A stretch of 64,000 nucleotides of DNA, taken from a virus. Taxonomy: Duplodnaviria; Caudoviricetes. The stretch lies in the IMG/VR virus record IMGVR_UViG_3300037454_000475, positions 32,001 through 96,000 of that record, one strand, 5' to 3'. Under the pieces are notes generated by a model, which searched no databases, had not been told where the DNA came from, and saw only the letters and a list, made by a program, of their open reading frames with translations. Of the stretch, positions 1 to 64,000 are shown in pieces. How positions within the stretch are numbered: the stretch's first letter is position 1; the number at the start of each line of letters is the position of its first letter. A program made the position numbers and the translations under genes.

Positions 1-641
1 CCATTGACGTATTTCCAATCCCATGGCCAACCGTAGATTTGATAATATGCCTCACCGGCGTGCTGTTTCTTGAACTCCTCACGTTCCTTCTCTATTCTCT
101 CCTGTTCGGCTTTGCTTTTCTCCCATTCGGCCTTGCGGCGGCGTTCCGCCTCTTCTTCCATTTTCTTTCGGATCTCCTCGGCACGCTTGTCGAATTTCTT
201 TTCGTAGCGTTCGTAATCACCGGTGAGAGATAGCGTTGGATTGGCATTGACCATCTTGTTACTGTCATTGAACACATTGCTCATCCATGTTTTCACATTG
301 GCGCTATCCAGTTTCGGGCGCAAGAGGTATTTAGGTGAGCATATAATGTCGATATCGGAGTATCCATTGGATTCATAATACTTGATGATATCCTTTTTCT
401 GCTTGAGGAAACAGGAGAACACGAACTTCTTAAAGTCATCCTCCGTTTTGAATCCGAGTTCGGCAGATATAACCGGGTCATACTTGAGTTCATCGGTCAT
501 GCGGTATGACCACCACTCCTTGCCATCACTGGTGTGATATTTCACCATGTAAAACAAGTACAATCCGCGGGGGTCGAAATTCCAATTATTTCTTCTTGTC
601 TGTACGTACATTTCGCTTATGTAATCATATAATGGTTTCAT
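1..641 (-). CDS. Hypothetical protein (3'-truncated by window), capsid-targeting-like N-terminus MKPLYDYISE
   Basis: Open frame from ATG at 641 runs off the window start; charged EK-rich segment. Confidence 0.7.
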   Translation of the reverse strand, partial: MKPLYDYISEMYVQTRRNNWNFDPRGLYLFYMVKYHTSDGKEWWSYRMTDELKYDPVISAELGFKTEDDFKKFVFSCFLKQKKDIIKYYESNGYSDIDIICSPKYLLRPKLDSANVKTWMSNVFNDSNKMVNANPTLSLTGDYERYEKKFDKRAEEIRKKMEEEAERRRKAEWEKSKAEQERIEKEREEFKKQHAGEAYYQIYGWPWDWKYVN

Positions 642-706
642 GAAAAACGGTATCATTTATTTCTTATATAATACCGTAAATAACGTATATAATAAAGACC
701 CGGGCG

Positions 707-1297
707 TTAAAAGCTCGGGTCAATATAGTGGCTCCAGTAACCAATCGCCAATGAACATCCATCATGGAGCTGTTGACCTTCCATGATCCAACGTCCACGC
801 TTACGGATCGTGAACACATCGTGGACGATCTGCAAGTCCTTACCAGTCATGGGAATGACCTCATAGTTACCGGCGTAGTAGTCGAGGCACTTGGTCGCGT
901 TCAGGTTCGTGCTGATACGGCGTGGAATTGGGTTACCAGCAGCGTCCTGACGGCCATCCTTGTAATACTCGACCTTGGTCACGGTGGCGGCACGGTGGTC
1001 GGTGTAGTAATATATGGTACACGGCATTCCAACCTCGATGGTGGGTGCATTGACGCGGAGCATCTCGTTGTACCATTCGGTAAATTCCTCCTTCGAGAGC
1101 ACATTGATGATATCATCATAGCGATAGTGCTCATTGTGCATAGCCTCATAAACGTAGGCGGCTGTCAGGAAGTGGTAGCGAACCTGCTCATAGAGGTCGT
1201 GCAGACGAGGAATGGTGTACTTCTTCTCGTATTCAGAGGTGAACTTGGCTTCGAGCTTGTCGATAACCGGGCTTGAGGTGTGAGTGTAATCTCTCAT
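707..1297 (-). CDS. Hypothetical protein
   Basis: ORF (likely start MRDYTH) just downstream of the GTTAA-N17-TTATATATAG motif. Confidence 0.75.
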   Translation of the reverse strand: MRDYTHTSSPVIDKLEAKFTSEYEKKYTIPRLHDLYEQVRYHFLTAAYVYEAMHNEHYRYDDIINVLSKEEFTEWYNEMLRVNAPTIEVGMPCTIYYYTDHRAATVTKVEYYKDGRQDAAGNPIPRRISTNLNATKCLDYYAGNYEVIPMTGKDLQIVHDVFTIRKRGRWIMEGQQLHDGCSLAIGYWSHYIDPSF

Positions 1298-1324
1298 GAT
1301 ATTCTCCTTTCCTGTTAATTTCAC

Positions 1325-1356
1325 CTATATATAAACAAGCCGGCCCAAATCTTAAC
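1325..1356 (-). promoter_or_regulatory. Putative phage promoter GTTAA-N17-TTATATATAG
   Basis: One of 7 copies with an exact 17-nt spacer. Confidence 0.75.
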
Positions 1357-1400
1357 GACCGGGCCGGCAAAAAATGTATAGTCCTTAAAAAAGTATGTGA

Positions 1401-2222
1401 TTACTTGGCGTTATCTTCAAAGTTATTAACGATTTCTTCAATCTTTTTAGCGGCTTGGGAAACCTTCTTGTAGTAATACATGGCGCTTTTGTCATCGTGA
1501 TATCCGTTCGAATGTGCGTACATGTGCATATCGTCAGTCATCTGTTTAACGAGATTGTTAAGGAGTTCCCATGTTTTGCTTACGCTGTAGTAAGAACCGT
1601 TACCTTCTTGCATTATGGATACGAACTTCGCAACGTATTTGTCAACAACGTTCTTGTAGATTTCCATTGTATCAGTATAGAGCTGACAGACCTTTTCCAA
1701 ACCCGGGTTGTGTAACTTGGCGAGTTCCTTTTCGTAACGCTTGAGATTATCGTTTTTGATCGTTTCGTAGTTCATAAGAGCGGTTGCTCCTTCTTTGGCT
1801 TCCCTACGGGATTGTTGAAGTTCACTACGGGTGAACTTGAGTGCATCCTTGATTTCATAAGCACCATCGGCATCATATGCGATTGAGCTGGCGGTAACGC
1901 CTTTATAGTATCCGTTTGAGGTCATGCATACATCGCAACCCCATGTGATACCACAGCAATCCATATCCTCGCCATTTTCGATGAACCAAATAAGGTAGCC
2001 GGGATCCTTACGGGCGCGCATGCGTTTCAAGGCCTCGTCTTTTGTAAGTTTCGTGATATCGTTATCGGTGACCTTATCCCACATTGGGAAACTACCATTT
2101 AGGTAATACGGATTGCTTTTGCGCACACTTGGTTTCAAGCTCATGAAGATTTTACGTAGTGCATCGCTTGCAAATGCTTCCGTCAATATGCTTTCTGTAA
2201 GAAATTCCTGTAGTGATTTCAT
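1401..2222 (-). CDS. Putative virion internal protein (MKSLQEFLTES)
   Basis: N-terminus resembles the T4 capsid-targeting sequence MKTYQEFIAE. Confidence 0.7.
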   Translation of the reverse strand: MKSLQEFLTESILTEAFASDALRKIFMSLKPSVRKSNPYYLNGSFPMWDKVTDNDITKLTKDEALKRMRARKDPGYLIWFIENGEDMDCCGITWGCDVCMTSNGYYKGVTASSIAYDADGAYEIKDALKFTRSELQQSRREAKEGATALMNYETIKNDNLKRYEKELAKLHNPGLEKVCQLYTDTMEIYKNVVDKYVAKFVSIMQEGNGSYYSVSKTWELLNNLVKQMTDDMHMYAHSNGYHDDKSAMYYYKKVSQAAKKIEEIVNNFEDNAK

Positions 2223-2273
2223 ATGCGTCATTTTCTTTACGTACTTTAATAATAAACACCGATGATCAAAAAT

Positions 2274-2300
2274 AAAAAAAAGGCCGGTCGAAACCGGCCC
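2274..2300 (-). terminator. Intrinsic terminator
   Basis: GGCCGGT-TTCG-ACCGGCC followed by a T8 run. Confidence 0.8.
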
Positions 2301-2331
2301 ATATCCGTTCACGAAAGAACGGCGGGGTATT

Positions 2332-2973
2332 TTACGGCCACTCACCCAACGGAGTACCAAGACGGGCGCCACCAATCATGTTATTCATGGCTTCAACCAT
2401 CTTTTCGTTGGTATCGTCCCAATCAACGATCTCACCGGTAGCGGCATCGACCACAAGAAGGCCAGGGCCGAAGATGTATTGACCATTTTCCGGGAAAGGA
2501 GGAGCGAGTACACGGCGGAAAGTCATGCGGCGATTGTTGAGAACTGCTCTGTAAGGTTCGATGATAATCATGCAGGAGTCAAAATCAACAGCATTGCGGG
2601 CATTCATTGGCATACATTCCATCCAATAGTCGTTCACAATAACAGTATCCGTAGTCATGTCTTCATTATGTTGGATCATGATACATGTGTCGTCGACTTG
2701 GAACACGGTTTGGATAGCCACCACATGGGCAGTCGGGATAGCCACCGCGGTATCGAACACGACATCGGCTTCGTAGAAGTTGAATTCCGGATATTGGCTG
2801 GCGATATAATCGTAATCGGCGATCACGACTTCATCGTAGTTATAACCAGTAGTTACCACTTCCGGCTCCGGAGTGTTATTACCGTTGTTGTTACTGTTGC
2901 ATCCACTGCAGGCGCTGAACATTAAGCATAGTGCGATAAGCATAATGCCGAGGAAACTTGTAATTTTCTTCAT
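2332..2973 (-). CDS. Putative lipoprotein
   Basis: MKK + hydrophobic stretch + lipobox FSAC. Confidence 0.75.
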   Translation of the reverse strand: MKKITSFLGIMLIALCLMFSACSGCNSNNNGNNTPEPEVVTTGYNYDEVVIADYDYIASQYPEFNFYEADVVFDTAVAIPTAHVVAIQTVFQVDDTCIMIQHNEDMTTDTVIVNDYWMECMPMNARNAVDFDSCMIIIEPYRAVLNNRRMTFRRVLAPPFPENGQYIFGPGLLVVDAATGEIVDWDDTNEKMVEAMNNMIGGARLGTPLGEWP

Positions 2974-3060
2974 GTTGCAAAAATTTATTTTGTGAATTTA
3001 GGTTGTTTTTATCAATGCTTAACTTTTATAAAATATGGAATTTTGAGAAAAGTTTAACAA

Positions 3061-3097
3061 AAAACAAAAAAAGGCGCTGATTGACTGGTTCAGCGCC
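3061..3097 (-). terminator. Terminator of the tRNA island
   Basis: GGCGCTGA...TCAGCGCC followed by a T7 run. Confidence 0.8.
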
Positions 3098-3131
3098 CGA
3101 AACCTTTGTAGGTCATTTACCTTTGGTAAAA

Positions 3132-3146
3132 GACAATATTGGGAGA
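3132..3146 (-). promoter_or_regulatory. Trailer complementary to the boxA leader (candidate processing stalk)
   Basis: TCTCCCAATATTGTC pairs with leader GACATATTGGGAGA (14 bp, one bulge). Confidence 0.55.
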
Positions 3147-3151
3147 AATTT

Positions 3152-3227
3152 TGGAGCGGATGATGGGACTCGAACCCACGATATCCTGCTTGGAAGGCAG
3201 GCGCAATAGCCGCTATGCGACATCCGC
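3152..3227 (-). tRNA. tRNA-Gly(TCC), CCA encoded
   Basis: Cloverleaf; CCTGC-CT TCC AA-GCAGG. Confidence 0.95.
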
Positions 3228-3334
3228 ATGGTCGAGGGGCTGCTCGGCGTCACGCCGCCCCCTCGTGAGTGTTCCTTGGTGTCTTACGGATTTACAGCTG
3301 ATTACCGAGGTAGCAAAGCACACTGAACAAGCCG

Positions 3335-3417
3335 CGGAGAGTGGAGGTCTCGAACCCCATACGTTGCCGTACCAACCGCCTTCCAAACGGCGTTGCCGCC
3401 TTGGCAATTCACTCTCC
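3335..3417 (-). tRNA. tRNA-Ser(GGA), 8/4 fold
   Basis: Acceptor GGAGAGTG/CACTCTCC, 4-bp T stem, long variable arm, G73. Confidence 0.85.
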
Positions 3418-3423
3418 ATAATG

Positions 3424-3495
3424 AGCCGCAAGCTGGATTTGAACCAGCGACCTCGTCCTTACCAAGGACGCGTTCCACCCCTGAACTATTACGGC
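3424..3495 (-). tRNA. tRNA-Thr(GGT)
   Basis: CGTCC-TT GGT AA-GGACG. Confidence 0.95.
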
Positions 3496-3656
3496 ATGTT
3501 GGACATCATTAAGAACTCTTTAGAATCCCGCATCCTCCTTTGTTTAAGTTCCTCCAGCCACATTGCAAGCTGTGCATGATCCAATCCGCATTCTTTATTG
3601 GAACATGTCGAAGCAACCTCGTTGGCATGTTGGATGGCTTCATCAAGAGTCATCAT
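3489..3656 (-). CDS. Small phage protein (MMTLDEAIQHANEVA...HAQLAMWLEELK)
   Basis: Resembles a common small phage protein family; stop codon overlaps the 5' end of tRNA-Thr. Confidence 0.7.
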   Translation of the reverse strand: MMTLDEAIQHANEVASTCSNKECGLDHAQLAMWLEELKQRRMRDSKEFLMMSNMP

Positions 3657-3673
3657 ACTGATATATTTATTTG

Positions 3674-3797
3674 TCGAGGCGAGAGGATTCGAACCTCCAA
3701 AACCACTAACGTGGCCCCATGGCTTTCCACTCGAGCAACTATAACCACGGCTCCCGGACCAACCCCGGGCGTGTATAACCAATTTCACTACGCCTCA
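3674..3797 (-). ncRNA. tRNA-like RNA with extra arms
   Basis: Acceptor TGAGGCG/CGCCTCG, D and T arms, three hairpins between them. Confidence 0.7.
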
Positions 3798-3802
3798 ATA
3801 AG

Positions 3803-3878
3803 GGTGAGTAGTCAGGTTCGAACTGACGATCTCCGGATCCACAATCCGGCGCATTGGACCAACTATGCTATACACACC
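3803..3878 (-). tRNA. tRNA-His(GTG)
   Basis: CCGGA-TT GTG GA-TCCGG; G-1:C73. Confidence 0.95.
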
Positions 3879-3885
3879 ATCTGTA

Positions 3886-4000
3886 ATGTCTATCGGGCAT
3901 CCCTCTTACCTTCAGGCCACCCACACCCGTTTGGTTGGACGGGTTGCCCTTGATGGATGGCCGGGGATTCGAACCCCTATTATTAGATTTCGATAAACAT
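3886..4000 (-). ncRNA. Circularly permuted tRNA-like RNA (Y-RNA/YrlA-like arm order)
   Basis: 10-bp terminal stem enclosing T arm, 9-bp acceptor-like helix, then D-like segment. Confidence 0.55.
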
Positions 4001-4002
4001 TG

Positions 4003-4074
4003 TGTTCCCGGGTGGGATCGAACCACCGACCTTCTCCACGTCAAGGAGATGTTCTCCCGCTAAACTACAGGAAC
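4003..4074 (-). tRNA. tRNA-Val(GAC)
   Basis: TCTCC-TT GAC GT-GGAGA. Confidence 0.93.
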
Positions 4075-4234
4075 ATTAGCAGATTTGGTTTAACGTATGC
4101 CGGAGTTCTGCCGGACTCCCACGGATGGGTTCCTCTCTTTTGCGGCTTATCCATCAGCCGTCATACCGGGCATCCTGACTTTCGGTATGCTTTACCCACG
4201 TTTTTACCAGTTATGGACGTTATCAGGTTGGTAG

Positions 4235-4306
4235 TGCTCCCGAGTGGATTTGAACCACTGACCTTCTGCATGTGACGCAGATGTTCTCCCCCTAAACTAC
4301 AGGAGC
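4235..4306 (-). tRNA. tRNA-Val(CAC)
   Basis: TCTGC-GT CAC AT-GCAGA. Confidence 0.92.
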
Positions 4307-4417
4307 ATGTTGCCTCGACACCTTTAAAGAACCAATCAACTATCGCGCGAATGTGATGGACAAGAAACACCCTGCAGCTGGCCGAGGCCTACTCCTCTGC
4401 GTATCGTTGTTCTCTTT

Positions 4418-4495
4418 TGGTGCTCCCGGCAGGATTCGAACCTGCGACCCCCTGAATGTAAATCAGGTGCGCTAAACCGGCTACGCTACGAAAGC
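4418..4495 (-). tRNA. tRNA-Val(TAC), CCA encoded
   Basis: CCTGA-TT TAC AT-TCAGG. Confidence 0.95.
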
Positions 4496-4500
4496 ATATG

Positions 4501-4634
4501 AAGGAACAGACCCTTTTGATACAGGTGCTTATTTGGTCATCTGTAGGACATTTCACTATCGGGCGGCTTATTTAGCACGTGGCCACCCTAACAACCACCA
4601 GCTCCTACAGCTGGTATTCTCCCCTACGGGTTCC
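4501..4634 (-). ncRNA. Structured spacer RNA with pseudoknot potential
   Basis: Closing AGGAAC/GTTCCT; CTGTAGGA/TCCTACAG and GTGCT/AGCAC loop pairings. Confidence 0.5.
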
Positions 4635-4638
4635 TCTG

Positions 4639-4712
4639 TACCGGCGGGTGGACTCGAACCACCGTCTCCTCCTTATGAGAGAGGCGCAAGAAACCACCTC
4701 CGCTACGCCGAT
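4639..4712 (-). tRNA. tRNA-Met/Ile2(CAT)
   Basis: CCTCT-CT CAT AA-GGAGG. Confidence 0.9.
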
Positions 4713-4716
4713 ATTT

Positions 4717-4815
4717 TGTGACCGGCCGGGCTCGAACCGACATCCCCCCAGCTCCTACCTGCTACAGTCGCACAGCGGTCTTACCGGGTCATCTAACCGA
4801 TTGAATCTACGTCAC
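4717..4815 (-). ncRNA. tRNA-like RNA, anticodon loop replaced by ~30-nt hairpin
   Basis: T arm GTCGG-TTCGAGC-CCGGC; acceptor GTGAC/GTCAC; AC stem CCCGG/CTGGG. Confidence 0.7.
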
Positions 4816-4817
4816 TG

Positions 4818-5004
4818 CGGTTCGGCTGGGGATCGAACCCTGCAATCTAACCCTACCATTGAAGAGTGATACTCATGTCCTTTGGTTGCCTACAACCGTA
4901 ACGGCGACTCTATAATCCGGACACTTTCAAAAATTAGTACTCCGCCGGTCACCCCGCGGCAACACCTTCAGTCAGGTTCGCATTTCCGTTTATGCTATCA
5001 AACC
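4818..5004 (-). ncRNA. tRNA scaffold with ~120-nt structured insert in the anticodon loop
   Basis: Acceptor GGTTTG/CGAACC, D stem GCAT/ATGC, AC stem AACCT/GGGTT, T loop TTCGATC. Confidence 0.7.
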
Positions 5005-5014
5005 ATGTTTAGTT

Positions 5015-5788
5015 TTAATTCAAAGGAATATACTTAAAATTACGGACTTTTAACGGTGTATCAAGCCTATTTGGACGAATTTTTGGATCATCGACATTGA
5101 TATCGATAATGAAATCCATCAAATATCCCTTTTGTGGATCTTTCAGGTTATTTGTAAGCATGTTGGTGTATTTCCTTGATACCGTTTTTGTGACAATTCC
5201 GTTGGCTTTGAACGTTATCTTATCCGGACGCCACTCACACTCATACTTGATCCAATTCTCGGTGGGGTCAAGAGGCTGGTCACATTTCGTGACATTCTTG
5301 GATCCGAGATGTTCATGCACCATTTTACGGTTGTTATAGTGTACATTGTATGTAGTACGCCATGACTTTCCGATCCACGGAAAATGGTTGGTGAAGTTTT
5401 GTAGATAATTTCCACCAGTGGTAAGCACCTCCATCACGTCAATCTCCGGAGGCCAATTCCCGGCGCCACTCAACCAACAAGCACAACCAACATTAAGTCC
5501 TTTTGGAATCATCACTTCAATGGAGAATGTGCCGTAATCAAAATGTTGTCTTGTACGTATCAGTGCTCTTTCAATTGTTGGATGATATACCTTACCATTC
5601 CAGTGTTTTACCTCCCTTGGATTTTCACGGTAATACAGGTGAATCTCGCCGTTTGGCATCCTTTTCACTACATCCTCGGAATCGCTATACCATGCATGTG
5701 GATAACTCGAATGAATTATTCTTCCACCATCCATTTCGCATGACCAGTCATATCCGCACCAATTGAATAAGCTCTTTTCCATATACAC
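5015..5788 (-). CDS. Glycoside hydrolase family 16
   Basis: Catalytic motif WPPEIDVME; YGTFSIEV and EWRPDKITF segments. Confidence 0.88.
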   Translation of the reverse strand: MYMEKSLFNWCGYDWSCEMDGGRIIHSSYPHAWYSDSEDVVKRMPNGEIHLYYRENPREVKHWNGKVYHPTIERALIRTRQHFDYGTFSIEVMIPKGLNVGCACWLSGAGNWPPEIDVMEVLTTGGNYLQNFTNHFPWIGKSWRTTYNVHYNNRKMVHEHLGSKNVTKCDQPLDPTENWIKYECEWRPDKITFKANGIVTKTVSRKYTNMLTNNLKDPQKGYLMDFIIDINVDDPKIRPNRLDTPLKVRNFKYIPLN

Positions 5789-5832
5789 AATGTTCTTTTA
5801 TCAAGAATAAGAAAAATGGCTATGGTTTATCA

Positions 5833-5987
5833 AAAAATCAATCCGCATCCAACACAATGCGCGACCATTCGTGTTGAAATTTCCCTTATCATTCGTCAAA
5901 CCTCACGTGCGACCTGACTCATTTACAGTTCCTGAACGCGCCCTTTTTCGCGAGGGCTCAAGGCCGTTGTGGAATGATTTAGATTTT
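5833..5987 (-). ncRNA. Structured spacer RNA with kissing-loop potential
   Basis: Multibranch fold; loops CGCGA and TCGCG are complementary. Confidence 0.5.
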
Positions 5988-6057
5988 GTTCCATACAGGG
6001 GCTCGAACCCATGACCTCCGGCTTACGCCAGCGTGCTGCCAATTACACCACATGAAT
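5988..6057 (-). ncRNA. Anticodon-less tRNA mimic (GTAA tetraloop)
   Basis: Normal D and T arms; CTGGC-GTAA-GCCGG. Confidence 0.75.
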
Positions 6058-6151
6058 TTTACGCCTATTGTTTATTCAGTACTAACCCTGCACGACTTTC
6101 CTTTCAATATCGTCAACGCCATCCTACTACCACGTGCAGGTGGGTTCGGCG

Positions 6152-6233
6152 CGGAGAATTGAGGTATCGATCCCCATACAAATGTACAGCACGCTTTCGA
6201 GACGGCTCCCTTCACCATCAGGGTTAATTCTCC
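6152..6233 (-). tRNA. tRNA-Ser(CGA), 8/4 fold
   Basis: Acceptor GGAGAATT/AATTCTCC; T arm GGGG-ATCGATA-CCTC. Confidence 0.85.
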
Positions 6234-6355
6234 AAATGATATACGTAAAAAACGGAGGATTTTCGATTCCTCACCTCCTCTCCATTGGCTGGGACTCCCG
6301 ATATGCCCCGTTAAGGATTTACTAACTACCTCCGGATTAACTTATTGATCGTGTG

Positions 6356-6436
6356 TACCCCTGGTGGGACTCGAACCCACACTCCGAAGAATTAGATCCT
6401 AAATCTAACGCGTACTGCCAATTTCGCCACAGAGGT
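6356..6436 (-). tRNA. tRNA-Leu(TAG)
   Basis: TTAGA-TT TAG GA-TCTAA; variable arm. Confidence 0.95.
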
Positions 6437-6580
6437 ATTTGAAAGTCCGGTTACAACGCTTACAGCGCTCCTTTGGAATTATCCATTGGTCTGTCACCTA
6501 CAAGACGCTTGGCGACTTGGGGAGGTTCAGGGTTTCTGATTCGTTGCGCTACTACAAACCCTTTTTCGCCGGACATTTTA

Positions 6581-6654
6581 TGGAGCCCAGTGACGGAGTC
6601 GAACCATCCCCAACAGTTTTGCAGACTGCCACCCCCCCGCAGAGCTTACTGGGC
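6581..6654 (-). tRNA. tRNA-Cys(GCA), CCA encoded
   Basis: GCAGT-CT GCA AA-ACTGT; U73. Confidence 0.92.
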
Positions 6655-6659
6655 TTATT

Positions 6660-6860
6660 TGTGGGTTTACAGTACCCACGGACTGTATGTTGCCGGGAGT
6701 CGTATTGAACCGTATTCGGGATTCGTGCACCTACCCAAATTTGTAAAACGGACAGCCATTAAAAATCCTTGAATATGCATCTCCAAGGCAATCGCCGGTA
6801 CGCCGCCGAAACGGGGACACTCCCGTAAGAACCGGTCTATAGCTGTTTTTGCCGACATTT
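6660..6860 (-). ncRNA. Structured spacer RNA ending in an H-type pseudoknot
   Basis: TACAGT/ACTGTA with GTGGGT/ACCCAC; long-range CGGGAGT/ACTCCCG. Confidence 0.5.
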
Positions 6861-6870
6861 ATTAGGCTTG

Positions 6871-6947
6871 AAACTTTAATCGGATTCGAACCGATAATAA
6901 CCCATTGATGCATCCGCGGGGCTGGTTTGCCGTTAGCCTATAAAGTT
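6871..6947 (-). ncRNA. tRNA-like RNA with aberrant anticodon arm
   Basis: Perfect acceptor AACTTTA/TAAAGTT and T arm ATCGG-TTCGAAT-CCGAT. Confidence 0.7.
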
Positions 6948-7042
6948 TTCCTCGTGTCATTTTACGCGTTTTTCTTACCTGTGGAAGAGCCTATACCCAA
7001 ATTGTACGTTATGGGCAGGATATGACACTACTGTACAAGTTT

Positions 7043-7117
7043 GCTGTGTAGGGGGATTCGAACCACCAACCGGCGGCTTTCCGGCCACCAGCTCTACCGT
7101 TGAGCATTACTACACAC
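7043..7117 (-). ncRNA. Anticodon-less tRNA mimic, copy 1
   Basis: TGTGTAG/CTACACA; AC arm GGTGGC-CGGAAA-GCCGCC. Confidence 0.75.
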
Positions 7118-7207
7118 ACTCGTCTACCATACGAGCGGCACATTCAATTTCAACCGGGGCGTATGTCCCGGCCACCGGCTGGTAGTACCGGTAAGAAACC
7201 TTCAATG
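7118..7207 (-). ncRNA. Kissing-loop RNA motif, copy 1
   Basis: Loops CTACCA and TGGTAG; stems covary with copy 2. Confidence 0.7.
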
Positions 7208-7209
7208 CG

Positions 7210-7283
7210 TCATCCCGCGGGGACTCGAACCCACGATTTCAAGAGTGAGAATCTTGTTTCCTAACCTGTTAGAAGACAGGACG
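7210..7283 (-). tRNA. tRNA-Glu(CTC)
   Basis: CAAGA-TT CTC AC-TCTTG. Confidence 0.92.
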
Positions 7284-7294
7284 ATAAATAATTG

Positions 7295-7382
7295 TTGCGG
7301 TCGTGGGAGTCGAACCCACTATCACTCCTCTCATGAAGCGGAGCGTTATCGGCGCGTCACCTTTCCGTTTAACTCCACCGCA
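7295..7382 (-). ncRNA. Aberrant tRNA-like RNA with CAT loop and insert between D and AC arms
   Basis: TGCGGT/ACCGCA; T arm GTGGG-TTCGACT-CCCAC; loop TT CAT GA. Confidence 0.6.
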
Positions 7383-7409
7383 CGGGACGCCTCCCGTAAT
7401 TACGTAATC

Positions 7410-7483
7410 GCTGTGTAGGAGGGCTCGAACCTCAACCGGCCGCGTCCCGCAGCCAGCTCTACCTGTTGAGACTTACTACACAC
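7410..7483 (-). ncRNA. Anticodon-less tRNA mimic, copy 2
   Basis: TGTGTAG/CTACACA; AC arm is an 8-bp stem with a GGA triloop. Confidence 0.75.
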
Positions 7484-7571
7484 ACTCGTCTACCACCGAG
7501 TGGCATTTTCCGGTTTCACCCGGGAACTCCGTCCCGGGGCTGAATGGTAGTTCAGTGAGAAACCTTCAACG
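7484..7571 (-). ncRNA. Kissing-loop RNA motif, copy 2
   Basis: CTGAA-CTACCA-TTCAG and ACTCG-GTGGTAGA-CGAGT. Confidence 0.7.
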
Positions 7572-7573
7572 CG

Positions 7574-7645
7574 TCATCCCGTGGGGGCTCGAACCCCAAT
7601 TCCAAGATCGAAAATCTTGTTTCCTACCTGTTAGAAGACAGGACG
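7574..7645 (-). tRNA. tRNA-Glu(TTC)
   Basis: CAAGA-TT TTC GA-TCTTG. Confidence 0.92.
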
Positions 7646-7754
7646 ATGACTGCCGCGGTTTTGATAAGGTAGGCCCGCGGAGAACCTCATACTACCCCGA
7701 GGCTTCACCAAATCGTGTCAGTTACTTCACTGGAGCACGCCCCCTCGGTTGTTG

Positions 7755-7826
7755 TAGTCGGTACGGGATTCGAACCCATGTGACAAGATTGAAAATCTTG
7801 TATCCTAACCTTTAGATGAACCGACC
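7755..7826 (-). tRNA. tRNA-Glu(TTC)
   Basis: CAAGA-TT TTC AA-TCTTG. Confidence 0.94.
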
Positions 7827-7884
7827 ATATGATTGATCATAATCGACCGTAATAATTTTTCTTCATGGCTTTAATGTTTCTTTG

Positions 7885-7967
7885 TACCCCGAGTGGGATT
7901 CGAACCCACACGCGCAAAGGCAACAGGGCTTAAATCTGTCATGTACTACCAATTTCATCACCGGGGC
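7885..7967 (-). tRNA. tRNA-Leu(TAA)
   Basis: Loop TT TAA GC; long variable arm. Confidence 0.92.
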
Positions 7968-8012
7968 TTATACCTCTATATGTAAAGCGCTTTACATTCC
8001 ACCATCCCGCAC

Positions 8013-8331
8013 AACTCTACAAGGAGCGTCTTTAACCTCTCACTCTTTAATTATCGACTTGTGGTTGCCTGCGGTAACTTCTTTGAGTTTGTTACCCTCA
8101 ATGTGTCCTTTTGCGCTTATCAAATTGCATGACACGTATGATAAATTATTTGACCACCCCATCGAGTATCAAACTCAACTTTTTATAACAGATTGGCTAT
8201 CAAGCATCTCGAGCTACTTTTTAGTTCTCTGTAACCTCCTCTTTCCATGGAAGCCGGTTTGGGGGGATGTAAGGCAGGTCAGGGACGACAGGGACACTGA
8301 CGGTTTAAGAGCCTCACGCTCCCCTGAAGTT
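8013..8331 (-). ncRNA. Candidate ~320-nt structured RNA
   Basis: Long closing helix CAGGGGAGCGT/ACGCTCCTTG plus TCTTAAACC/GGTTAAAGA. Confidence 0.55.
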
Positions 8332-8339
8332 TGACCTTG

Positions 8340-8414
8340 TCGGATAGGCAGGATTCGAACCTGCGACCTCATGATCCCAAATCACGTGTGCTAACCTGAC
8401 TGCACCACTATCCG
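8340..8414 (-). tRNA. tRNA-Pro(TGG)
   Basis: CGTGA-TT TGG GA-TCATG. Confidence 0.95.
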
Positions 8415-8453
8415 GTACCACCGGCTTTTTCCAGGGAAACCGGTTCGAACCCA

Positions 8454-8955
8454 TACGCAACGTCAAGACGGTACCACCCGGGCGTTGTTAGGGAGGTGAT
8501 TCCTCCTCACCCGATCATTGTGAACCCGTAAGTGGGACTCCTTCTCCCATCAAACAGGTGGCTTGCCGAGTTACCAAGCAACGATCGAATCCTCGGAGCT
8601 CCTTAATACTGGCGAGCTGACCAAAAAGCCCCTTGCTACAGGCGGGCCGACCGACTCAACTTCATGTAACTTTTTCAGGGTGTGAGCGAACCCACAGGTT
8701 TATTTCCAGTCCTGTATCTGTCGATAAGGTTTGGCCGGCCGGATTCAGTTCCGGACTCGCGCTCCTTATCAGTTACGGAAGTTTTGCCCCACCGGCCGAA
8801 TATTCGCGGGAACTGGTGTGCTGCCCCGGCATCTCGGCGGGGATCGTTGTTGCGTTCCGGCGTGTGGTCGGCAGGGCTCGAAAAGGATTATTCGGCATCC
8901 CGTTGGCCAAACTGGAACCTATTTGGTCTGTGGGGGTACCATCACGATCTGCATA
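8454..8955 (-). ncRNA. Candidate large (~500 nt) structured RNA
   Basis: GC-rich, no credible ORF; terminal helices TATGCAG/TTGCGTA and GATGGTACC/GGTACCGTC. Confidence 0.6.
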
Positions 8956-8963
8956 ACCTTTTG

Positions 8964-9035
8964 TGGACACATGTGGGATTCGAACCCCTCCGTCTCCGTG
9001 CAAGGGAGAAGTGCTACCGTTACACTACATGGCCC
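8964..9035 (-). tRNA. tRNA-Ala(TGC), atypical acceptor
   Basis: TCTCC-CT TGC AC-GGAGA; G3:U70; bulged U, 8-bp acceptor. Confidence 0.85.
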
Positions 9036-9206
9036 ATTTGAAAAATTGGGTTCTTTTGTCGTCCTCCCGAGGTGTTCCGGAACCTTCATATACCCCTTGG
9101 GATACTGCCCGATTACAGAACTTCGATATACCCACGGCGCCATGGGAACCTGAAGGCTCGTTACGGATCAGGGTTGAACCCAAAACAATCCAAACCGCTT
9201 TTCACG

Positions 9207-9289
9207 TGACCTTGGCCGGACTCGAACCGGCACGGGTTTCCCCATAAGTCCCTCAAACTTACGCGTGCTGCCAATTTCGCCACAAGGCC
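9207..9289 (-). tRNA. tRNA-Leu(GAG)
   Basis: TAAGT-TT GAG GG-ACTTA. Confidence 0.94.
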
Positions 9290-9394
9290 ATACGTGGGAA
9301 CGTGTCCCACTTTCTATCTCTATTTATCTCGTGCTCGGAGTACGGAGCGAGCCCCTGTCGTTAATCACCATCCTTACCGTAAATGGCGATTTAG

Positions 9395-9482
9395 TAGCGG
9401 GAGGAGGATTCGAACCTCCGACCTCCTTTTGGGAAGTACTGGCTTATGAGACCAGCGAGATAGTCCACTTCTCTACCCCGCG
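9395..9482 (-). tRNA. Initiator-like tRNA-Met(CAT) with long variable arm
   Basis: CGCGGGG 5' strand with 1:72 mismatch; variable hairpin ACTTCC-CAAAA-GGAGGT. Confidence 0.85.
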
Positions 9483-9496
9483 ATGTGTTTTTAATG

Positions 9497-9653
9497 TGGC
9501 CCCTCAAGGATTCGAACCTCGTACGCTTTCCAAAGCAGGGGCTCTTTGGAGTTTAATATCGAAAAACTCCTCGGGATCTAAAACGCATGACTTTCACATG
9601 ATAGCCCAAGAGCTCTGTTGGGATATATAATAATCACCAGTCGTTAAGGGGCA
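9497..9653 (-). ncRNA. tRNA-like acceptor/T domain with ~110-nt branched arm and no D stem
   Basis: GCCCCT/AGGGGC; CGAGG-TTCGAAT-CCTTG. Confidence 0.7.
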
Positions 9654-9679
9654 ATTACTCCCTGTAGTTAGGTGAACTG

Positions 9680-9753
9680 TGGTCCCGGGAGGATTCGAAC
9701 CTCCGACCTGCTGATTATGAGTCAGCTGCTCTAACCTGCTGCGCTACAAGACC
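9680..9753 (-). tRNA. tRNA-Ile2/Met(CAT)
   Basis: GCTGA-CT CAT AA-TCAGC; Ile-like acceptor. Confidence 0.92.
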
Positions 9754-9913
9754 GAAGGATAATGTCCTTGTTTTCCGGCGAGAGGAGGCGCTTTGCAAAG
9801 ATTTTTGGACGTAATAACATCCAGTCCGGAGCTCCTCAAGGAACGGTATTATACGGTGCACCGAACGCAGATTTACATGGAATTAACCAATACGGCGTAC
9901 AAGCGACATTATT

Positions 9914-10047
9914 GCGGGGAGAACAGGATTCGAACCCATCTTATTTACGGCCTATGAACTTACTTTACCGGTATTAGCTCTTCCCGGTGTTTCTTTTCAA
10001 ATCCAACCTAACGGATAAAAGCCGGCCTCACGTTAGGAGCATCCCCA
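9914..10047 (-). ncRNA. tRNA-like acceptor/T domain with unrelated interior
   Basis: TGGGGA/TCCCCG; ATGGG-TTCGAAT-CCTGT. Confidence 0.55.
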
Positions 10048-10064
10048 ATATTTGTTTCCGGCAT

Positions 10065-10142
10065 TGGTTGCGGGAACCGGATTCGAACCGGTGTGGAACG
10101 GCTTATGAGACCGTGCTGGAACCATCTCCAGTCTATCCCGCA
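10065..10142 (-). tRNA. tRNA-Met(CAT), CCA encoded
   Basis: ACGGT-CT CAT AA-GCCGT; TGCGGGA/TCCCGCA. Confidence 0.9.
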
Positions 10143-10150
10143 ATAAATAG

Positions 10151-10267
10151 GTGCTTGGGTTGGACTCGCACCAACAACCTTCCGGTCTCATCCGGAGGCT
10201 CTACATAACCGCGGTGGTATTGATCAGATACCTGCTGACATCATGCCCCTATTTGAGCTACCAAGCT
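10151..10267 (-). ncRNA. tRNA-like RNA with ~50-nt D-loop insert and 6-nt anticodon loop
   Basis: D stem GCTC/GAGC; TCCGG-ATGAGA-CCGGA; T loop TGCGAGT. Confidence 0.7.
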
Positions 10268-10790
10268 ACGCATGTGCACTGCGCTTTTGATTGTTTGGTG
10301 TATTAACGCCACACCGGCGTATTGGACGCCGATCAGATGACCGCATCGGCGCGCGGACTCTTGCTGTTAACGCAATAGTTGCAACGACCTTTCATGATTA
10401 GACTTTGCCTTCGTCGTCCCGGCGCCGTCCCTACTGGATCTGTTGGAGTCTGTCCCACTTCCGTTCCGTTCCTGTAAGAGTATCGAACATCCGTGGTAAG
10501 CCGTCTTTCGGGAACCAAATATGTTTATCGCTTCCGGCATTGCATCGGCCCTCTCTTTGTGAATATATGGTCGTCTTTGGGCTTCTTGGCGGATTGGCTG
10601 GATGTTATCGCCTTTTCGGCCACGTGATCTTTCACAGCATCAGCGCCTTTCAATCCTGATGGTTTCCTGTTACATCGGGTGCCTATCATTTCAGCTACCT
10701 TTCATTTCGGCAGGAGTTAATTGAGGGGCGGACACGGGTCGGCCCAGGGCGGCAAAAGCCGCGGAATTACTCCACCCAGTTTAATCACAA
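10268..10790 (-). ncRNA. Candidate large (~520 nt) structured RNA
   Basis: Non-coding interval between tRNA elements, many short stems with purine-rich/GAAA loops. Confidence 0.5.
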
Positions 10791-10867
10791 TGGTGGACAC
10801 AGAAGGGCTTCGAACCCTCGACCTCCTGACTGCCAGTCAGGCGTTCTACCAACTGAACTACTGGCCC
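10791..10867 (-). tRNA. tRNA-Ala(GGC), CCA encoded
   Basis: CCTGA-CT GGC AG-TCAGG; G3:U70; bulged U in acceptor. Confidence 0.92.
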
Positions 10868-10952
10868 ATAACATTCTCGGATGTTTTCTCCTTTATCTTA
10901 TCACAAGACCAATTTCAGGTCAACTACCACTTGCAAATCTAACTCTTTGTTT

Positions 10953-11031
10953 GCGCGCGGGGAGGTTGTCGATCCTCCGTCTTCCGTGAATGCTTTGATA
11001 AACACACTTCGGTTCTTTGTTGAGCTCGCGG
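10953..11031 (-). ncRNA. Degenerate tRNA-like element
   Basis: T-like arm GGAGG-ATCGACAA-CCTCC; D-like GCTC...GAAC. Confidence 0.35.
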
Positions 11032-11187
11032 ATGGCATTTTATGGCTCCAATTCACCGGCGGGGTCATGACTCCCCAATGGCTGTCCGTTATATTTCTAT
11101 GGTTTAATCTTTCAACCTCCGAGGTCGTTCGGCGTTCCTCTGTAGGTTTTTTAATGCGCGCTAACCTACTTAATTATTGTGTGTTTG

Positions 11188-11260
11188 TCGGGTTAGGTGG
11201 GCTCGAACCACCGACCTATCGCGTATCAGGCGAGTGCTCTACCAACTGAGCTACAACCCG
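11188..11260 (-). tRNA. tRNA-Ile(GAT)
   Basis: Loop CT GAT AC; canonical D and T arms. Confidence 0.94.
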
Positions 11261-11534
11261 GTGAGGCGGATGGAATCACTTCTTTCCGCCAATCTCATGG
11301 ATACGACCAATCACTTTCCGTTTATTCGGTACTGTCAGGTGTTGGGTCGATTACTTCCACCACCCTACTGGCAGCGATCTCCTGATTTCAGCATATAGCA
11401 AACCGGTGAGTTTTGGGCCGCTTTCGGCCACGGGTGTGATTTAGTAACGTGAAATCGTATCCGTATATCTTTACCGCCCATTATACAAAGTTCCGTTCAG
11501 GTGGTTAACCATCCCTTCCAGCGATATGTGGCGG

Positions 11535-11573
11535 ATAAGAATCAATCAAATGTCTCCCAATATGTCAAAGAAC
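11535..11573 (-). promoter_or_regulatory. rrn-like leader with boxA (copy 2)
   Basis: GTTCTTTGACATATTGGGAGACATTTGATTGATTCTTAT, identical to 18909-18947. Confidence 0.75.
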
Positions 11574-11610
11574 GTTGTTCTTTGTTGTTGGAACCTTGTT
11601 CCTTCAACAC

Positions 11611-11642
11611 CTATATATAATAAACACCGCTGATTTATTAAC
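11611..11642 (-). promoter_or_regulatory. Putative phage promoter GTTAA-N17-TTATATATAG
   Basis: Exact motif upstream of the boxA leader. Confidence 0.8.
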
Positions 11643-11668
11643 AAGGAAATTGAAAAAAAAATCGCTTG

Positions 11669-11739
11669 AGGCTCTTACTGGACTCGAACCAGTGTCTGTT
11701 GACTACGAAACAACTATTCTACCCCTAAACTAAAAAGCC
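11669..11739 (-). tRNA. tRNA-Thr(CGT)
   Basis: Loop TT CGT AG. Confidence 0.9.
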
Positions 11740-11824
11740 ATGGACGGGGTTTTTGTTATTTTCTCATCGAGTGTTAGCCCCCGAAACTCATAACTCGATA
11801 AAGTTGGGCGCTACCCAACACGCG

Positions 11825-11896
11825 GCGTATGTGCGGTGCTCGAACCCGCCAACAGGAGATTTGGTCCCCTCGCTCGCCATCTTGCGTTACATACTC
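11825..11896 (-). ncRNA. tRNA-like RNA / pseudo-tRNA with 5-nt loop
   Basis: GTATGT/ACATAC; AGGGGA-CCAAA-TCTCCT; T loop TTCGAGC. Confidence 0.6.
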
Positions 11897-11982
11897 ATAT
11901 GCGGTTAATTACTCCGCACGGGTACCCTCTCTTTCTCTTTCAATACCGCGTCCGATATTTACTCATACTCAAGTCAGGTCTG

Positions 11983-12063
11983 TACCCCGAGAGGGACTCG
12001 AACCCTCACCCTTTCGGACTGGGTTTTGAAGCCAGCGCGTCCTGCCAATTTCGCCACCGGGGT
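11983..12063 (-). tRNA. tRNA-Leu(CAA)
   Basis: Loop TT CAA AA; variable arm. Confidence 0.93.
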
Positions 12064-12241
12064 GTAAATAGGATTTCCTCTTATACTACCCATGAGGGAA
12101 ACCCAAAAAGCTAACATGCACGTACACATACGATTACGTGACCCATCGGTGTCCCATATCCATCACCGAAGCGATGCACAGAGGGTGTGAGCAGCTGTAC
12201 GATCCCAAGTACTGACCGGTACTTCGTTGGGCTTTCATGTC

Positions 12242-13201
12242 TTATATCTTCCCGTTAAACGGGTTCGGTATTCCGTAAATTTTGTAGATCAAATGATCAT
12301 TTATATCAAATGGGTTACCATACAACTTCGAGTACCTAAATATGCAATCGTTCTTGTATTTTTCAAACATTTCATCGGTATAGGTAAGTTCCTTGTACTT
12401 CTCCCTAAAATCCATGGCAGCTTTCCAATCAAGATCCCGGATATCCTCAACCGGATCATCCATAACCGTTAACAAACCTTCAAAATAATTGAATGTGGAA
12501 GCTGATGTCAGTATATGTTTACCCATACAGATGTTCTCAAATATGCGAACCACATTTTGTGAAATTGCGGTATCCGATTCCGGGTTATGAGGTACGTCCA
12601 AAATAAATTTGGTGTTGTACACAACATCCTTGATTTCGTTGGGTCTCAATCCTTCGATACAATAAAATGACTTATCAATAAGTTTGATTTCATCAAAATA
12701 TTTTTTTCTCGAACTTGATGCTTGACCAAAAAATCCAAGATTATAATCATAATCCCCGGAATTTCCGATGTGCTCTGATTGATTGTAAAATCTTAATGGC
12801 ATCCACTTGAGCTTGTTCCATTGATTTGGGAGGAGTTCCTTGTAATACTCAAAGGATTCCAGCCACAAAAGCCATATTTCATCAACATCCTGCAACCATT
12901 CATCTTCCATGTACGGCATAACCCAATACGGTGAATGTTCGGTTTCAAGTAATATCAACTTATTGTATCTCGCCTTTATTTCCTTGAGATCGTACAAATT
13001 GATTGGTTGGGTTGGATATGGCTTTATGTCAAACGGAGCTTTTTTCGAATCAAACCGATCAATACATGGCCAATTGAATATGAGTGTCCCTTGTGGTTCG
13101 GTTTCATCATAGTGCTCAAGGATCATATCCCGAACGCTTGTGATATCCGAATTGAAGAATACACTAATATTTTTGCCACGTTGCAAATAGTTGATCTTCA
13201 T
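12242..13201 (-). CDS. Putative glycosyltransferase (YkvP/CgeB-like, GT-B)
   Basis: Start MKINYLQRG; C-terminal FFGQ...SR, KFILDV, NVVRIFENICMG pattern. Confidence 0.6.
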   Translation of the reverse strand: MKINYLQRGKNISVFFNSDITSVRDMILEHYDETEPQGTLIFNWPCIDRFDSKKAPFDIKPYPTQPINLYDLKEIKARYNKLILLETEHSPYWVMPYMEDEWLQDVDEIWLLWLESFEYYKELLPNQWNKLKWMPLRFYNQSEHIGNSGDYDYNLGFFGQASSSRKKYFDEIKLIDKSFYCIEGLRPNEIKDVVYNTKFILDVPHNPESDTAISQNVVRIFENICMGKHILTSASTFNYFEGLLTVMDDPVEDIRDLDWKAAMDFREKYKELTYTDEMFEKYKNDCIFRYSKLYGNPFDINDHLIYKIYGIPNPFNGKI

Positions 13202-13217
13202 ATGTTTGCTTTTTATT

Positions 13218-13288
13218 GCACAACCTGTGAGGAATTGAACCTCAACCCCCGGCCGCGCCGGTGCTCTATACCGTGAGCTACAGGTGTA
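13218..13288 (-). ncRNA. Anticodon-less tRNA mimic (3-nt loop)
   Basis: CCGGC-GCG-GCCGG; canonical D and T arms. Confidence 0.75.
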
Positions 13289-13442
13289 CTTCCGAATCGC
13301 ACGGAATGCGGTTCCTTCAGGAGCCGGTAACTCTGTTTCCACCAGTTGGGTCAGGAACATACCCCCGCCTATTGCTACCAAGACGGCTAATCCCTTCTCT
13401 TTTATATCGCCCGGTAGGGAACGTGCTATCACATGTGAAAAG

Positions 13443-13513
13443 TTGTCCCGTCGGGATTCGAACCCAAAATTACAGATCCAAAATCTGTCGTGTTACCGTT
13501 ACACTACGAGACA
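13443..13513 (-). tRNA. tRNA-Gln(TTG)
   Basis: ACAGA-TT TTG GA-TCTGT; U1-A72. Confidence 0.95.
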
Positions 13514-13626
13514 ATAGTAACCCAACCTACCTCAACTTCTATTTTGCTTCATTGGCATCCTGAACCTCCGGAGAGTGGAACTTAAACCCTTTCACTGGTC
13601 TTTCAACCTTCTATCGGTTGGGTTTG

Positions 13627-13698
13627 TTGTTCTAACTGGATTCGAACCAATTCCTCCTGATCCAGGGTCAGGTGTACTACCGGATATACTATGGAACA
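13627..13698 (-). tRNA. tRNA-Gln(CTG)
   Basis: CCTGA-CC CTG GA-TCAGG (C33). Confidence 0.9.
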
Positions 13699-13740
13699 AT
13701 CAACTTTGGTATAATATATGAAACCTTTACAAGAATTTCG

Positions 13741-14139
13741 TTATTCAACAATATTTATTCGGCAATTGCAGTTCTCATAAGATATCTTACCATCTCCATT
13801 TTCAAGTATGTAATAATAATCATCCTGTGTTATTTCCAACCCTTTGAATCTGCATTGGTTGCCTCTGTGATCAATGACTTGTTTTCCAAGGTTATATTTC
13901 ACATATTCACATATTGGCTTCATATTTCCGCATCCGGATCTTTCGATTTGTGAATCAACAAAATCTTCCGGTTTGGTAAGTTGAAGGCTGTAACCAATAG
14001 TGCTGAAATACGATGGAGTAAATAGTCCCAATCTTGTAAATATGCGGAACCATATACTTTCATACCAATCAAGCATCTGCTTTATGGATTTGAATCGTAT
14101 TGTGTAATGAAATGGTAACCTTAAACGCATATACCGCAT
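13741..14139 (-). CDS. Hypothetical protein
   Basis: 132-aa AT-rich ORF co-oriented with the island. Confidence 0.65.
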   Translation of the reverse strand: MRYMRLRLPFHYTIRFKSIKQMLDWYESIWFRIFTRLGLFTPSYFSTIGYSLQLTKPEDFVDSQIERSGCGNMKPICEYVKYNLGKQVIDHRGNQCRFKGLEITQDDYYYILENGDGKISYENCNCRINIVE

Positions 14140-14156
14140 ATACCATATTTTATTTG

Positions 14157-14231
14157 CCCGAACGAACGGTTACGATCCGTCTATTTTACCGGAGTGACAG
14201 TCCGGTTCCTCACCAAGAGGCCTACGCTCGG
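14157..14231 (-). tRNA. tRNA-Asp(GTC), atypical T loop
   Basis: CCGGA-CT GTC AC-TCCGG; T loop ATCGTAA; G73. Confidence 0.8.
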
Positions 14232-14290
14232 ATAGAACCACGCTTTATTTTTGTCATTGTATGATGAAGCATGGGTGAACATCACATGCG

Positions 14291-14446
14291 TGGGTATGGG
14301 TGGAATTGAACCTTGAACAACGCCGTTACTCCTGTCTTACTTGCCGCGGATTTTCGTACAGTTTCTCAACGCCGTAAACCTAACCCTCTAAATAAGAGGA
14401 ACCTCCCTCACTGGAGGCCCCGCTACCGTTACGGGGTTACATACCC
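14291..14446 (-). ncRNA. tRNA-like RNA with 6-bp D stem, 6-nt AC loop and ~70-nt insert before the T loop
   Basis: GGGTATG/CATACCC; CCCCGT/GCGGGG; CCTCC-AGTGAG-GGAGG. Confidence 0.7.
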
Positions 14447-14452
14447 ATATGT

Positions 14453-14526
14453 TGGCAGGGGTGGATGGAATCGAACCACCAACTACGGTTTTGGAGACCG
14501 GCATTATACCGTTTAACTACACCCCT
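14453..14526 (-). tRNA. tRNA-Trp(CCA), CCA encoded
   Basis: Loop CT CCA AA; G73. Confidence 0.95.
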
Positions 14527-14620
14527 ATACGTGTACCATTCACCATGTTCGAACGGTACCAATGTCACCACAACTCTATTGTTTCACCATTATGTCCGGA
14601 GCGGTGGGAGAAGACACGCG

Positions 14621-14693
14621 TGGGAAGGAGTGGAGTCGAACCACTATCTTCGGATTTTCAGTCCGCCGCATAGACCTGCTTTGCTACCTTCCC
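14621..14693 (-). tRNA. tRNA-Phe(GAA)
   Basis: Loop CT GAA AA. Confidence 0.94.
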
Positions 14694-14700
14694 ATATATG

Positions 14701-14783
14701 CGGAGAGCAGAGGAATCGAACCTCATACGTTGCCGTACACACAATTTAGCAGAATGGTTCCTTGCCTGAAGGATTTACTCTCC
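14701..14783 (-). tRNA. tRNA-Ser(GCT), 8/4 fold
   Basis: GGAGAGTA/TGCTCTCC; GAGG-TTCGATT-CCTC; 5-bp D stem. Confidence 0.85.
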
Positions 14784-14792
14784 ATTAAGAAA

Positions 14793-15071
14793 AAACCGAG
14801 TAAGAATTGATGATCACGAAGACCTCGAATTACATGGCGAGCTACGGACTGGAGAAACGGCGGCTGGTTACGCCGATTGCATTACCACGTAGGGTTTTAC
14901 CTCCTGTTGCGTTGCGCGTATGGCTCCTCACGGACAAGACCCTTTCGGGGTACCAACACTCTTCACGGAGCTGACGGTCTGCCTTCGGCTACCGGCGCCT
15001 ACATGCACGCTTATTCCGGAATTACACGTACACTTACCTCCGACACTACTGGGTGGCCCTATACTCGGTTT
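14793..15071 (-). ncRNA. Candidate ~280-nt structured RNA
   Basis: 10-bp closing stem AAACCGAGTA/TACTCGGTTT; several GNRA-like hairpins. Confidence 0.6.
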
Positions 15072-15089
15072 AACCGAATGAACGGTTTG

Positions 15090-15166
15090 TGGAGCAGATG
15101 ACGGGGTTCGAACCCGCAAACCTCCTGCTTGGCAAGCAGGCTATCTACCAATTGATATACATCTGC
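15090..15166 (-). tRNA. tRNA-Gly(GCC), CCA encoded
   Basis: CCTGC-TT GCC AA-GCAGG. Confidence 0.95.
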
Positions 15167-15351
15167 ATGGATGCAAGTCGCTAACGTTCTCTCGAAACCT
15201 CACTTGCGAACCCGGCCGTGGTTCATGGTTTTGGCTGATCTACCTCCTCACAGCTGGCGCCCGGATTATATGGCAAATCCGGGTTAGCCCCGTTTTACTC
15301 CGCCGGGAAGCACTTATTGTCTCCGGCCCCCGGTCGCTTAACGGTACAGCG

Positions 15352-15433
15352 TTGGAAGGGAGGGATTCGAACCCCCGAACCCAATGGGAGTGGATTTACA
15401 GTCCACCGCGTTTAACCACTTCGCTACCTTCCA
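15352..15433 (-). tRNA. tRNA-Tyr(GTA)
   Basis: GTGGA-CT GTA AA-TCCAC; variable arm. Confidence 0.95.
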
Positions 15434-15576
15434 ATGTTTGGAACTAATGAAGCTGTGTCAACTTTCATTCTTCATCCGAGTTAAAGAATTATCTGTCATT
15501 TAACTAATGTGACCATTGTATTCAAGGCGCCCGGCCACTATCCTCGGTTTTTGTACTTCATGTCATTGTCCCATTG

Positions 15577-15672
15577 TGCCGCCGGTAGGGCTCGAACCTA
15601 CTTACTGCTAAAGTCCACTACGAAAATTTGTTAAAGCAGATCGGTTTTACAGACCGGTTCCGTTACGTCGGC
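15577..15672 (-). ncRNA. D-armless tRNA-Tyr(GTA)-like RNA with ~40-nt variable arm
   Basis: Only TAACGGA between acceptor and AC arm; loop CT GTA AA; T arm GTAGG/CCTAC. Confidence 0.75.
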
Positions 15673-15680
15673 ATTATAAT

Positions 15681-15812
15681 AACTCCCATATTACTTGGCT
15701 GTATACCCTATAGGAACGTGCGTTGTTTGGAGTCGAACCAAATTCAGTAACAGCATCACTTGACAAATGCTTCGCGCACTACCTTTCCAGTTTATACAGC
15801 ATGAAAGGAATT
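15681..15812 (-). ncRNA. Long hairpin RNA with embedded T arm
   Basis: GCTGTATA/TATACAGC, GTGCG/CGCAC, TTTGG-TTCGACT-CCAAA. Confidence 0.55.
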
Positions 15813-15813
15813 G

Positions 15814-15885
15814 AGCCGATGGAGGGATTCGAACCCCCGACCAACTGATTACAAAACAGTAGCGCTACCACTGCGCCACATCGGC
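15814..15885 (-). tRNA. tRNA-Thr(TGT)
   Basis: Loop TT TGT AA. Confidence 0.94.
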
Positions 15886-15892
15886 TTATCTG

Positions 15893-15966
15893 TCTCCCTG
15901 GAGGGACTCGAACCCCCAACCTTATGATCCGTAGTCATGCGCTCTATCCAATTGGGCTACAGGGAG
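15893..15966 (-). tRNA. tRNA-Arg(ACG)
   Basis: Loop CT ACG GA; A20. Confidence 0.94.
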
Positions 15967-16054
15967 GAGTTTGAAGAGTTACTACGCTACCCTTCGAAGC
16001 TGTTCCAACGGTGCCTTATCAGGCAGCGATGGCCATTTTTGATCTATTGCCGTT

Positions 16055-16140
16055 TGGCGGAGAATTGAGGTATCGATCCCCATACAGAATGTACAGCACG
16101 TTTTCAAGACGGCTCCCCTCACCATCAGGGTTAATTCTCC
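16055..16140 (-). tRNA. tRNA-Ser(TGA), 8/4 fold, CCA encoded
   Basis: Paralog of 6152-6233; loop CT TGA AA. Confidence 0.87.
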
Positions 16141-16142
16141 AA

Positions 16143-16540
16143 TGGAGCCGCTTTCGAGTGATCCCGGACACTACCCCGGCGGGCGCGGCATACCCATATG
16201 TGTTTGTGCGATTGTATCCTATAAAAGGTGGGTGAGAACTACGCCCTCACCCGTGGCTGTGCTTCGGTGCCTAACTTTAGGCAGCGATAGCCATTTCAGT
16301 ACGTGCGCCAGTTATTGCGCGGACACCATCTCTTTTGTTCCTTCGGCCGCTGTCAAAACCAAACACCCCCATATGAGAAGGTTTATACGATACCTACAAA
16401 CGTTTGGGGACACCGTATGGCATCGATCCACCACCGATTTTTACGAAATCGGAAACGTCTTTAATTGGCGAAAGAGTGGAGGTGACGGGAGTCGAACCCG
16501 TGTCCAAACGGATTATCTAACAAAATACAAACGATTGTGC
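16143..16540 (-). ncRNA. ssrA: Circularly permuted (two-piece) tmRNA; tag (A)GARTEMAIAA
   Basis: Acceptor piece ...GGACACGGGTTCGACTCCCGTCACCTCCA (ends 16477) precedes GGGGGTGTTTGGTTTTGAC (starts 16370); G3:U70; ATAACT then tag ORF 16309-16277. Confidence 0.9.
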
Positions 16541-16544
16541 CATG

Positions 16545-16618
16545 CGGTGTTGAAGGGGCTCGAACCCTCGACCTCCGCCGTGACAGGGCGGCATTCTAAC
16601 CAGCTGAACTACAACACC
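16545..16618 (-). tRNA. tRNA-Asp(GTC)
   Basis: CCGCC-CT GTC AC-GGCGG. Confidence 0.96.
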
Positions 16619-16626
16619 ATATAGAA

Positions 16627-16719
16627 ATCCAACTCAAAAATCCGTAGACGTGGGGGTGAAAAAGGAAAGGAGGTGACCCACAAGCCGTTCGTTCGGCATC
16701 GGATTAAAACCTGTTGGAT
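16627..16719 (-). ncRNA. Structured small RNA with anti-Shine-Dalgarno loop
   Basis: ATCCAAC/GTTGGAT, AATCCG/CGGATT, GTGGG/CCCAC enclosing TCACCTCCTTTCC. Confidence 0.6.
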
Positions 16720-16741
16720 ACTGCGGACGCAGTGGTTTTTG

Positions 16742-16814
16742 CGGGATCAGAAGGAATCGAACCTTCAACCTACGGATTAACAGTCCGGTGCTCTACCGAT
16801 TGAGCTATGAACCC
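16742..16814 (-). tRNA. tRNA-Asn(GTT)
   Basis: Loop CT GTT AA; G73. Confidence 0.94.
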
Positions 16815-16874
16815 ATATTTTGCAGATTTTATTGTCAGCTGGTAACGTCTGCAAACCTTACTGACAACCTTTCG

Positions 16875-16948
16875 CGGGGGAGGTGGGGATCGAACCCACG
16901 ACCATGTGCTTAACGGGCACCCGCTACGACCAACCGAGCTCCTCCCCC
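16875..16948 (-). tRNA. tRNA-Asn(GTT), atypical (G8, C33)
   Basis: Loop CC GTT AA. Confidence 0.85.
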
Positions 16949-16959
16949 ATTATTAAAAG

Positions 16960-17032
16960 TACCACCGGTGGGATTCGAACCCACAACCTCACGGTTAAGA
17001 GCCGCGAGCTCTGCCAATTGAGCTACGGAGGT
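16960..17032 (-). tRNA. tRNA-Lys(CTT)
   Basis: CGCGG-CT CTT AA-CCGTG. Confidence 0.94.
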
Positions 17033-17112
17033 ATGATGATCGGATATTGTAGCATTAGGTACAAGTGCACCCTGAGGCATGTTTCACCTCGGATCTCGGC
17101 ATATCCGATTTG

Positions 17113-17185
17113 TGCTCCCGGTGGGACTCGAACCCACAACTCCCACATTAAAAGTGTGGTACTCTGCCAGTTGAGTTACGAAAGC
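17113..17185 (-). tRNA. tRNA-Lys(TTT)
   Basis: CCACA-CT TTT AA-TGTGG. Confidence 0.95.
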
Positions 17186-17236
17186 CTACTGTTTACCTGA
17201 TTTGTCGTCTTCCACGACAGTGCGTTTTCGTCTCAT
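17186..17236 (-). CDS. Leader mini-ORF MRRKRTVVEDDKSGKQ
   Basis: A-rich start context; paralog of 17345-17404; TAG stop abuts tRNA-Lys. Confidence 0.5.
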   Translation of the reverse strand: MRRKRTVVEDDKSGKQ

Positions 17237-17278
17237 GTTATTAATTTTTTATTTGTTTCAGTTTAAGTGTGACTTAAT

Positions 17279-17354
17279 TGGTGCTCCCGCAGGGACTCGA
17301 ACCCTGAACTCCCGGAGTAAAAGTCCGGTACTCTACCAATTAAGTTACGAGAGC
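17279..17354 (-). tRNA. tRNA-Lys(TTT), CCA encoded
   Basis: CCGGA-CT TTT AC-TCCGG. Confidence 0.95.
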
Positions 17355-17404
17355 CAACGTTTACCTGATTTACCGTCCTTTACGGCTTTACGTTTTCGTC
17401 TCAT
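17345..17404 (-). CDS. Leader mini-ORF MRRKRKAVKDGKSGKRWLS
   Basis: A-rich start context; stop lies inside tRNA-Lys. Confidence 0.5.
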   Translation of the reverse strand: MRRKRKAVKDGKSGKRWLS

Positions 17405-17444
17405 AGCTTAAATGTTTATTTGATTGTTGTTCGCCCTTTAATTA

Positions 17445-17838
17445 AAAACACCCTACGAACGTTGTACTCGGCAACCTCGGATATTGTGGAGGGCCCATCC
17501 ACGGTTTTGACCAGCTAAAGTTTGATGGTGCTTGGTATCCCAATCTCCACTTGCTCGCCTGCGGATGGCGGATGCCGCTGTGGCCCGGCAACTGGCAACG
17601 GAGTACCCATCCGATCAGGGCCGTGCTGTTCCTTGGCCAACACGGATACCATTTAGACCTCCAATAGTTATCGAAACCTGAAGTATCCACCTACCATCAG
17701 GGGAAGTTTGCAACCTTCCCGGGAATCCAGTTTCAACCTCCCGTCCTTTACACCACCTCGCGCATTTCACGGATCAGCCTTCTCCGGAGTTGCCTTCGCT
17801 CTCACGGCCGCGTGGTTCCACGGATTGGAGTATTGTTT
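17445..17838 (-). ncRNA. Candidate ~390-nt structured RNA
   Basis: GC-rich non-coding interval with multiple hairpins. Confidence 0.4.
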
Positions 17839-17841
17839 CTG

Positions 17842-18009
17842 TGATCTCGGTGGGAGTTGAACCCACATTACCATAATCGTTTGCTTTACCACTGCAATGG
17901 TGGGGCGACTAACACGCGTTGTCGCGCTGTCCTCCCCCAAACTTTCAGGTACTACCACTATATCCCAGTGTGAATCTGTTGCAGCATCATCTCTTTGGAG
18001 TACGAGACC
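17842..18009 (-). ncRNA. tRNA scaffold with multiple inserts
   Basis: GGTCTCG/CGAGATC; GTGGG-TTCAACT-CCCAC; expanded D region and extra hairpin. Confidence 0.7.
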
Positions 18010-18020
18010 TTTTAAATATG

Positions 18021-18157
18021 CACCAAGACGAGGATTCGAACCTCGGCCTCAATGTCCTCTCGGGCATTGTATTCTGTCCTCTTTCCATCGTGGCAACTCC
18101 GGCCGGCTGTACAACCAGCTTATTGGTCTTACCACGACTTCATCTAACTACCTTGAT
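18021..18157 (-). ncRNA. tRNA scaffold with ~65-nt D-loop insert and GAGA-capped anticodon arm
   Basis: ATCAAGG/TCTTGGT; CAATGCCC-GAGA-GGACATTG; CGAGG-TTCGAAT-CCTCG. Confidence 0.7.
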
Positions 18158-18341
18158 TGATTGATTATTTCCCTCACTCATCAACCGGTGGTGATTCGCG
18201 ACTCACCACCCGACCCTATTTGCCGGTTCAAACTCTACCGGTGTCGGCTGATTACGTTACGCGGGAGAAGCTACCTCCCTGGAAGGTACTCTACCTTCCC
18301 AAACAGAATTGTTTGTTATGAATGAGTTATTTCCTCAACTT

Positions 18342-18414
18342 GTGGATTGGTGGGATTCGATACCCACATCACGCGGTTGCATACGACCGGAATATTACTT
18401 ATACTTACAATCCA
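18342..18414 (-). ncRNA. tRNA-like RNA with 8-nt T and AC loops
   Basis: TGGATTG/CAATCCA; GTGGG-TATCGAAT-CCCAC. Confidence 0.65.
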
Positions 18415-18720
18415 TCGGCCTCGAGATTACCATACGTTTCTCCTGTTGGCTGTGCACACCAACAACTCCCCTACGGACGCCATCCTCTGTACTCTGTTGA
18501 CTTTCGGTTTACTGCAGCACCTACATGGTCCAACGTTTCCGTGACTTTACGCGACTGGCTCTTGTGAGAAGACCTCGTTATTATCGGACGCTTTTGCATC
18601 GATTCTTTGTCCGATTGCCTCTTAACCTTGTGTTACGCCTGTGTTCCGGTGGCCGGAGTGGTATCTCCCAATCGAGCTTTTGTACCACTGCTAACACTGC
18701 TCTGAAGAGATTCAAACTTG

Positions 18721-18793
18721 AGCGAAGAATGGGACTCGAACCCACGATCTCGACCTTGGCAAGGTCATATTCTACCAACTGAACTACCTTCGC
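18721..18793 (-). tRNA. tRNA-Gly(GCC)
   Basis: Loop TT GCC AA. Confidence 0.95.
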
Positions 18794-18908
18794 ACCGTGG
18801 GGAGGCGATATCTCATCTACCTCCCCGTATATCTTGATCAGCCTTTGACCCACGGTTAATATTCCAGTGAAGGGCAAACCGCATATTATTTCAGGTTGTT
18901 TCGGCTGA

Positions 18909-18947
18909 ATAAGAATCAATCAAATGTCTCCCAATATGTCAAAGAAC
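18909..18947 (-). promoter_or_regulatory. rrn-like leader with boxA (copy 1)
   Basis: 39-bp identity with 11535-11573; preceded by a GGAAC/GTTCC hairpin. Confidence 0.75.
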
Positions 18948-18992
18948 CCTTGTTTTATGTTGGTTGGAACGTTTTATCGTTCCTTTCAACGT

Positions 18993-19024
18993 CTATATAT
19001 AATCAACCTCCTGCGAAACTTAAC
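18993..19024 (-). promoter_or_regulatory. Putative phage promoter GTTAA-N17-TTATATATAG
   Basis: Exact motif. Confidence 0.8.
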
Positions 19025-19091
19025 ACTCTATCGAAACTTTTTTGAAACTTTTTTGTTTTTTGTTCATTTGCAAGTATTTATAATAGGTATT

Positions 19092-19123
19092 AAAAAAGGT
19101 CATCCGTTTTTGCGAATGACCTT
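19092..19123 (-). terminator. Attenuator terminator upstream of the tRNA island
   Basis: AAGGTCATTCG-CAAAAA-CGGATGACCTT followed by a T run. Confidence 0.85.
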
Positions 19124-19149
19124 CTTGTGTGGGGGTTATATTTCAAATT

Positions 19150-19158
19150 GTCATTCGC
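19150..19158 (-). promoter_or_regulatory. Antiterminator strand GCGAATGAC
   Basis: Perfect 9-bp complement of the terminator 5' arm GTCATTCGC; starts 6 nt after the leader stop. Confidence 0.7.
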
Positions 19159-19164
19159 CTTCTT

Positions 19165-19287
19165 CTATCCCCCTTGCTTGGCATCATAGCCGCAAAATCC
19201 TTCATTACCGAGTACAATGGCGGTATTCATGGCTGCTGGGCGGCTCCATGATTGTTTCAATGTCATTGTATGTAGGGATAAATTCAT
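19165..19287 (-). CDS. Putative attenuator leader peptide (40 aa, all 20 amino acids)
   Basis: MNLSLHTMTLKQSWSRPAAMNTAIVLGNEGFCGYDAKQGG then TAG; A-rich start context. Confidence 0.7.
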   Translation of the reverse strand: MNLSLHTMTLKQSWSRPAAMNTAIVLGNEGFCGYDAKQGG

Positions 19288-19354
19288 CGAATGATTTTTA
19301 ATTCTTTCTAATATGGATAATAGGACAGGTTTTTTAAGTTTTTAACTTTTTTGC

Positions 19355-19396
19355 AAAAAAATAATGGAGACCATTGCTGATCCCCATTATATTTTT
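19355..19396 (-). terminator. Terminator after the OmpA gene
   Basis: ATAATGGGGA...TCTCCATTAT followed by a T run. Confidence 0.65.
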
Positions 19397-19412
19397 GATC
19401 TCCGTGGTTTCG

Positions 19413-20468
19413 TTATTCACGGGTGATCGTTGCGCACCTTGAAAGCTCAACAGTGTCATAGGCATCCAACTTCGTGGTAACCTGAATGTTGGTATACCCA
19501 TTCTGCTCAAGGATGGCTTTCACTGCGGCGGCACGGGCGTTAGCCAAATCGGAGTTGTAATTCTCGGTTCCGGTCTTCGTATCGGCGGATCCAACAATCA
19601 CGATGTTGGCGTTCTTGTCAACATTGGCCATAAAGATATCCAAACGCTGCATCTCCGTGGTAGTAATGGTTGAGCTATTCTTTGCGAAGGTAAGAAGTGT
19701 GTTGTTGGTGTTCACCTCAACAATCTTCTCAACAATCTTTTCGACAATAACGGTATCTCTCTCCACCTCACGGTTCATACATCTCATGCATTCATCGTAC
19801 ATGGTGTAAAGCTCCGAGTATTGCTGGTCGGTATACGTCTTATCGCAGATCACGAAGTTATGGGAACCGGTCTTATTTGACTTAAATCGATAAGCCACGC
19901 CGATGTTGGCCTGAAGATCCGCATGCTTTACCATTGGTTCGATGTGACGGGACTGGAGGATTTCGTGAGATACGACTTGAGGTGTAAACGTAATGTACCA
20001 AGCGCGTTCTTTACCTAAATTGAAATCAAATTCGAGGCCGGCGTTCAATGATATATCGTTGGGGTTACTTGAGTTGAACATATGATCCCATCCGATACCG
20101 GTTACGGTTTGAATTTCAAAAATCCTTGGTTGGCCTTTGTACCCGGCAAACAAATTCATTAGGTTGAACTTGACGTTTCCGTTCAAATTCGTTGCACTGA
20201 TGGCAAAACCGTCCTCGAAGTTAGGTCTCATGTATCCAACCAACGAAAACCCGGTGATAGGGGTAACGTTCTTGCCAAGTTCAAGACCGGCGTTCCAGTC
20301 CAAGGTATTGAACTCAAAATTATCGTAGTTGGAAACAGGGTTGTGAATGGCACCGCCATTGATGCCAACATACATGTTGGAAAAAACACCACCGCGTTCA
20401 ACGGTTTGAGCATTTGTGATTGTGAAAGCCATAAACAAGGCGATCATCAAAGAAATAATTTTCTTCAT
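19413..20468 (-). CDS. OmpA-family outer membrane protein (Bacteroidales type)
   Basis: Signal peptide, beta-barrel region, C-terminal F..NS...GSAD..G...YN..L...RA..V motif. Confidence 0.9.
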   Translation of the reverse strand: MKKIISLMIALFMAFTITNAQTVERGGVFSNMYVGINGGAIHNPVSNYDNFEFNTLDWNAGLELGKNVTPITGFSLVGYMRPNFEDGFAISATNLNGNVKFNLMNLFAGYKGQPRIFEIQTVTGIGWDHMFNSSNPNDISLNAGLEFDFNLGKERAWYITFTPQVVSHEILQSRHIEPMVKHADLQANIGVAYRFKSNKTGSHNFVICDKTYTDQQYSELYTMYDECMRCMNREVERDTVIVEKIVEKIVEVNTNNTLLTFAKNSSTITTTEMQRLDIFMANVDKNANIVIVGSADTKTGTENYNSDLANARAAAVKAILEQNGYTNIQVTTKLDAYDTVELSRCATITRE

Positions 20469-20696
20469 AGTGATTTAATTTTTTATTACGATTAAAGTTT
20501 ATTTGTAAGGTATGTTATAAAATAGAAAAAGTTTTCAGGATTTTTCAATAAACATTGTGTTTATCGAGCACTTCCATAACCAAGTTTTCCGTAACATGCT
20601 CTGAACGAGCAATTTCTGCAATCGTGCATGGCTCGTTTATATACATATATATTATACTGTCGATCTGATCCCTGGTGAGATCCTTATAATTTGATA

Positions 20697-20972
20697 TCAT
20701 GGTTTGGCCTTTTTTCTTTGTATGTGATAAACATATAGGAGTTCAATCCGGTTATTTCCGTATCGCCTTATGTATAAATCCGCCAAATCTCCGGTCTTAC
20801 GTCTCCTGAATGATATCCGATAGTCCTCGAAAAATTCAACGGTGGAATTATCGCAGATATAATCCAAATCCTCCCCGAGATATTCGATATCCGGATTGTC
20901 ATTTGTTTTCACCACCTCCTGTAATTCCGGTAGCGTATACTTCTTTCCAAATAACCGGACTTTTTCCTTCAT
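20697..20972 (-). CDS. Hypothetical protein
   Basis: 91-aa ORF tightly coupled to the upstream gene. Confidence 0.7.
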   Translation of the reverse strand: MKEKVRLFGKKYTLPELQEVVKTNDNPDIEYLGEDLDYICDNSTVEFFEDYRISFRRRKTGDLADLYIRRYGNNRIELLYVYHIQRKKAKP

Positions 20973-20973
20973 A

Positions 20974-21651
20974 TTATTTCCACTCGATCAGCTCATGGCC
21001 GTTATCAGTGTCCAGTACAAAAGCCTTACGGCAATCCAAACAAGCGAACTCGTTGGTGATTATAGGGTTTTCCATTTGCTGGGTATGCCCGAAGATTTGA
21101 TATAATCCTTCGATCTTGGAAGAATCATAGTATTCATCCACATCCCCCCATACACAACTGCCACATTTTTCCCAGCCACCTCTATACGGGGATACCTGCA
21201 TCAATGCGTTGTACATTTCGGGGGACATATTGGCGATGTCACAATTCAATAAATCCTCGATGGTGAGGTTATTTGCCTGCAACCATAACGGAAGTACACC
21301 GGAATGGGAGAATAGGATATCACCATCTTTATGGGCGAGCTTGAGGTTCATCCGGACAAGGTATCCGTGGATCTCATCCTTATGATAACGGTCAAATCTG
21401 TCCGCCATGTTACCCATAATATAATTACCATCGTGGTTACCGAATAGGCATACCACCTTATCCGGATGGGTTTCTATGAACGGAACAAGATTATCACGGA
21501 GACGGTGACGGGATGTATCCGTGCTTACTTGGAAGGTATATGGGTCGTGATAATCGCCCAAGAATATGACCTTGTCAAATTCATCAATGTGTTCGCATGG
21601 TTTCATCCAAAAATCACGGCCATGCACATCCGGTATAACGAGTATTTTCAT
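20974..21651 (-). CDS. Calcineurin-like metallophosphoesterase
   Basis: DVHG, GDYHD, GNHD, HSG and FGHT motifs. Confidence 0.92.
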   Translation of the reverse strand: MKILVIPDVHGRDFWMKPCEHIDEFDKVIFLGDYHDPYTFQVSTDTSRHRLRDNLVPFIETHPDKVVCLFGNHDGNYIMGNMADRFDRYHKDEIHGYLVRMNLKLAHKDGDILFSHSGVLPLWLQANNLTIEDLLNCDIANMSPEMYNALMQVSPYRGGWEKCGSCVWGDVDEYYDSSKIEGLYQIFGHTQQMENPIITNEFACLDCRKAFVLDTDNGHELIEWK

Positions 21652-21908
21652 ATCTTTTTGAGTTTGCGTCCATAATAATTATCCATATAACGGAGTTCCG
21701 GAAACAACCTGTAAAAACGTTTCCACGTGGATCTGCCGCGTTTCAGTGACGGAATCCGGATGGAAAACGGAGTATGCCGTCCGTAATGCCAGTCGGCGGG
21801 ATCCGGAACAAACCGGGGACGGTCTTTGTCGGAACTATTATTAAAGTATCCGTTGTTGTCCTTGTATACCGGTTTGGGCATCCGCTTATATTTCCAATAG
21901 TCTCTCAT
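21648..21908 (-). CDS. Hypothetical basic protein
   Basis: ATGA overlaps with both neighbours. Confidence 0.7.
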   Translation of the reverse strand: MRDYWKYKRMPKPVYKDNNGYFNNSSDKDRPRFVPDPADWHYGRHTPFSIRIPSLKRGRSTWKRFYRLFPELRYMDNYYGRKLKKI

Positions 21909-22294
21909 TGGGTTCTTTCCGTGAGTTCGTACACGACTCCGTCAATAACGATGGTTTTCTTTCCGGTGGAATCCTCCGTGACATCCTGTTCCTCCGGTTC
22001 CGGCGAATTGATGATTGCCGCATGAATCGTATCGTCCAGCTCGTATTCATTCCATACCCACCCCGGGAGGCTATCGATGCAACAGTCGTAACGTTTACCG
22101 TTCGCGGTTTTTGTCAACTGAAGCGTGCAGATGTATCCATCTTCCGTGAGGTACCTCGTTTTACTCCTTACACTAAATCCATCATATACGTTGAGGACTT
22201 CAGTTACATCCTGCCTTTCCGTCATGCGTTTTTCGGAATTTCCACAGGCGATCATCGCCAAACACAGTGCGATACAAATCAATAATTTCTTCAT
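21905..22294 (-). CDS. Putative lipoprotein
   Basis: MKKLLICIALCLAMIAC lipobox. Confidence 0.75.
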   Translation of the reverse strand: MKKLLICIALCLAMIACGNSEKRMTERQDVTEVLNVYDGFSVRSKTRYLTEDGYICTLQLTKTANGKRYDCCIDSLPGWVWNEYELDDTIHAAIINSPEPEEQDVTEDSTGKKTIVIDGVVYELTERTQ

Positions 22295-22343
22295 TTCTTT
22301 AAGGTTTAGTTGTTAGTACTTTATAATATCTTCGATTTTCACC

Positions 22344-23204
22344 TTATTCTTCAGATCTTTGTTCGGATAAAACTTGTTCGCCTTGGGTTATCTCCTCCTC
22401 ACCTTCGATATTGTTGTCATATAGGAATGAACGGGACTTGGCCCTGGAGAATGCATATAGCACTGCATGGATTTTTAACTCCTCATATGTTTTTAATTCC
22501 GGATGTTCCTTCTTGGCATGCTCGAGGTTGATTGCATATTGGAAAATGGAATAGTCCACAGTATCCGGTTTGACCTGTTTGAATGTTTCCACGTTTTGAC
22601 ATCCGAGGAGGTGTACCTTTTTGCCGCACTGGCGGGCATAATTCATCATCTTACGGAACTCGTCCCGGTAAAGATGCCAATCCCTTGTCATGGCAAGACC
22701 ACCAATGGCAAGTTTGTCATATAGGTCACTCTCACAAAGACGCTTCCAGTACTCGAATCCTTGGTGCATTTTGAAAACCGGAGTCGGATACCGGCCGGTA
22801 ATCTCCTTGATTTCGTCACGGAGGTAATTCTTGGGCGAAAGAAGATCTTCATCCTTACGGAAATACTCATTATCGAGTTCAAACATCTCACATGGTTTGA
22901 CCACGCGGAGAAGTGCAAGGAATTTACGCCTCATTTTCTCACATGCTTGGTGGAACTTTTCACTATCCGCACCGTATTTGTTTTGAAGCTTGTAAAGGGT
23001 AAAACCTCCGGAGTCGAGATACAAACGTTCCTGACCAACAGTATCATATATGACCTTTGCGGCGTTCTTCGGCATATCCACGGTGGAAATCAATACGGCA
23101 TTATCAAATGTTTTCAAAAGTGTAGGGAGAACCTGTTTCCACCTACCTTTTGAACCACAGGAATATACGAGTCCGCCACCCAGTCCGTATACTAATTTAT
23201 GCAT
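22344..23204 (-). CDS. TGT-fold transglycosylase (DpdA-like)
   Basis: LYLDSGGF, LAIGGL, VHLLG and DTVD motifs of the TGT superfamily. Confidence 0.75.
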   Translation of the reverse strand: MHKLVYGLGGGLVYSCGSKGRWKQVLPTLLKTFDNAVLISTVDMPKNAAKVIYDTVGQERLYLDSGGFTLYKLQNKYGADSEKFHQACEKMRRKFLALLRVVKPCEMFELDNEYFRKDEDLLSPKNYLRDEIKEITGRYPTPVFKMHQGFEYWKRLCESDLYDKLAIGGLAMTRDWHLYRDEFRKMMNYARQCGKKVHLLGCQNVETFKQVKPDTVDYSIFQYAINLEHAKKEHPELKTYEELKIHAVLYAFSRAKSRSFLYDNNIEGEEEITQGEQVLSEQRSEE

Positions 23205-23341
23205 ATTTATTTTGTTTTCTTTTCAGTTTTATCCGGATCCTTCTTGCCTTGTTTGATTTCAAACAACCATTTTTCCGGATTGAGGAAACTTTTTATCATT
23301 TCCACGTAGTTTGAGAGATTAACTGGCATGGTGTTTTTAAT

Positions 23342-23854
23342 TTATTCAACGGCAACATAGTTACCATTATCATCAAGCGGTGAACCGGCGGCACCCTTAA
23401 TAAGGTCTTCCAATTCCGCCTTGTTATCCTTGAACGAGGACATGCCGAGTTTCTTCATCATCGGATCAACATTTCCGGTCTCGGACACCATGCGGTCAAC
23501 GGCGGAATAATTCCAACGGGAATATTCTCCGACCCGGTTATCCGCGATAACAAACCCACGGATTTCATCATCCGTCATTCCCCATACCTTGATGACCCAC
23601 TCATGGGTTTGTCCGAGAAGACGCAAGGCTTTAAGACGGGTGTGTCCGGTGAGGATGATATTATTTTCTCCGGTTGCCGTGATGGGACATATATATCCGT
23701 ACATCTTGATGGATTCCGCCACCATCTTCGCGGATTCATTGTTATGACGGGGGTTGCCGGAATACGGAACCAAATCATCAAGGTTCATCCACACAAGCTC
23801 GAGTTTGCGCTGTGGAATTTCAACAAAGACCGGCTTTTTATCATTTTTTGCCAT
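23342..23854 (-). CDS. ParB/Srx N-terminal domain protein
   Basis: LVPY..NPR, SIK.YG..PI, GHTRLKA and IADNR motifs. Confidence 0.88.
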   Translation of the reverse strand: MAKNDKKPVFVEIPQRKLELVWMNLDDLVPYSGNPRHNNESAKMVAESIKMYGYICPITATGENNIILTGHTRLKALRLLGQTHEWVIKVWGMTDDEIRGFVIADNRVGEYSRWNYSAVDRMVSETGNVDPMMKKLGMSSFKDNKAELEDLIKGAAGSPLDDNGNYVAVE

Positions 23855-23930
23855 ATACTATAGGGTTTCTTTCATATCTATCACAATATATATAATCCGA
23901 CAAAATTTTTCCATATTCCGGAAAAATAAA

Positions 23931-24011
23931 AAAATTTGCGCTCTAAACGCAAATCTTTTTTGTCCTTCATAATTTATCACGGGACTCGAGAAAAGCGATT
24001 AGGGCGCAAAT
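23931..24011. repeat. Imperfect long palindrome
   Basis: ATTTGCGCTCTAA ... TTAGGGCGCAAAT arms around an ATAATTTATCA loop. Confidence 0.6.
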
Positions 24012-24032
24012 ATGATATGTTTATGCGGATTT

Positions 24033-24623
24033 TTACGGCTCATCCACAGGGGTTGGTTTGGAATCCGGCTCCGCCGTGGAATCCGATACCACAATATCTT
24101 CATCTTGATTTGTTACCACCGGCTCATGACGGTTGCGTTTCAACATATTGACCACCATGGAGGTCATGCATAGGGCAACCACCGGGAGGATAGCTCCTGT
24201 AATGTACGAAATCATTACGTAATTATAGTCGGGGTTTGGTGACTGGACAAAGAATAACACCGATTTTGTGAAATAATCAATTTGATCGGTATTGTGCATA
24301 ATCATGTAACGATATGATGAGAACACATTACCAAGAATTTGAACGATAGTCAATATGGCCATCAAAATCCATGGAAGGGTTTTCTTATCGTCCTTGTCAG
24401 TATTTGTAAGAATCGAGAATAATACACCGGCCTGTCCAATTTCAAATGCAATGGCGAGGATCACAGCGAGCCAACCAGGATTGGATAGACCGAAAAATGC
24501 AATTGCGTGGTATGTGGATACGAATGCAATAGCTGCGTAAAGCACTATAAACAACCACAAAAAGGTTTTATTAAATGTCTTATTTGTTTCCAATGTATTC
24601 AATGTTTTTTTATAAAAATTCAA
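24033..24623 (-). CDS. Multi-pass membrane protein
   Basis: About 4 hydrophobic helices. Confidence 0.75.
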   Translation of the reverse strand: MNFYKKTLNTLETNKTFNKTFLWLFIVLYAAIAFVSTYHAIAFFGLSNPGWLAVILAIAFEIGQAGVLFSILTNTDKDDKKTLPWILMAILTIVQILGNVFSSYRYMIMHNTDQIDYFTKSVLFFVQSPNPDYNYVMISYITGAILPVVALCMTSMVVNMLKRNRHEPVVTNQDEDIVVSDSTAEPDSKPTPVDEP

Positions 24624-24816
24624 CCGTTAACTTTGAGGTATTTTCACCTATCTTTACGATACGTGTCCCCGTATTGACTAAATATATCAATTCGGAACCG
24701 GAATGTTCAACTCCAACCACAGTACCGGTAACGTCCAGTTTTACGATACAGTCGGAGGTAAACCTTACCTTCTTACCGATAAACAGGGATCGTATGTAGT
24801 CCTTATATAATAACAT
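24610..24816 (-). CDS. Hypothetical protein
   Basis: TAATG-coupled small ORF. Confidence 0.6.
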   Translation of the reverse strand: MLLYKDYIRSLFIGKKVRFTSDCIVKLDVTGTVVGVEHSGSELIYLVNTGTRIVKIGENTSKLTVEFL

Positions 24817-25889
24817 TAGGCCCAATACATATATTCATAGAGATATGTGGCCCAGTTCGAGAAGGCCGTGGCTATGTAATTTTGGTTACCGGAAACTTTC
24901 CCTTCGATGATATATGTGAGGGATTGTATTAAAGCCTCAATCATCTTATGGTAACGGATTTGCGATTCGGCATCCAATGTGTTACAACCACAATCTGCGA
25001 ATGGGTCTATGATTTTACTACCCAATGGAAGACCAACCTTGAGAATACCGTTAAGGTATTTTTTCATTTCCACGCAGATCTCCACCTGATCCATCCAATA
25101 ATTCACGTTGGAGAATACTTCCACCATGTAATTATATATGGCATTGCGATACATTTGAAGTGGATTACATCCGGCAACCGGAGTTACACCAACACCTTGT
25201 ACTCCGCCGTTACATCCACATCCGGCGGAAAGTGGAAGAGTTGCAAGATTTATGCGTTTATCCTTGGTTGTCGCAACAAGTACATTATCCTGCATATAGT
25301 TGGAAAAACCGGAAAGGATCTTTGTCGTGGCATCTTCAAGGTTTTGTTTGTAATATGTGAGCATTGTGATCAACATATCCGGATTGTCCCAGTTATTGAC
25401 GACCGGTGTATTGGCCAACAGGATACTTGCAAGCCATGTGCGAAATACCTTGAGTTCTTCGATGGTGATATCATCATCCGGTGTAAACTCATTGAGATAA
25501 TCGTATTTGATTTTATCGTTTTGAAGGATACTCAACGTACGAACTTGATCAATCCATATACGGAGGTCGTCAAATTTGAGTAGATTTTCCACCGCCACGG
25601 TTCCGATTTCAACATTCACGTAGTTCAATTCATCACCCGGGTTAAATGGGTCTCCGGTTGGGATAGAACCATTGTTATCCGCCATCGGCAATATATGTGT
25701 CCAATGAATTGCATACGCATATTTATTGCGAAGCATGTTGTTGAAATAATCACAGAAGTTATTGATGGAAAATTCCACAAATGGAGAACCACTCTTCCAT
25801 ACGTAGTTATCATCCACTATTTCTGCATATCCGGCTTCAACGAGAACATCCGGAGTCATTACGATATCTTGAAACTTAACTATATTCAT
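24816..25889 (-). CDS. Hypothetical (probably structural) protein
   Basis: 357-aa ORF downstream of the tape-measure-like gene; CGC motifs. Confidence 0.75.
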   Translation of the reverse strand: MNIVKFQDIVMTPDVLVEAGYAEIVDDNYVWKSGSPFVEFSINNFCDYFNNMLRNKYAYAIHWTHILPMADNNGSIPTGDPFNPGDELNYVNVEIGTVAVENLLKFDDLRIWIDQVRTLSILQNDKIKYDYLNEFTPDDDITIEELKVFRTWLASILLANTPVVNNWDNPDMLITMLTYYKQNLEDATTKILSGFSNYMQDNVLVATTKDKRINLATLPLSAGCGCNGGVQGVGVTPVAGCNPLQMYRNAIYNYMVEVFSNVNYWMDQVEICVEMKKYLNGILKVGLPLGSKIIDPFADCGCNTLDAESQIRYHKMIEALIQSLTYIIEGKVSGNQNYIATAFSNWATYLYEYMYWA

Positions 25890-25913
25890 ATTATTGACTT
25901 TATTTCATTTACA

Positions 25914-28900
25914 TTACGGTGCCATCTTAACTTGAACCTTACCGTCCGATATCACCTTGTTAACCTTTGAGGTCAAATCATTTATTGCCCTTATGACATT
26001 ATCAAGGTCACTCTTTGTAAGTTGATTCTTATTAACCGGTTGAGGCTCTCTCTTTTCATTGACTCCAGCGGAACCGGATGGTTGAGATATAACATCTCCG
26101 GCAACTGCAACATTGAAGTCTTTCTTATTAACATCATCAAGTGCACCGGTGAGTTTTTCAAGTGCCTCAAGAAGGTCTTCATTAATGGCATGGGCAAGTT
26201 CCTTGAAATTACCATTGATGGACTTCGATAATCCCTCAATGTGTTTCATCAAATCACTTGCGGTCTTGAGTTTATCAAGGTTGACTGAATCAACTGTTTT
26301 AAGAAGACCAACCGTTTCCTTCACATTGTTTTGGAAGTTCTTGGCTGAATTATCATTAATCTTCGATACATTGGTCAATGAAGCGGCAACACGTTCAAAT
26401 ACAACCAACGAACCCTTCTTGACCACCTCCATCCTGTCAGGATCGAGATCTGCAAGAGGAGATACAATACCAAAGATTACACCTTCAAATGCAGGTTTGA
26501 TGGATTCCGTATCAACGCCGGATAGCTTATCATTATACAAATCAATGATATCGGTAATCGGTTGTTTGATCGTATTGAGAACACGGGAAATCTTATAACC
26601 TTGTTCGTCAGCCTTTTTGACATAATCCATGGCGGTATCACTATCGGCAATCCATGCAATTGCTTTGATAGGACACATGATCAAATCATACACGGTGCTT
26701 GTGATCTTACCCTGATTCTTATTAATGTACTCTGCAAGGTTTATGTACTCGACTGCAACGTCCTGTCCGTACGTAGGCGAATTTGGATCAGTATCACGTG
26801 CCCATTTCGAAGCCATGCGGCCTCCGGCAAGAGCCTTAACAAGATCCATGATATTACCGAGACCCTTAATGGCATCCATGGCAATGCCGAGTTTCTTCAT
26901 ATTCCTTTTCGATATATCGGAAAGTTGATCCTGCATTCTTTCATCACCAAGGATGTTGACAACACTAAAAAGCATCTTTTCGGCCATTGCCATTGCCTGA
27001 TTGAAGTCCTGTTGCGTCATCTTACGCCATTTCTTCGGTGTACCATTTTCATTGAAGTCCTCTGCAGTGTTGCAATCAGGTACTATCAAGCTGGAAAGGT
27101 TTTTAAGGGTTTCACCCAAACCACCAACCACGGCGATGATCTCACCGAGACGTTCCATCTTCTTCTTCGTACTACGTGAAATATTATCAAGTGCATCCTC
27201 CGATATTGGGTTGACAACAAACGAACCTACGGAGCCCAATGATAATGTTACACGTTCCTCTCCAAACAATGCACAGAAGAACTCAAGCATCGAACCAGCG
27301 GTCAATGAGGCATTGGCGAGATCCTCCGCGGTCATCATACGCCATTTCTTCGGTGTGCCATTTTCGTTGAAGTCATCCGGGCCCATGGCATCCGGAACGG
27401 TAAGTGAGGACATATTCTTGAGTGTTTCCGCCATACCGCCAACCACAGCCACAATTTCACCAAGACGGGCGACTTTCTTCTTGGTACCACGGGAAAGGTT
27501 GTCGAGGACGGCCATACTAATCGGGGTGATGGTTACCTGTGATCCGGCAAATTCCATGGTGGTTGGGGAATCAGCGAATATGTTGGCGAAGAACGCAAGT
27601 ATGGAACCGGCGTTAACTGCAGCATTTCTAAAGTCATCACTTGACATTACGTTGAATCCTTTAGGTTTACCATCTTCAGTAAATCCTTTATCAGGATCAG
27701 GTATCATCAAGGACGATATATTTTGAAGGCTGACCGCCATACCACCGACTGCGGCAACAATATCACCAAGACGCTCAATCTTACGGCGTGTGCTACGGGA
27801 GATCTTATCAAGAGCAGCCATATTAAGTGGTTCAACCGTTGCTTTTGAACCTCCAAATATAACCTCCGTTGCCTCCTCGGCGAACAAACCAGTAAAGAAT
27901 GAAAGGATAGCGGATGCATTTTGAGCGGCTGACATAAAGTCCTCGGACTTCATCAATAGATACCCTTTAGGTCTTCCCTCTTCGGTGAATCCTTTATCAG
28001 GATCCGGCATCTTCAATGAAGCAATATGTTGAAGCGTGTCCGCCATATTCGATACATGACCGACAATCCTCGAAAGTAGTCTAATCTTAAATGTTGTCTT
28101 CAAACTTATCTTATCGAGAGCAGCCAAATCACAAGGAACCACCGTGAATTTGGCTCCATCACCAAGTTCGAAATCAACTTGTTCTTCACCAAACATGGCT
28201 GAAGTCATACCAAGGATGACTGCGGCATTTTGAGCAGCGGCCATAAAGTCCTCGGACTTCATTTGTTTATATCCTTTCGGATTACCTTTTTCATCAAATC
28301 CCTTATCAGGATCCGGCATGTTCAATGAAGCAATATGTTGAAGGATATCTGCGATCTTTCCAATGGAGCACGTGATGGTTGCAAGTTCGGTCACTCTACC
28401 AACATACGATGCCATTTTTATCGGGTTTGGAAGATCAGCAATATAACCAAATAAGCTCTTGCCGTCTTTATCCTCCTTCGTAAATGCCTTAATCGGTAAT
28501 GAGATTATTGCTGCAACCTCATCCGGATCTTTAAGACCGGCAGCTTTGACTGCCATAGCAGCCTTTGCCGTATTCTTAACGACTTCGGATAACAAGAGAG
28601 CAACAACTATCAATGAACTCATAGCAGCCATACCAAGACCAAATGCAATTGCTTGTGGGCCGGCAAGTAACATACCGGATGCAATGGTCATTGCACCAAC
28701 GGCAACCATGATAAGGGCCATGATACCGGTCACTTCGAGGATCTCAAGTGGAGGTGCAATAGATGCTGCTTTCGCGAGGTTCTTCATTACAATGGACATT
28801 AAGAACGCAATACCGGCAATTACTGCCACACCGATGGCGCCTTGCATAATTTGTGATTGAAGAACACCGGCCAATACGGCAATACCACCAACGGCCACCA

Positions 28901-31706
28901 TCACAAGAGCCATAATGCCAACAACTTCAAGGAGTTCGAGAGGATCTGCGGTATTGGCTATTTCCGCAAGCACATATACAACAGCGGCCATTGCGGCGGC
29001 AAACAATACCACGATCAACATGGCCTTCCAGCCTTTTTCTATGGTCTTACTTGCACGGGCAATCAAATATACTGCACCAACAAGGACAGCAAGTAATAGG
29101 GTTACCGTAAGTACCGGTTCCCAGTTAACCGTGAGCAATCCTCCAACATACACCATCAACATAGCGACTCCGGCAAGGATCGCAACTGCAAGTGCAATGT
29201 ATAGGAGTTCCTTGGCTCCACTTTCTATCCACTTCTTTGCCAATGATAATAGCAAGCAGGAACCCACAAGTACAAGGAGATATGCGGATATTATAAGCAT
29301 GTTCTCCCAGTTGGCTGTGATATATTGTCCAACAACTGCCATCAACATAGCAACGCCGGCGAGGATGGCAACTGCAAGTGCAATGTATAGGAGTTCCTTG
29401 GCTCCCTCGTGTATTATCTTTTTAGCCAATGCCAATAGCAAGCAGGAACCTACAAGTACAAGGAGATATGCGGATACTATAAGCATACTCTCCCAGTTGG
29501 CTGCAATAAATTGACCGGTTAATGCCATTAACAATGCCGTGGTCGATAGTATGAGCATTGCCAATGCCATATCTTTGAGGACTTTTCCTCCTTCTTTCAC
29601 GTTCTTGGAGATCAGGCTTATAAGAACCATCAATCCAACTATTGCGAGTGTGGCCACAACGGCAACCGCTATTAATGGAGCGGCTATCATAAAGGTCAAT
29701 CCAACAATTACAAGGCTTCCAACAAACAAGAGCAAGCTTACTGACATTTGGTTGAATGTCTTCGAAGCTGTATTGATATCCTTTTGTTTATCCGCAACTA
29801 CCGAATATATACGCATAAGTCCTTTAATGACCAACGATAAGGTAAATACGGTAAGTATGGATATTGCGATCAATGGAGTGGCCAAAGCAATAAGTGAAAC
29901 ACTACCCACTATAATGAGCAAGCTCGAGGCCATTTGTTTAAGGGCCTTCGATGCTGCATTAATATCACTTTCTTTGTTGGCTACATTGGAATATATACGT
30001 AGAAGTCCTTTGATGACAAATGATAATGTGAATACAGTGATCAATGACACCATGACGAACGGGGTTGCCAAGCTGATAAGTGAAACACTACCAACAATGG
30101 CAAGTAAGCTCGATGCCATTTGTTTAAGAACCTTCGAAGCCGTACTGATATCTCCCTCTTTATTGGCCACATTGGAATATATGTGGAGGAGACCTTTAAT
30201 AACCAACGATAGTGCAACCACCGTGATCATCGACACTATAACGAACGGGGTTGCCAAGCTGATAAGTGAAACACTACCAACAATGGCAAGTAAGCTCGAA
30301 GTTAGCTGTTGGATAACCTTTGATGTTGTGTTGATGTTACCTTCATTATCGGCAATCATCGAATATACACCCAAAATACCTTTGATGGTCATCTTCAAGG
30401 CAACCGTGGTGAGTATGGATAATACAACGAACGGGGTTGCCAAGCTGATAAGTGAAATACCTCCAACGATGGTAAGCAAGCTCGAGGTTAGCTGTTGGAT
30501 AACCTTTGATGTTGTGGTGATGCTACCTTCATTATCGGCAATCATCGAATATACATTCATGATACCTTGGATGGCCATCTTCAAGGCAACTGTGGTGAGC
30601 ATGGATAACACAACAAACGGGGTTGCCAAGCTGATAAGCGAAATACCTCCAACGATGGTAAGCAAGCTCGAGGTCAATTGATTAATGACATTGGATGCCG
30701 TACCGATACCGGATGCATTTTCTGCAATCATTGAGTATACGTTTACGATACCATTGACGGCAAACTTCAAGGCAACTACTGTAATCATGGATAACATGAC
30801 GAATGGAAATGCCAAACTAATAAGTGCAACACTTCCAACAATTGTGAGTAAGCTTAATGCCATCTGCCCAATGGTCTTCGAAGCAGCATTGATATCTTTC
30901 TCATTGCTGGCAATCATTGAATATATGTTCAAGATACCATTGATTGCGAACTTCAAGGCAACCACTGCGATTAGTGACAACATCACAAATGGGAATGACA
31001 AGCTAATAAGCGAGATACTTCCGATAATCAAAAGCAAACTCGAGGACATCTGCTTGAATGCAACCGCAGATTGAATGATTTGTTGTTGCTTACTGGAAGC
31101 ATTTGAATATATGGTTATGATGTTATCGACAACCAATGACAAAACCTTAACAGCAAGTACAGCCAACGTCACTACCGGGAGAGAAGCACCAAGCACAACA
31201 GCCATTTTCGTAAGATCATTGGTTGTTGGTGCCACTTGTTTGAGTATTTTAGTGCCATCAATGAGGGATTTTGCCTTGTCTTTATCCCCAATTTTTTCAA
31301 GCATTGGTATTACACCTTTAGGGTTTTTGCTTGAATCTCCAAACATCAAATCCATAAGACGGTTAACGGAATGTTTTGCCATACGGATTTGAGCACCATT
31401 AATCTTATTAATGTTGGAGATCACGGTAACAAGTGTATCGAATGCTTGGGTTGTGGATGCCAGTGTTTTTGACGCCTCCGCAGATTTACCAATATCGTAT
31501 GAATTCATCTTATCAAGCGATTTATATATGGTATCAACCGCGGTATCTATGGCCTTCGATGCAGAGGTAATCGTTTTTACCAAGTTTTTATCTATACCAC
31601 TATTCACAATAACCTTAACCAATAGAGCAGAGGACTCCACTTGGGCTTGAAATATAGCAAATAGATTATTGCTGTTTGGAATATTATTGTGTTTTTTGCT
31701 TGGCAT
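25914..31706 (-). CDS. Tape-measure-like protein (1930 aa)
   Basis: Helical, hydrophobic 62-aa repeats (186-bp period) then ~102-105-aa repeats. Confidence 0.7.
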   Translation of the reverse strand: MPSKKHNNIPNSNNLFAIFQAQVESSALLVKVIVNSGIDKNLVKTITSASKAIDTAVDTIYKSLDKMNSYDIGKSAEASKTLASTTQAFDTLVTVISNINKINGAQIRMAKHSVNRLMDLMFGDSSKNPKGVIPMLEKIGDKDKAKSLIDGTKILKQVAPTTNDLTKMAVVLGASLPVVTLAVLAVKVLSLVVDNIITIYSNASSKQQQIIQSAVAFKQMSSSLLLIIGSISLISLSFPFVMLSLIAVVALKFAINGILNIYSMIASNEKDINAASKTIGQMALSLLTIVGSVALISLAFPFVMLSMITVVALKFAVNGIVNVYSMIAENASGIGTASNVINQLTSSLLTIVGGISLISLATPFVVLSMLTTVALKMAIQGIMNVYSMIADNEGSITTTSKVIQQLTSSLLTIVGGISLISLATPFVVLSILTTVALKMTIKGILGVYSMIADNEGNINTTSKVIQQLTSSLLAIVGSVSLISLATPFVIVSMITVVALSLVIKGLLHIYSNVANKEGDISTASKVLKQMASSLLAIVGSVSLISLATPFVMVSLITVFTLSFVIKGLLRIYSNVANKESDINAASKALKQMASSLLIIVGSVSLIALATPLIAISILTVFTLSLVIKGLMRIYSVVADKQKDINTASKTFNQMSVSLLLFVGSLVIVGLTFMIAAPLIAVAVVATLAIVGLMVLISLISKNVKEGGKVLKDMALAMLILSTTALLMALTGQFIAANWESMLIVSAYLLVLVGSCLLLALAKKIIHEGAKELLYIALAVAILAGVAMLMAVVGQYITANWENMLIISAYLLVLVGSCLLLSLAKKWIESGAKELLYIALAVAILAGVAMLMVYVGGLLTVNWEPVLTVTLLLAVLVGAVYLIARASKTIEKGWKAMLIVVLFAAAMAAVVYVLAEIANTADPLELLEVVGIMALVMVAVGGIAVLAGVLQSQIMQGAIGVAVIAGIAFLMSIVMKNLAKAASIAPPLEILEVTGIMALIMVAVGAMTIASGMLLAGPQAIAFGLGMAAMSSLIVVALLLSEVVKNTAKAAMAVKAAGLKDPDEVAAIISLPIKAFTKEDKDGKSLFGYIADLPNPIKMASYVGRVTELATITCSIGKIADILQHIASLNMPDPDKGFDEKGNPKGYKQMKSEDFMAAAQNAAVILGMTSAMFGEEQVDFELGDGAKFTVVPCDLAALDKISLKTTFKIRLLSRIVGHVSNMADTLQHIASLKMPDPDKGFTEEGRPKGYLLMKSEDFMSAAQNASAILSFFTGLFAEEATEVIFGGSKATVEPLNMAALDKISRSTRRKIERLGDIVAAVGGMAVSLQNISSLMIPDPDKGFTEDGKPKGFNVMSSDDFRNAAVNAGSILAFFANIFADSPTTMEFAGSQVTITPISMAVLDNLSRGTKKKVARLGEIVAVVGGMAETLKNMSSLTVPDAMGPDDFNENGTPKKWRMMTAEDLANASLTAGSMLEFFCALFGEERVTLSLGSVGSFVVNPISEDALDNISRSTKKKMERLGEIIAVVGGLGETLKNLSSLIVPDCNTAEDFNENGTPKKWRKMTQQDFNQAMAMAEKMLFSVVNILGDERMQDQLSDISKRNMKKLGIAMDAIKGLGNIMDLVKALAGGRMASKWARDTDPNSPTYGQDVAVEYINLAEYINKNQGKITSTVYDLIMCPIKAIAWIADSDTAMDYVKKADEQGYKISRVLNTIKQPITDIIDLYNDKLSGVDTESIKPAFEGVIFGIVSPLADLDPDRMEVVKKGSLVVFERVAASLTNVSKINDNSAKNFQNNVKETVGLLKTVDSVNLDKLKTASDLMKHIEGLSKSINGNFKELAHAINEDLLEALEKLTGALDDVNKKDFNVAVAGDVISQPSGSAGVNEKREPQPVNKNQLTKSDLDNVIRAINDLTSKVNKVISDGKVQVKMAP

Positions 31707-31782
31707 ACTTTTCTACTATAATTGATTATTTTTATAATAATCCTCAACATGCAGCTTGTAGAGATAATAAAACAAATAACAT

Positions 31783-33969
31783 ATGAAACATTTGGATTTC
31801 AATAAAGGTTTTATAAAAGAGTCAGCCCAAACCCCGGAAACGATCAATGAGTTCTTTGGTACCTTGCTTGTATGTGGTGTCCTTGGTGCTTATTGTTCGA
31901 TGGGGGTACTCTCCGTATTTAAGAAGCTCGGTGGTCTTCGTAATGAACTTGTGGATTTGCGTCAAAAACGTTTATCTGCCAAAAATGAAAGAATGAAACA
32001 AAAGTACGAACTTGAGATAGAGAAACATAAATATAAGCTTTTGAAGGCTGGGTACTCTACTGATGAAATCGATGATATCATAAAAACTGGCAAAACAAAT
32101 GTTGGTGACGAAAAGGAGGAAAAAGAACTACGCAGTTTGTTGAAGAAGAAAAAAGCCGATTTGAGTCCAAAAGAACTTGCCCGTATCAAGGAATTATCGG
32201 ATAGAGTTGAAATCGACAATGTGTTGACCGATAAGGAACAGGAGGCATTGAAATCATTAACCGGTGGTGATACAGATCCGCAAGAACCACAAACACCTCA
32301 ACTCACTGCTGGTGATAAGGAAAAACTCGACAAAGAGGCAGAAGAGATTAAAACCCAACGTAATAAGTCACTTAAACTTATGATGGCTTATGAAAATACC
32401 GTCAAACAGTTGCCGGAAGGCCCTGACAAGGATAAACATTCAAAACATCTTGAATCATTAACAAAAGTTATGAGTGGTTCGGGTTCTCCTGAAGATATTG
32501 AAGTTGTTGAAAAATTTTCCAAAGAATCATTGACACCTGAAGGTCAAAAAATCGCCGAGCAGGTTGAAAAGAGCGCCGAAAAGATTTCCGATGAAGACGT
32601 TGAAAAATGGAAGAAGGAAAAAGGTATCACAGACGATGGATTAGTCAAAACAATGAAAACCGTGGCAAAAGAAAATCCAAAACTTCTCGGAGAACCTAAA
32701 AAAGAACCTGAAAAGGAACCTGAAAAAGAACCTGAAAAAGAACCTGAAAAAGAACCTGAAAAAGAACCTGAAAAAGAACCTGAAAAAGAACCTGCTAAAA
32801 AGGAGGGTGATCCAAAGGAACCTGAAGGTGGTGAACCAAAGAAGGTTGAACCGGAAGAATTCAAAGATCCTGACGGCACGGTATATAAAAAGGACGAAAA
32901 CGGTAAGTGTACAATGACCACAGCCGATGGTGATTCCACAGAAATCGAGCCGGAGGAATTTGAAAAGCAAAAGAAGGCCAACGAAGAACCCGAAGAAGAT
33001 GACGCCAAGGATGGCGATGAACGTACGGATAATGATGATGACCTTGAGGATGAAAAGTTTGATACGAAGGGTGGAAAAGCAACACTTTCGGACAAACAAG
33101 ATCCCCGTAAAGTGTTCAAACAACGTACGTATAAACGTGGCAACAAGACATTTAGAACAAAATCATATTACAGCAAACGTGGGGTCGCCATATCAAAGGA
33201 TGAATTCAAAGAACGTGTTGCTAATTGGGAAAAGAAAAACAAAAAAGACAAAGTGGAAAACAGCTCTTTCAAGGGTTCTCCGTGGACAATGACCCGTCTA
33301 TGTGAAACAAGGAAACCGGCCCCAGTAATGGAAGCCGAGCAGGGTTCCGACATGGAATCCATATGCAAGGAACGACTTGTATATATCAAATTTGTAATGG
33401 ATACCACAACGAATAGCGTTGAAAAAGTAAAGATGGAACGTATGTATAACGCCATCTATAACTGCTGTTTCGATGCCAATGGTAAAGCCCGTTCCATGGA
33501 AGACCTTTATAACTACCTCAATGATACCATGATCGAAAACAAGGGTGAGGTTCCGGGTCTTCCAACCAACGATCAAGTGGTCAATATTGATGATAAATGC
33601 AAGGCATGGAGGAAAATCTCACCGGATAAATTTGATGCCTATATGGCACGTCTCAACAAGGAACTCCTTGATAAAACTGGTACTAAAAAAACCGATAAGG
33701 CAAAAGATATTCTTTCACCGGATGGCGAGGATTCAAGTACCAGTGCACTCGATAAGATCCGTGATCTTTCGACCAAATATGGTTTCACTAACATCCTTGG
33801 CCTTGAGCCTTCACGCAAAGCATCCAAAGAGGATGATGAAAAGAAGGATGAGGTAAATAAACAGGAAAAGGATGGATCGCCAAAAGCTGATTCCAAGGAT
33901 TCCAAGGATGTAAAAGCAGATGACGTATCGCCGGAACAAGTTGATAAAATTGTTGGTGTATCCAAATAA
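31783..33969 (+). CDS. Highly charged protein with KEPE repeats, possible head internal/scaffold protein
   Basis: 728 aa; I/L-x-E sites near the N-terminus; E/K/D-rich. Confidence 0.75.
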   Translation: MKHLDFNKGFIKESAQTPETINEFFGTLLVCGVLGAYCSMGVLSVFKKLGGLRNELVDLRQKRLSAKNERMKQKYELEIEKHKYKLLKAGYSTDEIDDIIKTGKTNVGDEKEEKELRSLLKKKKADLSPKELARIKELSDRVEIDNVLTDKEQEALKSLTGGDTDPQEPQTPQLTAGDKEKLDKEAEEIKTQRNKSLKLMMAYENTVKQLPEGPDKDKHSKHLESLTKVMSGSGSPEDIEVVEKFSKESLTPEGQKIAEQVEKSAEKISDEDVEKWKKEKGITDDGLVKTMKTVAKENPKLLGEPKKEPEKEPEKEPEKEPEKEPEKEPEKEPEKEPAKKEGDPKEPEGGEPKKVEPEEFKDPDGTVYKKDENGKCTMTTADGDSTEIEPEEFEKQKKANEEPEEDDAKDGDERTDNDDDLEDEKFDTKGGKATLSDKQDPRKVFKQRTYKRGNKTFRTKSYYSKRGVAISKDEFKERVANWEKKNKKDKVENSSFKGSPWTMTRLCETRKPAPVMEAEQGSDMESICKERLVYIKFVMDTTTNSVEKVKMERMYNAIYNCCFDANGKARSMEDLYNYLNDTMIENKGEVPGLPTNDQVVNIDDKCKAWRKISPDKFDAYMARLNKELLDKTGTKKTDKAKDILSPDGEDSSTSALDKIRDLSTKYGFTNILGLEPSRKASKEDDEKKDEVNKQEKDGSPKADSKDSKDVKADDVSPEQVDKIVGVSK
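32692..32793 (+). repeat. 12-bp tandem repeat AAAGAACCTGAA (about 8 copies)
   Basis: Directly visible; encodes (KEPE)n. Confidence 0.95.
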
Positions 33970-33981
33970 CCAATAACTACG

Positions 33982-34020
33982 AAAAAGAAAAGGGTCTCCG
34001 CGGAGACCCTTTTTTGTTTT
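33982..34020. terminator. Bidirectional terminator
   Basis: AAAAGGGTCTCC-GC-GGAGACCCTTTT between convergent genes. Confidence 0.85.
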
Positions 34021-34028
34021 ATGGAGGT

Positions 34029-34592
34029 TCATTCCGCCTCCTTGATCACATCCTTTACCTTGAATGGCCCGGCAAGTAGTTTGAATCGGTCGATAATCAT
34101 ATCTACTGTCCACCCGGCAAGGAATACCGGATCGGATGCCGGAAATGCGGTTTCCACATATTCCCAACTTTCCACATAGTAACTATCCGGCCCATGAGGA
34201 ATGTGGAGGTTTTTGACAGTGATTTTTGACGCGGAAATGTCGATCTGTGCATGGAACTTCTCCATGAACCATTCCAATACTTGTATGTATGATGGACGGG
34301 CAAAACGATGTCGGATGATAAAGTTATCCGGGTAATTGATGAATTTACCGTTACCGCACATCTCCCAATTGCTGTTACGGCATTCCCATTGGCTGCGTTC
34401 CGGGGTACCTTCCGGATAATCGGCAAAATCATCTTCATTATGGAAGTATGTTTCACATGGAACATTAAATCCATAATCAAATAGTAAATCACCGATGTCG
34501 TAATTCACATACCCGTTGGTGAAATCACAATCCGAAATCCCCTTATGGGCGCGGTCTCTGATTATAAGGCTTTTTAACTGACTGATATTCAT
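34029..34592 (-). CDS. Hypothetical protein
   Basis: 187-aa ORF. Confidence 0.75.
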   Translation of the reverse strand: MNISQLKSLIIRDRAHKGISDCDFTNGYVNYDIGDLLFDYGFNVPCETYFHNEDDFADYPEGTPERSQWECRNSNWEMCGNGKFINYPDNFIIRHRFARPSYIQVLEWFMEKFHAQIDISASKITVKNLHIPHGPDSYYVESWEYVETAFPASDPVFLAGWTVDMIIDRFKLLAGPFKVKDVIKEAE

Positions 34593-34604
34593 AATGTTAA
34601 TAAT

Positions 34605-34820
34605 TTATTGTTCGATGAAATCCACATCATCCCATGTAAGATCCGCGATACGGACCAATGCACGGTGTTTATGGTCAATAGATTCAATTTTACAATAATC
34701 ATTATGACCACAATGTGTAATGTTCATTTCGAGGACGTAATACAGTCTGTCCGGGTATTCATCCCAACGAACCATCTCGCCAACTTTAATTTCCTGTGTA
34801 GGATTCAAATGCTCATACAT
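34605..34820 (-). CDS. Hypothetical protein
   Basis: 71-aa ORF in operon. Confidence 0.65.
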   Translation of the reverse strand: MYEHLNPTQEIKVGEMVRWDEYPDRLYYVLEMNITHCGHNDYCKIESIDHKHRALVRIADLTWDDVDFIEQ

Positions 34821-34855
34821 AAGTTATAGGTATTTCGATAATTGTTCCGTGGTCA

Positions 34856-35104
34856 TTAGATAAAAAAGTATTTGTTAATCGAATCACGAAGAGTTTTCTT
34901 GACGTTTTCGTCCGTGGCACCACACCCGGCAATATATCCGTCAAGCCAAATACCTCCCAGCGCTATTGACATTGCATTCTTTTGACCGGCATTGGCCTTT
35001 ACGCCTTCTGTAACAGCCATTTCGATCAAATCAAAAGCTTTTTCGTTATCCACACCGGCATAGTCTCCTTTAATGTAGATACCCAAAGAATCTATCTTAT
35101 TCAT
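34856..35104 (-). CDS. Hypothetical protein
   Basis: First gene after the promoter motif. Confidence 0.7.
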   Translation of the reverse strand: MNKIDSLGIYIKGDYAGVDNEKAFDLIEMAVTEGVKANAGQKNAMSIALGGIWLDGYIAGCGATDENVKKTLRDSINKYFFI

Positions 35105-35131
35105 TTGTAAAATTATTAATCGGTTTTTCAA

Positions 35132-35163
35132 TTATATATAAAGGAACTTGATGAAATATTAAC
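35132..35163 (-). promoter_or_regulatory. Putative phage promoter GTTAA-N17-TTATATATAA
   Basis: Motif with one mismatch. Confidence 0.7.
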
Positions 35164-35173
35164 AGGAAACATT

Positions 35174-35656
35174 ATGCCACACGATATAAAAAAGATACGG
35201 CCAAATCAGCGATATAAAGGAGGTCAAATCAACCCGGCGTCCTGTCGTAAACTATATGAATCACAGAAGACTCGGCCGATTATATATAGATCCTCGTATG
35301 AACGGGATTTTATCTATTGGTTGGAGCATTCCCCGAGAATTGTGCATTGGGGTAGTGAATGCGTTGGGATCCAATATACCAACCTACGGGATGGTACAAC
35401 ACATACGTATTATCCGGATTATATCATGGACATGTATAATGACCAACACGATCCATCAAAAGGTATTACCACAATACTTGTTGAAATTAAGCCATACAAT
35501 CAAACCAAAGCACCGGATCCTACGCTACCGCGAGACTCATACGCATGGAATGAGTATGTGAAGAATATCTCAAAATGGCGAGCTGCCGCGGAATTTGCCA
35601 AGCAGAACAATATGCTTTTTAAGATCTTTACCGAGAGGACTATATCAAGGCTGTAA
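35174..35656 (+). CDS. Head completion nuclease (T4 gp4 / TnsA-N-like)
   Basis: YRSSYER, WGSE, YYPD, VEIKP..QT, KW.AA and TE motifs. Confidence 0.88.
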   Translation: MPHDIKKIRPNQRYKGGQINPASCRKLYESQKTRPIIYRSSYERDFIYWLEHSPRIVHWGSECVGIQYTNLRDGTTHTYYPDYIMDMYNDQHDPSKGITTILVEIKPYNQTKAPDPTLPRDSYAWNEYVKNISKWRAAAEFAKQNNMLFKIFTERTISRL

Positions 35657-35694
35657 AAATTCGATTTTTGCGCGTTTATTTGCGATATAACAAG

Positions 35695-35758
35695 AGATCT
35701 CCTCCGCCCCTATATAGTTATTCGGGACGGAGGAGATCTCCTTTTATATGCGAGTTTT
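35695..35758. repeat. Dispersed palindromic element, copy A
   Basis: AGATCTCCTCC...GGAGGAGATCT; inverted copy at 53037-53100. Confidence 0.85.
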
Positions 35759-36288
35759 TAATTTATTGGCTCCGCTGTTTTGAAACTAACTAACCATTGA
35801 CGAGATATATTAAGGTCAAGACGTTCGGCAAATCCCCACCCGTATGGATAATGGCCGAATACATCAAGTCCTACGGCACCACTATCGAGATCATGGGTGA
35901 TTCCTTCGTATCCATATTCCTTGCATGCCCTGGCATATGCACTATCGCATGATTTTTCGCCAAAAGGATCCTGTTTAAGGCTTCGGGTATAGTTCATGTA
36001 TGCATAATCAAGAACCCCTTGTAGGAACGCGGCGTATTGACGCTTGTTTTTTATTACAAATTCATACTTCATTGAGCCATTCATGTATACGTTAACCAAA
36101 TCCCGAACATTACTGAATGATTGTACGGGGCCGGTCTTGAGGATGTTGTAATAAAGAATTTGCACCTCTTCCCAACGCTTATCCTCGGTTTTGTATACAT
36201 ATTTCTCCTTCTTTTTGAATAAGGACTTGAGTTTACCAAAGGCATCTTTGATGCCCTCATTAACTATGTACGAATATAAGTCTTTCAT
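35758..36288 (-). CDS. Putative internal virion protein (MKDLYSYIVNE)
   Basis: CTS-like N-terminus. Confidence 0.7.
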   Translation of the reverse strand: MKDLYSYIVNEGIKDAFGKLKSLFKKKEKYVYKTEDKRWEEVQILYYNILKTGPVQSFSNVRDLVNVYMNGSMKYEFVIKNKRQYAAFLQGVLDYAYMNYTRSLKQDPFGEKSCDSAYARACKEYGYEGITHDLDSGAVGLDVFGHYPYGWGFAERLDLNISRQWLVSFKTAEPIN

Positions 36289-36300
36289 AATCAATACTTT

Positions 36301-36636
36301 TTATAAATGAAGCACATTAAGATACAGATTGAATATATCTGCGTTTAATGTGTACGCCTGCTTGCATGCAAACACCGCTATTCTACGAACAAGTTTTTTC
36401 TCATCATTGGTAAGGTTTATCTTTCCGGTCTTGGAGAACTTGTCATATAATGGAGTGAGAAGGGATTTTTCATGGTCATCCATAAAGAGCGGAAAATTCT
36501 TCATATTGGGACAATACTTTTCAACCCACGTGGTTGTATCGGGATCGACCAATGATCCCAATAAATCACGTAATGTGGCAATGTCCCGATCCTCCCACTT
36601 AAATGACTCATTCAAATATTCGTATAATGGTTTCAT
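36301..36636 (-). CDS. Putative internal virion protein (MKPLYEYLNES)
   Basis: CTS-like N-terminus. Confidence 0.7.
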   Translation of the reverse strand: MKPLYEYLNESFKWEDRDIATLRDLLGSLVDPDTTTWVEKYCPNMKNFPLFMDDHEKSLLTPLYDKFSKTGKINLTNDEKKLVRRIAVFACKQAYTLNADIFNLYLNVLHL

Positions 36637-36650
36637 ATCGTTCGTTTTAT

Positions 36651-37184
36651 TTAGAAGTCAAACATTACGACTCGGCCATCCTTTGTTTCACCAAGGTTCT
36701 TCAATGCAAAATCACCAAGACCGGCACGATCACCACATATTTGGGAGAGTTCGTATTTGAGATGTGTAAGGAAATGAACGGTATCTTTCACAATACCTCT
36801 GATCGCCCATCGGATATCCATGCAGTCACCTTCTTCCGGAGTGTACCACAAGTGTCCGTCATATACCAACTGATATATTGTATCCGGTCCGGATTTTGGA
36901 AATGGTACCTGTTGGGAGGTCTTGTATATGGATTTGCATTTCGATGTGTTTGGGGTACAATCTTCACGGATAATATAATCATCCCCCACCTCGAATACCC
37001 TTGGGAGAGCCTCGATCTCGACACCCATTTGGCATGCCTGATATAGGAGTTGCCATGGAAGAGGTACCCTGCCTCGTTTGAAGACCTTTTTTACACGGCC
37101 ATCACCAAGGTCGAATACCTCCCCTTCTTCACCTTTACCAAGTGACTTGAATGATTCTTCTATGTATGTGTATAACGACTGCAT
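36651..37184 (-). CDS. Protein-kinase-like fold protein with CTS-like start (MQSLYTYIEES)
   Basis: LGKGEEGEV G-loop, VKK, GDFALKN catalytic loop, MFDF. Confidence 0.7.
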   Translation of the reverse strand: MQSLYTYIEESFKSLGKGEEGEVFDLGDGRVKKVFKRGRVPLPWQLLYQACQMGVEIEALPRVFEVGDDYIIREDCTPNTSKCKSIYKTSQQVPFPKSGPDTIYQLVYDGHLWYTPEEGDCMDIRWAIRGIVKDTVHFLTHLKYELSQICGDRAGLGDFALKNLGETKDGRVVMFDF

Positions 37185-37495
37185 TACTTGAGGCGGGTAA
37201 TATAACCCCAACTATCTTTATACACCTCACCGGGTTTAAGTTTCGCAAGTTTTGCCGCAACTTCTTCCGTTTCTCCGGCCCATTGGGTGTATCCTTCAAT
37301 ATCGCTTGTGGATATGATGTCAATTTCACCGGCATTATCATCATACATGACGTAAAGCTGGTCTGCGCGAACGTTTGATATCGGGAGGACTTCTGTTGAG
37401 CTTTCCTCATGCTTTTGAATTTTGCCATTGCAACGAAATGAACTTTCATTTACTTGGCCGAGATTTTCAATTATTGCATCTTTAAGGTCTTTCAT
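37184..37495 (-). CDS. Putative internal virion protein (MKDLKDAIIE)
   Basis: CTS-like N-terminus. Confidence 0.7.
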   Translation of the reverse strand: MKDLKDAIIENLGQVNESSFRCNGKIQKHEESSTEVLPISNVRADQLYVMYDDNAGEIDIISTSDIEGYTQWAGETEEVAAKLAKLKPGEVYKDSWGYITRLK

Positions 37496-37511
37496 TGGTT
37501 TATGTTTTGTT

Positions 37512-37877
37512 TTATTCAATGGTGTATCCATCTATGTAGTCATTATCCGTCTCCCCTTCATTATCACATGAAAGTGATATCGTGACATCATTCTCCTTGT
37601 TTTTGAACCATCCTTCACCTACATTGGTTCCGTTTCCGGTTATCTCAATGAATTTCCACTTTCCTGGTAGAATTGAATTTAGGTATTTTTCGGCGGATGC
37701 TCTTTCAGCCTTGTCGGATTCAGCCCAGTTGAAAAACCAAGCATCAATCGATTTATCGGATATACATTTTTCAAGTGCGGAGCGGACTTTCTCCACAAAG
37801 GCATCCCGGTTTGAAGACTCAGTTACCCCGTTTACATGATCCAATGATTCGTTTAAAAAATCTTTCAAGTCCTTCAT
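37512..37877 (-). CDS. Putative internal virion protein (MKDLKDFLNES)
   Basis: CTS-like N-terminus. Confidence 0.7.
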   Translation of the reverse strand: MKDLKDFLNESLDHVNGVTESSNRDAFVEKVRSALEKCISDKSIDAWFFNWAESDKAERASAEKYLNSILPGKWKFIEITGNGTNVGEGWFKNKENDVTISLSCDNEGETDNDYIDGYTIE

Positions 37878-37878
37878 A

Positions 37879-38562
37879 TTACAATGCGTCAATGTATTTT
37901 TGGTAACCGGGTTCCTCCAACACAATACCAACAAATGCGTTGGAACCGTCCATCTCATATTTCTTGATAATCTTTTTGGCCATGGTATTGCCGTATTTCC
38001 TTACAAGATAATGTTTTGCAATTTCATCGGCCTTATCGTATTGGTCTCCACCGTCCATCCAATCGTAAAACATTTCTTGGGTCATACCCATTTGCTCAAG
38101 GTGTCTTGGCACGGTGCCATATTCATCGATATCCTTGCTTTCAAACAAAGGTTCCGGCGAATTATTGAACGCCCAGCATGCAATGTTTAGCACATCAATC
38201 ATTTGGGTGAGATCAAGGCCGCGTTGATTGAAGAAATCAAGATCTTGAGGCGTGAGATCCCTGTTTTTCCTGTTATATTCATCGAATGACCCTTGTTTGA
38301 GTTTGAAACGGTAATGCACCATACGGGTAGCGCGCCAGCTTGGACACTCAACCTCCAACATATTTGTATCATAATTGAATGCAAATGTTGCCTCGTTAAA
38401 GGCTTTGTCGTAATTATGGGATCCGCTGAATTGTTCCCATTCACTACCAAATAATCCAGGGCGGTATATTACTGTCCTACCTTTATAAGCACATGGAGTC
38501 TTCTGTTTGGATGTAGGAGTGGACTCCAACATACTTGTAAGATGTTCTTGAAGTGATTTCAT
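37879..38562 (-). CDS. Putative internal virion protein (MKSLQEHLTSMLES)
   Basis: CTS-like N-terminus; shares FNNSPEP.F motif with its neighbour. Confidence 0.75.
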   Translation of the reverse strand: MKSLQEHLTSMLESTPTSKQKTPCAYKGRTVIYRPGLFGSEWEQFSGSHNYDKAFNEATFAFNYDTNMLEVECPSWRATRMVHYRFKLKQGSFDEYNRKNRDLTPQDLDFFNQRGLDLTQMIDVLNIACWAFNNSPEPLFESKDIDEYGTVPRHLEQMGMTQEMFYDWMDGGDQYDKADEIAKHYLVRKYGNTMAKKIIKKYEMDGSNAFVGIVLEEPGYQKYIDAL

Positions 38563-38575
38563 ATTGTTTTATCGC

Positions 38576-39064
38576 TTATTTGTAAATTTGTGGGCCTTTA
38601 GGTGATGTTTTAAAAATTGGCTCCGGTGAGTTGTTAAAGAAGTAACAAACAAACCACGCCATTTTTTCGGCGACATCTGCACCAAATTTATTCTTCGCCT
38701 TGGGTGGAATCTTGAGATCCTTAACGGTTAACCCGTTAGGCTTGTTTTGATAATCGTGATAAGTAACGAGGTCGTCTGCCACCTTAAAATCGTAGCTCAC
38801 TGTTCCGGTATTATATGGGTCATCCATCACCGGGGTAACAAGGCTGATCTTCTTATCGTCATAATACATCACGATTTTGACATAGTCGAACTCTTCGTCA
38901 TCTGTGCTTACATCCATGCCAATTTCATCGAATCTCTCCTTGGTGATCCGATCACACTTGTCAAAATTGAAACGATATGTGGCGGCATGAGTTCTTTCGT
39001 TAAGTTCCCAATATTGTGCACCTTCATTAAGGGTTTCAACAAGATGTTCCTGAAGTGATTTCAT
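38576..39064 (-). CDS. Putative internal virion protein (MKSLQEHLVE)
   Basis: Paralog of 37879-38562. Confidence 0.75.
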   Translation of the reverse strand: MKSLQEHLVETLNEGAQYWELNERTHAATYRFNFDKCDRITKERFDEIGMDVSTDDEEFDYVKIVMYYDDKKISLVTPVMDDPYNTGTVSYDFKVADDLVTYHDYQNKPNGLTVKDLKIPPKAKNKFGADVAEKMAWFVCYFFNNSPEPIFKTSPKGPQIYK

Positions 39065-39136
39065 ATTGTGTTGTTTGTATTTTTCCTTTTAATAATACTC
39101 ATATGGTTATATAAACAATATTTGAGCATGTTAACA

Positions 39137-40003
39137 TTAGATGGTATTTGGTTGGAAGAAATAATCAGCTGCGTGGTTATTCGTAATCCATTCCCTGATA
39201 CGATCGAGCTCCTCGGAAGCCGGATCGGAATATGCTGAAACATTGATTTCAACGCCACCCGGGTATTTGAATGTAAACGTACCGTATATTTGGGCAAGTG
39301 CGGCCTTCACGCTACATATACAGTAACGTTTGAACATATGGCTATTATACAAATCCTGCAGGCGGACTCTCTTCCATGTGTCGATAACTATATTGGAACC
39401 CTTACTATCACCAATGATGGTGAGTTTTTTGGAGTATTCATTGAAATTATATGAAAGGGTCGGTTCAAGGGTTTGTTTGAAGGTATCAATCTCATACATA
39501 CCGATCACAACATCCGATAATTTGAATCCACTAACTCCATTGAACGCTCCACCCACTCCAGCGGCACCTCCACCACCGATACTTCCGAGACCACCAAATG
39601 TGGCATATGATGACATCATCATACGTTCGATGGAGAAATCTCCAAGGTTTCCGTACATGGTTTCGGAGGATCTATAGCATCCTTGAACAGCCATAATTTG
39701 TACCGGAAGTTGGATTATCTTATTGAATGTGTTACCTTTACAGAGCTCGGAGTTTGGTATGAAATAAAATCGTTGCTCAACCGCACTGTCATCATTTTCC
39801 CAAAAATACCCGGCAGCATCCAGTATAATTGCCGGGATACGTTCCAAAGGTATAGGAGATGGGAGTACACAGGATTGGGTAACTGCGTTTATAACGCTTT
39901 GCATAAATTGCATATCGACTTCATCCTCCCAAGAAGCTGTATCAACCCTGTTGTTATGTTCATTATATTCTTTCGGGATAAATCCGGTTGGTCCTGATTC
40001 CAT
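39137..40003 (-). CDS. Neck protein (T4 gp13-like)
   Basis: C-terminal ...KYPGGVEIN...ASEEL pattern. Confidence 0.75.
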   Translation of the reverse strand: MESGPTGFIPKEYNEHNNRVDTASWEDEVDMQFMQSVINAVTQSCVLPSPIPLERIPAIILDAAGYFWENDDSAVEQRFYFIPNSELCKGNTFNKIIQLPVQIMAVQGCYRSSETMYGNLGDFSIERMMMSSYATFGGLGSIGGGGAAGVGGAFNGVSGFKLSDVVIGMYEIDTFKQTLEPTLSYNFNEYSKKLTIIGDSKGSNIVIDTWKRVRLQDLYNSHMFKRYCICSVKAALAQIYGTFTFKYPGGVEINVSAYSDPASEELDRIREWITNNHAADYFFQPNTI

Positions 40004-40034
40004 GGTTATTATTTCAATTCTTTTATAAAATAAT

Positions 40035-40057
40035 AAAAGGCTCCGGTGGGAGCCTTT
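40035..40057. terminator. Intrinsic terminator
   Basis: AAAGGCTCC-GGTG-GGAGCCTTT. Confidence 0.75.
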
Positions 40058-40077
40058 AGATTGATATTTATGTGTTT

Positions 40078-41580
40078 TTAATACTTCTTACCACCACGTA
40101 GGGATTGAAGTTTCATTTGTTCCTTAATCATACGTTCGGCTTGGGCATCATCATCAACATCCTCGAATACCTTGGCCACCGTGACAAAAGAACGGATGGA
40201 AATTTCCATTTTTGATTTACTACCGGCAAGATCCTCGAGGTATTTAAGGGCTTTGAACTTGGCATCCACGGAGAGTTTGTTCGGCATAATTGCCGGCATA
40301 ATACTCTTAACCAACCCAAGACATTCTTCCACGGTAAATTCAAGGTCACAAATAAGACCACGGTTACGGATTGCCGTATCGATTTGACCGGCATTACGGT
40401 TTGTAATGATAATCATTGAACCCTCGGTGATGAATGATTTTGGATAGGTGTGTAATTCTCCACCACCACGCACGACCATAACGCCACAAATTTCCTGATC
40501 CTCATAAGGGAGGCTCATGTATTCCTCTTCGGACATTATTGGTGGTTTCGAGGTGCCATAACTAACAATACGTTCATCGCTGGAATCGGTTGCAGCCTTA
40601 ATAAGATTGATGATGGTTTCATCCGTCAATACATCATCGGCATCATCGCAAATAAGAATATCGCCTTCATGACGGAAATGGAACAAGTCCATATAAAACG
40701 CCAAGGCGGTTTCCTTACCTTTAATGACTTTGAAGTTGCGGCCGGAAGATTTCACTTTCTGCATAACCCGATAGGTCTTACCTACACCCGGGGCGCCACA
40801 AATAAGAACACTGGGTTGGAGACCTTTCAAGACCATACTAACGTAATGTTCCATGTCACTGAAACGTTCCTCCGGTGTGGCACGTTGTTCAAATTCATCC
40901 TCCTGTGCCCGGTATTCACCACTATCTCCTTCAACATTAACGGATACGCCTGAACGAACTGATATTTTGGCCTCCTGATATTGGCGATCTATATCGTCAA
41001 ATTCAGCTTGTAAACTGGTGATATCCTTTCCTTTTTTCTTCCAATCATGAATACGATGGCGGAGAAGTTCACGCTGTTTCTTGAGGGCATCAATATTGTC
41101 CTCATTGATGGCGAAAAAACCAGCTCCTTCGTTTAATGATTCATAGAGCTGATGTTCATTGAACCACTTACGAATATCATTTGCGTCCATTTTCGTTTTG
41201 CCGGAGACAACATCACGTACCAATGGAAGAACTTGGACAAGTGGAATACCATTGACATTACAGCTTACGTCAAATTTGCATTTACCACCTTCGGTAAGTA
41301 AAAGAAGGATTTTCGCAGCCTCATTGGTAAACATCACACCATCAAGCTCGGTCGATTTACCTTGCTTCCAAAGGAAATATGCTCCTTTCATGGTTTGACA
41401 TGAGTAAGCAAAATATCCGTAATATTTAATTCCTTCCACAGTGAGGTTGCTTATATCCTTACGGATAAAGATATGGCTCTTCTTGAGGTAATTTTGAATG
41501 GTCGTCGTGGCCTCCTGAAATTGGCCGTTGGCGATTGCCTCATTTACTGTGTTTGTTATGTAGTATCGGAGGTCTATCAT
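40078..41580 (-). CDS. AAA+ ATPase
   Basis: Walker A GAPGVGKT, Walker B ILICDD, sensor IITN, arginine finger AIRNR. Confidence 0.88.
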   Translation of the reverse strand: MIDLRYYITNTVNEAIANGQFQEATTTIQNYLKKSHIFIRKDISNLTVEGIKYYGYFAYSCQTMKGAYFLWKQGKSTELDGVMFTNEAAKILLLLTEGGKCKFDVSCNVNGIPLVQVLPLVRDVVSGKTKMDANDIRKWFNEHQLYESLNEGAGFFAINEDNIDALKKQRELLRHRIHDWKKKGKDITSLQAEFDDIDRQYQEAKISVRSGVSVNVEGDSGEYRAQEDEFEQRATPEERFSDMEHYVSMVLKGLQPSVLICGAPGVGKTYRVMQKVKSSGRNFKVIKGKETALAFYMDLFHFRHEGDILICDDADDVLTDETIINLIKAATDSSDERIVSYGTSKPPIMSEEEYMSLPYEDQEICGVMVVRGGGELHTYPKSFITEGSMIIITNRNAGQIDTAIRNRGLICDLEFTVEECLGLVKSIMPAIMPNKLSVDAKFKALKYLEDLAGSKSKMEISIRSFVTVAKVFEDVDDDAQAERMIKEQMKLQSLRGGKKY

Positions 41581-41594
41581 GGTGTTCCTGTTTT

Positions 41595-41978
41595 TTAGTA
41601 TTGGCTATTGATGAAATCGGTGAGTTCCTTGGTAAACTCCGGGGTCTTACGGGCTTTTCCGTATTTCTCATAGAATTTCATCACGGTTGGAACGATATCC
41701 GCCTTACGTTTTATGACAACTTCATCCTTGTCGTTTTTCCATGCGGTGATTACACCGGTTTTATCATCATAGTGGAACGAACAGAATACGCCGCCAAAAG
41801 CATCGGTTTCGATGGCGACAAGTTTAAAACCATAATCGGGGTAATCTTTCACATCCACCTGACATTCAAGTTTCTTGGCAATATCCTTACACAAGTCAAC
41901 GAATACATTGAAGTCCTTAAATAGACCACGTGATTCATTGGTAAGGGATTCGGTCAAATGTTCCTGAAGGGATTTCAT
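41595..41978 (-). CDS. Putative internal virion protein (MKSLQEHLTES)
   Basis: CTS-like N-terminus. Confidence 0.72.
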   Translation of the reverse strand: MKSLQEHLTESLTNESRGLFKDFNVFVDLCKDIAKKLECQVDVKDYPDYGFKLVAIETDAFGGVFCSFHYDDKTGVITAWKNDKDEVVIKRKADIVPTVMKFYEKYGKARKTPEFTKELTDFINSQY

Positions 41979-42006
41979 AATCGCTACTTTATTTCCATTA
42001 AATAAT

Positions 42007-42029
42007 AAAAGGCCTCCGTAGAGGCCTTT
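42007..42029. terminator. Intrinsic terminator
   Basis: AAAGGCCTC-CGTA-GAGGCCTTT. Confidence 0.75.
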
Positions 42030-42061
42030 ACCGAGGAATTTATGCTATCTTGCATGGGCTC

Positions 42062-42931
42062 TTATACACCACGTTTGTCGCCCCACAAACGGATATGAAG
42101 GCGATCGGCGAACCTCCAGCCTCGTTCGATACAAACCTTGGCGGCTTCGAGGCCGTTTTTGTTGATTTGATCGGCTGTAACACCTTCGGGCATCAACATG
42201 ATATCTTCGGGATATATGGTTTTACCCATCTTACGGAGGGTGTCCACTAACTCATCGATATCCTTCACTGATTCCGGGCCGGAGTAGACGAACTTCAATT
42301 GGAAATCCTGCATATCCATCATGGCTGCAATAGCATCGGGATTGTAGCGGGTCTTGTTGAGTTTTTCAACTTCAGCCTTTGTGAAGGTTTTCGATACCAC
42401 CTTACCATCATGTGTGTAGTAATATGGTTTGTCGGGAACCGGCATTGAAGTTGACAGCTTGGGCGAAATGCTGTACAAATCAACAACTTGCTTGATTGGG
42501 CCGAAAGTGCCGTTTGTTTCAATGGTGATACGATAATCCATATCGTTTATACATCCAATGTATTCGATAAGATCATCAAGTTCCTCACCGAACATTAACG
42601 GTTCTCCGCCGGTAAAAACGATGTCAATGATATTTGGGTTCTTTTGAAGCATGGTGACCACGTCATCCTTACTGTATTTGCCCTTTTCCGGGCTAAATGA
42701 GGAGTATGCGGTGTCACACACGGTGTTCTTAAAGCAACAACGAAGGTTGCATCCGGATATCCTAACGAACAGGCTGGGCATACCAACGTATTTACCTTCA
42801 CCCTGGAGTGAGACAAATAAGTCAACAATGTTGAGTCTATCACACAAACGTGCGAGTTCTTCCGGTTCCTTATTACGTCTCTTCACTGGGGTTGACATGT
42901 CCAGTTCTTCGTGTTTTTCGTGTTTTTTCAT
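42062..42931 (-). CDS. queE: 7-carboxy-7-deazaguanine synthase (radical SAM)
   Basis: SLQGEG, GCNLRC...CDT, TGGEP, IETNG, SPK and RLH..LWG motifs. Confidence 0.93.
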   Translation of the reverse strand: MKKHEKHEELDMSTPVKRRNKEPEELARLCDRLNIVDLFVSLQGEGKYVGMPSLFVRISGCNLRCCFKNTVCDTAYSSFSPEKGKYSKDDVVTMLQKNPNIIDIVFTGGEPLMFGEELDDLIEYIGCINDMDYRITIETNGTFGPIKQVVDLYSISPKLSTSMPVPDKPYYYTHDGKVVSKTFTKAEVEKLNKTRYNPDAIAAMMDMQDFQLKFVYSGPESVKDIDELVDTLRKMGKTIYPEDIMLMPEGVTADQINKNGLEAAKVCIERGWRFADRLHIRLWGDKRGV

Positions 42932-42946
42932 ACTGTGGAACTTTTT

Positions 42947-43576
42947 TTATCTCCAGTCGTTATCTTGACCTGTAGGATTTGCTTTTACCTGATTGTACGG
43001 CGAATATTCCGGGTTAATGGTTGCGTTGGGGTTTGCAAGAAGGAGAGCGAGGTCTCCACTGATATCCTCCTTGACGGCATCACTCAAACCAATGCGGTAG
43101 AAGTTGTTCTTATCCCACATGGTATCAAGATCCGCCTCGCAACAATGAGCGTATCCGGATTCGGTTTCATGGTAGATAACACCACAACAATGAAGATTCT
43201 TATCTTCGCCATTGATCTTGGCTGTGTGACGGATGATGTGGTTGATCGCGTCCATGAAGAATAACGAAAGCATCTCGGCTGTTGGATTGAATGGAAGGGC
43301 AATCCAGCGATCACTGTCGGAAATGATATTGCTGATATAACTGGGGTCATCCTTATCCCAATACACAAAACAGTGATCGAACATATCGATGAACTGTTTG
43401 ACCGTACCTTTCATCAAACCAAAATCATAAAGCATTCCTGCCTTGTCAAGGTGTGTACCTTCGAGAAGAACCTCGATGACCGCACTATGACCATGCATTG
43501 AATGCGAGCAACGTTTGGATGAACAATTACGGACGATATGTCCCATTTCCACCCTGTACTTTTTGCGTATAATCAT
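42947..43576 (-). CDS. queD: 6-carboxytetrahydropterin synthase
   Basis: GH...C....HGH, DFG, FDH, NPTAE and ET motifs. Confidence 0.92.
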   Translation of the reverse strand: MIIRKKYRVEMGHIVRNCSSKRCSHSMHGHSAVIEVLLEGTHLDKAGMLYDFGLMKGTVKQFIDMFDHCFVYWDKDDPSYISNIISDSDRWIALPFNPTAEMLSLFFMDAINHIIRHTAKINGEDKNLHCCGVIYHETESGYAHCCEADLDTMWDKNNFYRIGLSDAVKEDISGDLALLLANPNATINPEYSPYNQVKANPTGQDNDWR

Positions 43577-43622
43577 TTTGTTGTACTTTAATTTAATTAA
43601 TATATTAAAGGTCAAAGTAAGT

Positions 43623-44132
43623 TTACTTGTATGCCTTAACCGTGGTAGCGATCACGCTGTTTTCTGCATCCGGGTACTTTTCCTTGACCTTGGCGATGAT
43701 ATCCTTCATAAATGGCATGATGTTACCATTGAAGGCGTGGTCTGTCATAGCCTTAATCTTGAGGAAATTTTCAACCACACACTTGGTTTCCTCCTCGATC
43801 TGTTCCTTCGTAGGGCCTTTAGCTGAATCCGGGAGAAGACTGAAAATGATATCAGCTTCCCCGAGTTCATCAGCGGCACGCTGTTGCTCACCGGCGTTTT
43901 TATAGATGTCAGCGGCTTTCTTGCGTTTGGCGATCATATCTTTCAGGATGGCAATTTCCTGATCGTCAGTAGGGATGTGGGTGGCATTATATCCGGCAGT
44001 TGCAAGCTCGGTTTTGACTGCACGGAATACCTCGAGGGTTATCTTGATACTTTCCTCCTCGATCAAATTGCTTGCGTGTGCTTTGTCCTTGATTGCGTTT
44101 GCAATCAATTCGTCAATTTTTTCGTGAATCAT
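43623..44132 (-). CDS. GatB/YqeY domain protein
   Basis: IL..MI.KR......Y..AG....A..E..E.......LP pattern. Confidence 0.85.
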   Translation of the reverse strand: MIHEKIDELIANAIKDKAHASNLIEEESIKITLEVFRAVKTELATAGYNATHIPTDDQEIAILKDMIAKRKKAADIYKNAGEQQRAADELGEADIIFSLLPDSAKGPTKEQIEEETKCVVENFLKIKAMTDHAFNGNIMPFMKDIIAKVKEKYPDAENSVIATTVKAYK

Positions 44133-44144
44133 GGTTGTTTTGTT

Positions 44145-44441
44145 TTATTTGGTTATTTCATCTGTGTATTTGTTGATAGGTGTTGCATTTTTCCATACCT
44201 CTTGAGGGGTAAGTCCGAGATCCGGTCTGTACCAAAGGGGGTTCACGGTGACCACCTGATGTACAGTGATATGTCCATCTTCTTCAAGATGGCAATGAAC
44301 ATTTACATTGGTCACTGTATTTGGACCTCCCCAAAAATCGAAGATATCACCAAGCGAGAACTTCCAGTCAATTGGGAACTGCCCAATGATGTAGGTTTGG
44401 TGTGTTTCGGGATCATCCCATCTGAATTGTACAACGTTCAT
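44145..44441 (-). CDS. Hypothetical protein
   Basis: ATGA-coupled to the sigma factor gene. Confidence 0.65.
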   Translation of the reverse strand: MNVVQFRWDDPETHQTYIIGQFPIDWKFSLGDIFDFWGGPNTVTNVNVHCHLEEDGHITVHQVVTVNPLWYRPDLGLTPQEVWKNATPINKYTDEITK

Positions 44442-45100
44442 AGCAGATCCTCCAATTCTTCGCAAAGAGCCTCATCACTACGGATGGCAGCAATGATACG
44501 TTGATTGACGTAAGTGATTGCCGCGCTGGACACCTTGTACTGTTTTGCGATCTGCGTGCGGGGGACATCATCCTGCTCACCCAAGCCGAATGTTTGGAAG
44601 AAAATATCCGTATCCCGTTTTGAAAAACGGCTTGACACAAAGATACGGATGTGTTCCAATGCAGCCCCAACGGAAATCTTATCCGGGTCTACGGAAGGTT
44701 CCGGAATATTCCAGTGTTCATCACCATCCGAATCCGTCTTGGAAACGATTGGTTGATAAATGTAGGTGGGGCGACCTTCGGCCTTGGCCTTCTTCTGTTG
44801 ATAGTTTGAGAAGGTTACGATGTGGCCCTCACGGTTGGTACCGTTCATGATGAAGTAATAAATACGGTATGCCGCATACTGGAGGAATGACTGACCGGAA
44901 TCCGGCTTGTAAGTATTCATGGCGTCTGCCAATCCTTCAAAACCGAAGCCGATGATGTCATCGTAAGTCAACGGGGTTTTGTCCTTGTTTTGGTTAGCAA
45001 TCTTGTAGACCAACGGTGTATACTGGCGAGCATACTCTTCGCGTTCTGCCTGTGTGGTTGGTCGGTGAAACTGAATACTTTGGTTTCCCTTTTTATTCAT
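44438..45100 (-). CDS. RNA polymerase sigma-70 family factor
   Basis: Region 2 PLVYKIA...DDII..G.EGL..A...Y.P..G.SF..YA; region 4 HTH. Confidence 0.9.
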   Translation of the reverse strand: MNKKGNQSIQFHRPTTQAEREEYARQYTPLVYKIANQNKDKTPLTYDDIIGFGFEGLADAMNTYKPDSGQSFLQYAAYRIYYFIMNGTNREGHIVTFSNYQQKKAKAEGRPTYIYQPIVSKTDSDGDEHWNIPEPSVDPDKISVGAALEHIRIFVSSRFSKRDTDIFFQTFGLGEQDDVPRTQIAKQYKVSSAAITYVNQRIIAAIRSDEALCEELEDLL

Positions 45101-45142
45101 ATGGATATGTATTAGAGTTAATGCCTGATGTTTGATATTCTT

Positions 45143-45174
45143 CCATATATAAATGAACCTCGAAATAAATTAAC
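45143..45174 (-). promoter_or_regulatory. Putative phage promoter GTTAA-N17-TTATATATGG
   Basis: Motif with one mismatch, upstream of the sigma gene. Confidence 0.7.
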
Positions 45175-45212
45175 AAAAAATTCCGAGGTTTATTGTGTGA
45201 TTGGATAAAACC

Positions 45213-45764
45213 TTATCCTTTAATGGGTTTGTTTGGAATGCTACATATGATCTCCCAAGGAAATACATTCATGTTGATTCCGCTTGCAAACTTACACACC
45301 ATACAGGTTTTTATACCATACGGACAAGTCGGGCAGGACATTTCCAATTGCCGTGCCGTGCAATCACATGACATTGGTGATTGTGGCAATTCTATGGTTT
45401 TTGGTTCCGGCTCCGGTTCGACCTTCTTTTGTGAATCTTCTCCGGATGAAAATTGCTGACGCATACATTCCATGAGTTTTTTGCATTCGTCAATATTCTT
45501 GATAAGCCAGTCGCTGTACTTGATTATTTCCAACCGGATGTTATCGCCACATTTCTCCTGAAATTCCGCTTGTTTCTTCTTGGCGGTTTCCCATATCATT
45601 GGAACCGGTGTACCTTTATCCAAGGCGTATTCACCAACTCCCTTTTTAACGACATTTACACTGCCACCCATAATGATGTAGTGGTCTCTCTTAATGCCGG
45701 ATTCCCTTTTTAATTCGTCTTCGAATGATTTAAGGGCTTCTTTTACATCTTCGTATGTTCTCAT
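45213..45764 (-). CDS. Hypothetical protein with Cys-rich C-terminus
   Basis: CxC and CxxC clusters. Confidence 0.7.
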   Translation of the reverse strand: MRTYEDVKEALKSFEDELKRESGIKRDHYIIMGGSVNVVKKGVGEYALDKGTPVPMIWETAKKKQAEFQEKCGDNIRLEIIKYSDWLIKNIDECKKLMECMRQQFSSGEDSQKKVEPEPEPKTIELPQSPMSCDCTARQLEMSCPTCPYGIKTCMVCKFASGINMNVFPWEIICSIPNKPIKG

Positions 45765-45853
45765 GTCAATTATTCTGATTAAAAACCATTGATTCAATAA
45801 AATATATTGTTTGGCACCGGTATTTTTAATATGACGAATAAAAATATCCTGAT

Positions 45854-46474
45854 ATGAATTTAAGCCTTGCTCCGCGATTTGATCAGTTTAGGTTTGTAAT
45901 CCCAAAGGATTATATACCAACGGAGGTTCTCAATAAATATGACAGAATACTCGCCAAAAACCCAAGCACGTTCATGAGTGCAATCGATTACCTTAATGAG
46001 TCCATCAAAGGTATCTCATTACCGGCAATAGAAAACATCATTGTTGAACAGCCGCAGGTTTCCCATAATACGATGAAAGAAAATGGCTCGCTTCTTGGTA
46101 AGATCAATATAGAGCCATCTCATCCCAATGTGACCTTATCTTCCGAAAATATCCTTTCCAAGATAAACAATACGTTTACGGTTACATTCCGCCAAAATCA
46201 AGGTTTGTATAACTACTTCATGTTATATGAGAGTATATTTCATAGGTACATGAAGCCGGAACTATACCACCAAAACGATAATGAAGTATTTGACGTTGTT
46301 TTCTTGGATGAGGATAGTTTGCCGGTGTCCCGGATGATGTTATATCAGCCGGAATTTAATGGCATATCGGGTTTGGAGTTTTCGTATGATAAGGTTGAAC
46401 GCCAAACAGACACATTTGATGTCGTGTTTACCTTCAACAACATTGATTTTGATTTCATCCCGGGTAAACAATAA
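45854..46474 (+). CDS. Tail tube terminator / tail completion protein (T4 gp3-like)
   Basis: FRF.IP, F.VTF.....L.NY, ISGLEF...TF.V.F tail-tube-fold pattern. Confidence 0.6.
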   Translation: MNLSLAPRFDQFRFVIPKDYIPTEVLNKYDRILAKNPSTFMSAIDYLNESIKGISLPAIENIIVEQPQVSHNTMKENGSLLGKINIEPSHPNVTLSSENILSKINNTFTVTFRQNQGLYNYFMLYESIFHRYMKPELYHQNDNEVFDVVFLDEDSLPVSRMMLYQPEFNGISGLEFSYDKVERQTDTFDVVFTFNNIDFDFIPGKQ

Positions 46475-46490
46475 ATTCAAAGAACTTAAT

Positions 46491-46520
46491 AAAAAAGGCC
46501 CTCGCGGGCCTTTTCTTTTT
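46491..46520. terminator. Bidirectional terminator
   Basis: AAAAGGCCC-TCGC-GGGCCTTTT between convergent genes. Confidence 0.85.
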
Positions 46521-46534
46521 CGCGGTTTGTGGAG

Positions 46535-47743
46535 TTACTGTACAAACTCGAGGATGCACTTGACATTGACCTTGCGCAAAACATCATGCTCGATCTTGTA
46601 GGGCTCAACGTGTTGCATTTGGCCAACGTCCTTGTTGTAACGGACGAGTTCGTTGAATCCGGAGACTCTGACCTTACATGGGCCGGGGTGATATCCAGTG
46701 AGTTCCTCCTTCGCAACAGGAACCATACCAGTGACTCCAATGCTCGGGATCTCCACGAAGACGCCTGTCTTGTTTTGTGTGCGGCATACGCCGGTAATGT
46801 TGCCATCGTAGACGATCTTGACCTGTTCCTTCCAAGCCTTGTTGTCCTCGCAGTAATCCTTGAACATTTGGATAATGTTAAGGTCACCGAGGAAACGGAG
46901 GTATTCCTTGACGGAACATGCCACAGTGACATTGGTGGTACCCGGCTTGACAGCGAGGTTTGTGACGAACGTATCCACGTCCTTGCCATCCCACTTTTCG
47001 AAATCGGACTCGATGTTAAGTGTGATCTGTGAGCCCGGGATGAACGCCTGCATGTACATATCCTTACCGCAGAAGTCGGAGACGTTGTCGATGCGGATGT
47101 TACCAATGTAACCGGCGCGCATGTGTTGAAGGCCGCTGACCCTGGTGGTGATCGGGTGCTTCACGTTGGCTTGGATGTTGACGAGGTTGTTGATACTGGC
47201 GATGAAATCGTCCAACATGGGCTGCAACGGATCCACATAGACATTGTTGGCGTCCTTGGACATAACCTTCACCTTCACCGGATCCTTCGGAATGAATTTC
47301 TTGAAGTTCGGGAACTGGTGGAGATTCACCGTGGATACGATGGTCTCCTTGTAGGTATCCTGCTCGAACACAACACCTTTTTTGGTGATGGCCACGATAC
47401 GGAGTTCAACGACATCGCCCGGTTGGAGATCCACACAGGTGATACTTTGTAGGTGTTCCATGTTTTTCTTGGAGCCGAAAACCTTGTCCTCACCATAAAC
47501 GGCTGCGAAAGATTCCGCGATGGACTCGTTGCGGTGGAGGTTGCTGGTTTCTCGGATACGTTGCATGTCGTTTGAGGAGGTTGTCCAATCGAATCCCGGA
47601 GCGCCTTCGTCACCAAGGTTCCTGACTTTTTCGAGGGCATTCAATGCGCGATTTTTACGCGTGCTTGCAACAAATTCCTCATGTGAGCGGCGAGGCCCGC
47701 TGTGACGTGAATTGGCCGGAGAGGCCACTTGATTTTTACTCAT
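46535..47743 (-). CDS. Ribosomal protein S1-like (about 3 S1/OB domains)
   Basis: GDVVELRIVAI...GV, AFIPGSQI, GVFVEI...VTGMVP; C-ending codon bias. Confidence 0.8.
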   Translation of the reverse strand: MSKNQVASPANSRHSGPRRSHEEFVASTRKNRALNALEKVRNLGDEGAPGFDWTTSSNDMQRIRETSNLHRNESIAESFAAVYGEDKVFGSKKNMEHLQSITCVDLQPGDVVELRIVAITKKGVVFEQDTYKETIVSTVNLHQFPNFKKFIPKDPVKVKVMSKDANNVYVDPLQPMLDDFIASINNLVNIQANVKHPITTRVSGLQHMRAGYIGNIRIDNVSDFCGKDMYMQAFIPGSQITLNIESDFEKWDGKDVDTFVTNLAVKPGTTNVTVACSVKEYLRFLGDLNIIQMFKDYCEDNKAWKEQVKIVYDGNITGVCRTQNKTGVFVEIPSIGVTGMVPVAKEELTGYHPGPCKVRVSGFNELVRYNKDVGQMQHVEPYKIEHDVLRKVNVKCILEFVQ

Positions 47744-47845
47744 TCAAAAATTGTTAGAGGGTTAAACATATGTGAATTATGATTAAAAATATCAAATCCT
47801 CAAATGCTTTTAACCGAGGATTTGATATTTTTTCTTTTTCATGGG

Positions 47846-48649
47846 TTATTTGTCTTGATCCGTATTGGAATAGTATGCGTTTCTAATGGATCTCTTCGTG
47901 ATATTTGTGCATACATTATCACCGTTATTCGGGGTGAATAACCATTTGATGTAACTTGGATTGTTTTTACAAACATCCACCACCGGATATTCCTTGAACT
48001 TACCGATACGGAAACGGAGGACTCCGTCCTTATCCGTATATACGAAACCTTCAGGGGAGGTTCTCATCATATCCGTGACATAATCGTTTGATTCCTTGAT
48101 GATTTCCACACCGGTTTCCGCATCGATTGCCGTACCATGGGCTTTGAGTTGTGCCATGTATACATCAATCGTGGCATCCACATCTGCGCTGGAATCATGG
48201 GCGTTTTCGAAATCCCGGCCGTAGTAACGGCGGTATGCATCGCCAAGTTTGTTGGAGTTCACGCGGCGTTCGATGTCGAATGAATCAATAAACGAGTGTT
48301 TTTCAAATTGGGCATCAAGGCCTTCACGCTCGAACTCCCTCTGTAAGAAGCAGATATCGAACGAACTTCCGTTATACGTAAGGATCGGAAGGTCACCAAT
48401 GAGTTCCATAAGTTCCGGAAATACCTCGCGGAGGGACACACCATTTTCACGGATGAACTCCTCGGAAAGGTTATGGACGGCTTGGGCGTCCGGATTGATT
48501 TTCCATGTGCCGGATGGGAGAATGTACTTGTTTAATGAGGCGATGCGTTGACCAGTTTCACTGTCGAATACTTTACAAGATAATTGGATAACTCGGTCGG
48601 TGTTTTTGTTGAGACCGGTGGTTTCCGTATCAATACATGCGATTTTCAT
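47846..48649 (-). CDS. DEDDh 3'-5' exonuclease (Pol III epsilon-like)
   Basis: IDTETTG, YNGSSFD and AHDSSADV motifs. Confidence 0.93.
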   Translation of the reverse strand: MKIACIDTETTGLNKNTDRVIQLSCKVFDSETGQRIASLNKYILPSGTWKINPDAQAVHNLSEEFIRENGVSLREVFPELMELIGDLPILTYNGSSFDICFLQREFEREGLDAQFEKHSFIDSFDIERRVNSNKLGDAYRRYYGRDFENAHDSSADVDATIDVYMAQLKAHGTAIDAETGVEIIKESNDYVTDMMRTSPEGFVYTDKDGVLRFRIGKFKEYPVVDVCKNNPSYIKWLFTPNNGDNVCTNITKRSIRNAYYSNTDQDK

Positions 48650-48657
48650 GGTTTGTA

Positions 48658-49089
48658 TTATTTTGTTACCGATTGTTCCTCTCTATCATCACCGGTACCA
48701 TGCAGTGTGCCGGTTTCAACTCTTTTCTTACACTTGGCGAGGTTTTGATATGCCACTTCCGAAAGTTTCATGCCCAAACTATCAGCAATGGCTGCGATGT
48801 ACCAAAGGGTATCCCCAAGTTCCTTGCGGATGCCATCAAGTTCCTCGTACTTGAACATCCTACGGGCGGCGGCAATAATCAAATCATCCTTGGAAATTTT
48901 GGTACCTACATTGGCATTATTGATTTCCATGGCGAATTTATAGTAATTATCACGCCAAAACTTTTTGAGTTTATCCAGTACCTCACCGGCCTCACCGGAC
49001 AATCCGAGGGCGTAATAAAAGGGGTTATCCGGACAATCTTTGGAAAGGATGGCATCTCGTTGATAGCGGTCAAGTGTTAACTCGTTCAT
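48658..49089 (-). CDS. MazG-like NTP pyrophosphohydrolase
   Basis: LGLSGEAGEV, ELGD.LWY, NL.K...R and G.GD.R motifs. Confidence 0.92.
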   Translation of the reverse strand: MNELTLDRYQRDAILSKDCPDNPFYYALGLSGEAGEVLDKLKKFWRDNYYKFAMEINNANVGTKISKDDLIIAAARRMFKYEELDGIRKELGDTLWYIAAIADSLGMKLSEVAYQNLAKCKKRVETGTLHGTGDDREEQSVTK

Positions 49090-49165
49090 AACTGTAATGT
49101 TTGAAAGAATATATGAAAAAAGCCCCTCATTTTAATGAGAGGCTTCATGGGGCTACAAATATGGA

Positions 49166-49552
49166 TCATCTCACCATAACCACCCAGTTATTTTGAGTGT
49201 TCCAAAACTTTTCGGTTCGTATAACGGTTACAATATCGATCTGTAGTTTGTCAGGAGCGGTACCTCTATGAAGTACACATACGATATTTAGGTCAGTATT
49301 GCCATCCCGCACAATAAACCGGTCGTCTATATTTATATGATCATTAACTATATCCTCAAGAATCTTCTCGGATGCTTTACGGACGGTTTCGATGATTTCA
49401 TCATCGGAGATAAACCCTCGATTATCCGACCCATGGCGGCTTTGACGTTCACTGGCGTGAAATGTTTTGGAAATATTGATATCAAATTCCACCTTCTTTG
49501 AGAAGCTACCAATGGGTTTGGCCTCATTAATGTATTCAATAAGTGTTTTCAT
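49166..49552 (-). CDS. CTS-bearing protein with HAxER motif (possible RNase fold)
   Basis: MKTLIEYINE; KTFHASERQSR; C-terminal IVTV strand. Confidence 0.65.
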   Translation of the reverse strand: MKTLIEYINEAKPIGSFSKKVEFDINISKTFHASERQSRHGSDNRGFISDDEIIETVRKASEKILEDIVNDHINIDDRFIVRDGNTDLNIVCVLHRGTAPDKLQIDIVTVIRTEKFWNTQNNWVVMVR

Positions 49553-49621
49553 TTATCAAAATTTGTTTCGTGTTAATCATTATTATAATAACAGGTTTTA
49601 TCCTAAAGAAATGAATTCAAT

Positions 49622-50062
49622 ATGTTTCTTAATTCGTTATTAAAGAAGAAACCCCAAATATTTTCGAGCGTTCTTGGTGAAAATATTATTCATCTCGGTG
49701 CTCAAACCTTCCGTATGCCATCATGGGCGGCATATACGGTATATAGAGTAAGTAAATCGCATATTGCACGACCGGATCTTATTTCCCGTATCATGTATGG
49801 GACGGAAATATACGGGGATTTTTTATGCAAGGTTAATGGCATATCAAATCCATTTGAGATCAACGAGGACGATGTTTTAATCATTCCGAACCTTAATAAT
49901 ATGGGTGATTTCATGATGGAGGATAGTTTTAACGATACGCTGGTGGAGGATGATAGTAAGCCAAAACCAAAAACAAAGAAGGAGAAACGTAAGGCTAATG
50001 AAGCCGTTGTTGGTGATACCCGATTTAAGATTGATAAAGAAAACCATGTAATTATTTACTAA
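49622..50062 (+). CDS. Baseplate wedge / LysM-like protein (T4 gp53-like)
   Basis: RPDLIS..MYG...L...NGI.NPF.....L.IP. Confidence 0.75.
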   Translation: MFLNSLLKKKPQIFSSVLGENIIHLGAQTFRMPSWAAYTVYRVSKSHIARPDLISRIMYGTEIYGDFLCKVNGISNPFEINEDDVLIIPNLNNMGDFMMEDSFNDTLVEDDSKPKPKTKKEKRKANEAVVGDTRFKIDKENHVIIY

Positions 50063-51414
50063 TGATAGAAGTAAAACAAGATCATAAACTACAATTTCCA
50101 ACCATCGAGGTTCCAAAGTATAACGAATTGGATGATGAGGGAGCTAACATTGCAAGACAAACCAATATAGAAGGTGTGCTTGTACCGCTTTTCCGTTTCA
50201 ACAACCTCACCATCACATTCGAAATGGTTCGTATGATGAAGTTGACCTGTGATAGGGTTCCGGAAATTCGTATTGAAATCAAGGATTTCCTTGATTTGAT
50301 TAAGATTATGGATTCTCCGGGTTTGGATAATATCCTTTATATGCAAATCATACCTCCTTTTGATGATGCGTATAAGAAGATAGAACTTGCGTTTTATATC
50401 ACAAGTACGAATATCATTGGCAACATAGTTACCTTGGAAGGTACTTACTATGTCCCTAAATTATTCGATACCGTTATGAAACCGTATGGTATGATCACAT
50501 CATATGAGCTTTTTAACAACATATCGAATGATTATTCATTGGGATTTTGTTCCAATGTTGATGATTCCCCGGATGAAAGGTATGTGTATAATCCGAATAA
50601 GCCGGTTATGGAATTTATGAATGATGAGGTGGAATTTTCCGGCGAAAAGGAACATGTATTTACGTGGTGGATCGATTTTTGGAATAACATAAACTTTGTG
50701 GATCTTTTCAAGGAATACACGGAGATATGTTCCGATGAAGATATGCAAATATGGATATCCGATACGTTTAAGTCAACCGATAACGAGGAGAATAAGCCTT
50801 ACCAACAAATTGCGGCATTTAGTAACCATCCGGCATTCGTATCGTCACCAATGTATATATCCGACTACCGGCCGGTTTCCCAATCCGCCCTTATCACCGA
50901 TTGCAATTTTGAAACATATTCCATGGAGGATTTGGAGGCATCATCCACACTCATCCAAGATGGAGATGTCCATAATGATGTGTTTACAAAATACAGATAT
51001 GGTGGTGAGGTATTCGGAGATTTTAATTACTTATCCCAGCGGGCATGCCGTGATATGTTTCTCAATAAGGTCAATTCCCAATGTATCGAGGTGACCATTA
51101 AAGTGCCAATGCTTGGTTTGATTAAAGGTGATCATGTAAATGTATGGTGGTATGATATCGGTAATCAAACTGCAAAAAACATAGATACTTCGGATATCGA
51201 ATCAAATGTGGCACTACCGGAGGATCCGGAAAATAGCAGGGAAGGTGATGTGCCAATTGTTATCAACAAAACCATTTCCGGTCAATATTATATAGTTGAT
51301 ATCGAATTCAATTATATAGGTGGTATGTGTTGGGAAAATAAATACGTGTTAAGCCGTTCCGCGGAAAATATCCAACGTATAAATCCACCATCAAATGAAT
51401 CGTTTATGAGTTAA
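50062..51414 (+). CDS. Putative baseplate hub / tail protein
   Basis: Coupled to the gp53-like gene; C-terminal SGQYYI..I. Confidence 0.55.
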   Translation: MIEVKQDHKLQFPTIEVPKYNELDDEGANIARQTNIEGVLVPLFRFNNLTITFEMVRMMKLTCDRVPEIRIEIKDFLDLIKIMDSPGLDNILYMQIIPPFDDAYKKIELAFYITSTNIIGNIVTLEGTYYVPKLFDTVMKPYGMITSYELFNNISNDYSLGFCSNVDDSPDERYVYNPNKPVMEFMNDEVEFSGEKEHVFTWWIDFWNNINFVDLFKEYTEICSDEDMQIWISDTFKSTDNEENKPYQQIAAFSNHPAFVSSPMYISDYRPVSQSALITDCNFETYSMEDLEASSTLIQDGDVHNDVFTKYRYGGEVFGDFNYLSQRACRDMFLNKVNSQCIEVTIKVPMLGLIKGDHVNVWWYDIGNQTAKNIDTSDIESNVALPEDPENSREGDVPIVINKTISGQYYIVDIEFNYIGGMCWENKYVLSRSAENIQRINPPSNESFMS

Positions 51415-51415
51415 T

Positions 51416-53029
51416 ATGAGTACGTTACAATTAGGAAATAAGGACTATCAATCATTATACAACGTCCGGGAAGCATACCGTAGAGCCGGAGGTCATTCGG
51501 ATACATATGCCGGAAAGTTCAACCGTTTTGATAACCCCAATACGTATTTTTTCCGTATATTTTTTGATTTCCATAAGGGATTGCTCGATTATGAACATGA
51601 CCTTGGCAGGGCAAACGCCGATTTGGGTTACGAAACCATTTGGGATAGAAACACATATATCGCTAATTCCGCACTTAACTATTTGGTAATCAATAATGAA
51701 TGGGAACGTGCGGATATGTTAAGGGAGTTCATCCATCTCATATCGAATATAAATACGTATTCACCGTGGTATTTTGCTGAAATCGAAGGTCTCGGTGAGA
51801 TGCTTAATAGGACTGAATTTACATCCGAAGCATTTGCATTGCCCGAAATAAAGGCAATTAATATCAAATGTCTCCCGGATTCCTTCGATAACCGCATTGG
51901 TACCTTAATTGATTTATACAGGGCAATCTGCTACTCATATCAATTACATAAGGAAATCATCCCGGCCAACCTTCGTAGGTTTGATATGTATGTATACATA
52001 TTTGCCGCCAATACCCGTGGTATACATACGTTACACAAATACGTTGAAGGTGCGGATAATATTGAATCGAAAGAGCCGGTGGAGGAGAAATTTGCAACGT
52101 TTGATCAGCATTTGATTGAAGTTGATGATGATGGTTGGGTAACCAAACGTAATAATGATGCACCATACCTTACATCCTCGAAACTTATCCAGCTTTCCGG
52201 ATGTGAAATTGATTTGAACGCATCGATATCCGGATACCAGGGCGTTAAAAATGATGAAGGATTCATACAGGAATACACCATACCAATCAAGGTGCGTACC
52301 GTGATGGAACAGCGTTATAATGAATTTCTTTTGAAACGTATTGGTGACTTTGTTGTTGCCGATATGGATTTACCCGGCTCGAACGAGGAATCCGCAGGGG
52401 AGAATCGTAACCCGATATATGATAGCGATACGGCAAACCAAGCAGCAATGTTATCGCTTGAACTCAACGACCGACTTGATGAACATTTGATGAGACGAGG
52501 TATCGCAGTACCTAATCGTGGTCATGAAGAAGAATATGAATCATATAAGGAACTCCATGAAGCATCAATGCTTAATAGTAGTAAATATCGCGATCAACAT
52601 AAAACCTCTCTTCTTGATCCATGGCTTAATATGGGTAAGCAAAAACTCGACCGTCTCACCGAGCAGGCAAATCAAATGGTTAATGCCGGTAAATCCGCCC
52701 TCGAAAGCTGGACTAATATGAGTAAACTTAATGAATCCCTTGTTGGAGGTGCAAACAGTTTGATAGACCGGCTTATGTGGGGTAATTTATTCAGGCCAAA
52801 CATACAAAGTACTGTGAATGATGTATCACAGAAATTGTCCAGTGTATCCTCCGGTAATGTGATAAATCAACTTACCCGTAAAGGATGGTCTCATGAGGAT
52901 CGTACCTCACCAAGCCGTCCCGGTCAGTTAAATCAAAACCTATCACAATCGAGTAATAGTGTTTTGGGTAATCGTAAATACACCGGCAATCCTCCCGGTG
53001 GAAATATATTTGGACCAAAAACTGAATAA
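51416..53029 (+). CDS. Putative structural (tail/baseplate) protein
   Basis: 537-aa ORF in structural operon. Confidence 0.6.
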   Translation: MSTLQLGNKDYQSLYNVREAYRRAGGHSDTYAGKFNRFDNPNTYFFRIFFDFHKGLLDYEHDLGRANADLGYETIWDRNTYIANSALNYLVINNEWERADMLREFIHLISNINTYSPWYFAEIEGLGEMLNRTEFTSEAFALPEIKAINIKCLPDSFDNRIGTLIDLYRAICYSYQLHKEIIPANLRRFDMYVYIFAANTRGIHTLHKYVEGADNIESKEPVEEKFATFDQHLIEVDDDGWVTKRNNDAPYLTSSKLIQLSGCEIDLNASISGYQGVKNDEGFIQEYTIPIKVRTVMEQRYNEFLLKRIGDFVVADMDLPGSNEESAGENRNPIYDSDTANQAAMLSLELNDRLDEHLMRRGIAVPNRGHEEEYESYKELHEASMLNSSKYRDQHKTSLLDPWLNMGKQKLDRLTEQANQMVNAGKSALESWTNMSKLNESLVGGANSLIDRLMWGNLFRPNIQSTVNDVSQKLSSVSSGNVINQLTRKGWSHEDRTSPSRPGQLNQNLSQSSNSVLGNRKYTGNPPGGNIFGPKTE

Positions 53030-53036
53030 ACCGCGC

Positions 53037-53100
53037 AAAACTCGCGTATAAACGGCGATCTCCTCCGTCCCGAATAACTATATAGGGGTGGAGGAGATCT
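53037..53100. repeat. Dispersed palindromic element, copy B
   Basis: Near-identical inverted copy of 35695-35758, also at a convergent junction. Confidence 0.85.
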
Positions 53101-53136
53101 TTTATTAGGGAAAGGAAAAATGAGCTTAAATCGAAT

Positions 53137-53988
53137 TTAATTCGCAGGGTATTTGCGGGCGAAGATACGTTCCGCCCATTCCTTGATTTCCTCTTCGGTC
53201 TTTTCGGGGGCCTTTTCACGGCACCAGTCAAGCAGACCGGGCATCTTGGATTCCTTGAACGCGTTGTATTTTATCTGCTTCTCGTCCAAGATGTCATTGG
53301 TGTTCACCTTGGTGAAGGGGTACACACTGGTCAGTGCCTCGGTATCTTCAGGGTTGGTCTCGAGGATCGCAGTGAGTTGACACGAGATAGCCTTCATGGC
53401 CTCGTCCGTATCAAGGTACGCGGGGTTGATGAAGTGAATCACGTTGTCCTCACCGAGTACCTTGGCAACGATGTGGTAACCTCTGTTACGGTACACCCAC
53501 GGGCCATCCTGCTCCTTGACCAGTTCAAGGAGGGTACCGGCACCACGGTACTTACGACCACGGTTAACCATGACAGGGAGGTTCAGTTCACGGCCGATCA
53601 TATTGACGACCGGAAAATCCGGAATGTAGTGGGGGAGGTTCGTGAGGTCATGAACCACGGAGTCGAGGTATGAGTTCCAACGGTCGTTGACGAACTTGTT
53701 ATACACCTCATCGGAGATATATCCGGCTTCATGGGCATCCGGAACCATCATACGAAGGTATGAGCCGAAGTAGGGACATGCACCGGCGGTTGTCCAGCTA
53801 TCACTCGTCTGCTCGCCGGTTTCCGCATTAAGGTACCAAAACGTGCAATAGTCATCCTCATAGAGGCCGCGATAATTGAGCCCTATAAGATACAGGTTAT
53901 CCTCGGATTTGACCTTGGGGCACTCGCTTGAGCAACTGCAACCGTATAACTTGAAGATTTCGTGAGCGATGTAATTGGACTTGTTCAT
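53137..53988 (-). CDS. Hypothetical protein
   Basis: 283-aa ORF with its own promoter motif. Confidence 0.8.
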   Translation of the reverse strand: MNKSNYIAHEIFKLYGCSCSSECPKVKSEDNLYLIGLNYRGLYEDDYCTFWYLNAETGEQTSDSWTTAGACPYFGSYLRMMVPDAHEAGYISDEVYNKFVNDRWNSYLDSVVHDLTNLPHYIPDFPVVNMIGRELNLPVMVNRGRKYRGAGTLLELVKEQDGPWVYRNRGYHIVAKVLGEDNVIHFINPAYLDTDEAMKAISCQLTAILETNPEDTEALTSVYPFTKVNTNDILDEKQIKYNAFKESKMPGLLDWCREKAPEKTEEEIKEWAERIFARKYPAN

Positions 53989-54025
53989 CTTGATAGGATT
54001 TAGGGGTTAATGATTCAATTTTCAC

Positions 54026-54057
54026 CTATATATAACTGGGTGTGCCGGTATGTTAAC
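54026..54057 (-). promoter_or_regulatory. Putative phage promoter GTTAA-N17-TTATATATAG
   Basis: Exact motif. Confidence 0.8.
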
Positions 54058-54079
54058 AAATTATTTTGAAAATTTGTAA

Positions 54080-54388
54080 TTACATGGTTTCCGGCTTGCC
54101 ATTAATAAGCCGGTATCCGGCCTTGGCCATCAACTTGTTGAATTTTTCGATATCGGTATCGGAGGCCTTTTTAACATCGCGATCCTCCGGATGGAACCAA
54201 TTTGCACCCAAGGGGCTGAACATCCATTCCCACGAGTTTCCGCCTTTATGGCAGTCACATGAACTCGTGATTCTATCCTCGAGGATTTCATCGATGATCA
54301 ATATGGCATCGTATTCCAGGCAAGTGATCCTGACATAATCTCTGCTCTTGAATCCGGAAAGTTTGGTAGTGGGGTTAGTGTTACTCAT
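54080..54388 (-). CDS. Hypothetical protein
   Basis: 102-aa ORF with its own promoter motif. Confidence 0.75.
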   Translation of the reverse strand: MSNTNPTTKLSGFKSRDYVRITCLEYDAILIIDEILEDRITSSCDCHKGGNSWEWMFSPLGANWFHPEDRDVKKASDTDIEKFNKLMAKAGYRLINGKPETM

Positions 54389-54426
54389 CTTGATATGGTT
54401 TTAAGGGTTATTTATTCATTTTCCAC

Positions 54427-54458
54427 CTATATATAAAGGGGATCGTTAGCATCTTAAC
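54427..54458 (-). promoter_or_regulatory. Putative phage promoter GTTAA-N17-TTATATATAG
   Basis: Exact motif. Confidence 0.8.
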
Positions 54459-54511
54459 AATCCCCTTTGAATTTTTTGAAAATGTTGGATTTACAATTCA
54501 CGAATCATAAA

Positions 54512-55606
54512 TTAAAATGGTAAATCCATAAATAATTGTTCCACCGGCTCCGTGTGCGAGGCGAGAACTTTATAATTATTACGAAGGTAATCAAGATCGG
54601 CCACCGTATACTCGTCCTTATGTCCATTCATCGCCAACTGGTATTTACGGGGGATTTGCTCCTTGCTAAGCCTCACGAGGGACATATTGTAATCAAACAT
54701 TTCTATTAAGTTATCCATATTATAAGGACAATCATGTAGGCGAGGAATTGAACGTAATGCGTTAAGGATCAAAACCTTATTCTTTTTGAAATCATCTATG
54801 GTTTTGATATGGAGCTCCTCCTTGATCTTATTCCATTCCTTTTGGGATACCGTATTGGTTATGGTTTTACCGGTTTTTGTTTGATGCTCCACCCGGATCA
54901 ATGCCTTGATATTATCCCCGTGGTCACCACATACGACTTTTGACATGATGATATCATCCGGATTGATATAGGTGCATTTACCAACACGTTTACATATTTC
55001 TTCGATGAATGGATCAACCGTATCGAAGTTCATGAGAATATCCATATCTGTGTTCTGCATGGATTCCGGGAGGAATATGCCGGATTTATCATTAAACCAT
55101 ATAGTCCACGCATTCGTTGCCGGGTCTTTTTGAATCAACTGCTTGAGGTCGGCATCGGTAGTCCATATAATACAATTCGTACCTACATGATTCAGGTATT
55201 TACTCCAATACCAACACCAATCATCACCCTCGATGAGTTTTTCCGTAACACATGTGATATTATTGGCTTTAAAGTTTTGACAGATGGTTTTAAGTGCATC
55301 CCACACATAATTCCATGCAACCTCCTCGTTTACAACCCTATTACCTTTGTATTCTTCGTGGATTACTGATGGTTTTGGAAGTGTACGGCGCCATGAGCCA
55401 CCATCCTGAACCATCATGATATTATCGATATGAGGCCCCCAATAACTTATGATTTTGTTAATTGATTGTGCAATAAAGTCGATCATATCATTTTTAGCCT
55501 GTTCAAGATATTCCGGTGCAAGAGATTTTGAGAAGTCACCCATTTTGACGCCAAGCCGGCTCATTAAAAGCCAGTTGCCATCAATTATAAGTGTACAATT
55601 ATTCAT
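54512..55606 (-). CDS. 5'-3' exonuclease / T4 RNase H-like (FEN/PIN fold)
   Basis: IIDGN, SWR, YKGNR, EGDD, DADL.QL and GD.GDNI motifs. Confidence 0.92.
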   Translation of the reverse strand: MNNCTLIIDGNWLLMSRLGVKMGDFSKSLAPEYLEQAKNDMIDFIAQSINKIISYWGPHIDNIMMVQDGGSWRRTLPKPSVIHEEYKGNRVVNEEVAWNYVWDALKTICQNFKANNITCVTEKLIEGDDWCWYWSKYLNHVGTNCIIWTTDADLKQLIQKDPATNAWTIWFNDKSGIFLPESMQNTDMDILMNFDTVDPFIEEICKRVGKCTYINPDDIIMSKVVCGDHGDNIKALIRVEHQTKTGKTITNTVSQKEWNKIKEELHIKTIDDFKKNKVLILNALRSIPRLHDCPYNMDNLIEMFDYNMSLVRLSKEQIPRKYQLAMNGHKDEYTVADLDYLRNNYKVLASHTEPVEQLFMDLPF

Positions 55607-55720
55607 ATCTGATTGATTTATTTTGCTTAAACGTAAATAAATATATAAAACAAGCCATAGCGTTTAACCATGGCTTGTGTTATATGCTACCTTAACCAAT
55701 TGGGAAAGATTATGTTATGG

Positions 55721-57757
55721 TCATTGTAACCATACGAAATACGGGTTGTCAATAACTGACATTACCGAACACATATATGCATGGTACGGTGTATTGTAAT
55801 TTCCACGGGCGTTATCACATATATACTTGTTCGAGCACCATCCCCAATATTTGGTGAATTTATTTTGGAAATCACAAAGTTTCTTATATTGTTCGAATGG
55901 CATAATCATCGTATTGTTGATCAATGCCATACCCGGTACCGCAAGATTATTGTTTTGGAGAAATTCGGTCACCTCTTTCCTATATCCCATGCAATTTTCG
56001 GGGTTCTCGATCACACCTATTTTTGGAATAACAGTCATGTTGAGATCAAGCGCATATCGTAGGTATTGTTTGATATTTTCCTCCGAAAAAAGCACGGATA
56101 ATGTGGCCGCATATTGTTTTTGTTCCTCGACAGATACCTTGGTTACTGCATATTCAAGGGGAACACCAATATTGATAACTATAGGATCCTGAATGTTTTT
56201 CCTTACTACATGGGGCTCACCACCCATTGCGATATTAAAATAGTTGTAATTATATGCGTGGTGTACGAGGAATGAAAAATCATATTGGGGTTCCGGGGTT
56301 ATGGATTCATCATGCTCCAGTTCATTTTTATCTATACCACATATATGTGTTTCCGTGAGGAAACAATTTGAATTATTAAGAATATTTAGACATATCTTGG
56401 CGATAACGCTGTTGATATAATCATTACCATCAAGCATAAACCAATTGAGAAACACGTCGGGATGGAAGGAATAATTCATCTTCATGCCATGTTTTTCGAG
56501 GAATATTTGTTCTTTTTCGGTCAGCGAAGGTAGGGTATCAGTGAAATAATTCAAATTTTGATTCCAAAACCAAAAAGCCCATCCATCACTACCGGGTTGG
56601 GCGTCCCCACCGGCATGGCCTCGGAGGTATTTATGGAAATAAAAATCACTGATGTTTCTTAAAAGGAAATGTTTAACATATACGCCTTGGGACATAAAAT
56701 CCTCCTCGGAAATGTATAAAAGACTTTCCTTCGTAATAGGATTATTATTGTAATCATTCTCACGGACTTCATAATTAGGGGAATCTAATTGCGAATCCAA
56801 TTCCCATGCAAAGTGCTCATTCATTTGAAGCCTATATCCCGGCTTGTATATGCTTTTACACCAGTTATGAATATATTCACAACGGCAATTTTTCCTTGTA
56901 TTAAATGGGAGTAATTTATCATTTACCTCCCATATAGGTTTGTCGGATGGTTTATCATCACCGGAGGTTGCATAACAATGCCATTGTAACAATACACCAA
57001 AGCGATCCGGGTCGGTACATTTATCTTGCAAGAACTTCTTGATATTGTTGTATTTATATGTTTCATTAAACCAAATAAATTCATCAATGTCAATAACTGC
57101 GAGCCATTTGAACGGTACCGTATAATAAAACTCATTGTACATCGCATTTTGTAAACCGGATTTATCCCTGAAGTTAACCAAACAAACCTTACCTTCATTG
57201 ATATACTCCGAAAGGATTTCATCGTAGGTCTCGTTGGGATCATCGTTATTGTCAAACAAATAAACCTTATCGAATCCTATATGGAGGTGGTAGGCCACCC
57301 AATCCTTTATGTAGTGTTTTTCTTGTTTGGCGATACCCAATACCACATACTCCTTTGATAATTTATCGTATTCCTCCAACGTATAGTTATTGGTTATGAA
57401 AAGGGGATATCCTTCGGCATGTGAAATGATGTATCCAACATTGATTATATGTTGAACTGCCAAACTACCATGATTTTTTTCGGTCAAGGTAGTATTCTCC
57501 TTGAATTTTTGTTCAAGTAGTTTGAGGAAATCATCCGGAAATTCATCCATATACACAGATACACCCTGCTGTGTCCTTGAAAAGATATCCATTATAATAT
57601 CAGCTCGTTTAACCGGATCTTGAGGTGACTCCGTAAATATGATATTTTGGTATTGAATTATGGTATCGATATTTAGCTCGTCATTATAGGCGATTTCAAT
57701 ATTACGTCCCGGGATACCATTATCCCTATACGTATTGAAAAACTCGCATATCGTCAT
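55721..57757 (-). CDS. Glycosyltransferase (GT2/GT92-like domain)
   Basis: AKQE..YIKDWVAYH..IGFD..YLFDN; WLAVIDIDEF. Confidence 0.85.
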   Translation of the reverse strand: MTICEFFNTYRDNGIPGRNIEIAYNDELNIDTIIQYQNIIFTESPQDPVKRADIIMDIFSRTQQGVSVYMDEFPDDFLKLLEQKFKENTTLTEKNHGSLAVQHIINVGYIISHAEGYPLFITNNYTLEEYDKLSKEYVVLGIAKQEKHYIKDWVAYHLHIGFDKVYLFDNNDDPNETYDEILSEYINEGKVCLVNFRDKSGLQNAMYNEFYYTVPFKWLAVIDIDEFIWFNETYKYNNIKKFLQDKCTDPDRFGVLLQWHCYATSGDDKPSDKPIWEVNDKLLPFNTRKNCRCEYIHNWCKSIYKPGYRLQMNEHFAWELDSQLDSPNYEVRENDYNNNPITKESLLYISEEDFMSQGVYVKHFLLRNISDFYFHKYLRGHAGGDAQPGSDGWAFWFWNQNLNYFTDTLPSLTEKEQIFLEKHGMKMNYSFHPDVFLNWFMLDGNDYINSVIAKICLNILNNSNCFLTETHICGIDKNELEHDESITPEPQYDFSFLVHHAYNYNYFNIAMGGEPHVVRKNIQDPIVINIGVPLEYAVTKVSVEEQKQYAATLSVLFSEENIKQYLRYALDLNMTVIPKIGVIENPENCMGYRKEVTEFLQNNNLAVPGMALINNTMIMPFEQYKKLCDFQNKFTKYWGWCSNKYICDNARGNYNTPYHAYMCSVMSVIDNPYFVWLQ

Positions 57758-57763
57758 ATTGTA

Positions 57764-59116
57764 TTAATTTAATTTTTTTGGTATGATCATGTTTTCATCG
57801 GAACCCCAAAGCGCGGGAGAAAGTTGATCCCAATATTTCTCCCAATTATCCCGTTGTGAATCCGTGGAATTATGATAACAATATTCAAAATAATCACTGA
57901 ATAGTATTTTGGATTCATAAATACATGCCTTATGGGTGTTCCACATATATTTGGATATCATCATACCACGTTGCGGCATATATAATATTGCTATATCTTT
58001 TCCTTCACCAGGGTTTCTCATCATCACATCCCACGTCCGGTTATTTACCATATTTACAAGGCGGGTATTTTTTCCTCCGTATATGGTTGTTTGAACCTGT
58101 GATTCATCAACCCATGGTTCATCCTTGAAAATACCATCAATCACATCACGTTGGTGCTGTGTAAATCCATGGAAGTTATTTACAACCCACCGACCGGCTT
58201 CCCAACGACCTATATTGGTCACCATATTGGTCAATTCAATTACTTCGTAATTTGAATTAATAAACGGTTCCATCAAGGCGTCCGTGAAATCTTTTTTAAT
58301 TTGTATACTACCATCAACCCACAAGAATACATCGGATTCTATGAATTCGAATGGATGGTATTTGACGTAAAAGGATTTCGCATAACCACTCATCCCGTCA
58401 AAAAACGAATCAACCAATTTAACTTTCCATGTTGATGATGTGAGGTTGGGGTTATCCGTGACCACAACATACTCAACATCACTCCTTGGATTTTGGACTT
58501 CACGAATTAACTCATAATTCCCAAATATGGCGGTAAGCACTGCGTATTTGTATTTGGTTGATTTACATTCATGTACATTGAGAAATGTTTTGGTTTCAAC
58601 CGGATTCATACATATACCAAGAAACCATTCAAATTCCTCATATTTCATATCAAGTGCATCCTTCACATTATAGCAGGCACTTTGGTCATCTCCTTTCCTT
58701 ATAACACCCAAACCATACGAGCAATCCCAAAGCAGGTTAAATTGGTATCCTTCACAGCATTGCCTATATTTAATGAATGACCGGATCTCCGGATTGTCAA
58801 ATTCCTTATAATATGGGAACATCCAATCAACCAATATAAAACCGGACTCACTTAATATACCAATACTTGCGTTGATGATATCGAATAGATTTTCATTTGT
58901 ACCATGGATATCTATGTATATGATATCCGGTTTCCCATCCCTTACCATCATAACGTATCGTTCAATATCATTCATGGTATGAACCTCAAGATATGATGTT
59001 AAGTCAAATTTTCTCATTAACTCATGGATTACGTCTTGGACAGGGATGCCGGGTATCCATAATTTATTAGGATCTTGGTCTCTTTTTGTGTTGAAACACA
59101 CCCTGATGTAATTCAT
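57764..59116 (-). CDS. Methyltransferase-like N-terminus + DUF616-like glycosyltransferase
   Basis: DIIYID.H...G.ILVD; TAIFGNYE, VTDN, K..P, LWVDGS. Confidence 0.72.
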   Translation of the reverse strand: MNYIRVCFNTKRDQDPNKLWIPGIPVQDVIHELMRKFDLTSYLEVHTMNDIERYVMMVRDGKPDIIYIDIHGTNENLFDIINASIGILSESGFILVDWMFPYYKEFDNPEIRSFIKYRQCCEGYQFNLLWDCSYGLGVIRKGDDQSACYNVKDALDMKYEEFEWFLGICMNPVETKTFLNVHECKSTKYKYAVLTAIFGNYELIREVQNPRSDVEYVVVTDNPNLTSSTWKVKLVDSFFDGMSGYAKSFYVKYHPFEFIESDVFLWVDGSIQIKKDFTDALMEPFINSNYEVIELTNMVTNIGRWEAGRWVVNNFHGFTQHQRDVIDGIFKDEPWVDESQVQTTIYGGKNTRLVNMVNNRTWDVMMRNPGEGKDIAILYMPQRGMMISKYMWNTHKACIYESKILFSDYFEYCYHNSTDSQRDNWEKYWDQLSPALWGSDENMIIPKKLN

Positions 59117-59209
59117 AACAATACGTTTATTTGATGTATAAAAAATATGCCAGTCCTAAACGTATTTTAGTCGTTATCCCATTATTTTTATATAAAATAA
59201 ATTTATATT

Positions 59210-61060
59210 GTGGCAAGTATATTTACACATAATGAGTCATTTGATAACATTGGAAGTAAAATGATGATATCAAATCCTGAATGGGATCAATCAGCCAATC
59301 AGGAACTCAATACATATCGTTCATACAATCCGATTGCCCTCGTGGTGGAACCTATTTTTCACAGTCCGGATGAGGATGATGTTGATTATATGCCGTTTTC
59401 CTCAAAAACTCCGGGTAAACAATTTGAAGGTCGCCATTCGTTGTTTAATGCCGTTAATGCAGTTGGTAACGACCTAAAATATCAGGTTGCATTGAATGTA
59501 CCCCTCTTGGATTGTCCGGAAGTTCGTGATGAGATCAGACGTAAATCCGATTGTTCCGTTAAGGCTCTTGTGGATGCATCCGCTCGTGGTGAAATGGGTA
59601 GGGCTGTGTATACGTATGCAGACTTTATGTTCTGTAAGCATTTAGGACGCATCTCCAACAACTATCTCATCACCCTACGTAGGTTTCCGCAACCACCGGG
59701 TGACCACATTAATTTCACCCTTGAAAACGAATATAATGAACACCTCCCTGATATTGGTAGGTTGGTCACTTGGATGGGTACCCCGGGTAATGATATGGCG
59801 AATATATTGAAGTATTCGGTTAAATTACCATATAAGGAGATGAAAGCCAATGTTCAAACGGCACAAGCCAATGCAGATAATAGTGGTGGATTCCTCGGTG
59901 GTATCATGAATCTTGGATCCAACGCATATAGGCAAGGTATGTTAAATGGATCCGCCGGTACAAGGGCGATAGATTCGATCAAAGCAGCATTGTCTCCATT
60001 TGGTGGTGCATTTGCAAACAATCTTCAAGGCCCACCGGATACGTCATGGGCATACCATAAAGACGACAATAAGGTTTGGGGCCCCGTGGATACTATCACA
60101 AAAACATACTATCGTCAAGGAGCAGAAGATGGTGGTATTGAATTTGAACAAAATATTCAGCTTGTTTTTGATTACGAACTTCGTAGTTTTAATGGCATCA
60201 ATCCACGAGCTGCTTTCCTTGATCTTCTTGGTAATATTCTTGCAGTGACGTATACGAATGCATCGTATTGGGGTGGTGCCGTACGTGGAACCGGTGCAGC
60301 CCAATCCAACGTATTTGCCAACCTTCCGATATTCCATATGAAGGAGCCGTTGACATTCGCAGGTGTTCAGGATTCAATTTTCGATACTGTGGGGCAGATT
60401 GGTGCCCACTTTAACAACGGTAACCCGATTAATAACCTTAAAGATGCCATGAATGCCATGGGTAACCTTTTGAAAGGTGCACTTACTGGTGTTACAGCCG
60501 GCTTGTTAAACTCGCTTGGCCGTCCTCAAAAGAACGCCCTTAACTCCATGTTGAATTTTGCCCCAACCGGTATGTGGCATCTTATGGTTGGTAATCCAAA
60601 ACACCCGATTATGTCAATGGGTAATATGTTCCTCGATGGATGTACAATCGAGCATTACGGCCCGCTGGGATTTGATGATTTCCCAACAGGTATTCGTGTG
60701 AATATCACACTGAAACATGGTATGCCACGAGACAACCTTAAAATCGAGCAAATGTATATGAACGGTGACTACCGCATATATCAACCACTTGGAGACCGGG
60801 TATATGAGGCTTGGGAAAATGCGGAGGAGATAAATTCAAGTAATTCAGGTGAAACAAATGATGTTTCAAGGGTTACTGATCAGGTGGATAACCAAGAAAA
60901 TGATCTTGAAACCACGGAGGTCGCGAATGCCAAGCAAACAAGTACCAGCAAACGTTTGATGAAATACTTTGGTACTGATAACAAGACCTCCATTATAATT
61001 GCCGGTGAGGAGGGATACCTTGGTTCGAATAAACCAAAAGATGTTACGGGTAAACTTTAA
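59210..61060 (+). CDS. Putative baseplate/tail structural protein
   Basis: 616 aa; C-terminal F.TG..VNITL tail-tube-like pattern. Confidence 0.6.
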   Translation: MASIFTHNESFDNIGSKMMISNPEWDQSANQELNTYRSYNPIALVVEPIFHSPDEDDVDYMPFSSKTPGKQFEGRHSLFNAVNAVGNDLKYQVALNVPLLDCPEVRDEIRRKSDCSVKALVDASARGEMGRAVYTYADFMFCKHLGRISNNYLITLRRFPQPPGDHINFTLENEYNEHLPDIGRLVTWMGTPGNDMANILKYSVKLPYKEMKANVQTAQANADNSGGFLGGIMNLGSNAYRQGMLNGSAGTRAIDSIKAALSPFGGAFANNLQGPPDTSWAYHKDDNKVWGPVDTITKTYYRQGAEDGGIEFEQNIQLVFDYELRSFNGINPRAAFLDLLGNILAVTYTNASYWGGAVRGTGAAQSNVFANLPIFHMKEPLTFAGVQDSIFDTVGQIGAHFNNGNPINNLKDAMNAMGNLLKGALTGVTAGLLNSLGRPQKNALNSMLNFAPTGMWHLMVGNPKHPIMSMGNMFLDGCTIEHYGPLGFDDFPTGIRVNITLKHGMPRDNLKIEQMYMNGDYRIYQPLGDRVYEAWENAEEINSSNSGETNDVSRVTDQVDNQENDLETTEVANAKQTSTSKRLMKYFGTDNKTSIIIAGEEGYLGSNKPKDVTGKL

Positions 61061-61114
61061 GAAAAAACACCGCAAAAAATCATATTATAAAATATAAAGA
61101 AAACTTATTTGAAC

Positions 61115-64000
61115 ATGGGAGGTAACACTAATAGCATATCCGAATGCCTTGCACAGATGGTGAATTTAACAAAGAAAAATCTCGCCATTCTTAAAGCAGT
61201 CAACGAGGCATTTTATACGAAAAGGGATCATCTCGCAGTGGTTGTTAATGATGAAACCTTCGTAATACCTTCGTTTATATCATTGGAATCCCGAATAGAA
61301 TCCCTTGAACATAATCTCGAAAACATAGTTAATGCTCCTCTTACCGGAGAAGCATTCACATATTTCGATGGTACAACCCAACGTCTCGAATTATCAGGAT
61401 ACCATACCGCTCCGGCGCATGTTGATATTCAACCAGTTACAAGATATGGTGTGGAGACAAACAATATCTTCAAAGATTTTATGAGTCCAAACCCATTCGT
61501 TAAGATTGATATGCAGTCGATTCCTAACAATATCAAACATGCAGTGGTTCGTAAGATATCAATCCACGAACTTGCCACCGGTTTACGCGATGCCATTGAG
61601 GGATTATCGGATGATGGAATGGTTGATTTCGCCGATGTCGAAAAGATACTCTATGCATATAGAGAAGGAGAGGATTACACCGTATATGATACTGTCCGCC
61701 GCTTACCAATCCGTAAAGGGGTTGCCCAAGGTGAGTATGAAATCGTTGATATCATCGATAACTACCAAGACGCCAATTTTGATGAGTTCTATGAACTTGA
61801 ATTGAATACCGATTTGGTATATTTCATCAATAACGGTACTATCCAAAAGGATATCAAGGTGGGCGACACGTTGGTTACCTATACCGACAAAGTTATGCTT
61901 GAGGTTATGGATATCAACTACGTCAAACGTACCATTGTTGTAAAAGTTACACAAGGTGCGTATGCAGATTTGCAGGATAAAACCTCCGGTAATCCTTCCC
62001 TATACAAACTCAAATATTATAAGGAGGAAACCGATATCAATAGCACAAAATACCTCAACATACCACTCGAAGAGGATCCATATGTGGTTATTTTCGTGGC
62101 CCCGGTTAATGACACAACGAATACGAGGGCTCCGTGGGGTAAGGGTATATTCATATCGACTGATAAACTCGTCATGGATGTTGATGGTGAAGATGTATCG
62201 TTCCGGGATTACTACAACAAATATGTGAATAACGTGGGTGATGCATTGATGGGTATTACCTCCATGATGGATGATGACCAACAGGTTTCCCGTCTCACCC
62301 CGGCCCAATTTGAACTGATTAAATCCATCAGGCCGGTTATTAATAAGGATATTATCGAGGTTACCCAAATCAACAGACACCTTAACGATACGAAATCCAT
62401 CAAGACGATTCGTAATTTGTATAACCAAAAATCCCAATACAAGATGGAGTTGGATACCATCCAACGCAGTATCGATCAGATCAATAAGGAGCTTTCCGAA
62501 CTTTCATTTGATGATACCAAAAACTCACGTACTGTTTACGAAACCCAACTTTCCGAATACAACCAAAAGAAGATCGAACTTGTTGACGCAATCAATAAGA
62601 TCATACAGGAGATCTCCATCAACGCCAATAACTCGGAAACACCGATAGAAAATGCAAAATACCGCATACGTGGTTTCATTCCAACCATATTGCAGGAAAT
62701 CAACGGCAGCATCCCGGATTATGTTGAGGTTATAAAGATTGATGTTGAATACCGTTATAAGAACAAATCAAGCTTTACCGGTAACGCTCAAACATTTAAC
62801 GATTATGTATTTTCGGACTGGAACAAAATGTCCTCCATATACAGGAGAAGGGTTCCAAAATACGAGAACAACATGTACAAGTATGAATGGGAGGCCGATA
62901 ACGGTGATACGAATAACCCATCATATAACCAAATTGATATCCCGATCACACAGGGTGAAATCGTTGATATCCGTGTTCGTTTCATCTATAATCTCGGATA
63001 CCCATTTGCAGAGGTTAGTTCCGATTGGAGTGCCATATACACGCAGGAATTTCCGGTTGAGTTCTCCAAGAATGTCGAGATCCTTGATATCATCGCAGAG
63101 AATAACGATGAAATCAAAACCAAACATTTTGAAAGTATCCTCGAACAAAAAGGTATCATCGACCACATTGAGGATGGTATTCAGGATCAAACGATCAAGT
63201 ATCTCCATAAAGCGGAACACATTGCCAGTGGTTTTGTCACGGCAGAACGTAGGGTGATTCCGCTTGATGCAAAACTTCATGATTTTGATGAGTCCATCGA
63301 ATATCTAAAGTCCGAGGTATTTGGTGTGGCCTCGACCAACCTCCTTGTCACCTTGAGTGATAACAATAACAACATAATGCTCAAGCCGGATATTATCAAT
63401 AAGTTCCACACCATCAGCTTCAAGGATGCTATCAGTCATTCAAATGTGGTCAATTTTGGTAGTGCCGCAAGTCCTCAAAACGCAGCTATCTCACAACTTA
63501 CATTGACGTTGTATAACAATGGGGCATATGACATGAAACTTCACAGCCTCTTCCCTGGTTCGTCAAAACAATTATTGAATCCAAATGCAGATAACACAGT
63601 ATTCCCAATAAGTGAATATGCTGCAAATGAATCCATCTATATGATGCTTGACTCTAAAGAAGGGGATAATCTTTACACAGCCCAAAGGTATAACCAATTC
63701 CTTTATTTCCGCCGCATGCTTACGGATGTCATGGGTAATCCTGCATTGTATCAATCCGGTGACATCAGTTCGATATTTGTATCGGATGACAATATTGAGG
63801 ACACCGGTGTCCCAACGAAAAAACTTCTTGGCAATGGAAATAACGTTATAGAAGTTTCCGATGATTACGCAACGATAGCCAATTTGATGAAAACCGCAAA
63901 TAACAACGGTAGATTTGCTTGTTTATACCCATACATCGGTTCAGTTGCTTCGATATGTAACGACACAGGTGATACGTTTACGGTATTGGCACCCGGTGAA
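61115..64000 (+). CDS. Large structural protein (partial, over 960 aa)
   Basis: Frame from ATG 61115 appears open to the window end; coiled-coil segment. Confidence 0.8.
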   Translation, partial: MGGNTNSISECLAQMVNLTKKNLAILKAVNEAFYTKRDHLAVVVNDETFVIPSFISLESRIESLEHNLENIVNAPLTGEAFTYFDGTTQRLELSGYHTAPAHVDIQPVTRYGVETNNIFKDFMSPNPFVKIDMQSIPNNIKHAVVRKISIHELATGLRDAIEGLSDDGMVDFADVEKILYAYREGEDYTVYDTVRRLPIRKGVAQGEYEIVDIIDNYQDANFDEFYELELNTDLVYFINNGTIQKDIKVGDTLVTYTDKVMLEVMDINYVKRTIVVKVTQGAYADLQDKTSGNPSLYKLKYYKEETDINSTKYLNIPLEEDPYVVIFVAPVNDTTNTRAPWGKGIFISTDKLVMDVDGEDVSFRDYYNKYVNNVGDALMGITSMMDDDQQVSRLTPAQFELIKSIRPVINKDIIEVTQINRHLNDTKSIKTIRNLYNQKSQYKMELDTIQRSIDQINKELSELSFDDTKNSRTVYETQLSEYNQKKIELVDAINKIIQEISINANNSETPIENAKYRIRGFIPTILQEINGSIPDYVEVIKIDVEYRYKNKSSFTGNAQTFNDYVFSDWNKMSSIYRRRVPKYENNMYKYEWEADNGDTNNPSYNQIDIPITQGEIVDIRVRFIYNLGYPFAEVSSDWSAIYTQEFPVEFSKNVEILDIIAENNDEIKTKHFESILEQKGIIDHIEDGIQDQTIKYLHKAEHIASGFVTAERRVIPLDAKLHDFDESIEYLKSEVFGVASTNLLVTLSDNNNNIMLKPDIINKFHTISFKDAISHSNVVNFGSAASPQNAAISQLTLTLYNNGAYDMKLHSLFPGSSKQLLNPNADNTVFPISEYAANESIYMMLDSKEGDNLYTAQRYNQFLYFRRMLTDVMGNPALYQSGDISSIFVSDDNIEDTGVPTKKLLGNGNNVIEVSDDYATIANLMKTANNNGRFACLYPYIGSVASICNDTGDTFTVLAPGE

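Follow-up and report, generated by a model that had tools for sequence, protein, structure and literature searches.

A phage tRNA island with Bacteroidales rrn boxA-like leaders and a putative leader-trailer helix

The stretch of DNA analyzed here (the window, 64,000 nucleotides) comes from a 105-kb IMG/VR virus record. The source phage is large and uncultured and is from gut or rumen, and its host was only inferred. On the minus strand lies an island (3152..18793) carrying 38 tRNA genes as counted by ARAGORN, together with tRNA-like RNAs and a permuted tmRNA. It also has a few ORFs, one of them GH16-like (5015-5788). The last tRNA, tRNA-Gly(tcc) at 3152-3227, has an encoded CCA end, and a trailer, AAATTTCTCCCAATATTGTC (3132..3151, minus strand), is flush with this end. 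The trailer core TCTCCCAATATTGTC (3146-3132) is followed by an intrinsic terminator at about 3064..3097 (minus strand), read from the sequence as a GC-rich hairpin (GGCGCTGA, a 9-nt loop, TCAGCGCC) and a T-run. No conserved terminator was found between the two units of the island.

The island has two 39-nt leaders on the minus strand, copy B at 18909..18947 and copy A at 11535..11573, reading 18947-18909 and 11573-11535. The sequence-only reading had described them as identical and as preceded by the same promoter motif and a GGAAC/GTTCC hairpin, and both descriptions were confirmed. The whole record contains just two copies of the 12-mer GTTCTTTGACAT, both inside the window, at 11573-11562 and 18947-18936. 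Each leader contains a boxA-like element, GTTCTTTGACA, at 18937..18947 in copy B and 11563..11573 in copy A (both minus strand), and element B matched a boxA variant of Bacteroidales rrn leaders at 11/11 positions. In both copies, boxA is on the sense strand after a predicted promoter and a small hairpin. It lies 37-46 nt past TTATATATAG and 16-18 nt past the hairpin, in these copies and in 16 leaders of relatives.

The boxB-like hairpin of leader B (18966..18983, minus strand) consists of GGAAC, an 8-nt loop and GTTCC with an outer GUUG/CAAC extension, and that of leader A (11590..11602, minus strand) is GGAAC-AAG-GTTCC. The stem is GGAAT/ATTCC, altered on both sides, in L046, L054, L188 and L205, and GGAAT/GTTCC with a U.G wobble in L197; the hairpin ahead of boxA thus co-varies among three forms. 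The order of elements does not fit a lambda-type nut site, in which boxA is followed by a boxB hairpin bound by a phage N protein: here the hairpin lies 5' of boxA, as in rrn operons.

The promoter-like motif shared by the leaders, GTTAA[G/T]-N16-TTATATATAG, is GTTAAG-N16-TTATATATAG ahead of leader B (18993..19024, minus strand) and GTTAAT-N16-TTATATATAG ahead of leader A (11611..11642, minus strand). Its promoter function is inferred, both promoters being predictions only. Four protein-coding genes in the window also have the motif upstream, and relatives L003, L049, L052, L187, L195, L197 and L201 keep it. It is not of the host type, TAnnTTTG. The phage has a sigma factor gene of 220 aa (44438..45100, minus strand) that matched phrog_351, RNA polymerase sigma factor, with an E value of 1e-13; its product scored 22.4 bits against Pfam Sigma70_r2, slightly below the 24-bit cut-off. 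This sigma factor is likely the reader of the motif, a link that we inferred. Because the phage has its own sigma factor gene, use of the host RNA polymerase core is plausible although the promoter is not host-type.

Similarity of the leader to host rrn boxA, proposed in the sequence-only reading, was borne out: GTTCTTTGACA is a boxA variant of Bacteroidales 16S leaders. The 9-mer GTTCTTTGA was the top-conserved one among 64 such leaders (50/64); exact GTTCTTTGACA was present in 7/64, and the variant was found in rumen Prevotella and in Bacteroidaceae MAGs. The phage 14-mer TCTTTGACATATTG is identical (14/14) to the boxA region of the 16S-23S spacer of Segatella, Prevotella and Hallella, with 5-6 copies per complete Segatella or Prevotella genome and 0 matches for reversed-pattern controls. 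The spacer version GATCTTTGACATATTG follows the spacer tRNA in 12/22 spacer-covering loci, and the Hallella spacer reads GTTCTTTGACATATTG. A leader-derived pattern run against a metagenome collection found five bacterial rrn operons, with all matches in the spacer just 5' of 23S. An nhmmer profile of the 16 phage leaders run against 492 kb of Bacteroidales loci gave 13 matches, each of them in sense orientation at one of the two rrn boxA sites. Both searches that yielded rrn operons used the phage leaders alone as the starting point.

The host operons have the same layout downstream of boxA. Directly after boxA begins the 5' strand of the pre-23S closing helix, and the post-boxA bases pair with the 23S 3' flank, at -71.7 kcal/mol in L184 and at -23 to -35 kcal/mol in L070, L072, L094, L097 and L058. 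In the phage, the corresponding strand is GACATATTGGGAGACATTTG in leader B (18921..18940) and lies at 11547..11566 in leader A, both on the minus strand and both pairing with trailer 3151-3132. The complementarity that had been noted between leader and trailer is present, but not as an uninterrupted 14 bp: one extra T in the 15-nt trailer breaks it, so that 3 bp are followed by a 1-nt bulge, then 11 bp, and a mismatch separates these from the last 4 bp. The duplex of the trailer with leader B had an energy of -25.1 kcal/mol (z -4.3), and 0/300 trailer shuffles were as good; with leader A it was -21.6 kcal/mol, and 1/300 shuffles was as good. When the whole 21-kb stretch was scanned for complementary sites, the trailer ranked only 2nd to 3rd. 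Complementarity within this genome alone is thus suggestive, and the pairing is convincing because its position is replicated in relatives.

Homologous trailers were found at the same position in L054, L046, L205, L052 and L003, where the complementarity is kept with compensating changes, and in the trailer-only contigs L180, L177, L206 and L207, where it is also visible; the trailer of L206 fits the CAUACUGGU leader type. Duplex energies were -33.3 kcal/mol in L003 (z -8.5), -24.1 in L052, -20.5 in L046 and -20.9 in L054. The two Y columns of GACAYAYUGG form U-A pairs in this phage and C-G pairs in L003-1; wobbles are seen in L003-2 (U.G) and in L046, L054 and L205, where a G-C pair becomes G.U. 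The covariation sample is small, with about four independent lineages in which both strands were observed. A hairpin and T-run also follow the trailer in L003, L052, L046, L054, L177, L180 and L206. The last tRNA differs between islands (Gly or Thr), and the trailer is still flush with it and before the terminator. The expectation of conserved complementarity failed in L049 and L050, where two leaders are present without a complementary trailer or a terminator; the next gene there starts 20 nt past the last tRNA. The leader-trailer helix is therefore not universal in the phage family, one lineage being without a trailer.

The helix might be the only functional part. The phage would then have copied, or converged on, the pre-23S closing strand, which overlaps the downstream half of boxA in Bacteroidales; the boxA likeness would be carried along without Nus recruitment, and the helix would protect or process the precursor. 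TTGACA is invariant in 16/16 leaders, and the invariant core TTGACAYAYUGG is the helix strand. The upstream half of boxA drifts: it is canonical (GTTC or GATC, with CTTT or CATT) in 9/16 leaders and is GAAC, GGAC or GTAC in L003, L049, L052-1, L187 and L201. This pattern indicates that conservation could stem from the helix strand rather than from Nus binding. In predicted folds, boxA of leader A can be hidden within a local 8-bp hairpin with upstream CAAAGAAC, and boxA of leader B is largely unpaired, with only weak local pairing. It was also reported that 30S biogenesis in E. coli relies far more on the helix than on boxA (PMC10250234). However, a perfect GTTCTTTGA is kept outside the paired region in this phage, L046, L054, L188, L197 and L205. 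The element takes the spacer-type form GATCTTTGACA in L195 and the form GTTCATTGACA, found in real rrn spacers too, in L052-2. Moreover, L049 and L050 keep the leader without any trailer, which indicates a separate role for the leader. We consider a function of the helix alone unlikely, without dismissing it.

The other readings fit less well. A promoter element of host type (the Bacteroidetes -7 box, TAnnTTTG) that marks internal starts, instead of an RNA signal, is a very improbable reading of the motif. The spacer form GATCTTTG is one base off TAnnTTTG, and a 47-nt Bacteroidales CRISPR repeat has TATCTTTGACATATTGG, whose TATCTTTG fits that box; but the phage form GTTCTTTG lacks TA and has no TTTG about 20 nt upstream. 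Host 16S leaders place the motif about 35 nt past a canonical TAccTTTG box, hence inside the transcript; the B. subtilis boxA that it also matches (consensus AUGAUCUUUGAAA) has been shown to bind NusB (PMC13753749). A further reading takes leader and trailer as a DNA-level inverted repeat with no role in RNA, for example what is left of an inverted duplication, or a site of recombination or inversion around the island; in its favor, the trailer in reverse complement resembles a degenerate copy of the leader, including CTTTG...GACA in this clade. We give this very little credence, since the trailer copy has no promoter or hairpin remnant, the strand differences include G.U and U.G wobbles that keep RNA pairing rather than DNA identity, the trailer always directly adjoins the last tRNA and precedes the terminator, whether that tRNA is Gly or Thr, and host rrn operons have the same layout. 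The same CRISPR repeat, in arrays of up to 35 copies, shares 15 nt (TCTTTGACATATTGG) with the leader, an overlap that could make the leader RNA a repeat mimic and decoy for type II-C CRISPR immunity. This is scarcely credible: only 15/47 nt are shared, the leader has neither of the repeat ends, GTTGTG and CACAAC, and with the same 15-mer in the host's own rrn spacers the leader would be no specific decoy. An RNA anti-CRISPR of the solitary repeat mimic type was rejected, as the whole repeat is not copied and the common bases are rrn-spacer bases.

The rrn-like reading of the island is largely supported, as far as sequence comparison can tell. The two outcomes that the sequence-only reading had named as refuting it were both checked for, and neither arose. 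The host-identical boxA, together with the post-boxA bases pairing behind the last tRNA, indicates that the phage probably makes its tRNAs with borrowed host machinery for rRNA transcription and folding. We lean, with some confidence and no experimental evidence, toward the island being a pseudo-rRNA operon built by the phage, which borrows host rrn antitermination and leader-trailer closure. The phage island and Bacteroidales rrn operons share the same boxA (GTTCTTTGA / TCTTTGACATATTG) preceded by a small hairpin and an A-rich stretch, a helix 5' strand that begins in boxA GACAU, a 3' strand directly after the cargo, and two boxA sets per transcription unit. They differ in that the phage cargo is tRNAs, tmRNA and tRNA-like RNAs instead of rRNA, the promoters are phage-specific and not TAnnTTTG, and the phage helix is directly followed by a strong intrinsic terminator. 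The phage helix is also shorter (about 18-26 bp, with bulges), and spans 8.4 or 15.8 kb compared with about 3 kb in the host.

In E. coli, boxB-boxA-boxC sets come after the rrn promoter and ahead of 23S, with boxC within the leader-trailer helix (PMC10250234). The order of hairpin, boxA and helix strand is common to the phage and to the E. coli rrn complex (boxB-boxA-boxC; NusA, NusB, NusE, NusG, SuhB and S4) with hLT, and a tethering model, in which NusB-bound boxA holds the leader strand by the RNA exit until the trailer emerges, was already proposed for rrn operons (PMC10250234). E. coli boxA is, however, UGCUCUUUAACA, and its boxC lies 18-19 nt past boxA, whereas the phage helix strand overlaps the boxA end. 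Unlike for E. coli, no biochemical data on rrn-type antitermination are known from Bacteroidota. Outside rrn operons, boxA in lambda nut, suhB and gammaproteobacterial CRISPR array leaders (as cited in PMC13753749) shields long RNA with little or no translation from Rho. In lambda, boxA comes ahead of boxB and protein N is required. None of these cases is known to join boxA with a long-range helix that closes the transcript, and phage tRNA arrays are not among them. No published description of such a phage tRNA island design was found in our literature searches.

In the pseudo-rRNA operon model, each of the two phage promoters would be read by host core RNA polymerase, probably with the phage sigma factor, giving a transcript with the small hairpin and then the copy of Bacteroidales rrn boxA. 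Once transcribed, boxA would recruit host NusB-S10 along with the remaining rrn antitermination factors, a step that is inferred. The polymerase is then presumed to be fast and Rho-resistant along as much as 16 kb of RNA, most of it untranslated, again by inference. The boxA tether would keep the post-boxA bases (GACAUAUUGGGAGA...), the proposed 5' strand of the leader-trailer helix, close to the RNA exit, and they could pair with the trailer emerging behind the last tRNA, so that the precursor would be closed end to end like pre-23S, shortly ahead of the strong intrinsic terminator. That this helix forms in vivo is also an inference. It may be a substrate of RNase III, whose cutting is likewise only inferred, or may protect the ends; alternatively, it may strip boxA from the Nus factors and restore termination. 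A search of the phage record found no RNase III gene, while the control search did find one in Bacteroides, and no NusB gene was found in the phage record. Without phage genes for either, the proposed model would rest entirely on host factors.

A broader proposal can be made only tentatively, and we doubt it slightly more than we trust it. Large phages may have taken the whole rRNA-operon module of hairpin, boxA and helix behind their own sigma-dependent promoters, so that the host complex would transcribe, loop and close a 16-kb tRNA precursor, with the boxA type tracking the host clade. If this is true, the boxA type would be usable as a marker for host prediction.

The tRNA island occupies 3152-18793 on the minus strand and contains 38 tRNA genes and a permuted tmRNA, interspersed with three ORFs and many further tRNA-like T-arm sequences. 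The tmRNA (16277-16524, -) matched Rfam RF04321 with 63 bits; ARAGORN gave its tag as GARTEMAIAA, and the homologue in the related phage L003 has the tag GARQEMALAA. A GH16-like ORF inside the island (5015-5788, -) was kept in the related phages L046, L054 and L205, of which L054, on the 180-kb contig ERZ27291651 k119_475973, is nearly identical to this phage. Many T-arm-like GGTTCGAATCC segments at 3600-18400 (-) were left uncalled by ARAGORN (e.g., near 4724, 5995, 7050, 7302, 10158, 17849 and 18349), suggesting that tRNA-like RNAs are scattered among the true tRNAs. A queuine tRNA-ribosyltransferase-like gene was found at 22344-23204 (-; phrog_887, E 9e-13). Neither an RNase III gene nor a NusB gene turned up in the phage record; this IMG/VR record, of which the window is bases 32001-96000, is 105 kb long with an estimated completeness of only 58%.

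The sequence-only reading described two identical 39-bp leaders, each following the same promoter motif and a GGAAC/GTTCC hairpin. Both statements were borne out: leader B (18947-18909, -) and leader A (11573-11535, -) were the same over 39 nt, and GTTAA[G/T]-N16-TTATATATAG followed by GGAAC-loop-GTTCC preceded both. The record as a whole has only two exact copies of GTTCTTTGACAT, those at 18947 and 11573. The promoter-like motif was also found before four protein-coding genes in the window. GTTAAG-N16-TATATATAG has six sites on the minus strand (54457, 54056, 35162, 19023, 11641 and 1355) and is probably read by the phage sigma factor encoded at 44438-45100 (-; phrog_351, E 1e-13). Since the leader promoter motif is common to phage genes and the phage encodes a sigma factor, we infer that the island is most likely transcribed by the host core polymerase with the phage sigma. 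TTGACA was rejected as a sigma-70 promoter because it lacked a conserved -10 hexamer at fixed spacing; its distance to the conserved GATTCTTAT block varied from 19 to 32 nt.

Other elements surround the leaders. Promoter B is immediately preceded by a terminator-like hairpin with a T-run (19095-19135, -), which itself comes after a short ORF and was kept in L003 and L049, another related locus. Each leader is separated from the first tRNA by a conserved block, AAGATATACGG in this phage and GAGATATAGGG in relatives, with a hairpin after it (18830-18843 and 11452-11465, -; in L003 about 1212-1260 and 4915-4950, in L049 about 5212-5250). Neither this block nor the leader is represented in Rfam. 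Leader A can form a local hairpin of 8 bp with a 3-nt loop (11566-11588, -), in which CAAAGAAC upstream pairs with GUUCUUUG of the boxA-like element. The pairing is kept via a U.G wobble in L046, L054 and L205, which carry CAAAGAAU, and the hairpin could be a switch hiding boxA.

At the far end of the island, the trailer AAATTTCTCCCAATATTGTC (3151-3132, -) begins right where the encoded CCA of the last tRNA, Gly(tcc), ends, and a GC-rich hairpin with a T-run comes directly beyond it. The trailer had been read as complementary to the leader over 14 bp; the pairing stood, and its form was corrected to 3 bp, a bulged U, 11 bp, a mismatch and 4 bp. The duplex with leader B had an energy of -25.1 kcal/mol, matched by none of 300 shuffled trailers, and that with leader A -21.6 kcal/mol, matched by one of 300. 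When the whole 21 kb was scanned for leader complementarity, the trailer ranked only second or third, so that the complementarity in this genome alone is suggestive and no more. Local alignment of the leader against the whole locus across genomes placed the trailer first to third, and below the top four in L046 and L054. As this alignment did not single out the trailer everywhere, the weight was put on co-variation and the position-specific shuffle test, with pairs read from duplex folds and scripted alignment and without a formal covariation count.

Relatives were found via the gene just downstream of the island. In IMG/VR, an exact 21-mer of the leader had no match, the upstream OmpA-like protein had no relatives, and the promoter-plus-hairpin pattern gave 39 matches, of which one was a true relative (G001) and the rest were chance. 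The comparison lacked the first leader of L054, L046 and L205 and the leaders of L177, L180 and L206. Complementarity of the trailer in homologous islands, proposed beforehand as a check, was met in the islands of L054, L046, L205 and L052, which share the leader type and carry a complementary trailer at the corresponding position, and in L003, and failed in L049/L050, which kept two leaders and had neither trailer nor terminator. L004 and L005 (a 339-kb phage) had the flanking gene without an adjacent tRNA island or the leader motif, and no leader of this type was seen in the stretch fetched for the islands of L048, L051 and L053.

In L003 (IMG/VR 3300032007_000150), the leader differs and reads ACACACUGGU then UUCAAAUAGGAGAAGAA, and the trailer reads UUCUUCUCUAUUUGAA then ACCAGUGUGU, behind another last tRNA, Thr(ggt); their duplex had an energy of -33.3 kcal/mol (z -8.5). 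In the shared core GACAYAYUGG, both Y columns are U-A pairs in this phage and C-G pairs in L003. The second L003 leader (ACAUACUGG) forms a U.G wobble against the same trailer, and the first G-C pair of the helix becomes G.U in L046, L054 and L205. Trailer-only contigs (L180, L177, L206 and L207) carried complements of leader types found elsewhere; for example, ACCAGUAUG matches CAUACUGGU. We consider that the relatives supply the decisive evidence for the predicted leader-trailer complementarity.

In another family of phage-like contigs (L191:3843-3870 and 6443-6465, locus reverse-complement, and L198), GTTCTTTGACATATTGGTAAAATAAAA stands directly after a tRNA in a tRNA array, and its 17-nt complement (one G.U) stands right after tRNA-Trp, 2.6 kb downstream. 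These contigs may represent a second family built in the same way; chance is not excluded for this pairing because the sequence is AT-rich.

The leader was then compared with host rrn operons, using 64 Bacteroidales 16S leaders. Their top conserved 9-mer was GTTCTTTGA (50/64), within the consensus aagaaagaGTTCTTTGA[A/C]A, located about 35 nt after the TAccTTTG promoter box, with 140-300 nt separating it from the 16S gene. A second copy of the host boxA was found in the 16S-23S spacer, downstream of the spacer tRNA and of a small hairpin; its sequence is GATCTTTGACATATTG[A/T] in 12 of the 22 loci covering the spacer and GTTCTTTGACATATTGA in Hallella, and therefore the 14-mer TCTTTGACATATTG is common to the phage and the host spacer. 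The expected similarity to host boxA was thus found at both sites, the phage form GTTCTTTGACA being exact in 7 of the 64 16S leaders (mostly rumen Prevotella or Bacteroidaceae MAGs). The 14-mer had 5-6 copies in complete Segatella and Prevotella genomes, and the reversed control had none. Searching a metagenome collection with the phage leader pattern retrieved five bacterial rrn operons, each matched just upstream of 23S. Compared with a Flavobacteriales locus, their 16S genes had full-length identities of about 81%, with 87% for a partial third. When Bacteroidales loci totalling 492 kb were searched with an nhmmer profile built from 16 phage leaders, 13 matches came up, and every one fell at one of the two rrn boxA sites; given how short the motif is, each match was weak by itself (E 0.02-10), and the signal is their location. 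Set beside known boxA elements, the Bacteroidales one agrees with the B. subtilis consensus AUGAUCUUUGAAA, for which NMR showed NusB binding, and differs little from E. coli boxA, UGCUCUUUAACA (PMC13753749).

The host operons also share the layout. The pairing partner of the bases that follow boxA (UUGACAUAUUGGUGAAAGAGUA) lies in the 23S-5S spacer in the environmental operon L184. For GACAUAUUG... in Segatella copri, Prevotella JUN01a and two Bacteroidaceae MAGs, the partner lies 3.0-3.1 kb further downstream, beyond the 3' end of 23S, with energies of -23 to -35 kcal/mol. Therefore, the 5' strand of the pre-23S helix in these bacteria begins inside the downstream half of boxA, and the phage likewise starts its helix there. 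This arrangement agrees with E. coli, where boxB-boxA-boxC sets occur at two places, after the promoter and before 23S, boxC lies within the helix, and a boxA-NusB tether was proposed to hold the leader strand so that it is still close to the RNA exit when the trailer comes out (PMC10250234).

The leader might instead serve only as a helix strand. The upstream half of boxA is canonical in the clade of this phage, in the phage leader of L195 (GATCTTTGACA) and in the second leader of L052 (GTTCATTGACA, present in real spacers too), and is GAAC, GGAC or GTAC in other phage leaders. Because the invariant part of the phage leaders is the helix strand, this reading cannot be excluded.

A 15-mer common to the phage leader and the boxA region of the rrn spacer also lies in a 47-nt Bacteroidales CRISPR repeat (sense strand GTTGTGAATTGC...TATCTTTGACATATTGGTCACAAC), which forms arrays with a 76-nt period at L203:2067-4239 (G168:C14) and in G027, G074, G099 and G067. 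The motif could accordingly be a promoter element, as TATCTTTG in the repeat fits the Bacteroidetes -7 promoter box, or a CRISPR decoy. Both are unlikely, since the phage form has neither the TA nor a -33 TTTG, and it shares just 15 of the 47 bases of the repeat. The repeat itself may carry an internal promoter, boxA, or both.

We thus favor a boxA-like element joined to a closing helix, filed as an rrn control module that would have moved to a phage tRNA operon; binding, antitermination and cleavage are inferred from sequence. BoxA has been described in rrn operons, lambda nut sites, suhB and CRISPR leaders. Our literature searches found nothing on phage tRNA arrays with boxA, and no published description of the Bacteroidales boxA and pre-23S helix, which were defined here as a by-product. 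Because the phage boxA is that of host rrn, it offers a simple sequence marker linking uncultured phages to host clades, and the promoter, hairpin, boxA and closing helix offer compact parts for long non-coding RNA expression in Bacteroidales. The arrangement also gives a testable rule for making and closing very long structured RNA precursors. If true, these phages would recruit the rRNA antitermination complex, the most specialised transcription machinery of the cell, to mass-produce their own tRNAs, and phage tRNA arrays would join rRNA and CRISPR arrays as long untranslated RNAs that boxA shields from Rho.

Follow-up and report, generated by a model that had tools for sequence, protein, structure and literature searches.

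Introduction

A class of serine tRNAs with an 8-bp acceptor stem and a 4-bp T stem, (8/4) tRNA-Ser, has been described, with phages among its carriers (Mukai et al., Nucleic Acids Res 2017, PMC5389517); its discriminator base is G73 (or U73) (PMC5389517). Seryl-tRNA synthetase (SerRS) serylates tRNAs of 8/5, 9/4 and 8/4 architecture, and 8/4 allo-tRNAs inserted serine in E. coli (PMC5389517; PMC7609411). Here we describe four serine tRNA genes from a 105-kb viral contig (Caudoviricetes; IMG/VR record IMGVR_UViG_3300037454_000475), using the coordinates of a 64,000-nucleotide window that covers positions 32,001 to 96,000 of that record. The original prediction for this DNA stated that 8/4 tRNA-Ser had been reported before, and the published class, phages included, bears this out (PMC5389517): the shape has been known for phage tRNA-Ser since 2017, and the present set adds a clear-cut case to an oddity already on record.

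Results

The four genes, one each for the anticodons GGA, CGA, GCU and UGA and all on the minus strand, belong to a tRNA island of about 45 genes at 3152..18793, every one of them minus-strand (ARAGORN, Rfam), within which a permuted tmRNA lies at approximately 16186-16566 (minus strand). The island also has tRNA-like RNAs without anticodon loops. Its 38 canonical 7/5 tRNAs cover the 19 non-serine amino acids; the 49:65 pair is present in 38/38 of them and U8 in 35/38, tRNA-His is canonical 7/5 with G-1:C73, and the 8/4 frame is limited to serine among 42 tRNAs. The four serine anticodons are exactly those needed for the six serine codons, all of which are used, serine making up 6.0% of codons in 42 long ORFs. 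No other tRNA-Ser was found on the 105-kb contig; “all four” refers to this sequenced contig, which has an estimated completeness of 58%, and the rest of the genome could therefore hold a canonical tRNA-Ser. The contig encodes no SerRS and no CCA-adding enzyme, and host enzymes must therefore charge these tRNAs and add CCA.

The tRNA-Ser(GGA) gene occupies 3335..3417 (minus strand, 83 nt) and takes the 8/4 form in its minimum free energy (MFE) fold. Positions 3417-3410 pair with 3343-3336 as the acceptor stem, with an AA linker, a D arm comprising a 4-bp stem and a 7-nt loop with GG, a regular 5-bp anticodon stem (anticodon 3384-3382), a variable arm made of a 5-bp stem and a GCAA loop, and a T stem at 3358-3355 / 3347-3344 bearing the T loop UUCGAGA; G73 is position 3335 and CCA is not encoded. 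For tRNA-Ser(CGA) (6152..6233, minus strand, 82 nt), likewise 8/4 by MFE fold, the acceptor is GGAGAAUU/AAUUCUCC with an AA linker, the D stem is CCCU/AGGG with an 8-nt loop, the anticodon (6199-6197) sits on a stem with a bulged U, and the T loop is AUCGAUA (A54); G73 is position 6152, again without an encoded CCA. The MFE fold of tRNA-Ser(GCU) (14701..14783, minus strand, 83 nt) retains the 8-bp acceptor, GGAGAGUA/UGCUCUCC, and the 4-bp T stem; this gene has an AA linker, the D stem UCCU/AGGA, a variable arm of the same sequence as that of tRNA-Ser(GGA), the T loop UUCGAUU, G73 at 14701, and a weak 18-nt anticodon arm (anticodon 14750-14748) with a U-U mismatch and a bulged U. Finally, tRNA-Ser(UGA) lies at 16058-16140 (minus strand, 83 nt) with an encoded CCA at 16055-16057, and is 8/4 by MFE fold; its anticodon is at 16106-16104, a U bulges from the anticodon stem, the T loop reads AUCGAUA, and its body is as in tRNA-Ser(CGA).

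All four genes fold with 4-bp D stems and 7-8-nt loops, and share a long variable arm (4-5-bp stem), G73, GGA at positions 1-3, U33, A37, GG in the D loop, UCGA in the T loop and an intact 7-nt anticodon loop. The anticodon stem is irregular in three (CGA, UGA and GCU) and that of the GCU gene is absent from its MFE fold, so these three genes may have suffered some loss of function. The low coordinates originally given for GGA (3335), CGA (6152) and GCT (14701) are right, and the 16055 given for TGA is the 3′ end including the encoded CCA, which occupies 16055-16057. Two genes do carry the T loop ATCGATA (CGA and UGA), but bulged anticodon stems, said to be confined to two genes, are found in three, GCU being the third.

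Unconstrained MFE folding gave an 8-bp acceptor, a 2-nt AA linker and a 4-bp T stem in 4/4 genes, and a forced 7/5 fold was less stable by 1.7-3.8 kcal/mol. Across the paralogues, position 8 and its 3′ partner (65) form G:C in the GGA gene, A:U in the GCU gene and U:A in the other two, and a U stands immediately 5′ of the T stem in all four, the alternative 49:65 pairing being U-C in Ser-GGA and U-U in Ser-GCU. Among 42 distinct relatives, the eighth acceptor pair is UA in 23, AU in 13, GC in 5 and unpaired in 1, whereas the rival 49:65 pair is UA in 23 and unpaired in 19, with no two-sided change, in a sample for which 41 of the viral loci were gathered by an 18-mer in which the U preceding the T stem is constant; in 39/42, U49 pairs instead with a G at the variable-arm base. 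In this alignment, itself fitted to the 8/4 model, the proportion of paired cells is 95.6%, compared with 72% after shuffling, and a separate anchor-based parse recovered 8/8 acceptor pairs in 22/22 distinct sequences. At the level of sequence, covariation supports the eighth acceptor pair and rejects the 7/5 alternative. Considered by themselves, Ser-UGA and Ser-CGA can also be drawn as 7/5 with a UAA linker of 3 nt (U49:A65), and the choice of 8/4 for these two is decided only by family covariation and approximately 1.7 kcal/mol. Folding and covariation thus agree with the original prediction of an 8-bp acceptor, a 4-bp T stem, an AA linker and G73 in each gene. An 8/4-based covariance model, trained on 17 sequences including Ser-UGA and Ser-CGA from this contig, scored UGA at 85.9, CGA at 84.3, GGA at 69.6 and GCU at 59.2 bits (E-values 1e-18 to 4e-12), beyond chance expectation.

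Standard ARAGORN made 41 tRNA calls on the whole 105-kb contig, with serine the sole amino acid absent and none of the four genes called, and the Rfam tRNA model RF00005 had no match to them at E<=0.001. Relaxed ARAGORN called 4/4 as tRNA-Ser. The best Rfam match was to tRNA-Sec (RF01852; cut-off 47) for the GGA (28.7 bits), GCU (24.9 bits) and UGA (33.7 bits) genes, while no Rfam model matched Ser-CGA at E<=10.

Close relatives sharing the AUCGAUA T arm occur on dozens of IMG/VR contigs, and 71/71 model matches in viral loci have the anticodon UGA, CGA, GGA or GCU. One related phage contig, G158 (110 kb), has five 8/4 serine genes (UGA, CGA, GGA x2 and GCU) and no canonical tRNA-Ser on its 110 kb. 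A Ruegeria prophage carries a tandem 8/4 tRNA-Ser set with four anticodons, and no tRNA besides these in the stretch examined; the remainder of that Ruegeria genome has four canonical tRNA-Ser genes. Complete all-8/4 serine sets are not unique to this phage. Many phages have 7/5 serine tRNAs alongside 8/4 ones, and some arrays place 7/5 and 8/4 tRNA-Ser(UGA) side by side. Rumen Clostridia metagenome-assembled genomes (MAGs) carry an 8/4 serine tRNA with an AGA anticodon in apparently chromosomal, native tRNA arrays, and the 8/4 frame is therefore not confined to mobile elements. In the bacterial genomes checked, 8/4 genes accompany canonical 7/5 tRNA-Ser and never replace them.

Discussion

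The four genes are probably working phage-encoded serine isoacceptors of the published (8/4) tRNA-Ser class, their activity being predicted. We infer their serylation and translational use from their identity marks and from the activity of 8/4 allo-tRNAs in E. coli. Their transcription would be shared with the other genes of the minus-strand island, host enzymes would do the trimming, and 3/4 would need CCA added by the host. Host SerRS would charge them through the long variable arm, G73 and the G1-C72/G2-C71/A3-U70 end, ignoring the anticodon, and EF-Tu and the ribosome should accept them because the stacked acceptor/T helix stays at 12 bp (8+4 for 7+5); jointly, the four would read all six serine codons. 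As to origin, Ser-UGA and Ser-CGA are 95% identical, and a rough tree (~85 nt) groups UCN copies by genome and GCU copies across phages. Most likely, a single 8/4 ancestor tolerated by SerRS, in a tRNA-Ser lineage carried by phages, was duplicated and its anticodon changed, a switch permitted because SerRS is indifferent to the anticodon. The odd frame would then be common by descent rather than the product of four separate conversions, and a 7/5 serine tRNA would not have been kept in this phage lineage.

Why a phage should hold such a set invites a counter-defence explanation, a generalised form of the toxin evasion suggested in the original prediction, which we consider unlikely: the 8/4 frame, perhaps helped by A54 in the T loop and by the bulges in the anticodon stems, would make a poor substrate for an inactivator of tRNA-Ser, a host or rival-element factor, while SerRS would still charge these tRNAs and translation would continue during infection. 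For other amino acids, the escape of phage tRNAs from tRNA-targeting defences is established, according to the accessible parts of the reports (PMC10264068, PMC11555353, PMC11464382), but the known escapes are anticodon-loop changes and do not involve the acceptor/T frame. No tRNA-Ser-directed defence is known or was found for this phage's host. The MenT-type enzymes named in the original prediction are poor candidates, since MenT3 recognises the variable arm, which is kept in these tRNAs, and strongly modifies tRNA-Sec, an 8-bp-acceptor tRNA (PMC11541572); for this group, published data count against evasion by the 8/4 frame. That serine alone is affected among the 42 tRNAs here would suit an attack on one tRNA class, and the adjacent 7/5 and 8/4 tRNA-Ser(UGA) genes of some phage arrays are placed as a backup copy would be, yet many phages retain 7/5 serine tRNAs beside the 8/4 ones and the rumen Clostridia arrays appear chromosomal. 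The recurrence of four-anticodon sets on mobile elements (this phage, G158 and the Ruegeria prophage) is circumstantially compatible with some private or backup serine set. To see in it a recurrent mobile-element module for private serine decoding, still charged by SerRS yet evading a host or competitor factor that disables the canonical tRNA-Ser class, is a tentative proposal that we would not favour. Full 8/4 serine sets beside hosts with canonical sets do offer a concrete, testable handle on whether tRNA architecture, in addition to anticodon loops, is contested between phages and tRNA-targeting defences.

It is very unlikely that 8/4 serine tRNAs belong to the host's own complement and that the phage acquired its copies there or has them tuned to that host. 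The class is reported from proteobacteria and bovine rumen Clostridia (Mukai et al., PMC5389517), and the AGA-anticodon tRNA of the rumen Clostridia MAGs stands in seemingly native arrays; however, an OmpA-like gene on the contig suggests a Gram-negative host rather than Clostridia, all checked bacterial genomes keep canonical 7/5 tRNA-Ser beside the 8/4 genes, and the Ruegeria set is prophage cargo. In 151 sampled genomes of Bacteroidota, the one phylum to which any sign, if a weak one, pointed as host, there were four matches at E<=1e-6, all of them 7/5.

That the serine genes are non-decoding tRNA-like RNAs or decaying pseudogenes is extremely improbable. The island does hold anticodon-less tRNA-shaped elements, and the irregular stems of 3/4 genes would fit such decay, but the 7-nt loops with U33 and A37 present exactly the four serine anticodons, the stems covary, every family match (71/71) reads serine, and an otherwise complete island would miss serine alone. 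Scarcely credible is an ordinary 7/5 form whose linker is one base longer and whose first T-stem pair is mismatched, the 8/4 drawing being an artefact: relaxed ARAGORN still calls all four genes, and UGA and CGA have U8 and a possible U49:A65 pair, but 49:65 is mismatched in GGA and GCU; across the family, 8:65 occurs as three different Watson-Crick pairs while 49:65 does not covary; imposing 7/5 lowers the stability of the folds; and none of the four is recognised by the Rfam tRNA model, whereas three match best to the 8-bp-acceptor tRNA-Sec model.

With the four genes taken as decoding (8/4) tRNA-Ser, a whole isoacceptor family can operate on a non-standard frame, in line with the idea that the 12-bp arm and the variable arm, and not the 7/5 split, are what matters to SerRS, EF-Tu and the ribosome. 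Standard tRNA finders miss 8/4 serine genes in large phages like this one, and such phages are therefore annotated without serine tRNAs despite a complete set, which skews analyses of codon compensation and tRNA complement in phage genomes.

Among described systems, the T5 tRNAs that face PARIS and retron effectors are likewise phage-borne replacements with a structure unlike the host's, as far as the accessible parts of those reports go (PMC10264068, PMC11464382, PMC11555353). The likeness is a functional analogy only: T5-type escapes are experimentally proven anticodon-arm changes, whereas here the acceptor/T frame is altered and no attacker is known. With tRNA-Sec (RF01852), our genes have in common the 8-bp acceptor, 2-nt linker, long variable arm, G73 and, as predicted for ours, SerRS charging, but tRNA-Sec is 8/5 (13 bp), its anticodon is UCA, its D stem has 6 bp, and it depends on SelA and SelB. 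We rejected a bacterial tRNA-Sec identity given the 4-bp T stem, the sense serine anticodons, scores of 24.9-33.7 bits below the cut-off of 47, and the unmatched CGA gene. Canonical 7/5 tRNA-Ser has the same class II body, G73, G2:C71, A3:U70 and four anticodons, and presumably the same SerRS; relative to it, our genes lack an unpaired U8 and a spacer base between the variable arm and T stem, and their junction is shifted by one base pair away from the 3′ end. Membership of that class was also rejected, 49:65 being unpaired in 2/4 and both RF00005 and standard ARAGORN silent. The (8/4) allo-tRNAs (PMC5389517; reviewed in PMC7609411) have the acceptor/T frame and serine identity marks in common with the genes here, but in most of them the anticodon is not one for serine and the D arm resembles that of tRNA-Sec (long stem, tetraloop); the 4-bp D stem, 7-8-nt GG loop and serine anticodons found here exclude a strict (8/4) allo-tRNA. 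Many phage relatives and the UGA copy of G158 also differ from our four genes, with a 6-bp D stem and 4-nt loop. The alpha-proteobacterial phages of PMC5389517 have an 8/4 tRNA-His, in contrast to the 7/5, G-1:C73 form here, and complete sets, such as those here and in G158 in which every serine isoacceptor on the contig is 8/4, go unmentioned in its main text. With the (8/4) tRNA-Ser of Mukai et al., the four genes share the 12-bp (8+4) acceptor/T arm, the long variable arm, G73, serine anticodons and a place in a phage tRNA cluster.

An 8/4 fold in all four serine tRNA genes

The original prediction was that the four serine tRNA genes have an 8-bp acceptor stem and a 4-bp T stem (8/4) in place of the canonical 7/5 arrangement, and thermodynamic folding, the cost of forcing the 7/5 alternative and covariation across 42 distinct relatives all bear this out. 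Ser-GGA (3335-3417), Ser-CGA (6152-6233), Ser-GCU (14701-14783) and Ser-UGA (16058-16140), all on the minus strand, each fold in unconstrained minimum free energy predictions into an 8-bp acceptor, a two-nucleotide AA linker, D, anticodon and long variable arms, and a 4-bp T stem that abuts the acceptor directly; when the 7/5 fold is forced, the structures are less stable by 1.7-3.8 kcal/mol. The deciding criterion is the partner of nucleotide 65, which lies directly 3' of the 4-bp T stem and pairs with position 8 in the 8/4 fold or with position 49 in the 7/5 fold. Among the four paralogues 8:65 is G:C, U:A, A:U and U:A. Because position 49 is U in every one of them, 49:65 would be U-C in Ser-GGA and U-U in Ser-GCU, leaving this pair feasible only in Ser-UGA and Ser-CGA.

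Relatives were gathered with an 18-mer from the T arm, which matched 41 IMG/VR contigs, and a motif-anchored parse recovered eight of eight acceptor pairs in all 22 distinct sequences. As a MAFFT alignment of all 26 sequences had mis-registered 5' ends, we built a covariance model (R1) from a subset of 17 with a hand-written 8/4 structure; it scores the window genes at 85.9, 84.3, 69.6 and 59.2 bits, with Ser-UGA and Ser-CGA themselves among the training sequences. Applied to the viral loci, R1 found 71 genes (42 distinct). The eighth acceptor pair is UA in 23 of the distinct sequences, AU in 13, GC in 5 and unpaired in 1, whereas the 7/5 pair 49:65 is UA in 23 and unpaired in 19, with a two-sided change never seen; in 39 of the 42 sequences U49 instead forms the G-U closing pair of the variable-arm stem. 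Of all cells in the alignment, 95.6% pair; the figure is 72% for shuffles and 40-49% for slid partners. This alignment was fitted to R1, and the seed 18-mer used to gather it fixes U49. The position of the three decisive columns is, however, set by indel-free neighbours, and second matches in the same loci, whose selection did not involve the 18-mer, show the same pattern. The Rfam result independently agrees with the 8/4 fold: the tRNA-Sec model, which has an 8-bp acceptor, is the top match for three of the four genes, below threshold, and the general tRNA model matches none.

A bulged anticodon stem had been expected in two of the genes. Ser-UGA and Ser-CGA are indeed bulged, but the count was too low: Ser-GCU has an 18-nt anticodon arm like theirs, with a bulged U and additionally a U-U mismatch, so that three of the four are irregular in this arm.

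Serine identity and genomic setting

All four genes carry G73 and a class II variable arm, and in the acceptor G1-G2-A3 pairs with U70-C71-C72. Their anticodon loop of 7 nt contains U33 and A37, the D loop has GG and the T loop U55-C56-G57-A58. GGA, CGA, UGA and GCU make up the standard bacterial anticodon set that reads the six serine codons. Every one of the 71 family matches has one of these anticodons, which sets the family apart from allo-tRNAs, whose anticodons are scattered. In a set of 42 long ORFs from the contig, serine accounts for 6.0% of codons and all six serine codons are in use.

The window comes from a viral IMG/VR contig of 105,290 bp and corresponds to its bases 32001-96000. 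The genes occupy gaps in a tRNA island (3152-18793, minus strand only), to which ARAGORN assigns 38 tRNAs together with a permuted tmRNA. With ARAGORN at standard settings and with the Rfam tRNA model alike, no serine tRNA is called in the window or elsewhere on the contig, where 41 standard tRNA calls cover 19 amino acids with serine the sole absentee; at a relaxed threshold ARAGORN calls all four as tRNA-Ser. The practical lesson for annotation is that these 8/4 serine genes escape standard ARAGORN and Rfam tRNA calls. The other island tRNAs all have the 49:65 pair (38/38), and 35 of 38 have U8; the 8/4 frame within the island is serine-specific.

In the same island, the tRNA-Asp(GUC) at 14156-14231 (minus strand) is a canonical 7/5 tRNA and has A54 (T loop AUCGUAA), comparable to the two serine tRNAs with the T loop AUCGAUA. 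A tRNA of 88-89 nt with a CAU anticodon (9394-9482, minus strand; 46.6 bits to RF00005) has a long class II-type variable arm with a 6-bp stem and a 5-nt loop, and base 1 is unpaired when it is folded; such a class II body with a Met/Ile2-type anticodon is unusual. Roughly 46 nt separate the end of the permuted, two-piece tmRNA (16186-16566, minus strand; RF04321, 63.1 bits) from Ser-UGA, which lies downstream; the tmRNA tag predicted by ARAGORN is GARTEMAIAA. Interspersed among the real tRNAs are tRNA-like RNAs at 7410-7482, 7294-7382, 4718-4803 and 4819-4900 (minus strand), and in that at 7410-7482 a 7-bp acceptor-like stem closes a long hairpin whose loop is 3 nt, and an anticodon loop is missing. 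Low-threshold ARAGORN calls of 'Ser' or 'SeC' at 4718-4803, 4819-4900 and 7410-7482 were rejected, since their folds are not those of decoding tRNAs. Searches of the ORFs inside the island against Pfam and PHROGs gave no match beyond one GH16-like fold.

Proposed origin and working of the set

Ser-UGA and Ser-CGA are 95% identical and the remaining pairs 65-70%, with the variable arm identical between Ser-GGA and Ser-GCU. A rough tree of these sequences of about 85 nt, with anticodons masked, places UCN-reading copies by genome and GCU copies across phages. The simplest reading of these sequences is that one 8/4 lineage spread through duplication and anticodon switching, the latter being possible because SerRS is blind to the anticodon.

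SerRS charges 8/5, 9/4 and 8/4 tRNAs, and 8/4 allo-tRNAs insert serine in E. coli (PMC5389517, PMC7609411). From established knowledge of tRNA structure, the 8/4 arrangement would move the junction by one base pair and leave the stacked acceptor/T helix 12 bp long; for that reason, such tRNAs should be acceptable to EF-Tu, the ribosome and the end-processing enzymes. Searches of the contig, which CheckV estimates to be 58% complete, found no CCA-adding enzyme, class II synthetase core or SerRS, and CCA is encoded only in Ser-UGA (at 16055-16057) and absent from the other three serine genes; the set would thus probably depend on the host for both SerRS and CCA addition.

Relatives and host of the phage

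A megablast search of 50,697 GenBank phages with 3.5 kb of the island returned only a 63-nt tRNA-Asp match, and thus no close isolate from which to infer a host. The in-island ORF at 12242-13432 has two matching loci, with similarity confined to its first 52-57 residues. For the OmpA-like ORF at 19413-20468, IMG/VR yielded no locus with a single query and one with a profile, and the long ENA and Logan contigs that carry homologues have no tRNA island next to the gene. The only hint of a host comes from a different contig, where a Por_Secre_tail gene neighbours an OmpA homologue of 55% identity; no T9SS sorting domain was found on the phage contig itself.

Short similarity inside the island led to a related phage contig (G158, 110 kb; locus L050), which has five 8/4 serine genes (UGA, CGA, GCU and two GGA) and no canonical serine gene anywhere along its length. 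Three G158 tRNAs with the leucine anticodons UAG, GAG and CAA (L050:12087-12161, 12753-12827 and 14679-14753) are 75 nt each and have no long variable arm, which is atypical of bacterial-type tRNA-Leu. Both related contigs carry a tRNA with the amber-reading anticodon CUA (L050:10146-10215, L051:10146-10214), directly following a short stretch that resembles the N-terminus of the window ORF at 12242-13432, a possible sign of stop-codon recoding in relatives; no CUA-anticodon tRNA was called in the window.

Distribution in phages and bacteria

Many other phage arrays combine 8/4 with clear 7/5 serine tRNAs, at times with the same anticodon. Bacterial assemblies were searched by a genome-wide 16-mer scan, which gave at least 120 matches, and with R1; among the matches listed, only 4 of 80 loci hold true 8/4 serine genes and most are chance matches in GC-rich genomes. 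Two rumen Clostridia MAGs each have one 8/4 serine-type tRNA in a large array, alongside canonical tRNA-Ser (L069:7730-7815, L066:7348-7433). Both have the anticodon AGA (A34), one copy has C33, and the arrays also contain tRNA-Leu(AAG), a combination that may reflect expanded use of wobble inosine. In a sample of 151 Bacteroidota genomes, all four matches at E<=1e-6 are 7/5. A tRNA-Ser(UGA) of intermediate-looking architecture in one Bacteroidota genome (L195:1500-1586) is 7/5; its D arm resembles that of tRNA-Sec (6-bp stem, 4-nt loop), its linker is the trinucleotide CAA and base 73 is A.

A Ruegeria sp. assembly (L122:1839-2190 / L189:10840-11190) has tandem 8/4 GCU, UGA, GGA and CGA genes, each with an encoded CCA, at a prophage edge, between tRNA-Pro(CGG) and genes for phage domains (GH108 lysozyme, phage tail-collar, BRO/KilAC antirepressor). 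This genome also has a full canonical set, made up of four 7/5 tRNA-Ser genes that share these anticodons, yet the 8/4 set is the only tRNA cargo within the 20-kb stretch examined. Codon compensation would not predict such cargo, and full four-anticodon 8/4 sets recur on mobile elements. These two observations keep alive one speculative but testable extension, a broader form of the original toxin-evasion idea, that an 8/4 set may evade factors directed at tRNA-Ser. We consider this improbable. In the known cases of phage tRNAs that escape defences, the changes lie in the anticodon loop or anticodon arm (PMC10264068, PMC11555353, PMC11464382). For MenT-type nucleotidyltransferases in particular, published data count against evasion.

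Comparison with known tRNA classes

As had been anticipated, 8/4 tRNA-Ser is an established class, in the literature since 2017 (PMC5389517). In alpha-proteobacterial phages it is accompanied by an 8/4 tRNA-His (PMC5389517); the island tRNA-His here is not of that type, being an ordinary bacterial one with an encoded G-1 opposite C73. What may be new is that a large phage whose island is canonical in all other respects carries a complete all-8/4 serine set, an all-8/4 complete set being common to at least one relative (G158) and one prophage (Ruegeria). The four genes differ from strict allo-tRNAs, whose tRNA-Sec-like D arm they lack, and from both tRNA-Sec and canonical tRNA-Ser, and they show every sequence-testable feature of (8/4) tRNA-Ser.

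Follow-up and report, generated by a model that had tools for sequence, protein, structure and literature searches.

A tRNA-rich array in a large rumen phage

The window (the whole 64,000-nt stretch of viral DNA analyzed here) belongs to a large rumen phage in which about 45 real tRNA genes occur together with several tRNA-shaped genes whose anticodon arm is sealed. The sealed units lie in a 16-kb array on the minus strand, which holds 38 tRNAs called by ARAGORN, a two-piece tmRNA and about 20 further units bearing a T arm (Table 1); roughly a third of the tRNA-shaped genes in this array are non-decoding. Four Ser-like tRNA genes of the array are probably of the 8/4 kind, to which units A to D do not belong. 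Protein genes are present as well. The GH16 gene is cargo that in relatives is found outside tRNA arrays, and the gene for ORF319, which starts at the ATG at 13201 and not at the GTG at 13432, may encode a glycosyltransferase-like product, judging by language-model look-alikes only. ORF132 and the other ORFs near the units had no Pfam or PHROG match of the peptidyl-tRNA-hydrolase kind, and the AlphaFold model of ORF132 (pLDDT of 43.6) was of too low confidence for use. Neither the sealed units nor the junction of D and ORF319 showed a terminator-like site in a consensus scan, which fits their co-transcription.

Table 1. Positions of the tRNA-shaped units and associated features in the window
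Feature	Position	Strand	Remarks
GH16 glycoside hydrolase gene	5015..5788	-	Downstream of unit A
Unit A	5988..6057	-	Rfam tRNA model, 23.3 bits; last tRNA-shaped unit before GH16, 200 nt upstream
Unit B	7043..7117	-	tRNA-shaped 3' domain of a ~165-nt RNA after tRNA-Glu(CUC); model R1, 101 bits
Structured spacer, B module	7117..7209	-	Leads directly into the B acceptor stem
Unit C	7410..7483	-	Paralogue of B, after tRNA-Glu(UUC); model R1, 86 bits
Structured spacer, C module	7483..7572	-	Architecture as in the B spacer
ORF319 (319 aa)	12242..13201	-	Directly downstream of D
Unit D	13218..13288	-	Near-canonical cloverleaf, 16-19 nt before the ATG of ORF319
Two-piece tmRNA	16186-16566		Separate from units A to E
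Unit E	18021..18157	-	137-nt tRNA-framed RNA; z = -2.58

Five tRNA-shaped units with a closed anticodon arm

All five units were found where the original prediction had placed them, with closed loops as it had described: GTAA at 6023-6026 in A, CGGAAA at 7078-7083 in B, GGA at 7445-7447 in C, GCG at 13254-13256 in D, and GAGA at 18058-18061 in E. In every unit, a closed anticodon arm goes with a retained acceptor stem and T arm, which stack over 11-12 bp, and with the GG/TTC elbow, the D loop carrying GG and the T loop TTC(R)A. Unit A has a 7-bp acceptor stem in which three pairs are G-U; its D stem spans 3 bp and carries GG in the loop, its T arm has one bulged base, and CUGGC/GCCGG forms the anticodon-like stem beneath the GUAA cap. 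The anticodon-like helix of B spans 7-8 bp below its 6-nt loop, while in C a 5-bp stem carries a self-complementary 7-nt loop (CGGGACG) that closes to the GGA triloop. Unit D combines U8, A9, a D stem of GCUC/GAGC, and a T arm of UGAGG-UUCAAUU-CCUCA with an anticodon arm of CCGGC-GCG-GCCGG. In E, the largest unit, the acceptor stem measures 7 bp and the T arm is canonical; a GAGA-capped hairpin stands at the anticodon position, and a hairpin of about 50 nt replaces the D arm.

When the arms were read in the canonical frame, only D proved truly shortened (5 bp plus 3 nt, or 13 nt rather than 17). The arm of A has 16 nt, and its loop region of 6 nt closes to GUAA; in B, a 5-bp stem bears 8 nt of loop with pairing between the loop ends, and C has 5 bp plus 7 nt. 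Sealing would thus appear to have come mostly from base substitutions that zip the loop rather than from deletions.

Units A to D have the cloverleaf arms, G18 and G19, T54, T55 and C56, and the TTC(G/A)A motif of canonical tRNAs; what they do not have is the canonical anticodon arm, in which a 5-bp stem bears a loop of 7 nt that includes U33 and has a purine at position 37. U33 is absent from A, from B (both in the window and in L104), from C (which has G33), and from D, and position 37 in C is a cytosine. The claim that such units cannot decode normally is accordingly borne out. ARAGORN made no call on any of units A to E. In searches with the Rfam tRNA model (RF00005), the score of A (Table 1) and that of B (18.9 bits) fell below the 29-bit gathering score, and C and D were unreported at E<=10. 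No unit shows recent copying from a canonical tRNA of the array, and no parent tRNA is recognizable.

Recurrence and conservation among relatives

Rumen samples of cattle, goat, and sheep, assembled independently, contain the same forms. Units A, B, and D occur without any difference in contigs of a separate RNA run (X3), JGI contig L106 has identical copies of B and C, and variant copies of units are present in L001, L003-L011, L104, and L105. A sequencing or assembly artifact, in favor of which nothing could be counted, is refuted by these identical and variant copies from many independent assemblies and host species. The original prediction held that normal 7-nt loops in close homologues would speak for recent deletions or assembly errors. 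Overall this was not the pattern found, as homologues of D and of B/C that have diverged by up to about 15-20% keep the closed arm. The homologue of B in L105 is the one exception: its loop, GUGAAGC, has 7 nt and includes U33 and G37, and ARAGORN takes this homologue for tRNA-Phe(GAA), although it gave no match to the Rfam tRNA model.

Units B, C, and D were present in every relative covering their position, with the exception of L019, in which a tRNA-Leu replaces D. In the copies of D in L001, L003-5, and L006-11, the stem is invariant and the loop, either GCG or CGU, always has 3 nt, so that all three letters of the loop change and its length does not; in the relatives sharing this triloop, the adjacent ORF is only 75-77% identical. 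Because the stems of D never vary, covariation evidence is absent for this unit, and its sequence conservation (0.85-0.97) is no better than that of the surrounding spacers (0.87-0.95). Unit A has a copy in L104 that is 95.6% identical and keeps the GUAA cap, and it is missing in sheep strain X16, in which 5890-6100 is absent and the contig joins window position 5889 to 6101. As the GH16 gene is retained in that strain, A, at least, is dispensable. For E, the copy in L003 shows compensatory changes and a 12-nt deletion in the long hairpin, together with an invariant 3' half. A 168-nt neighboring unit is missing from L001.

Structure-preserving variation in the B/C family

Five distinct sequences represent the B/C family. 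Their acceptor, D, and T arms are almost invariant, and nearly all variation falls in the anticodon-like helix, where six of the seven pairs vary and 94% nevertheless remain paired. When the structure is taken as a whole, pairing holds in 98.1% of cells and 3 pairs have changed on both sides, values that were reached by 9 of 500 shuffles. By manual count, pairing in the anticodon-like helix was kept in about six of eight change events, against about a quarter expected by chance. The neighboring tRNA-Glu genes, in contrast, have identical anticodon arms between the same genomes. A mismatch/bulge in the T stem of the window copy of B is a full A-U pair in L104, and the linker between the acceptor and D arms has 4 nt in B/C instead of 2.

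B and C each end a duplicated structured RNA of about 165 nt that lies 3' of a tRNA-Glu. In the spacer of the B module, a helix (GGUUUC/GAAAUU) surrounds two hairpins and is followed by a third, and the loops ACUACCA and UGGUAGA are mutually complementary. These spacer loops are invariant in four copies. The stem of the first spacer hairpin, by comparison, is wholly exchanged in the C module (CCGGU/GCCGG versus CUGAA/UUCAG) and is fully compensated.

The position before ORF319

Unit D ends about 17 nt before the ATG of ORF319. The more distant relative L019 encodes an orthologue of ORF319 that is 63% identical, and a canonical tRNA-Leu(CAA) lies 28 nt before its ATG. That D precedes ORF319 and this tRNA the orthologue suggests that a tRNA shape, decoding or not, fills the slot. 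Another small ORF in the array has a tRNA-Asp 16 nt before its ATG.

Possible roles of the sealed units

The five units exist, are conserved, evolve in ways that preserve their structure, and occupy the positions given in Table 1. The acceptor/T-arm stack and the elbow formed by the D loop and T loop, which A to E retain, are the part of a tRNA known to be recognized by RNase P, by nucleases that process the 3' end, and by the CCA-adding enzyme. Our best explanation, which we hold tentatively, is that A to E are genuine RNA genes under selection, tRNA-shaped but non-decoding, and that they serve in cis as processing and stability handles in the array transcript. The units would act as handles for excision and stability, allowing host tRNA-processing enzymes to cut a long transcript where no real tRNA is present, and conversion of the anticodon arm into a closed helix would keep the released RNA outside decoding. 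Cleavage of A to E by RNase P and 3'-end nucleases, and selection acting on that cleavage, are what we infer. The positions of the units suggest that they work in cis in the array transcript: D lies immediately ahead of one inserted protein gene, A is the final tRNA-shaped unit upstream of another, B and C make up the 3' end of the ~165-nt structured RNAs, and E frames a larger structured insert. This argument from position concerns three ORFs and was made post hoc in a dense array that gives any inserted ORF a tRNA-shaped neighbor, and the distance of 200 nt between A and the start of GH16, which it does not adjoin, counts against it.

Several other explanations bear weighing against processing handles. 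Rather doubtful, in our estimate, is a function in trans, whereby the units, once excised and provided with CCA, bind a host or phage factor that reads the upper half of a tRNA (a synthetase, a modification enzyme, or a defense enzyme whose target is the acceptor end or elbow), each unit being a decoy, sponge, or cofactor; this is a broader version of the original prediction. The near invariance of the acceptor, D, and T arms of B/C is as expected of a surface contacted by protein, and a single array holds the sealed units together with numerous further RNAs built on a tRNA frame. To work on an enzyme as stoichiometric decoys, however, the units would need to be plentiful, and the depth of the X3 contigs over A, B, and D (31-34) equals that of the neighboring protein genes, with no enrichment. 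In the 105-kb phage record searched, which is only 58% complete so that a PTH2 gene could lie elsewhere, the peptidyl-tRNA hydrolase PTH2 (PF01981, at E<=1), a CCA-adding enzyme, RtcB, and RNA ligase were without a match. The acceptor stems of A to E lack G3:U70, the alanine identity pair of the tmRNA tRNA-like domain (a domain that has no anticodon arm) and the route to charging by AlaRS, and there is no long variable arm for anticodon-independent charging. The original prediction had proposed uncleavable decoys for tRNA-targeting defense nucleases or toxins, or ligands for synthetases, EF-Tu, or RelA. Anticodon nucleases and T-box leaders need an anticodon loop, and RelA needs the loop or a codon-anticodon pair; such a loop being absent from the units, decoys for anticodon nucleases and ligands for RelA are unlikely parts of that proposal. 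It is conceivable, if somewhat improbable, that the sealed look-alikes form an undescribed and widespread class of phage noncoding RNA in which the tRNA frame is a natural scaffold for action in trans. With similar reserve, their roles might lie in soaking up or redirecting host factors that recognize the acceptor end or elbow (e.g., defense enzymes that modify or cut tRNA ends), or in serving as cofactors of phage proteins.

Unlikely, too, is that the units are decaying or neutral tRNA relics that lost the anticodon loop and persist through close sampling and the gain and loss of array modules. The absence of A from one natural strain and of the 168-nt unit from L001 would fit decay, as would the spacer-like conservation of D and A, the lack of double-sided covariation in D, and the L105 homologue of B, whose loop reads GAA as if derived from a decoding tRNA. 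The excess of pairing-preserving changes in the B/C helix speaks against it, and so do the full T-stem pair in L104, the constant loop length of D, the want of a recognizable parent, and the compensated exchange of the spacer stem between invariant loops. Of the marks of a tRNA relic, a recognizable parent and changes that ignore pairing were not seen, in that no close parent was found and the variation of B/C is compensatory and 98% paired (variants of A and D are few); dispensability across strains was seen for A only. Very improbable is the reading of the units as unusual but decoding tRNAs, with 8-nt loops for four-base codons or loops that open on the ribosome. The 8-nt loop region of B and the GAA loop in L105 are what recommend it, yet the absence of U33 from A to D, the C37 of C, the three loop bases of D, the Watson-Crick pairs between loop ends, the 4-nt linker of B/C, and Rfam tRNA scores below threshold or nil all argue otherwise.

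Discussion of the tRNA genes of large phages usually stops at their number and at two roles, decoding and the replacement of tRNAs that host defense has cut. If the sealed units are processing handles, they show how a phage organizes a 16-kb polycistron of tRNAs, tmRNA, structured RNAs, and protein genes, and they would parallel, in nature, the engineered tRNA scaffold; a role in trans would make them a new kind of phage RNA effector. Either way, tRNA finders miss them, and phage tRNA arrays are under-annotated as a result.

Comparison with known systems

Our literature search found no paper on sealed-anticodon tRNA look-alikes in phages. The units resemble canonical tRNAs (RF00005) in their cloverleaf, GG and TTCRA motifs, length of 67-75 nt, and location in a same-strand tRNA array, and differ from them in being without a decoding loop and, for B/C, in the 4-nt linker and the lower helix of 7-8 bp. 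YrlA is a Y-RNA-like tRNA mimic of bacteria and phages, in which a closed acceptor end continues into a Ro-binding stem. The units share with it a non-decoding tRNA-like domain with preserved tertiary contacts, whereas the 5' and 3' ends of the acceptor stems of A to D are free; the sole match to the YrlA model (RF02553) reached 26.4 bits, against a gathering score of 69, and spans two ordinary tRNAs at 15827-15945.

In the mascRNA of MALAT1 (RF01684), plant mitochondrial t-elements, and mitochondrial tRNA punctuation, cuts by RNase P and RNase Z define the ends of neighboring RNAs. Like these elements, the phage units are tRNA-shaped, have no usable anticodon, and border other RNAs. These systems, however, are eukaryotic or organellar and have no sequence relationship with the phage units, whose cleavage is only predicted; the mascRNA model matched ordinary tRNAs (19-26 bits) and none of A to E. 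Phages T4 (species 1 and 2) and T5 carry stable non-tRNA RNAs in their tRNA clusters, which are matured by host tRNA processing. Compared by description, E and its 168-nt neighbor resemble these RNAs; A to D are minimal cloverleaves, whereas the stable RNAs of T4 and T5 are larger, with a tRNA-like end.

Irregular tRNAs in polycistrons, including (8/4) tRNA-Ser, have been described from phages and rumen bacteria (Mukai et al. 2017, PMC5389517), and several irregular clustered tRNAs, some of them from phages or the bovine rumen, may go unused in translation (PMC5389517). Those tRNAs keep the anticodon loop and differ in acceptor/T geometry, whereas the sealed units differ in the anticodon arm. 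In the engineered tRNA scaffold of Ponchon and Dardel (cf. PMC3753655), used for recombinant RNA expression in E. coli, the anticodon arm is swapped for another helix, and the tRNA frame confers correct processing and nuclease resistance (cf. PMC3753655). That scaffold is man-made; in the phage array, the cargo is either a short cap, as in A to D, or a larger insert, as in E and other units.

RNA gene array

A to E, five tRNA-shaped units with a closed ("sealed") anticodon arm, lie within an RNA gene array (see the table) of a large rumen phage, identified as such because near-identical DNA was found in gut metagenomes and metatranscriptomes of cattle, goat, and sheep across 14 studies. The source record spans 105 kb (CheckV completeness estimate, 58%; G+C content, 43%). 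No match was obtained by megablast of window positions 5900-13400 against GenBank phages, nor by scans of IMG/VR with ORF319 (the 319-aa ORF directly downstream of D), an OmpA-like protein, and three DNA patterns, nor by a JGI scan using an ORF319 alignment.

Features of the RNA gene array, in window coordinates
Feature	Position	Strand	Description
RNA gene array	3150-18800	minus	
A	5988-6057	minus	anticodon-like stem CUGGC/GCCGG, cap GUAA
B	7043-7117	minus	7-8-bp helix, loop CGGAAA
C	7410-7483	minus	closes to GGA triloop
D	13218-13288	minus	almost perfect cloverleaf, arm CCGGC-GCG-GCCGG
E	18021-18157	minus	137-nt RNA, acceptor stem, canonical T arm
tRNA-Glu modules	7033-7298, 7400-7660	minus	tRNA-Glu, spacer, B or C
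tmRNA	16186-16566	minus	two-piece (circularly permuted); ARAGORN; 63.1 bits, Rfam tmRNA_permuted
Ser-like genes	3335-3417, 6150-6232, 14701-14783, 16059-16139	minus	long variable arm
Irregular-middle units	3674-3797, 4717-4815, 4818-4900, 6871-6947, 7295-7382, 9497-9568, 9915-9985, 11825-11895, 15577-15672, 15718-15790, 17842-18009		71-168 nt
GH16 hydrolase	5015-5788		protein gene within array
ORF319	12242-13201		protein gene within array, glycosyltransferase-like
ORF132	13741-14139		protein gene within array, 132 aa
Promoter-like site	19317-19345	minus	beyond OmpA-like gene and hairpin
Terminator-like hairpin	19361-19390		strong, minus strand, 13 pairs and T run, after OmpA-like gene

ARAGORN called 38 tRNAs in the array, and a tRNA-Glu(CUC) was detected by Rfam only. 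In about 15 more units, a good T arm goes with a matching acceptor stem and an irregular middle; among those tabulated, one has a 55-nt variable region and one a loop ACCAAAU (C33), and several are 99 to 100% identical in the relative contigs L001 and L003. Four Ser-like genes were missed by ARAGORN; by hand, their anticodon loops read GGA, CGA, GCU, and UGA, and with them every one of the 20 amino acids is represented in the array. The Rfam tRNA-Sec model matched three of the four below threshold (24.9 to 33.7 bits), while Rfam reported nothing for 6150-6232. The first gene, at least, is compatible with an 8-bp acceptor and 4-bp T stem, i.e., an 8/4 tRNA-Ser. Such 8/4 tRNA-Ser and irregular tRNA polycistrons are known from phages and rumen bacteria (Mukai et al. 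2017, PMC5389517); those tRNAs probably account for the Ser-like genes of the array but not for A to D. The tmRNA tag peptide is GARTEMAIAA in the window and GARREMAIAA in the L001 copy.

Strains differ by whole array modules: an Endonuclease_7 ORF is inserted between tRNA-Asn and tRNA-Asp in L003 (2257-2697), a 160-aa ORF between tRNA-Cys and tRNA-Leu in L104 (806-1288), a 168-nt unit is missing from L001 (compared with window 17660-18018), and the array of L006 is much more compact. The promoter-like site past the OmpA-like gene may be the start of the array transcript. In a consensus scan, neither the sealed units nor the junction of D and ORF319 showed a terminator-like site. Contigs of X3, an RNA-library run holding near-identical DNA, covered A, B, and D at a depth equal to that of neighboring genes, which indicates neither expression nor silence, and contigs of a second such run (X13) ended near 18057-18072, inside E (contig-level data). 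Over three stretches (8450-10224, 10888-11573, and 18376-18942), contigs of these runs had depths of 413 to 975, compared with about 31 to 34 elsewhere in the array, a contig-level excess of 10 to 30 times. These stretches include long tRNA-free spacers (e.g., 8415-8962 and 10143-10794), and the contig-level depths are a hint of abundant structured RNAs there.

Structure of the sealed units

All five minus-strand stretches folded as the original prediction had described them. The D-loop GG and T-loop TTC(R)A were kept in every unit; in E, the place of the anticodon arm is taken by a GAGA-capped hairpin and that of the D arm by a long hairpin. By the criteria of Rfam and ARAGORN, the units fall outside the tRNA family: ARAGORN called none of the five, and the Rfam tRNA model scored A at 23.3 and B at 18.9 bits (threshold, 29) and left C and D unreported. 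Nor did they qualify as mascRNA, YrlA, or the tRNA-like domain of tmRNA.

In the canonical numbering frame, only the arm of D was truly shortened (13 nt instead of 17), and sealing thus appears to have occurred mostly by substitutions. C retains exactly 5 bp and 7 nt, but its loop CGGGACG is self-complementary and also carries G33 and C37. In B, 5 bp are joined to an 8-nt region with pairing ends, and the arm of A is one base short. Folding-energy z-scores were weak (-0.13 for A and between about -1.7 and -1.9 for the other three, B, C, and D), which is common among tRNAs, and they were given no weight as evidence. A custom cloverleaf scanner run over all loci extended canonical anticodon stems through the 32-38 and 33-37 pairs and missed A to D.

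Conservation in related phages

X3 contigs over 3893-7171 and 11544-14608 had zero differences to the window, a JGI contig 98.2% identical to the window carried identical B and C, and diverged copies were present across many samples in the assemblies of Logan, ENA, and JGI. These independent copies exclude the assembly errors that the original prediction had considered as a source of the short loops, and leave a sequencing or assembly artifact with a negligible probability. As for its refuting case of close homologues with normal 7-nt loops, the closed arm was kept on the whole, with one exception in the B lineage.

B and C are paralogues within a duplicated 250-nt module in which tRNA-Glu is followed by a structured spacer of 90 nt and then the sealed unit; in the relative contig L105, the duplication lies at 420-1100. 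A B/C covariance model recovered exactly five distinct members (B and C of the window, B of L104, and B and C of L105) at 79 to 101 bits, with all else at 32 bits or less. In the alignment of these five sequences, 98.1% of stem cells were paired and three pairs had changed on both sides; of 500 shuffles, only 9 attained these values. Near invariance was seen in the acceptor, D, and T arms, and the anticodon-like helix, although variable at six of its seven pairs, was still 94% paired. In the neighboring real tRNA-Glu genes the situation was reversed: their anticodon arms were identical between the same genomes. The exception to sealing is the L105 B homologue, whose loop GUGAAGC has U33 and G37 and which ARAGORN called as tRNA-Phe(GAA), with no hit from the Rfam tRNA model. 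Because GAA occurs in all three B-lineage loops, a decoding tRNA may have been the ancestor of this lineage.

B and C run directly on from the spacer RNA and its three hairpins, in which a helix GGUUUC/GAAAYY encloses two hairpins and the third follows. The stem of the first hairpin was wholly exchanged between copies (CCGGU/GCCGG versus CUGAA/UUCAG), and the complementary loops ACUACCA and UGGUAGA were invariant in four copies; speculatively, an ACCA 3' end could be a further pairing partner of the spacer UGGU. A GCCGG strand common to A, B/C, and D hinted at joint ancestry. A single family was rejected, and the three were treated separately, since the B/C model scored D at only 15 bits and did not find A.

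Three further distinct forms of D were found (in L001, L003-5, and L006-11, where the ORF beside D has 98%, 76%, and 75% protein identity, respectively). Across the four forms, the stem CCGGC/GCCGG was unchanged and the loop was always 3 nt, with CGU taking the place of GCG; G-C became G-U at one T-stem pair, and acceptor pair 3:70 went from A-U through U-U to U-A. RNAalifold recovered the cloverleaf and triloop with no double-sided covariation, the stems being invariant, and the raw identity of D was not above that of spacers. The 3' end of D lies 16 to 19 nt upstream of the ORF319 ATG. A reading frame from GTG 13432 across D was rejected as a gene because homologues begin at the MK... methionine. 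In L019, with an ORF319 orthologue 63% identical, D is absent and the distance from the end of a canonical tRNA-Leu(CAA) to the ATG is 28 nt; similarly placed, a canonical tRNA-Asp lies 16 nt before the ATG of ORF132. ORF319 appears to have been exchanged by recombination, as its DNA is 77% identical between the window and L001, compared with 91 to 100% in the surrounding RNA genes (ORF132, 98%). ORF132 matched no protein family, had only close homologues, and gave no lead in a protein atlas (AlphaFold pLDDT, 43.6).

A single diverged copy of A was found (95.6% identical, GUAA cap retained), and a sheep strain lacks A together with 143 flanking bases and keeps GH16. No other tRNA-shaped unit lies between A and GH16, which are 200 nt apart; GH16 relatives (80% identity) are located outside tRNA arrays, so this anchor yielded no homologues of A. 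In L003, E is 81% identical, with compensatory changes and a 12-nt deletion in its long hairpin and an unchanged 3' half (GAGA hairpin, T arm, and acceptor strand).

Possible functions

A to E are real and probably under selection. In the sealed units, sequence constraint falls on the parts that RNase P, the CCA-adding enzyme, 3'-end nucleases, and other factors binding the upper half of tRNA are known to read, and the lower helix need only stay closed. Taken together, the constrained upper half and the positions of the units best support a tentative reading as cis-acting processing and stability handles. Such handles would provide the host machinery with cleavage sites in a long mixed transcript, and the closed arm would keep them out of translation.

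The same conservation pattern would fit a trans-acting mimic or decoy, as originally proposed for tRNA-targeting nucleases and toxins or as ligands of synthetases, EF-Tu, or RelA. We consider this doubtful: several of those targets require an anticodon loop, and there was neither a partner nor a sign of abundance. Pfam searches of the 105-kb record for PTH2, RtcB, RNA ligase, and a CCA-adding enzyme found nothing, which is uninformative at a completeness of 58%. Neutral relics, a rather unlikely explanation overall, would suit A, might suit D, and would not suit B/C, and it is highly improbable that the units are unusual decoders.

A full-text literature search returned no paper on sealed-anticodon tRNA look-alikes in phage arrays. 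Among known systems, mascRNA and plant mitochondrial t-elements are tRNA-like processing elements, and the tRNA clusters of T4 and T5 hold small stable RNAs. By analogy, the sealed units would work like both of these and like the engineered tRNA scaffold (PMC3753655).
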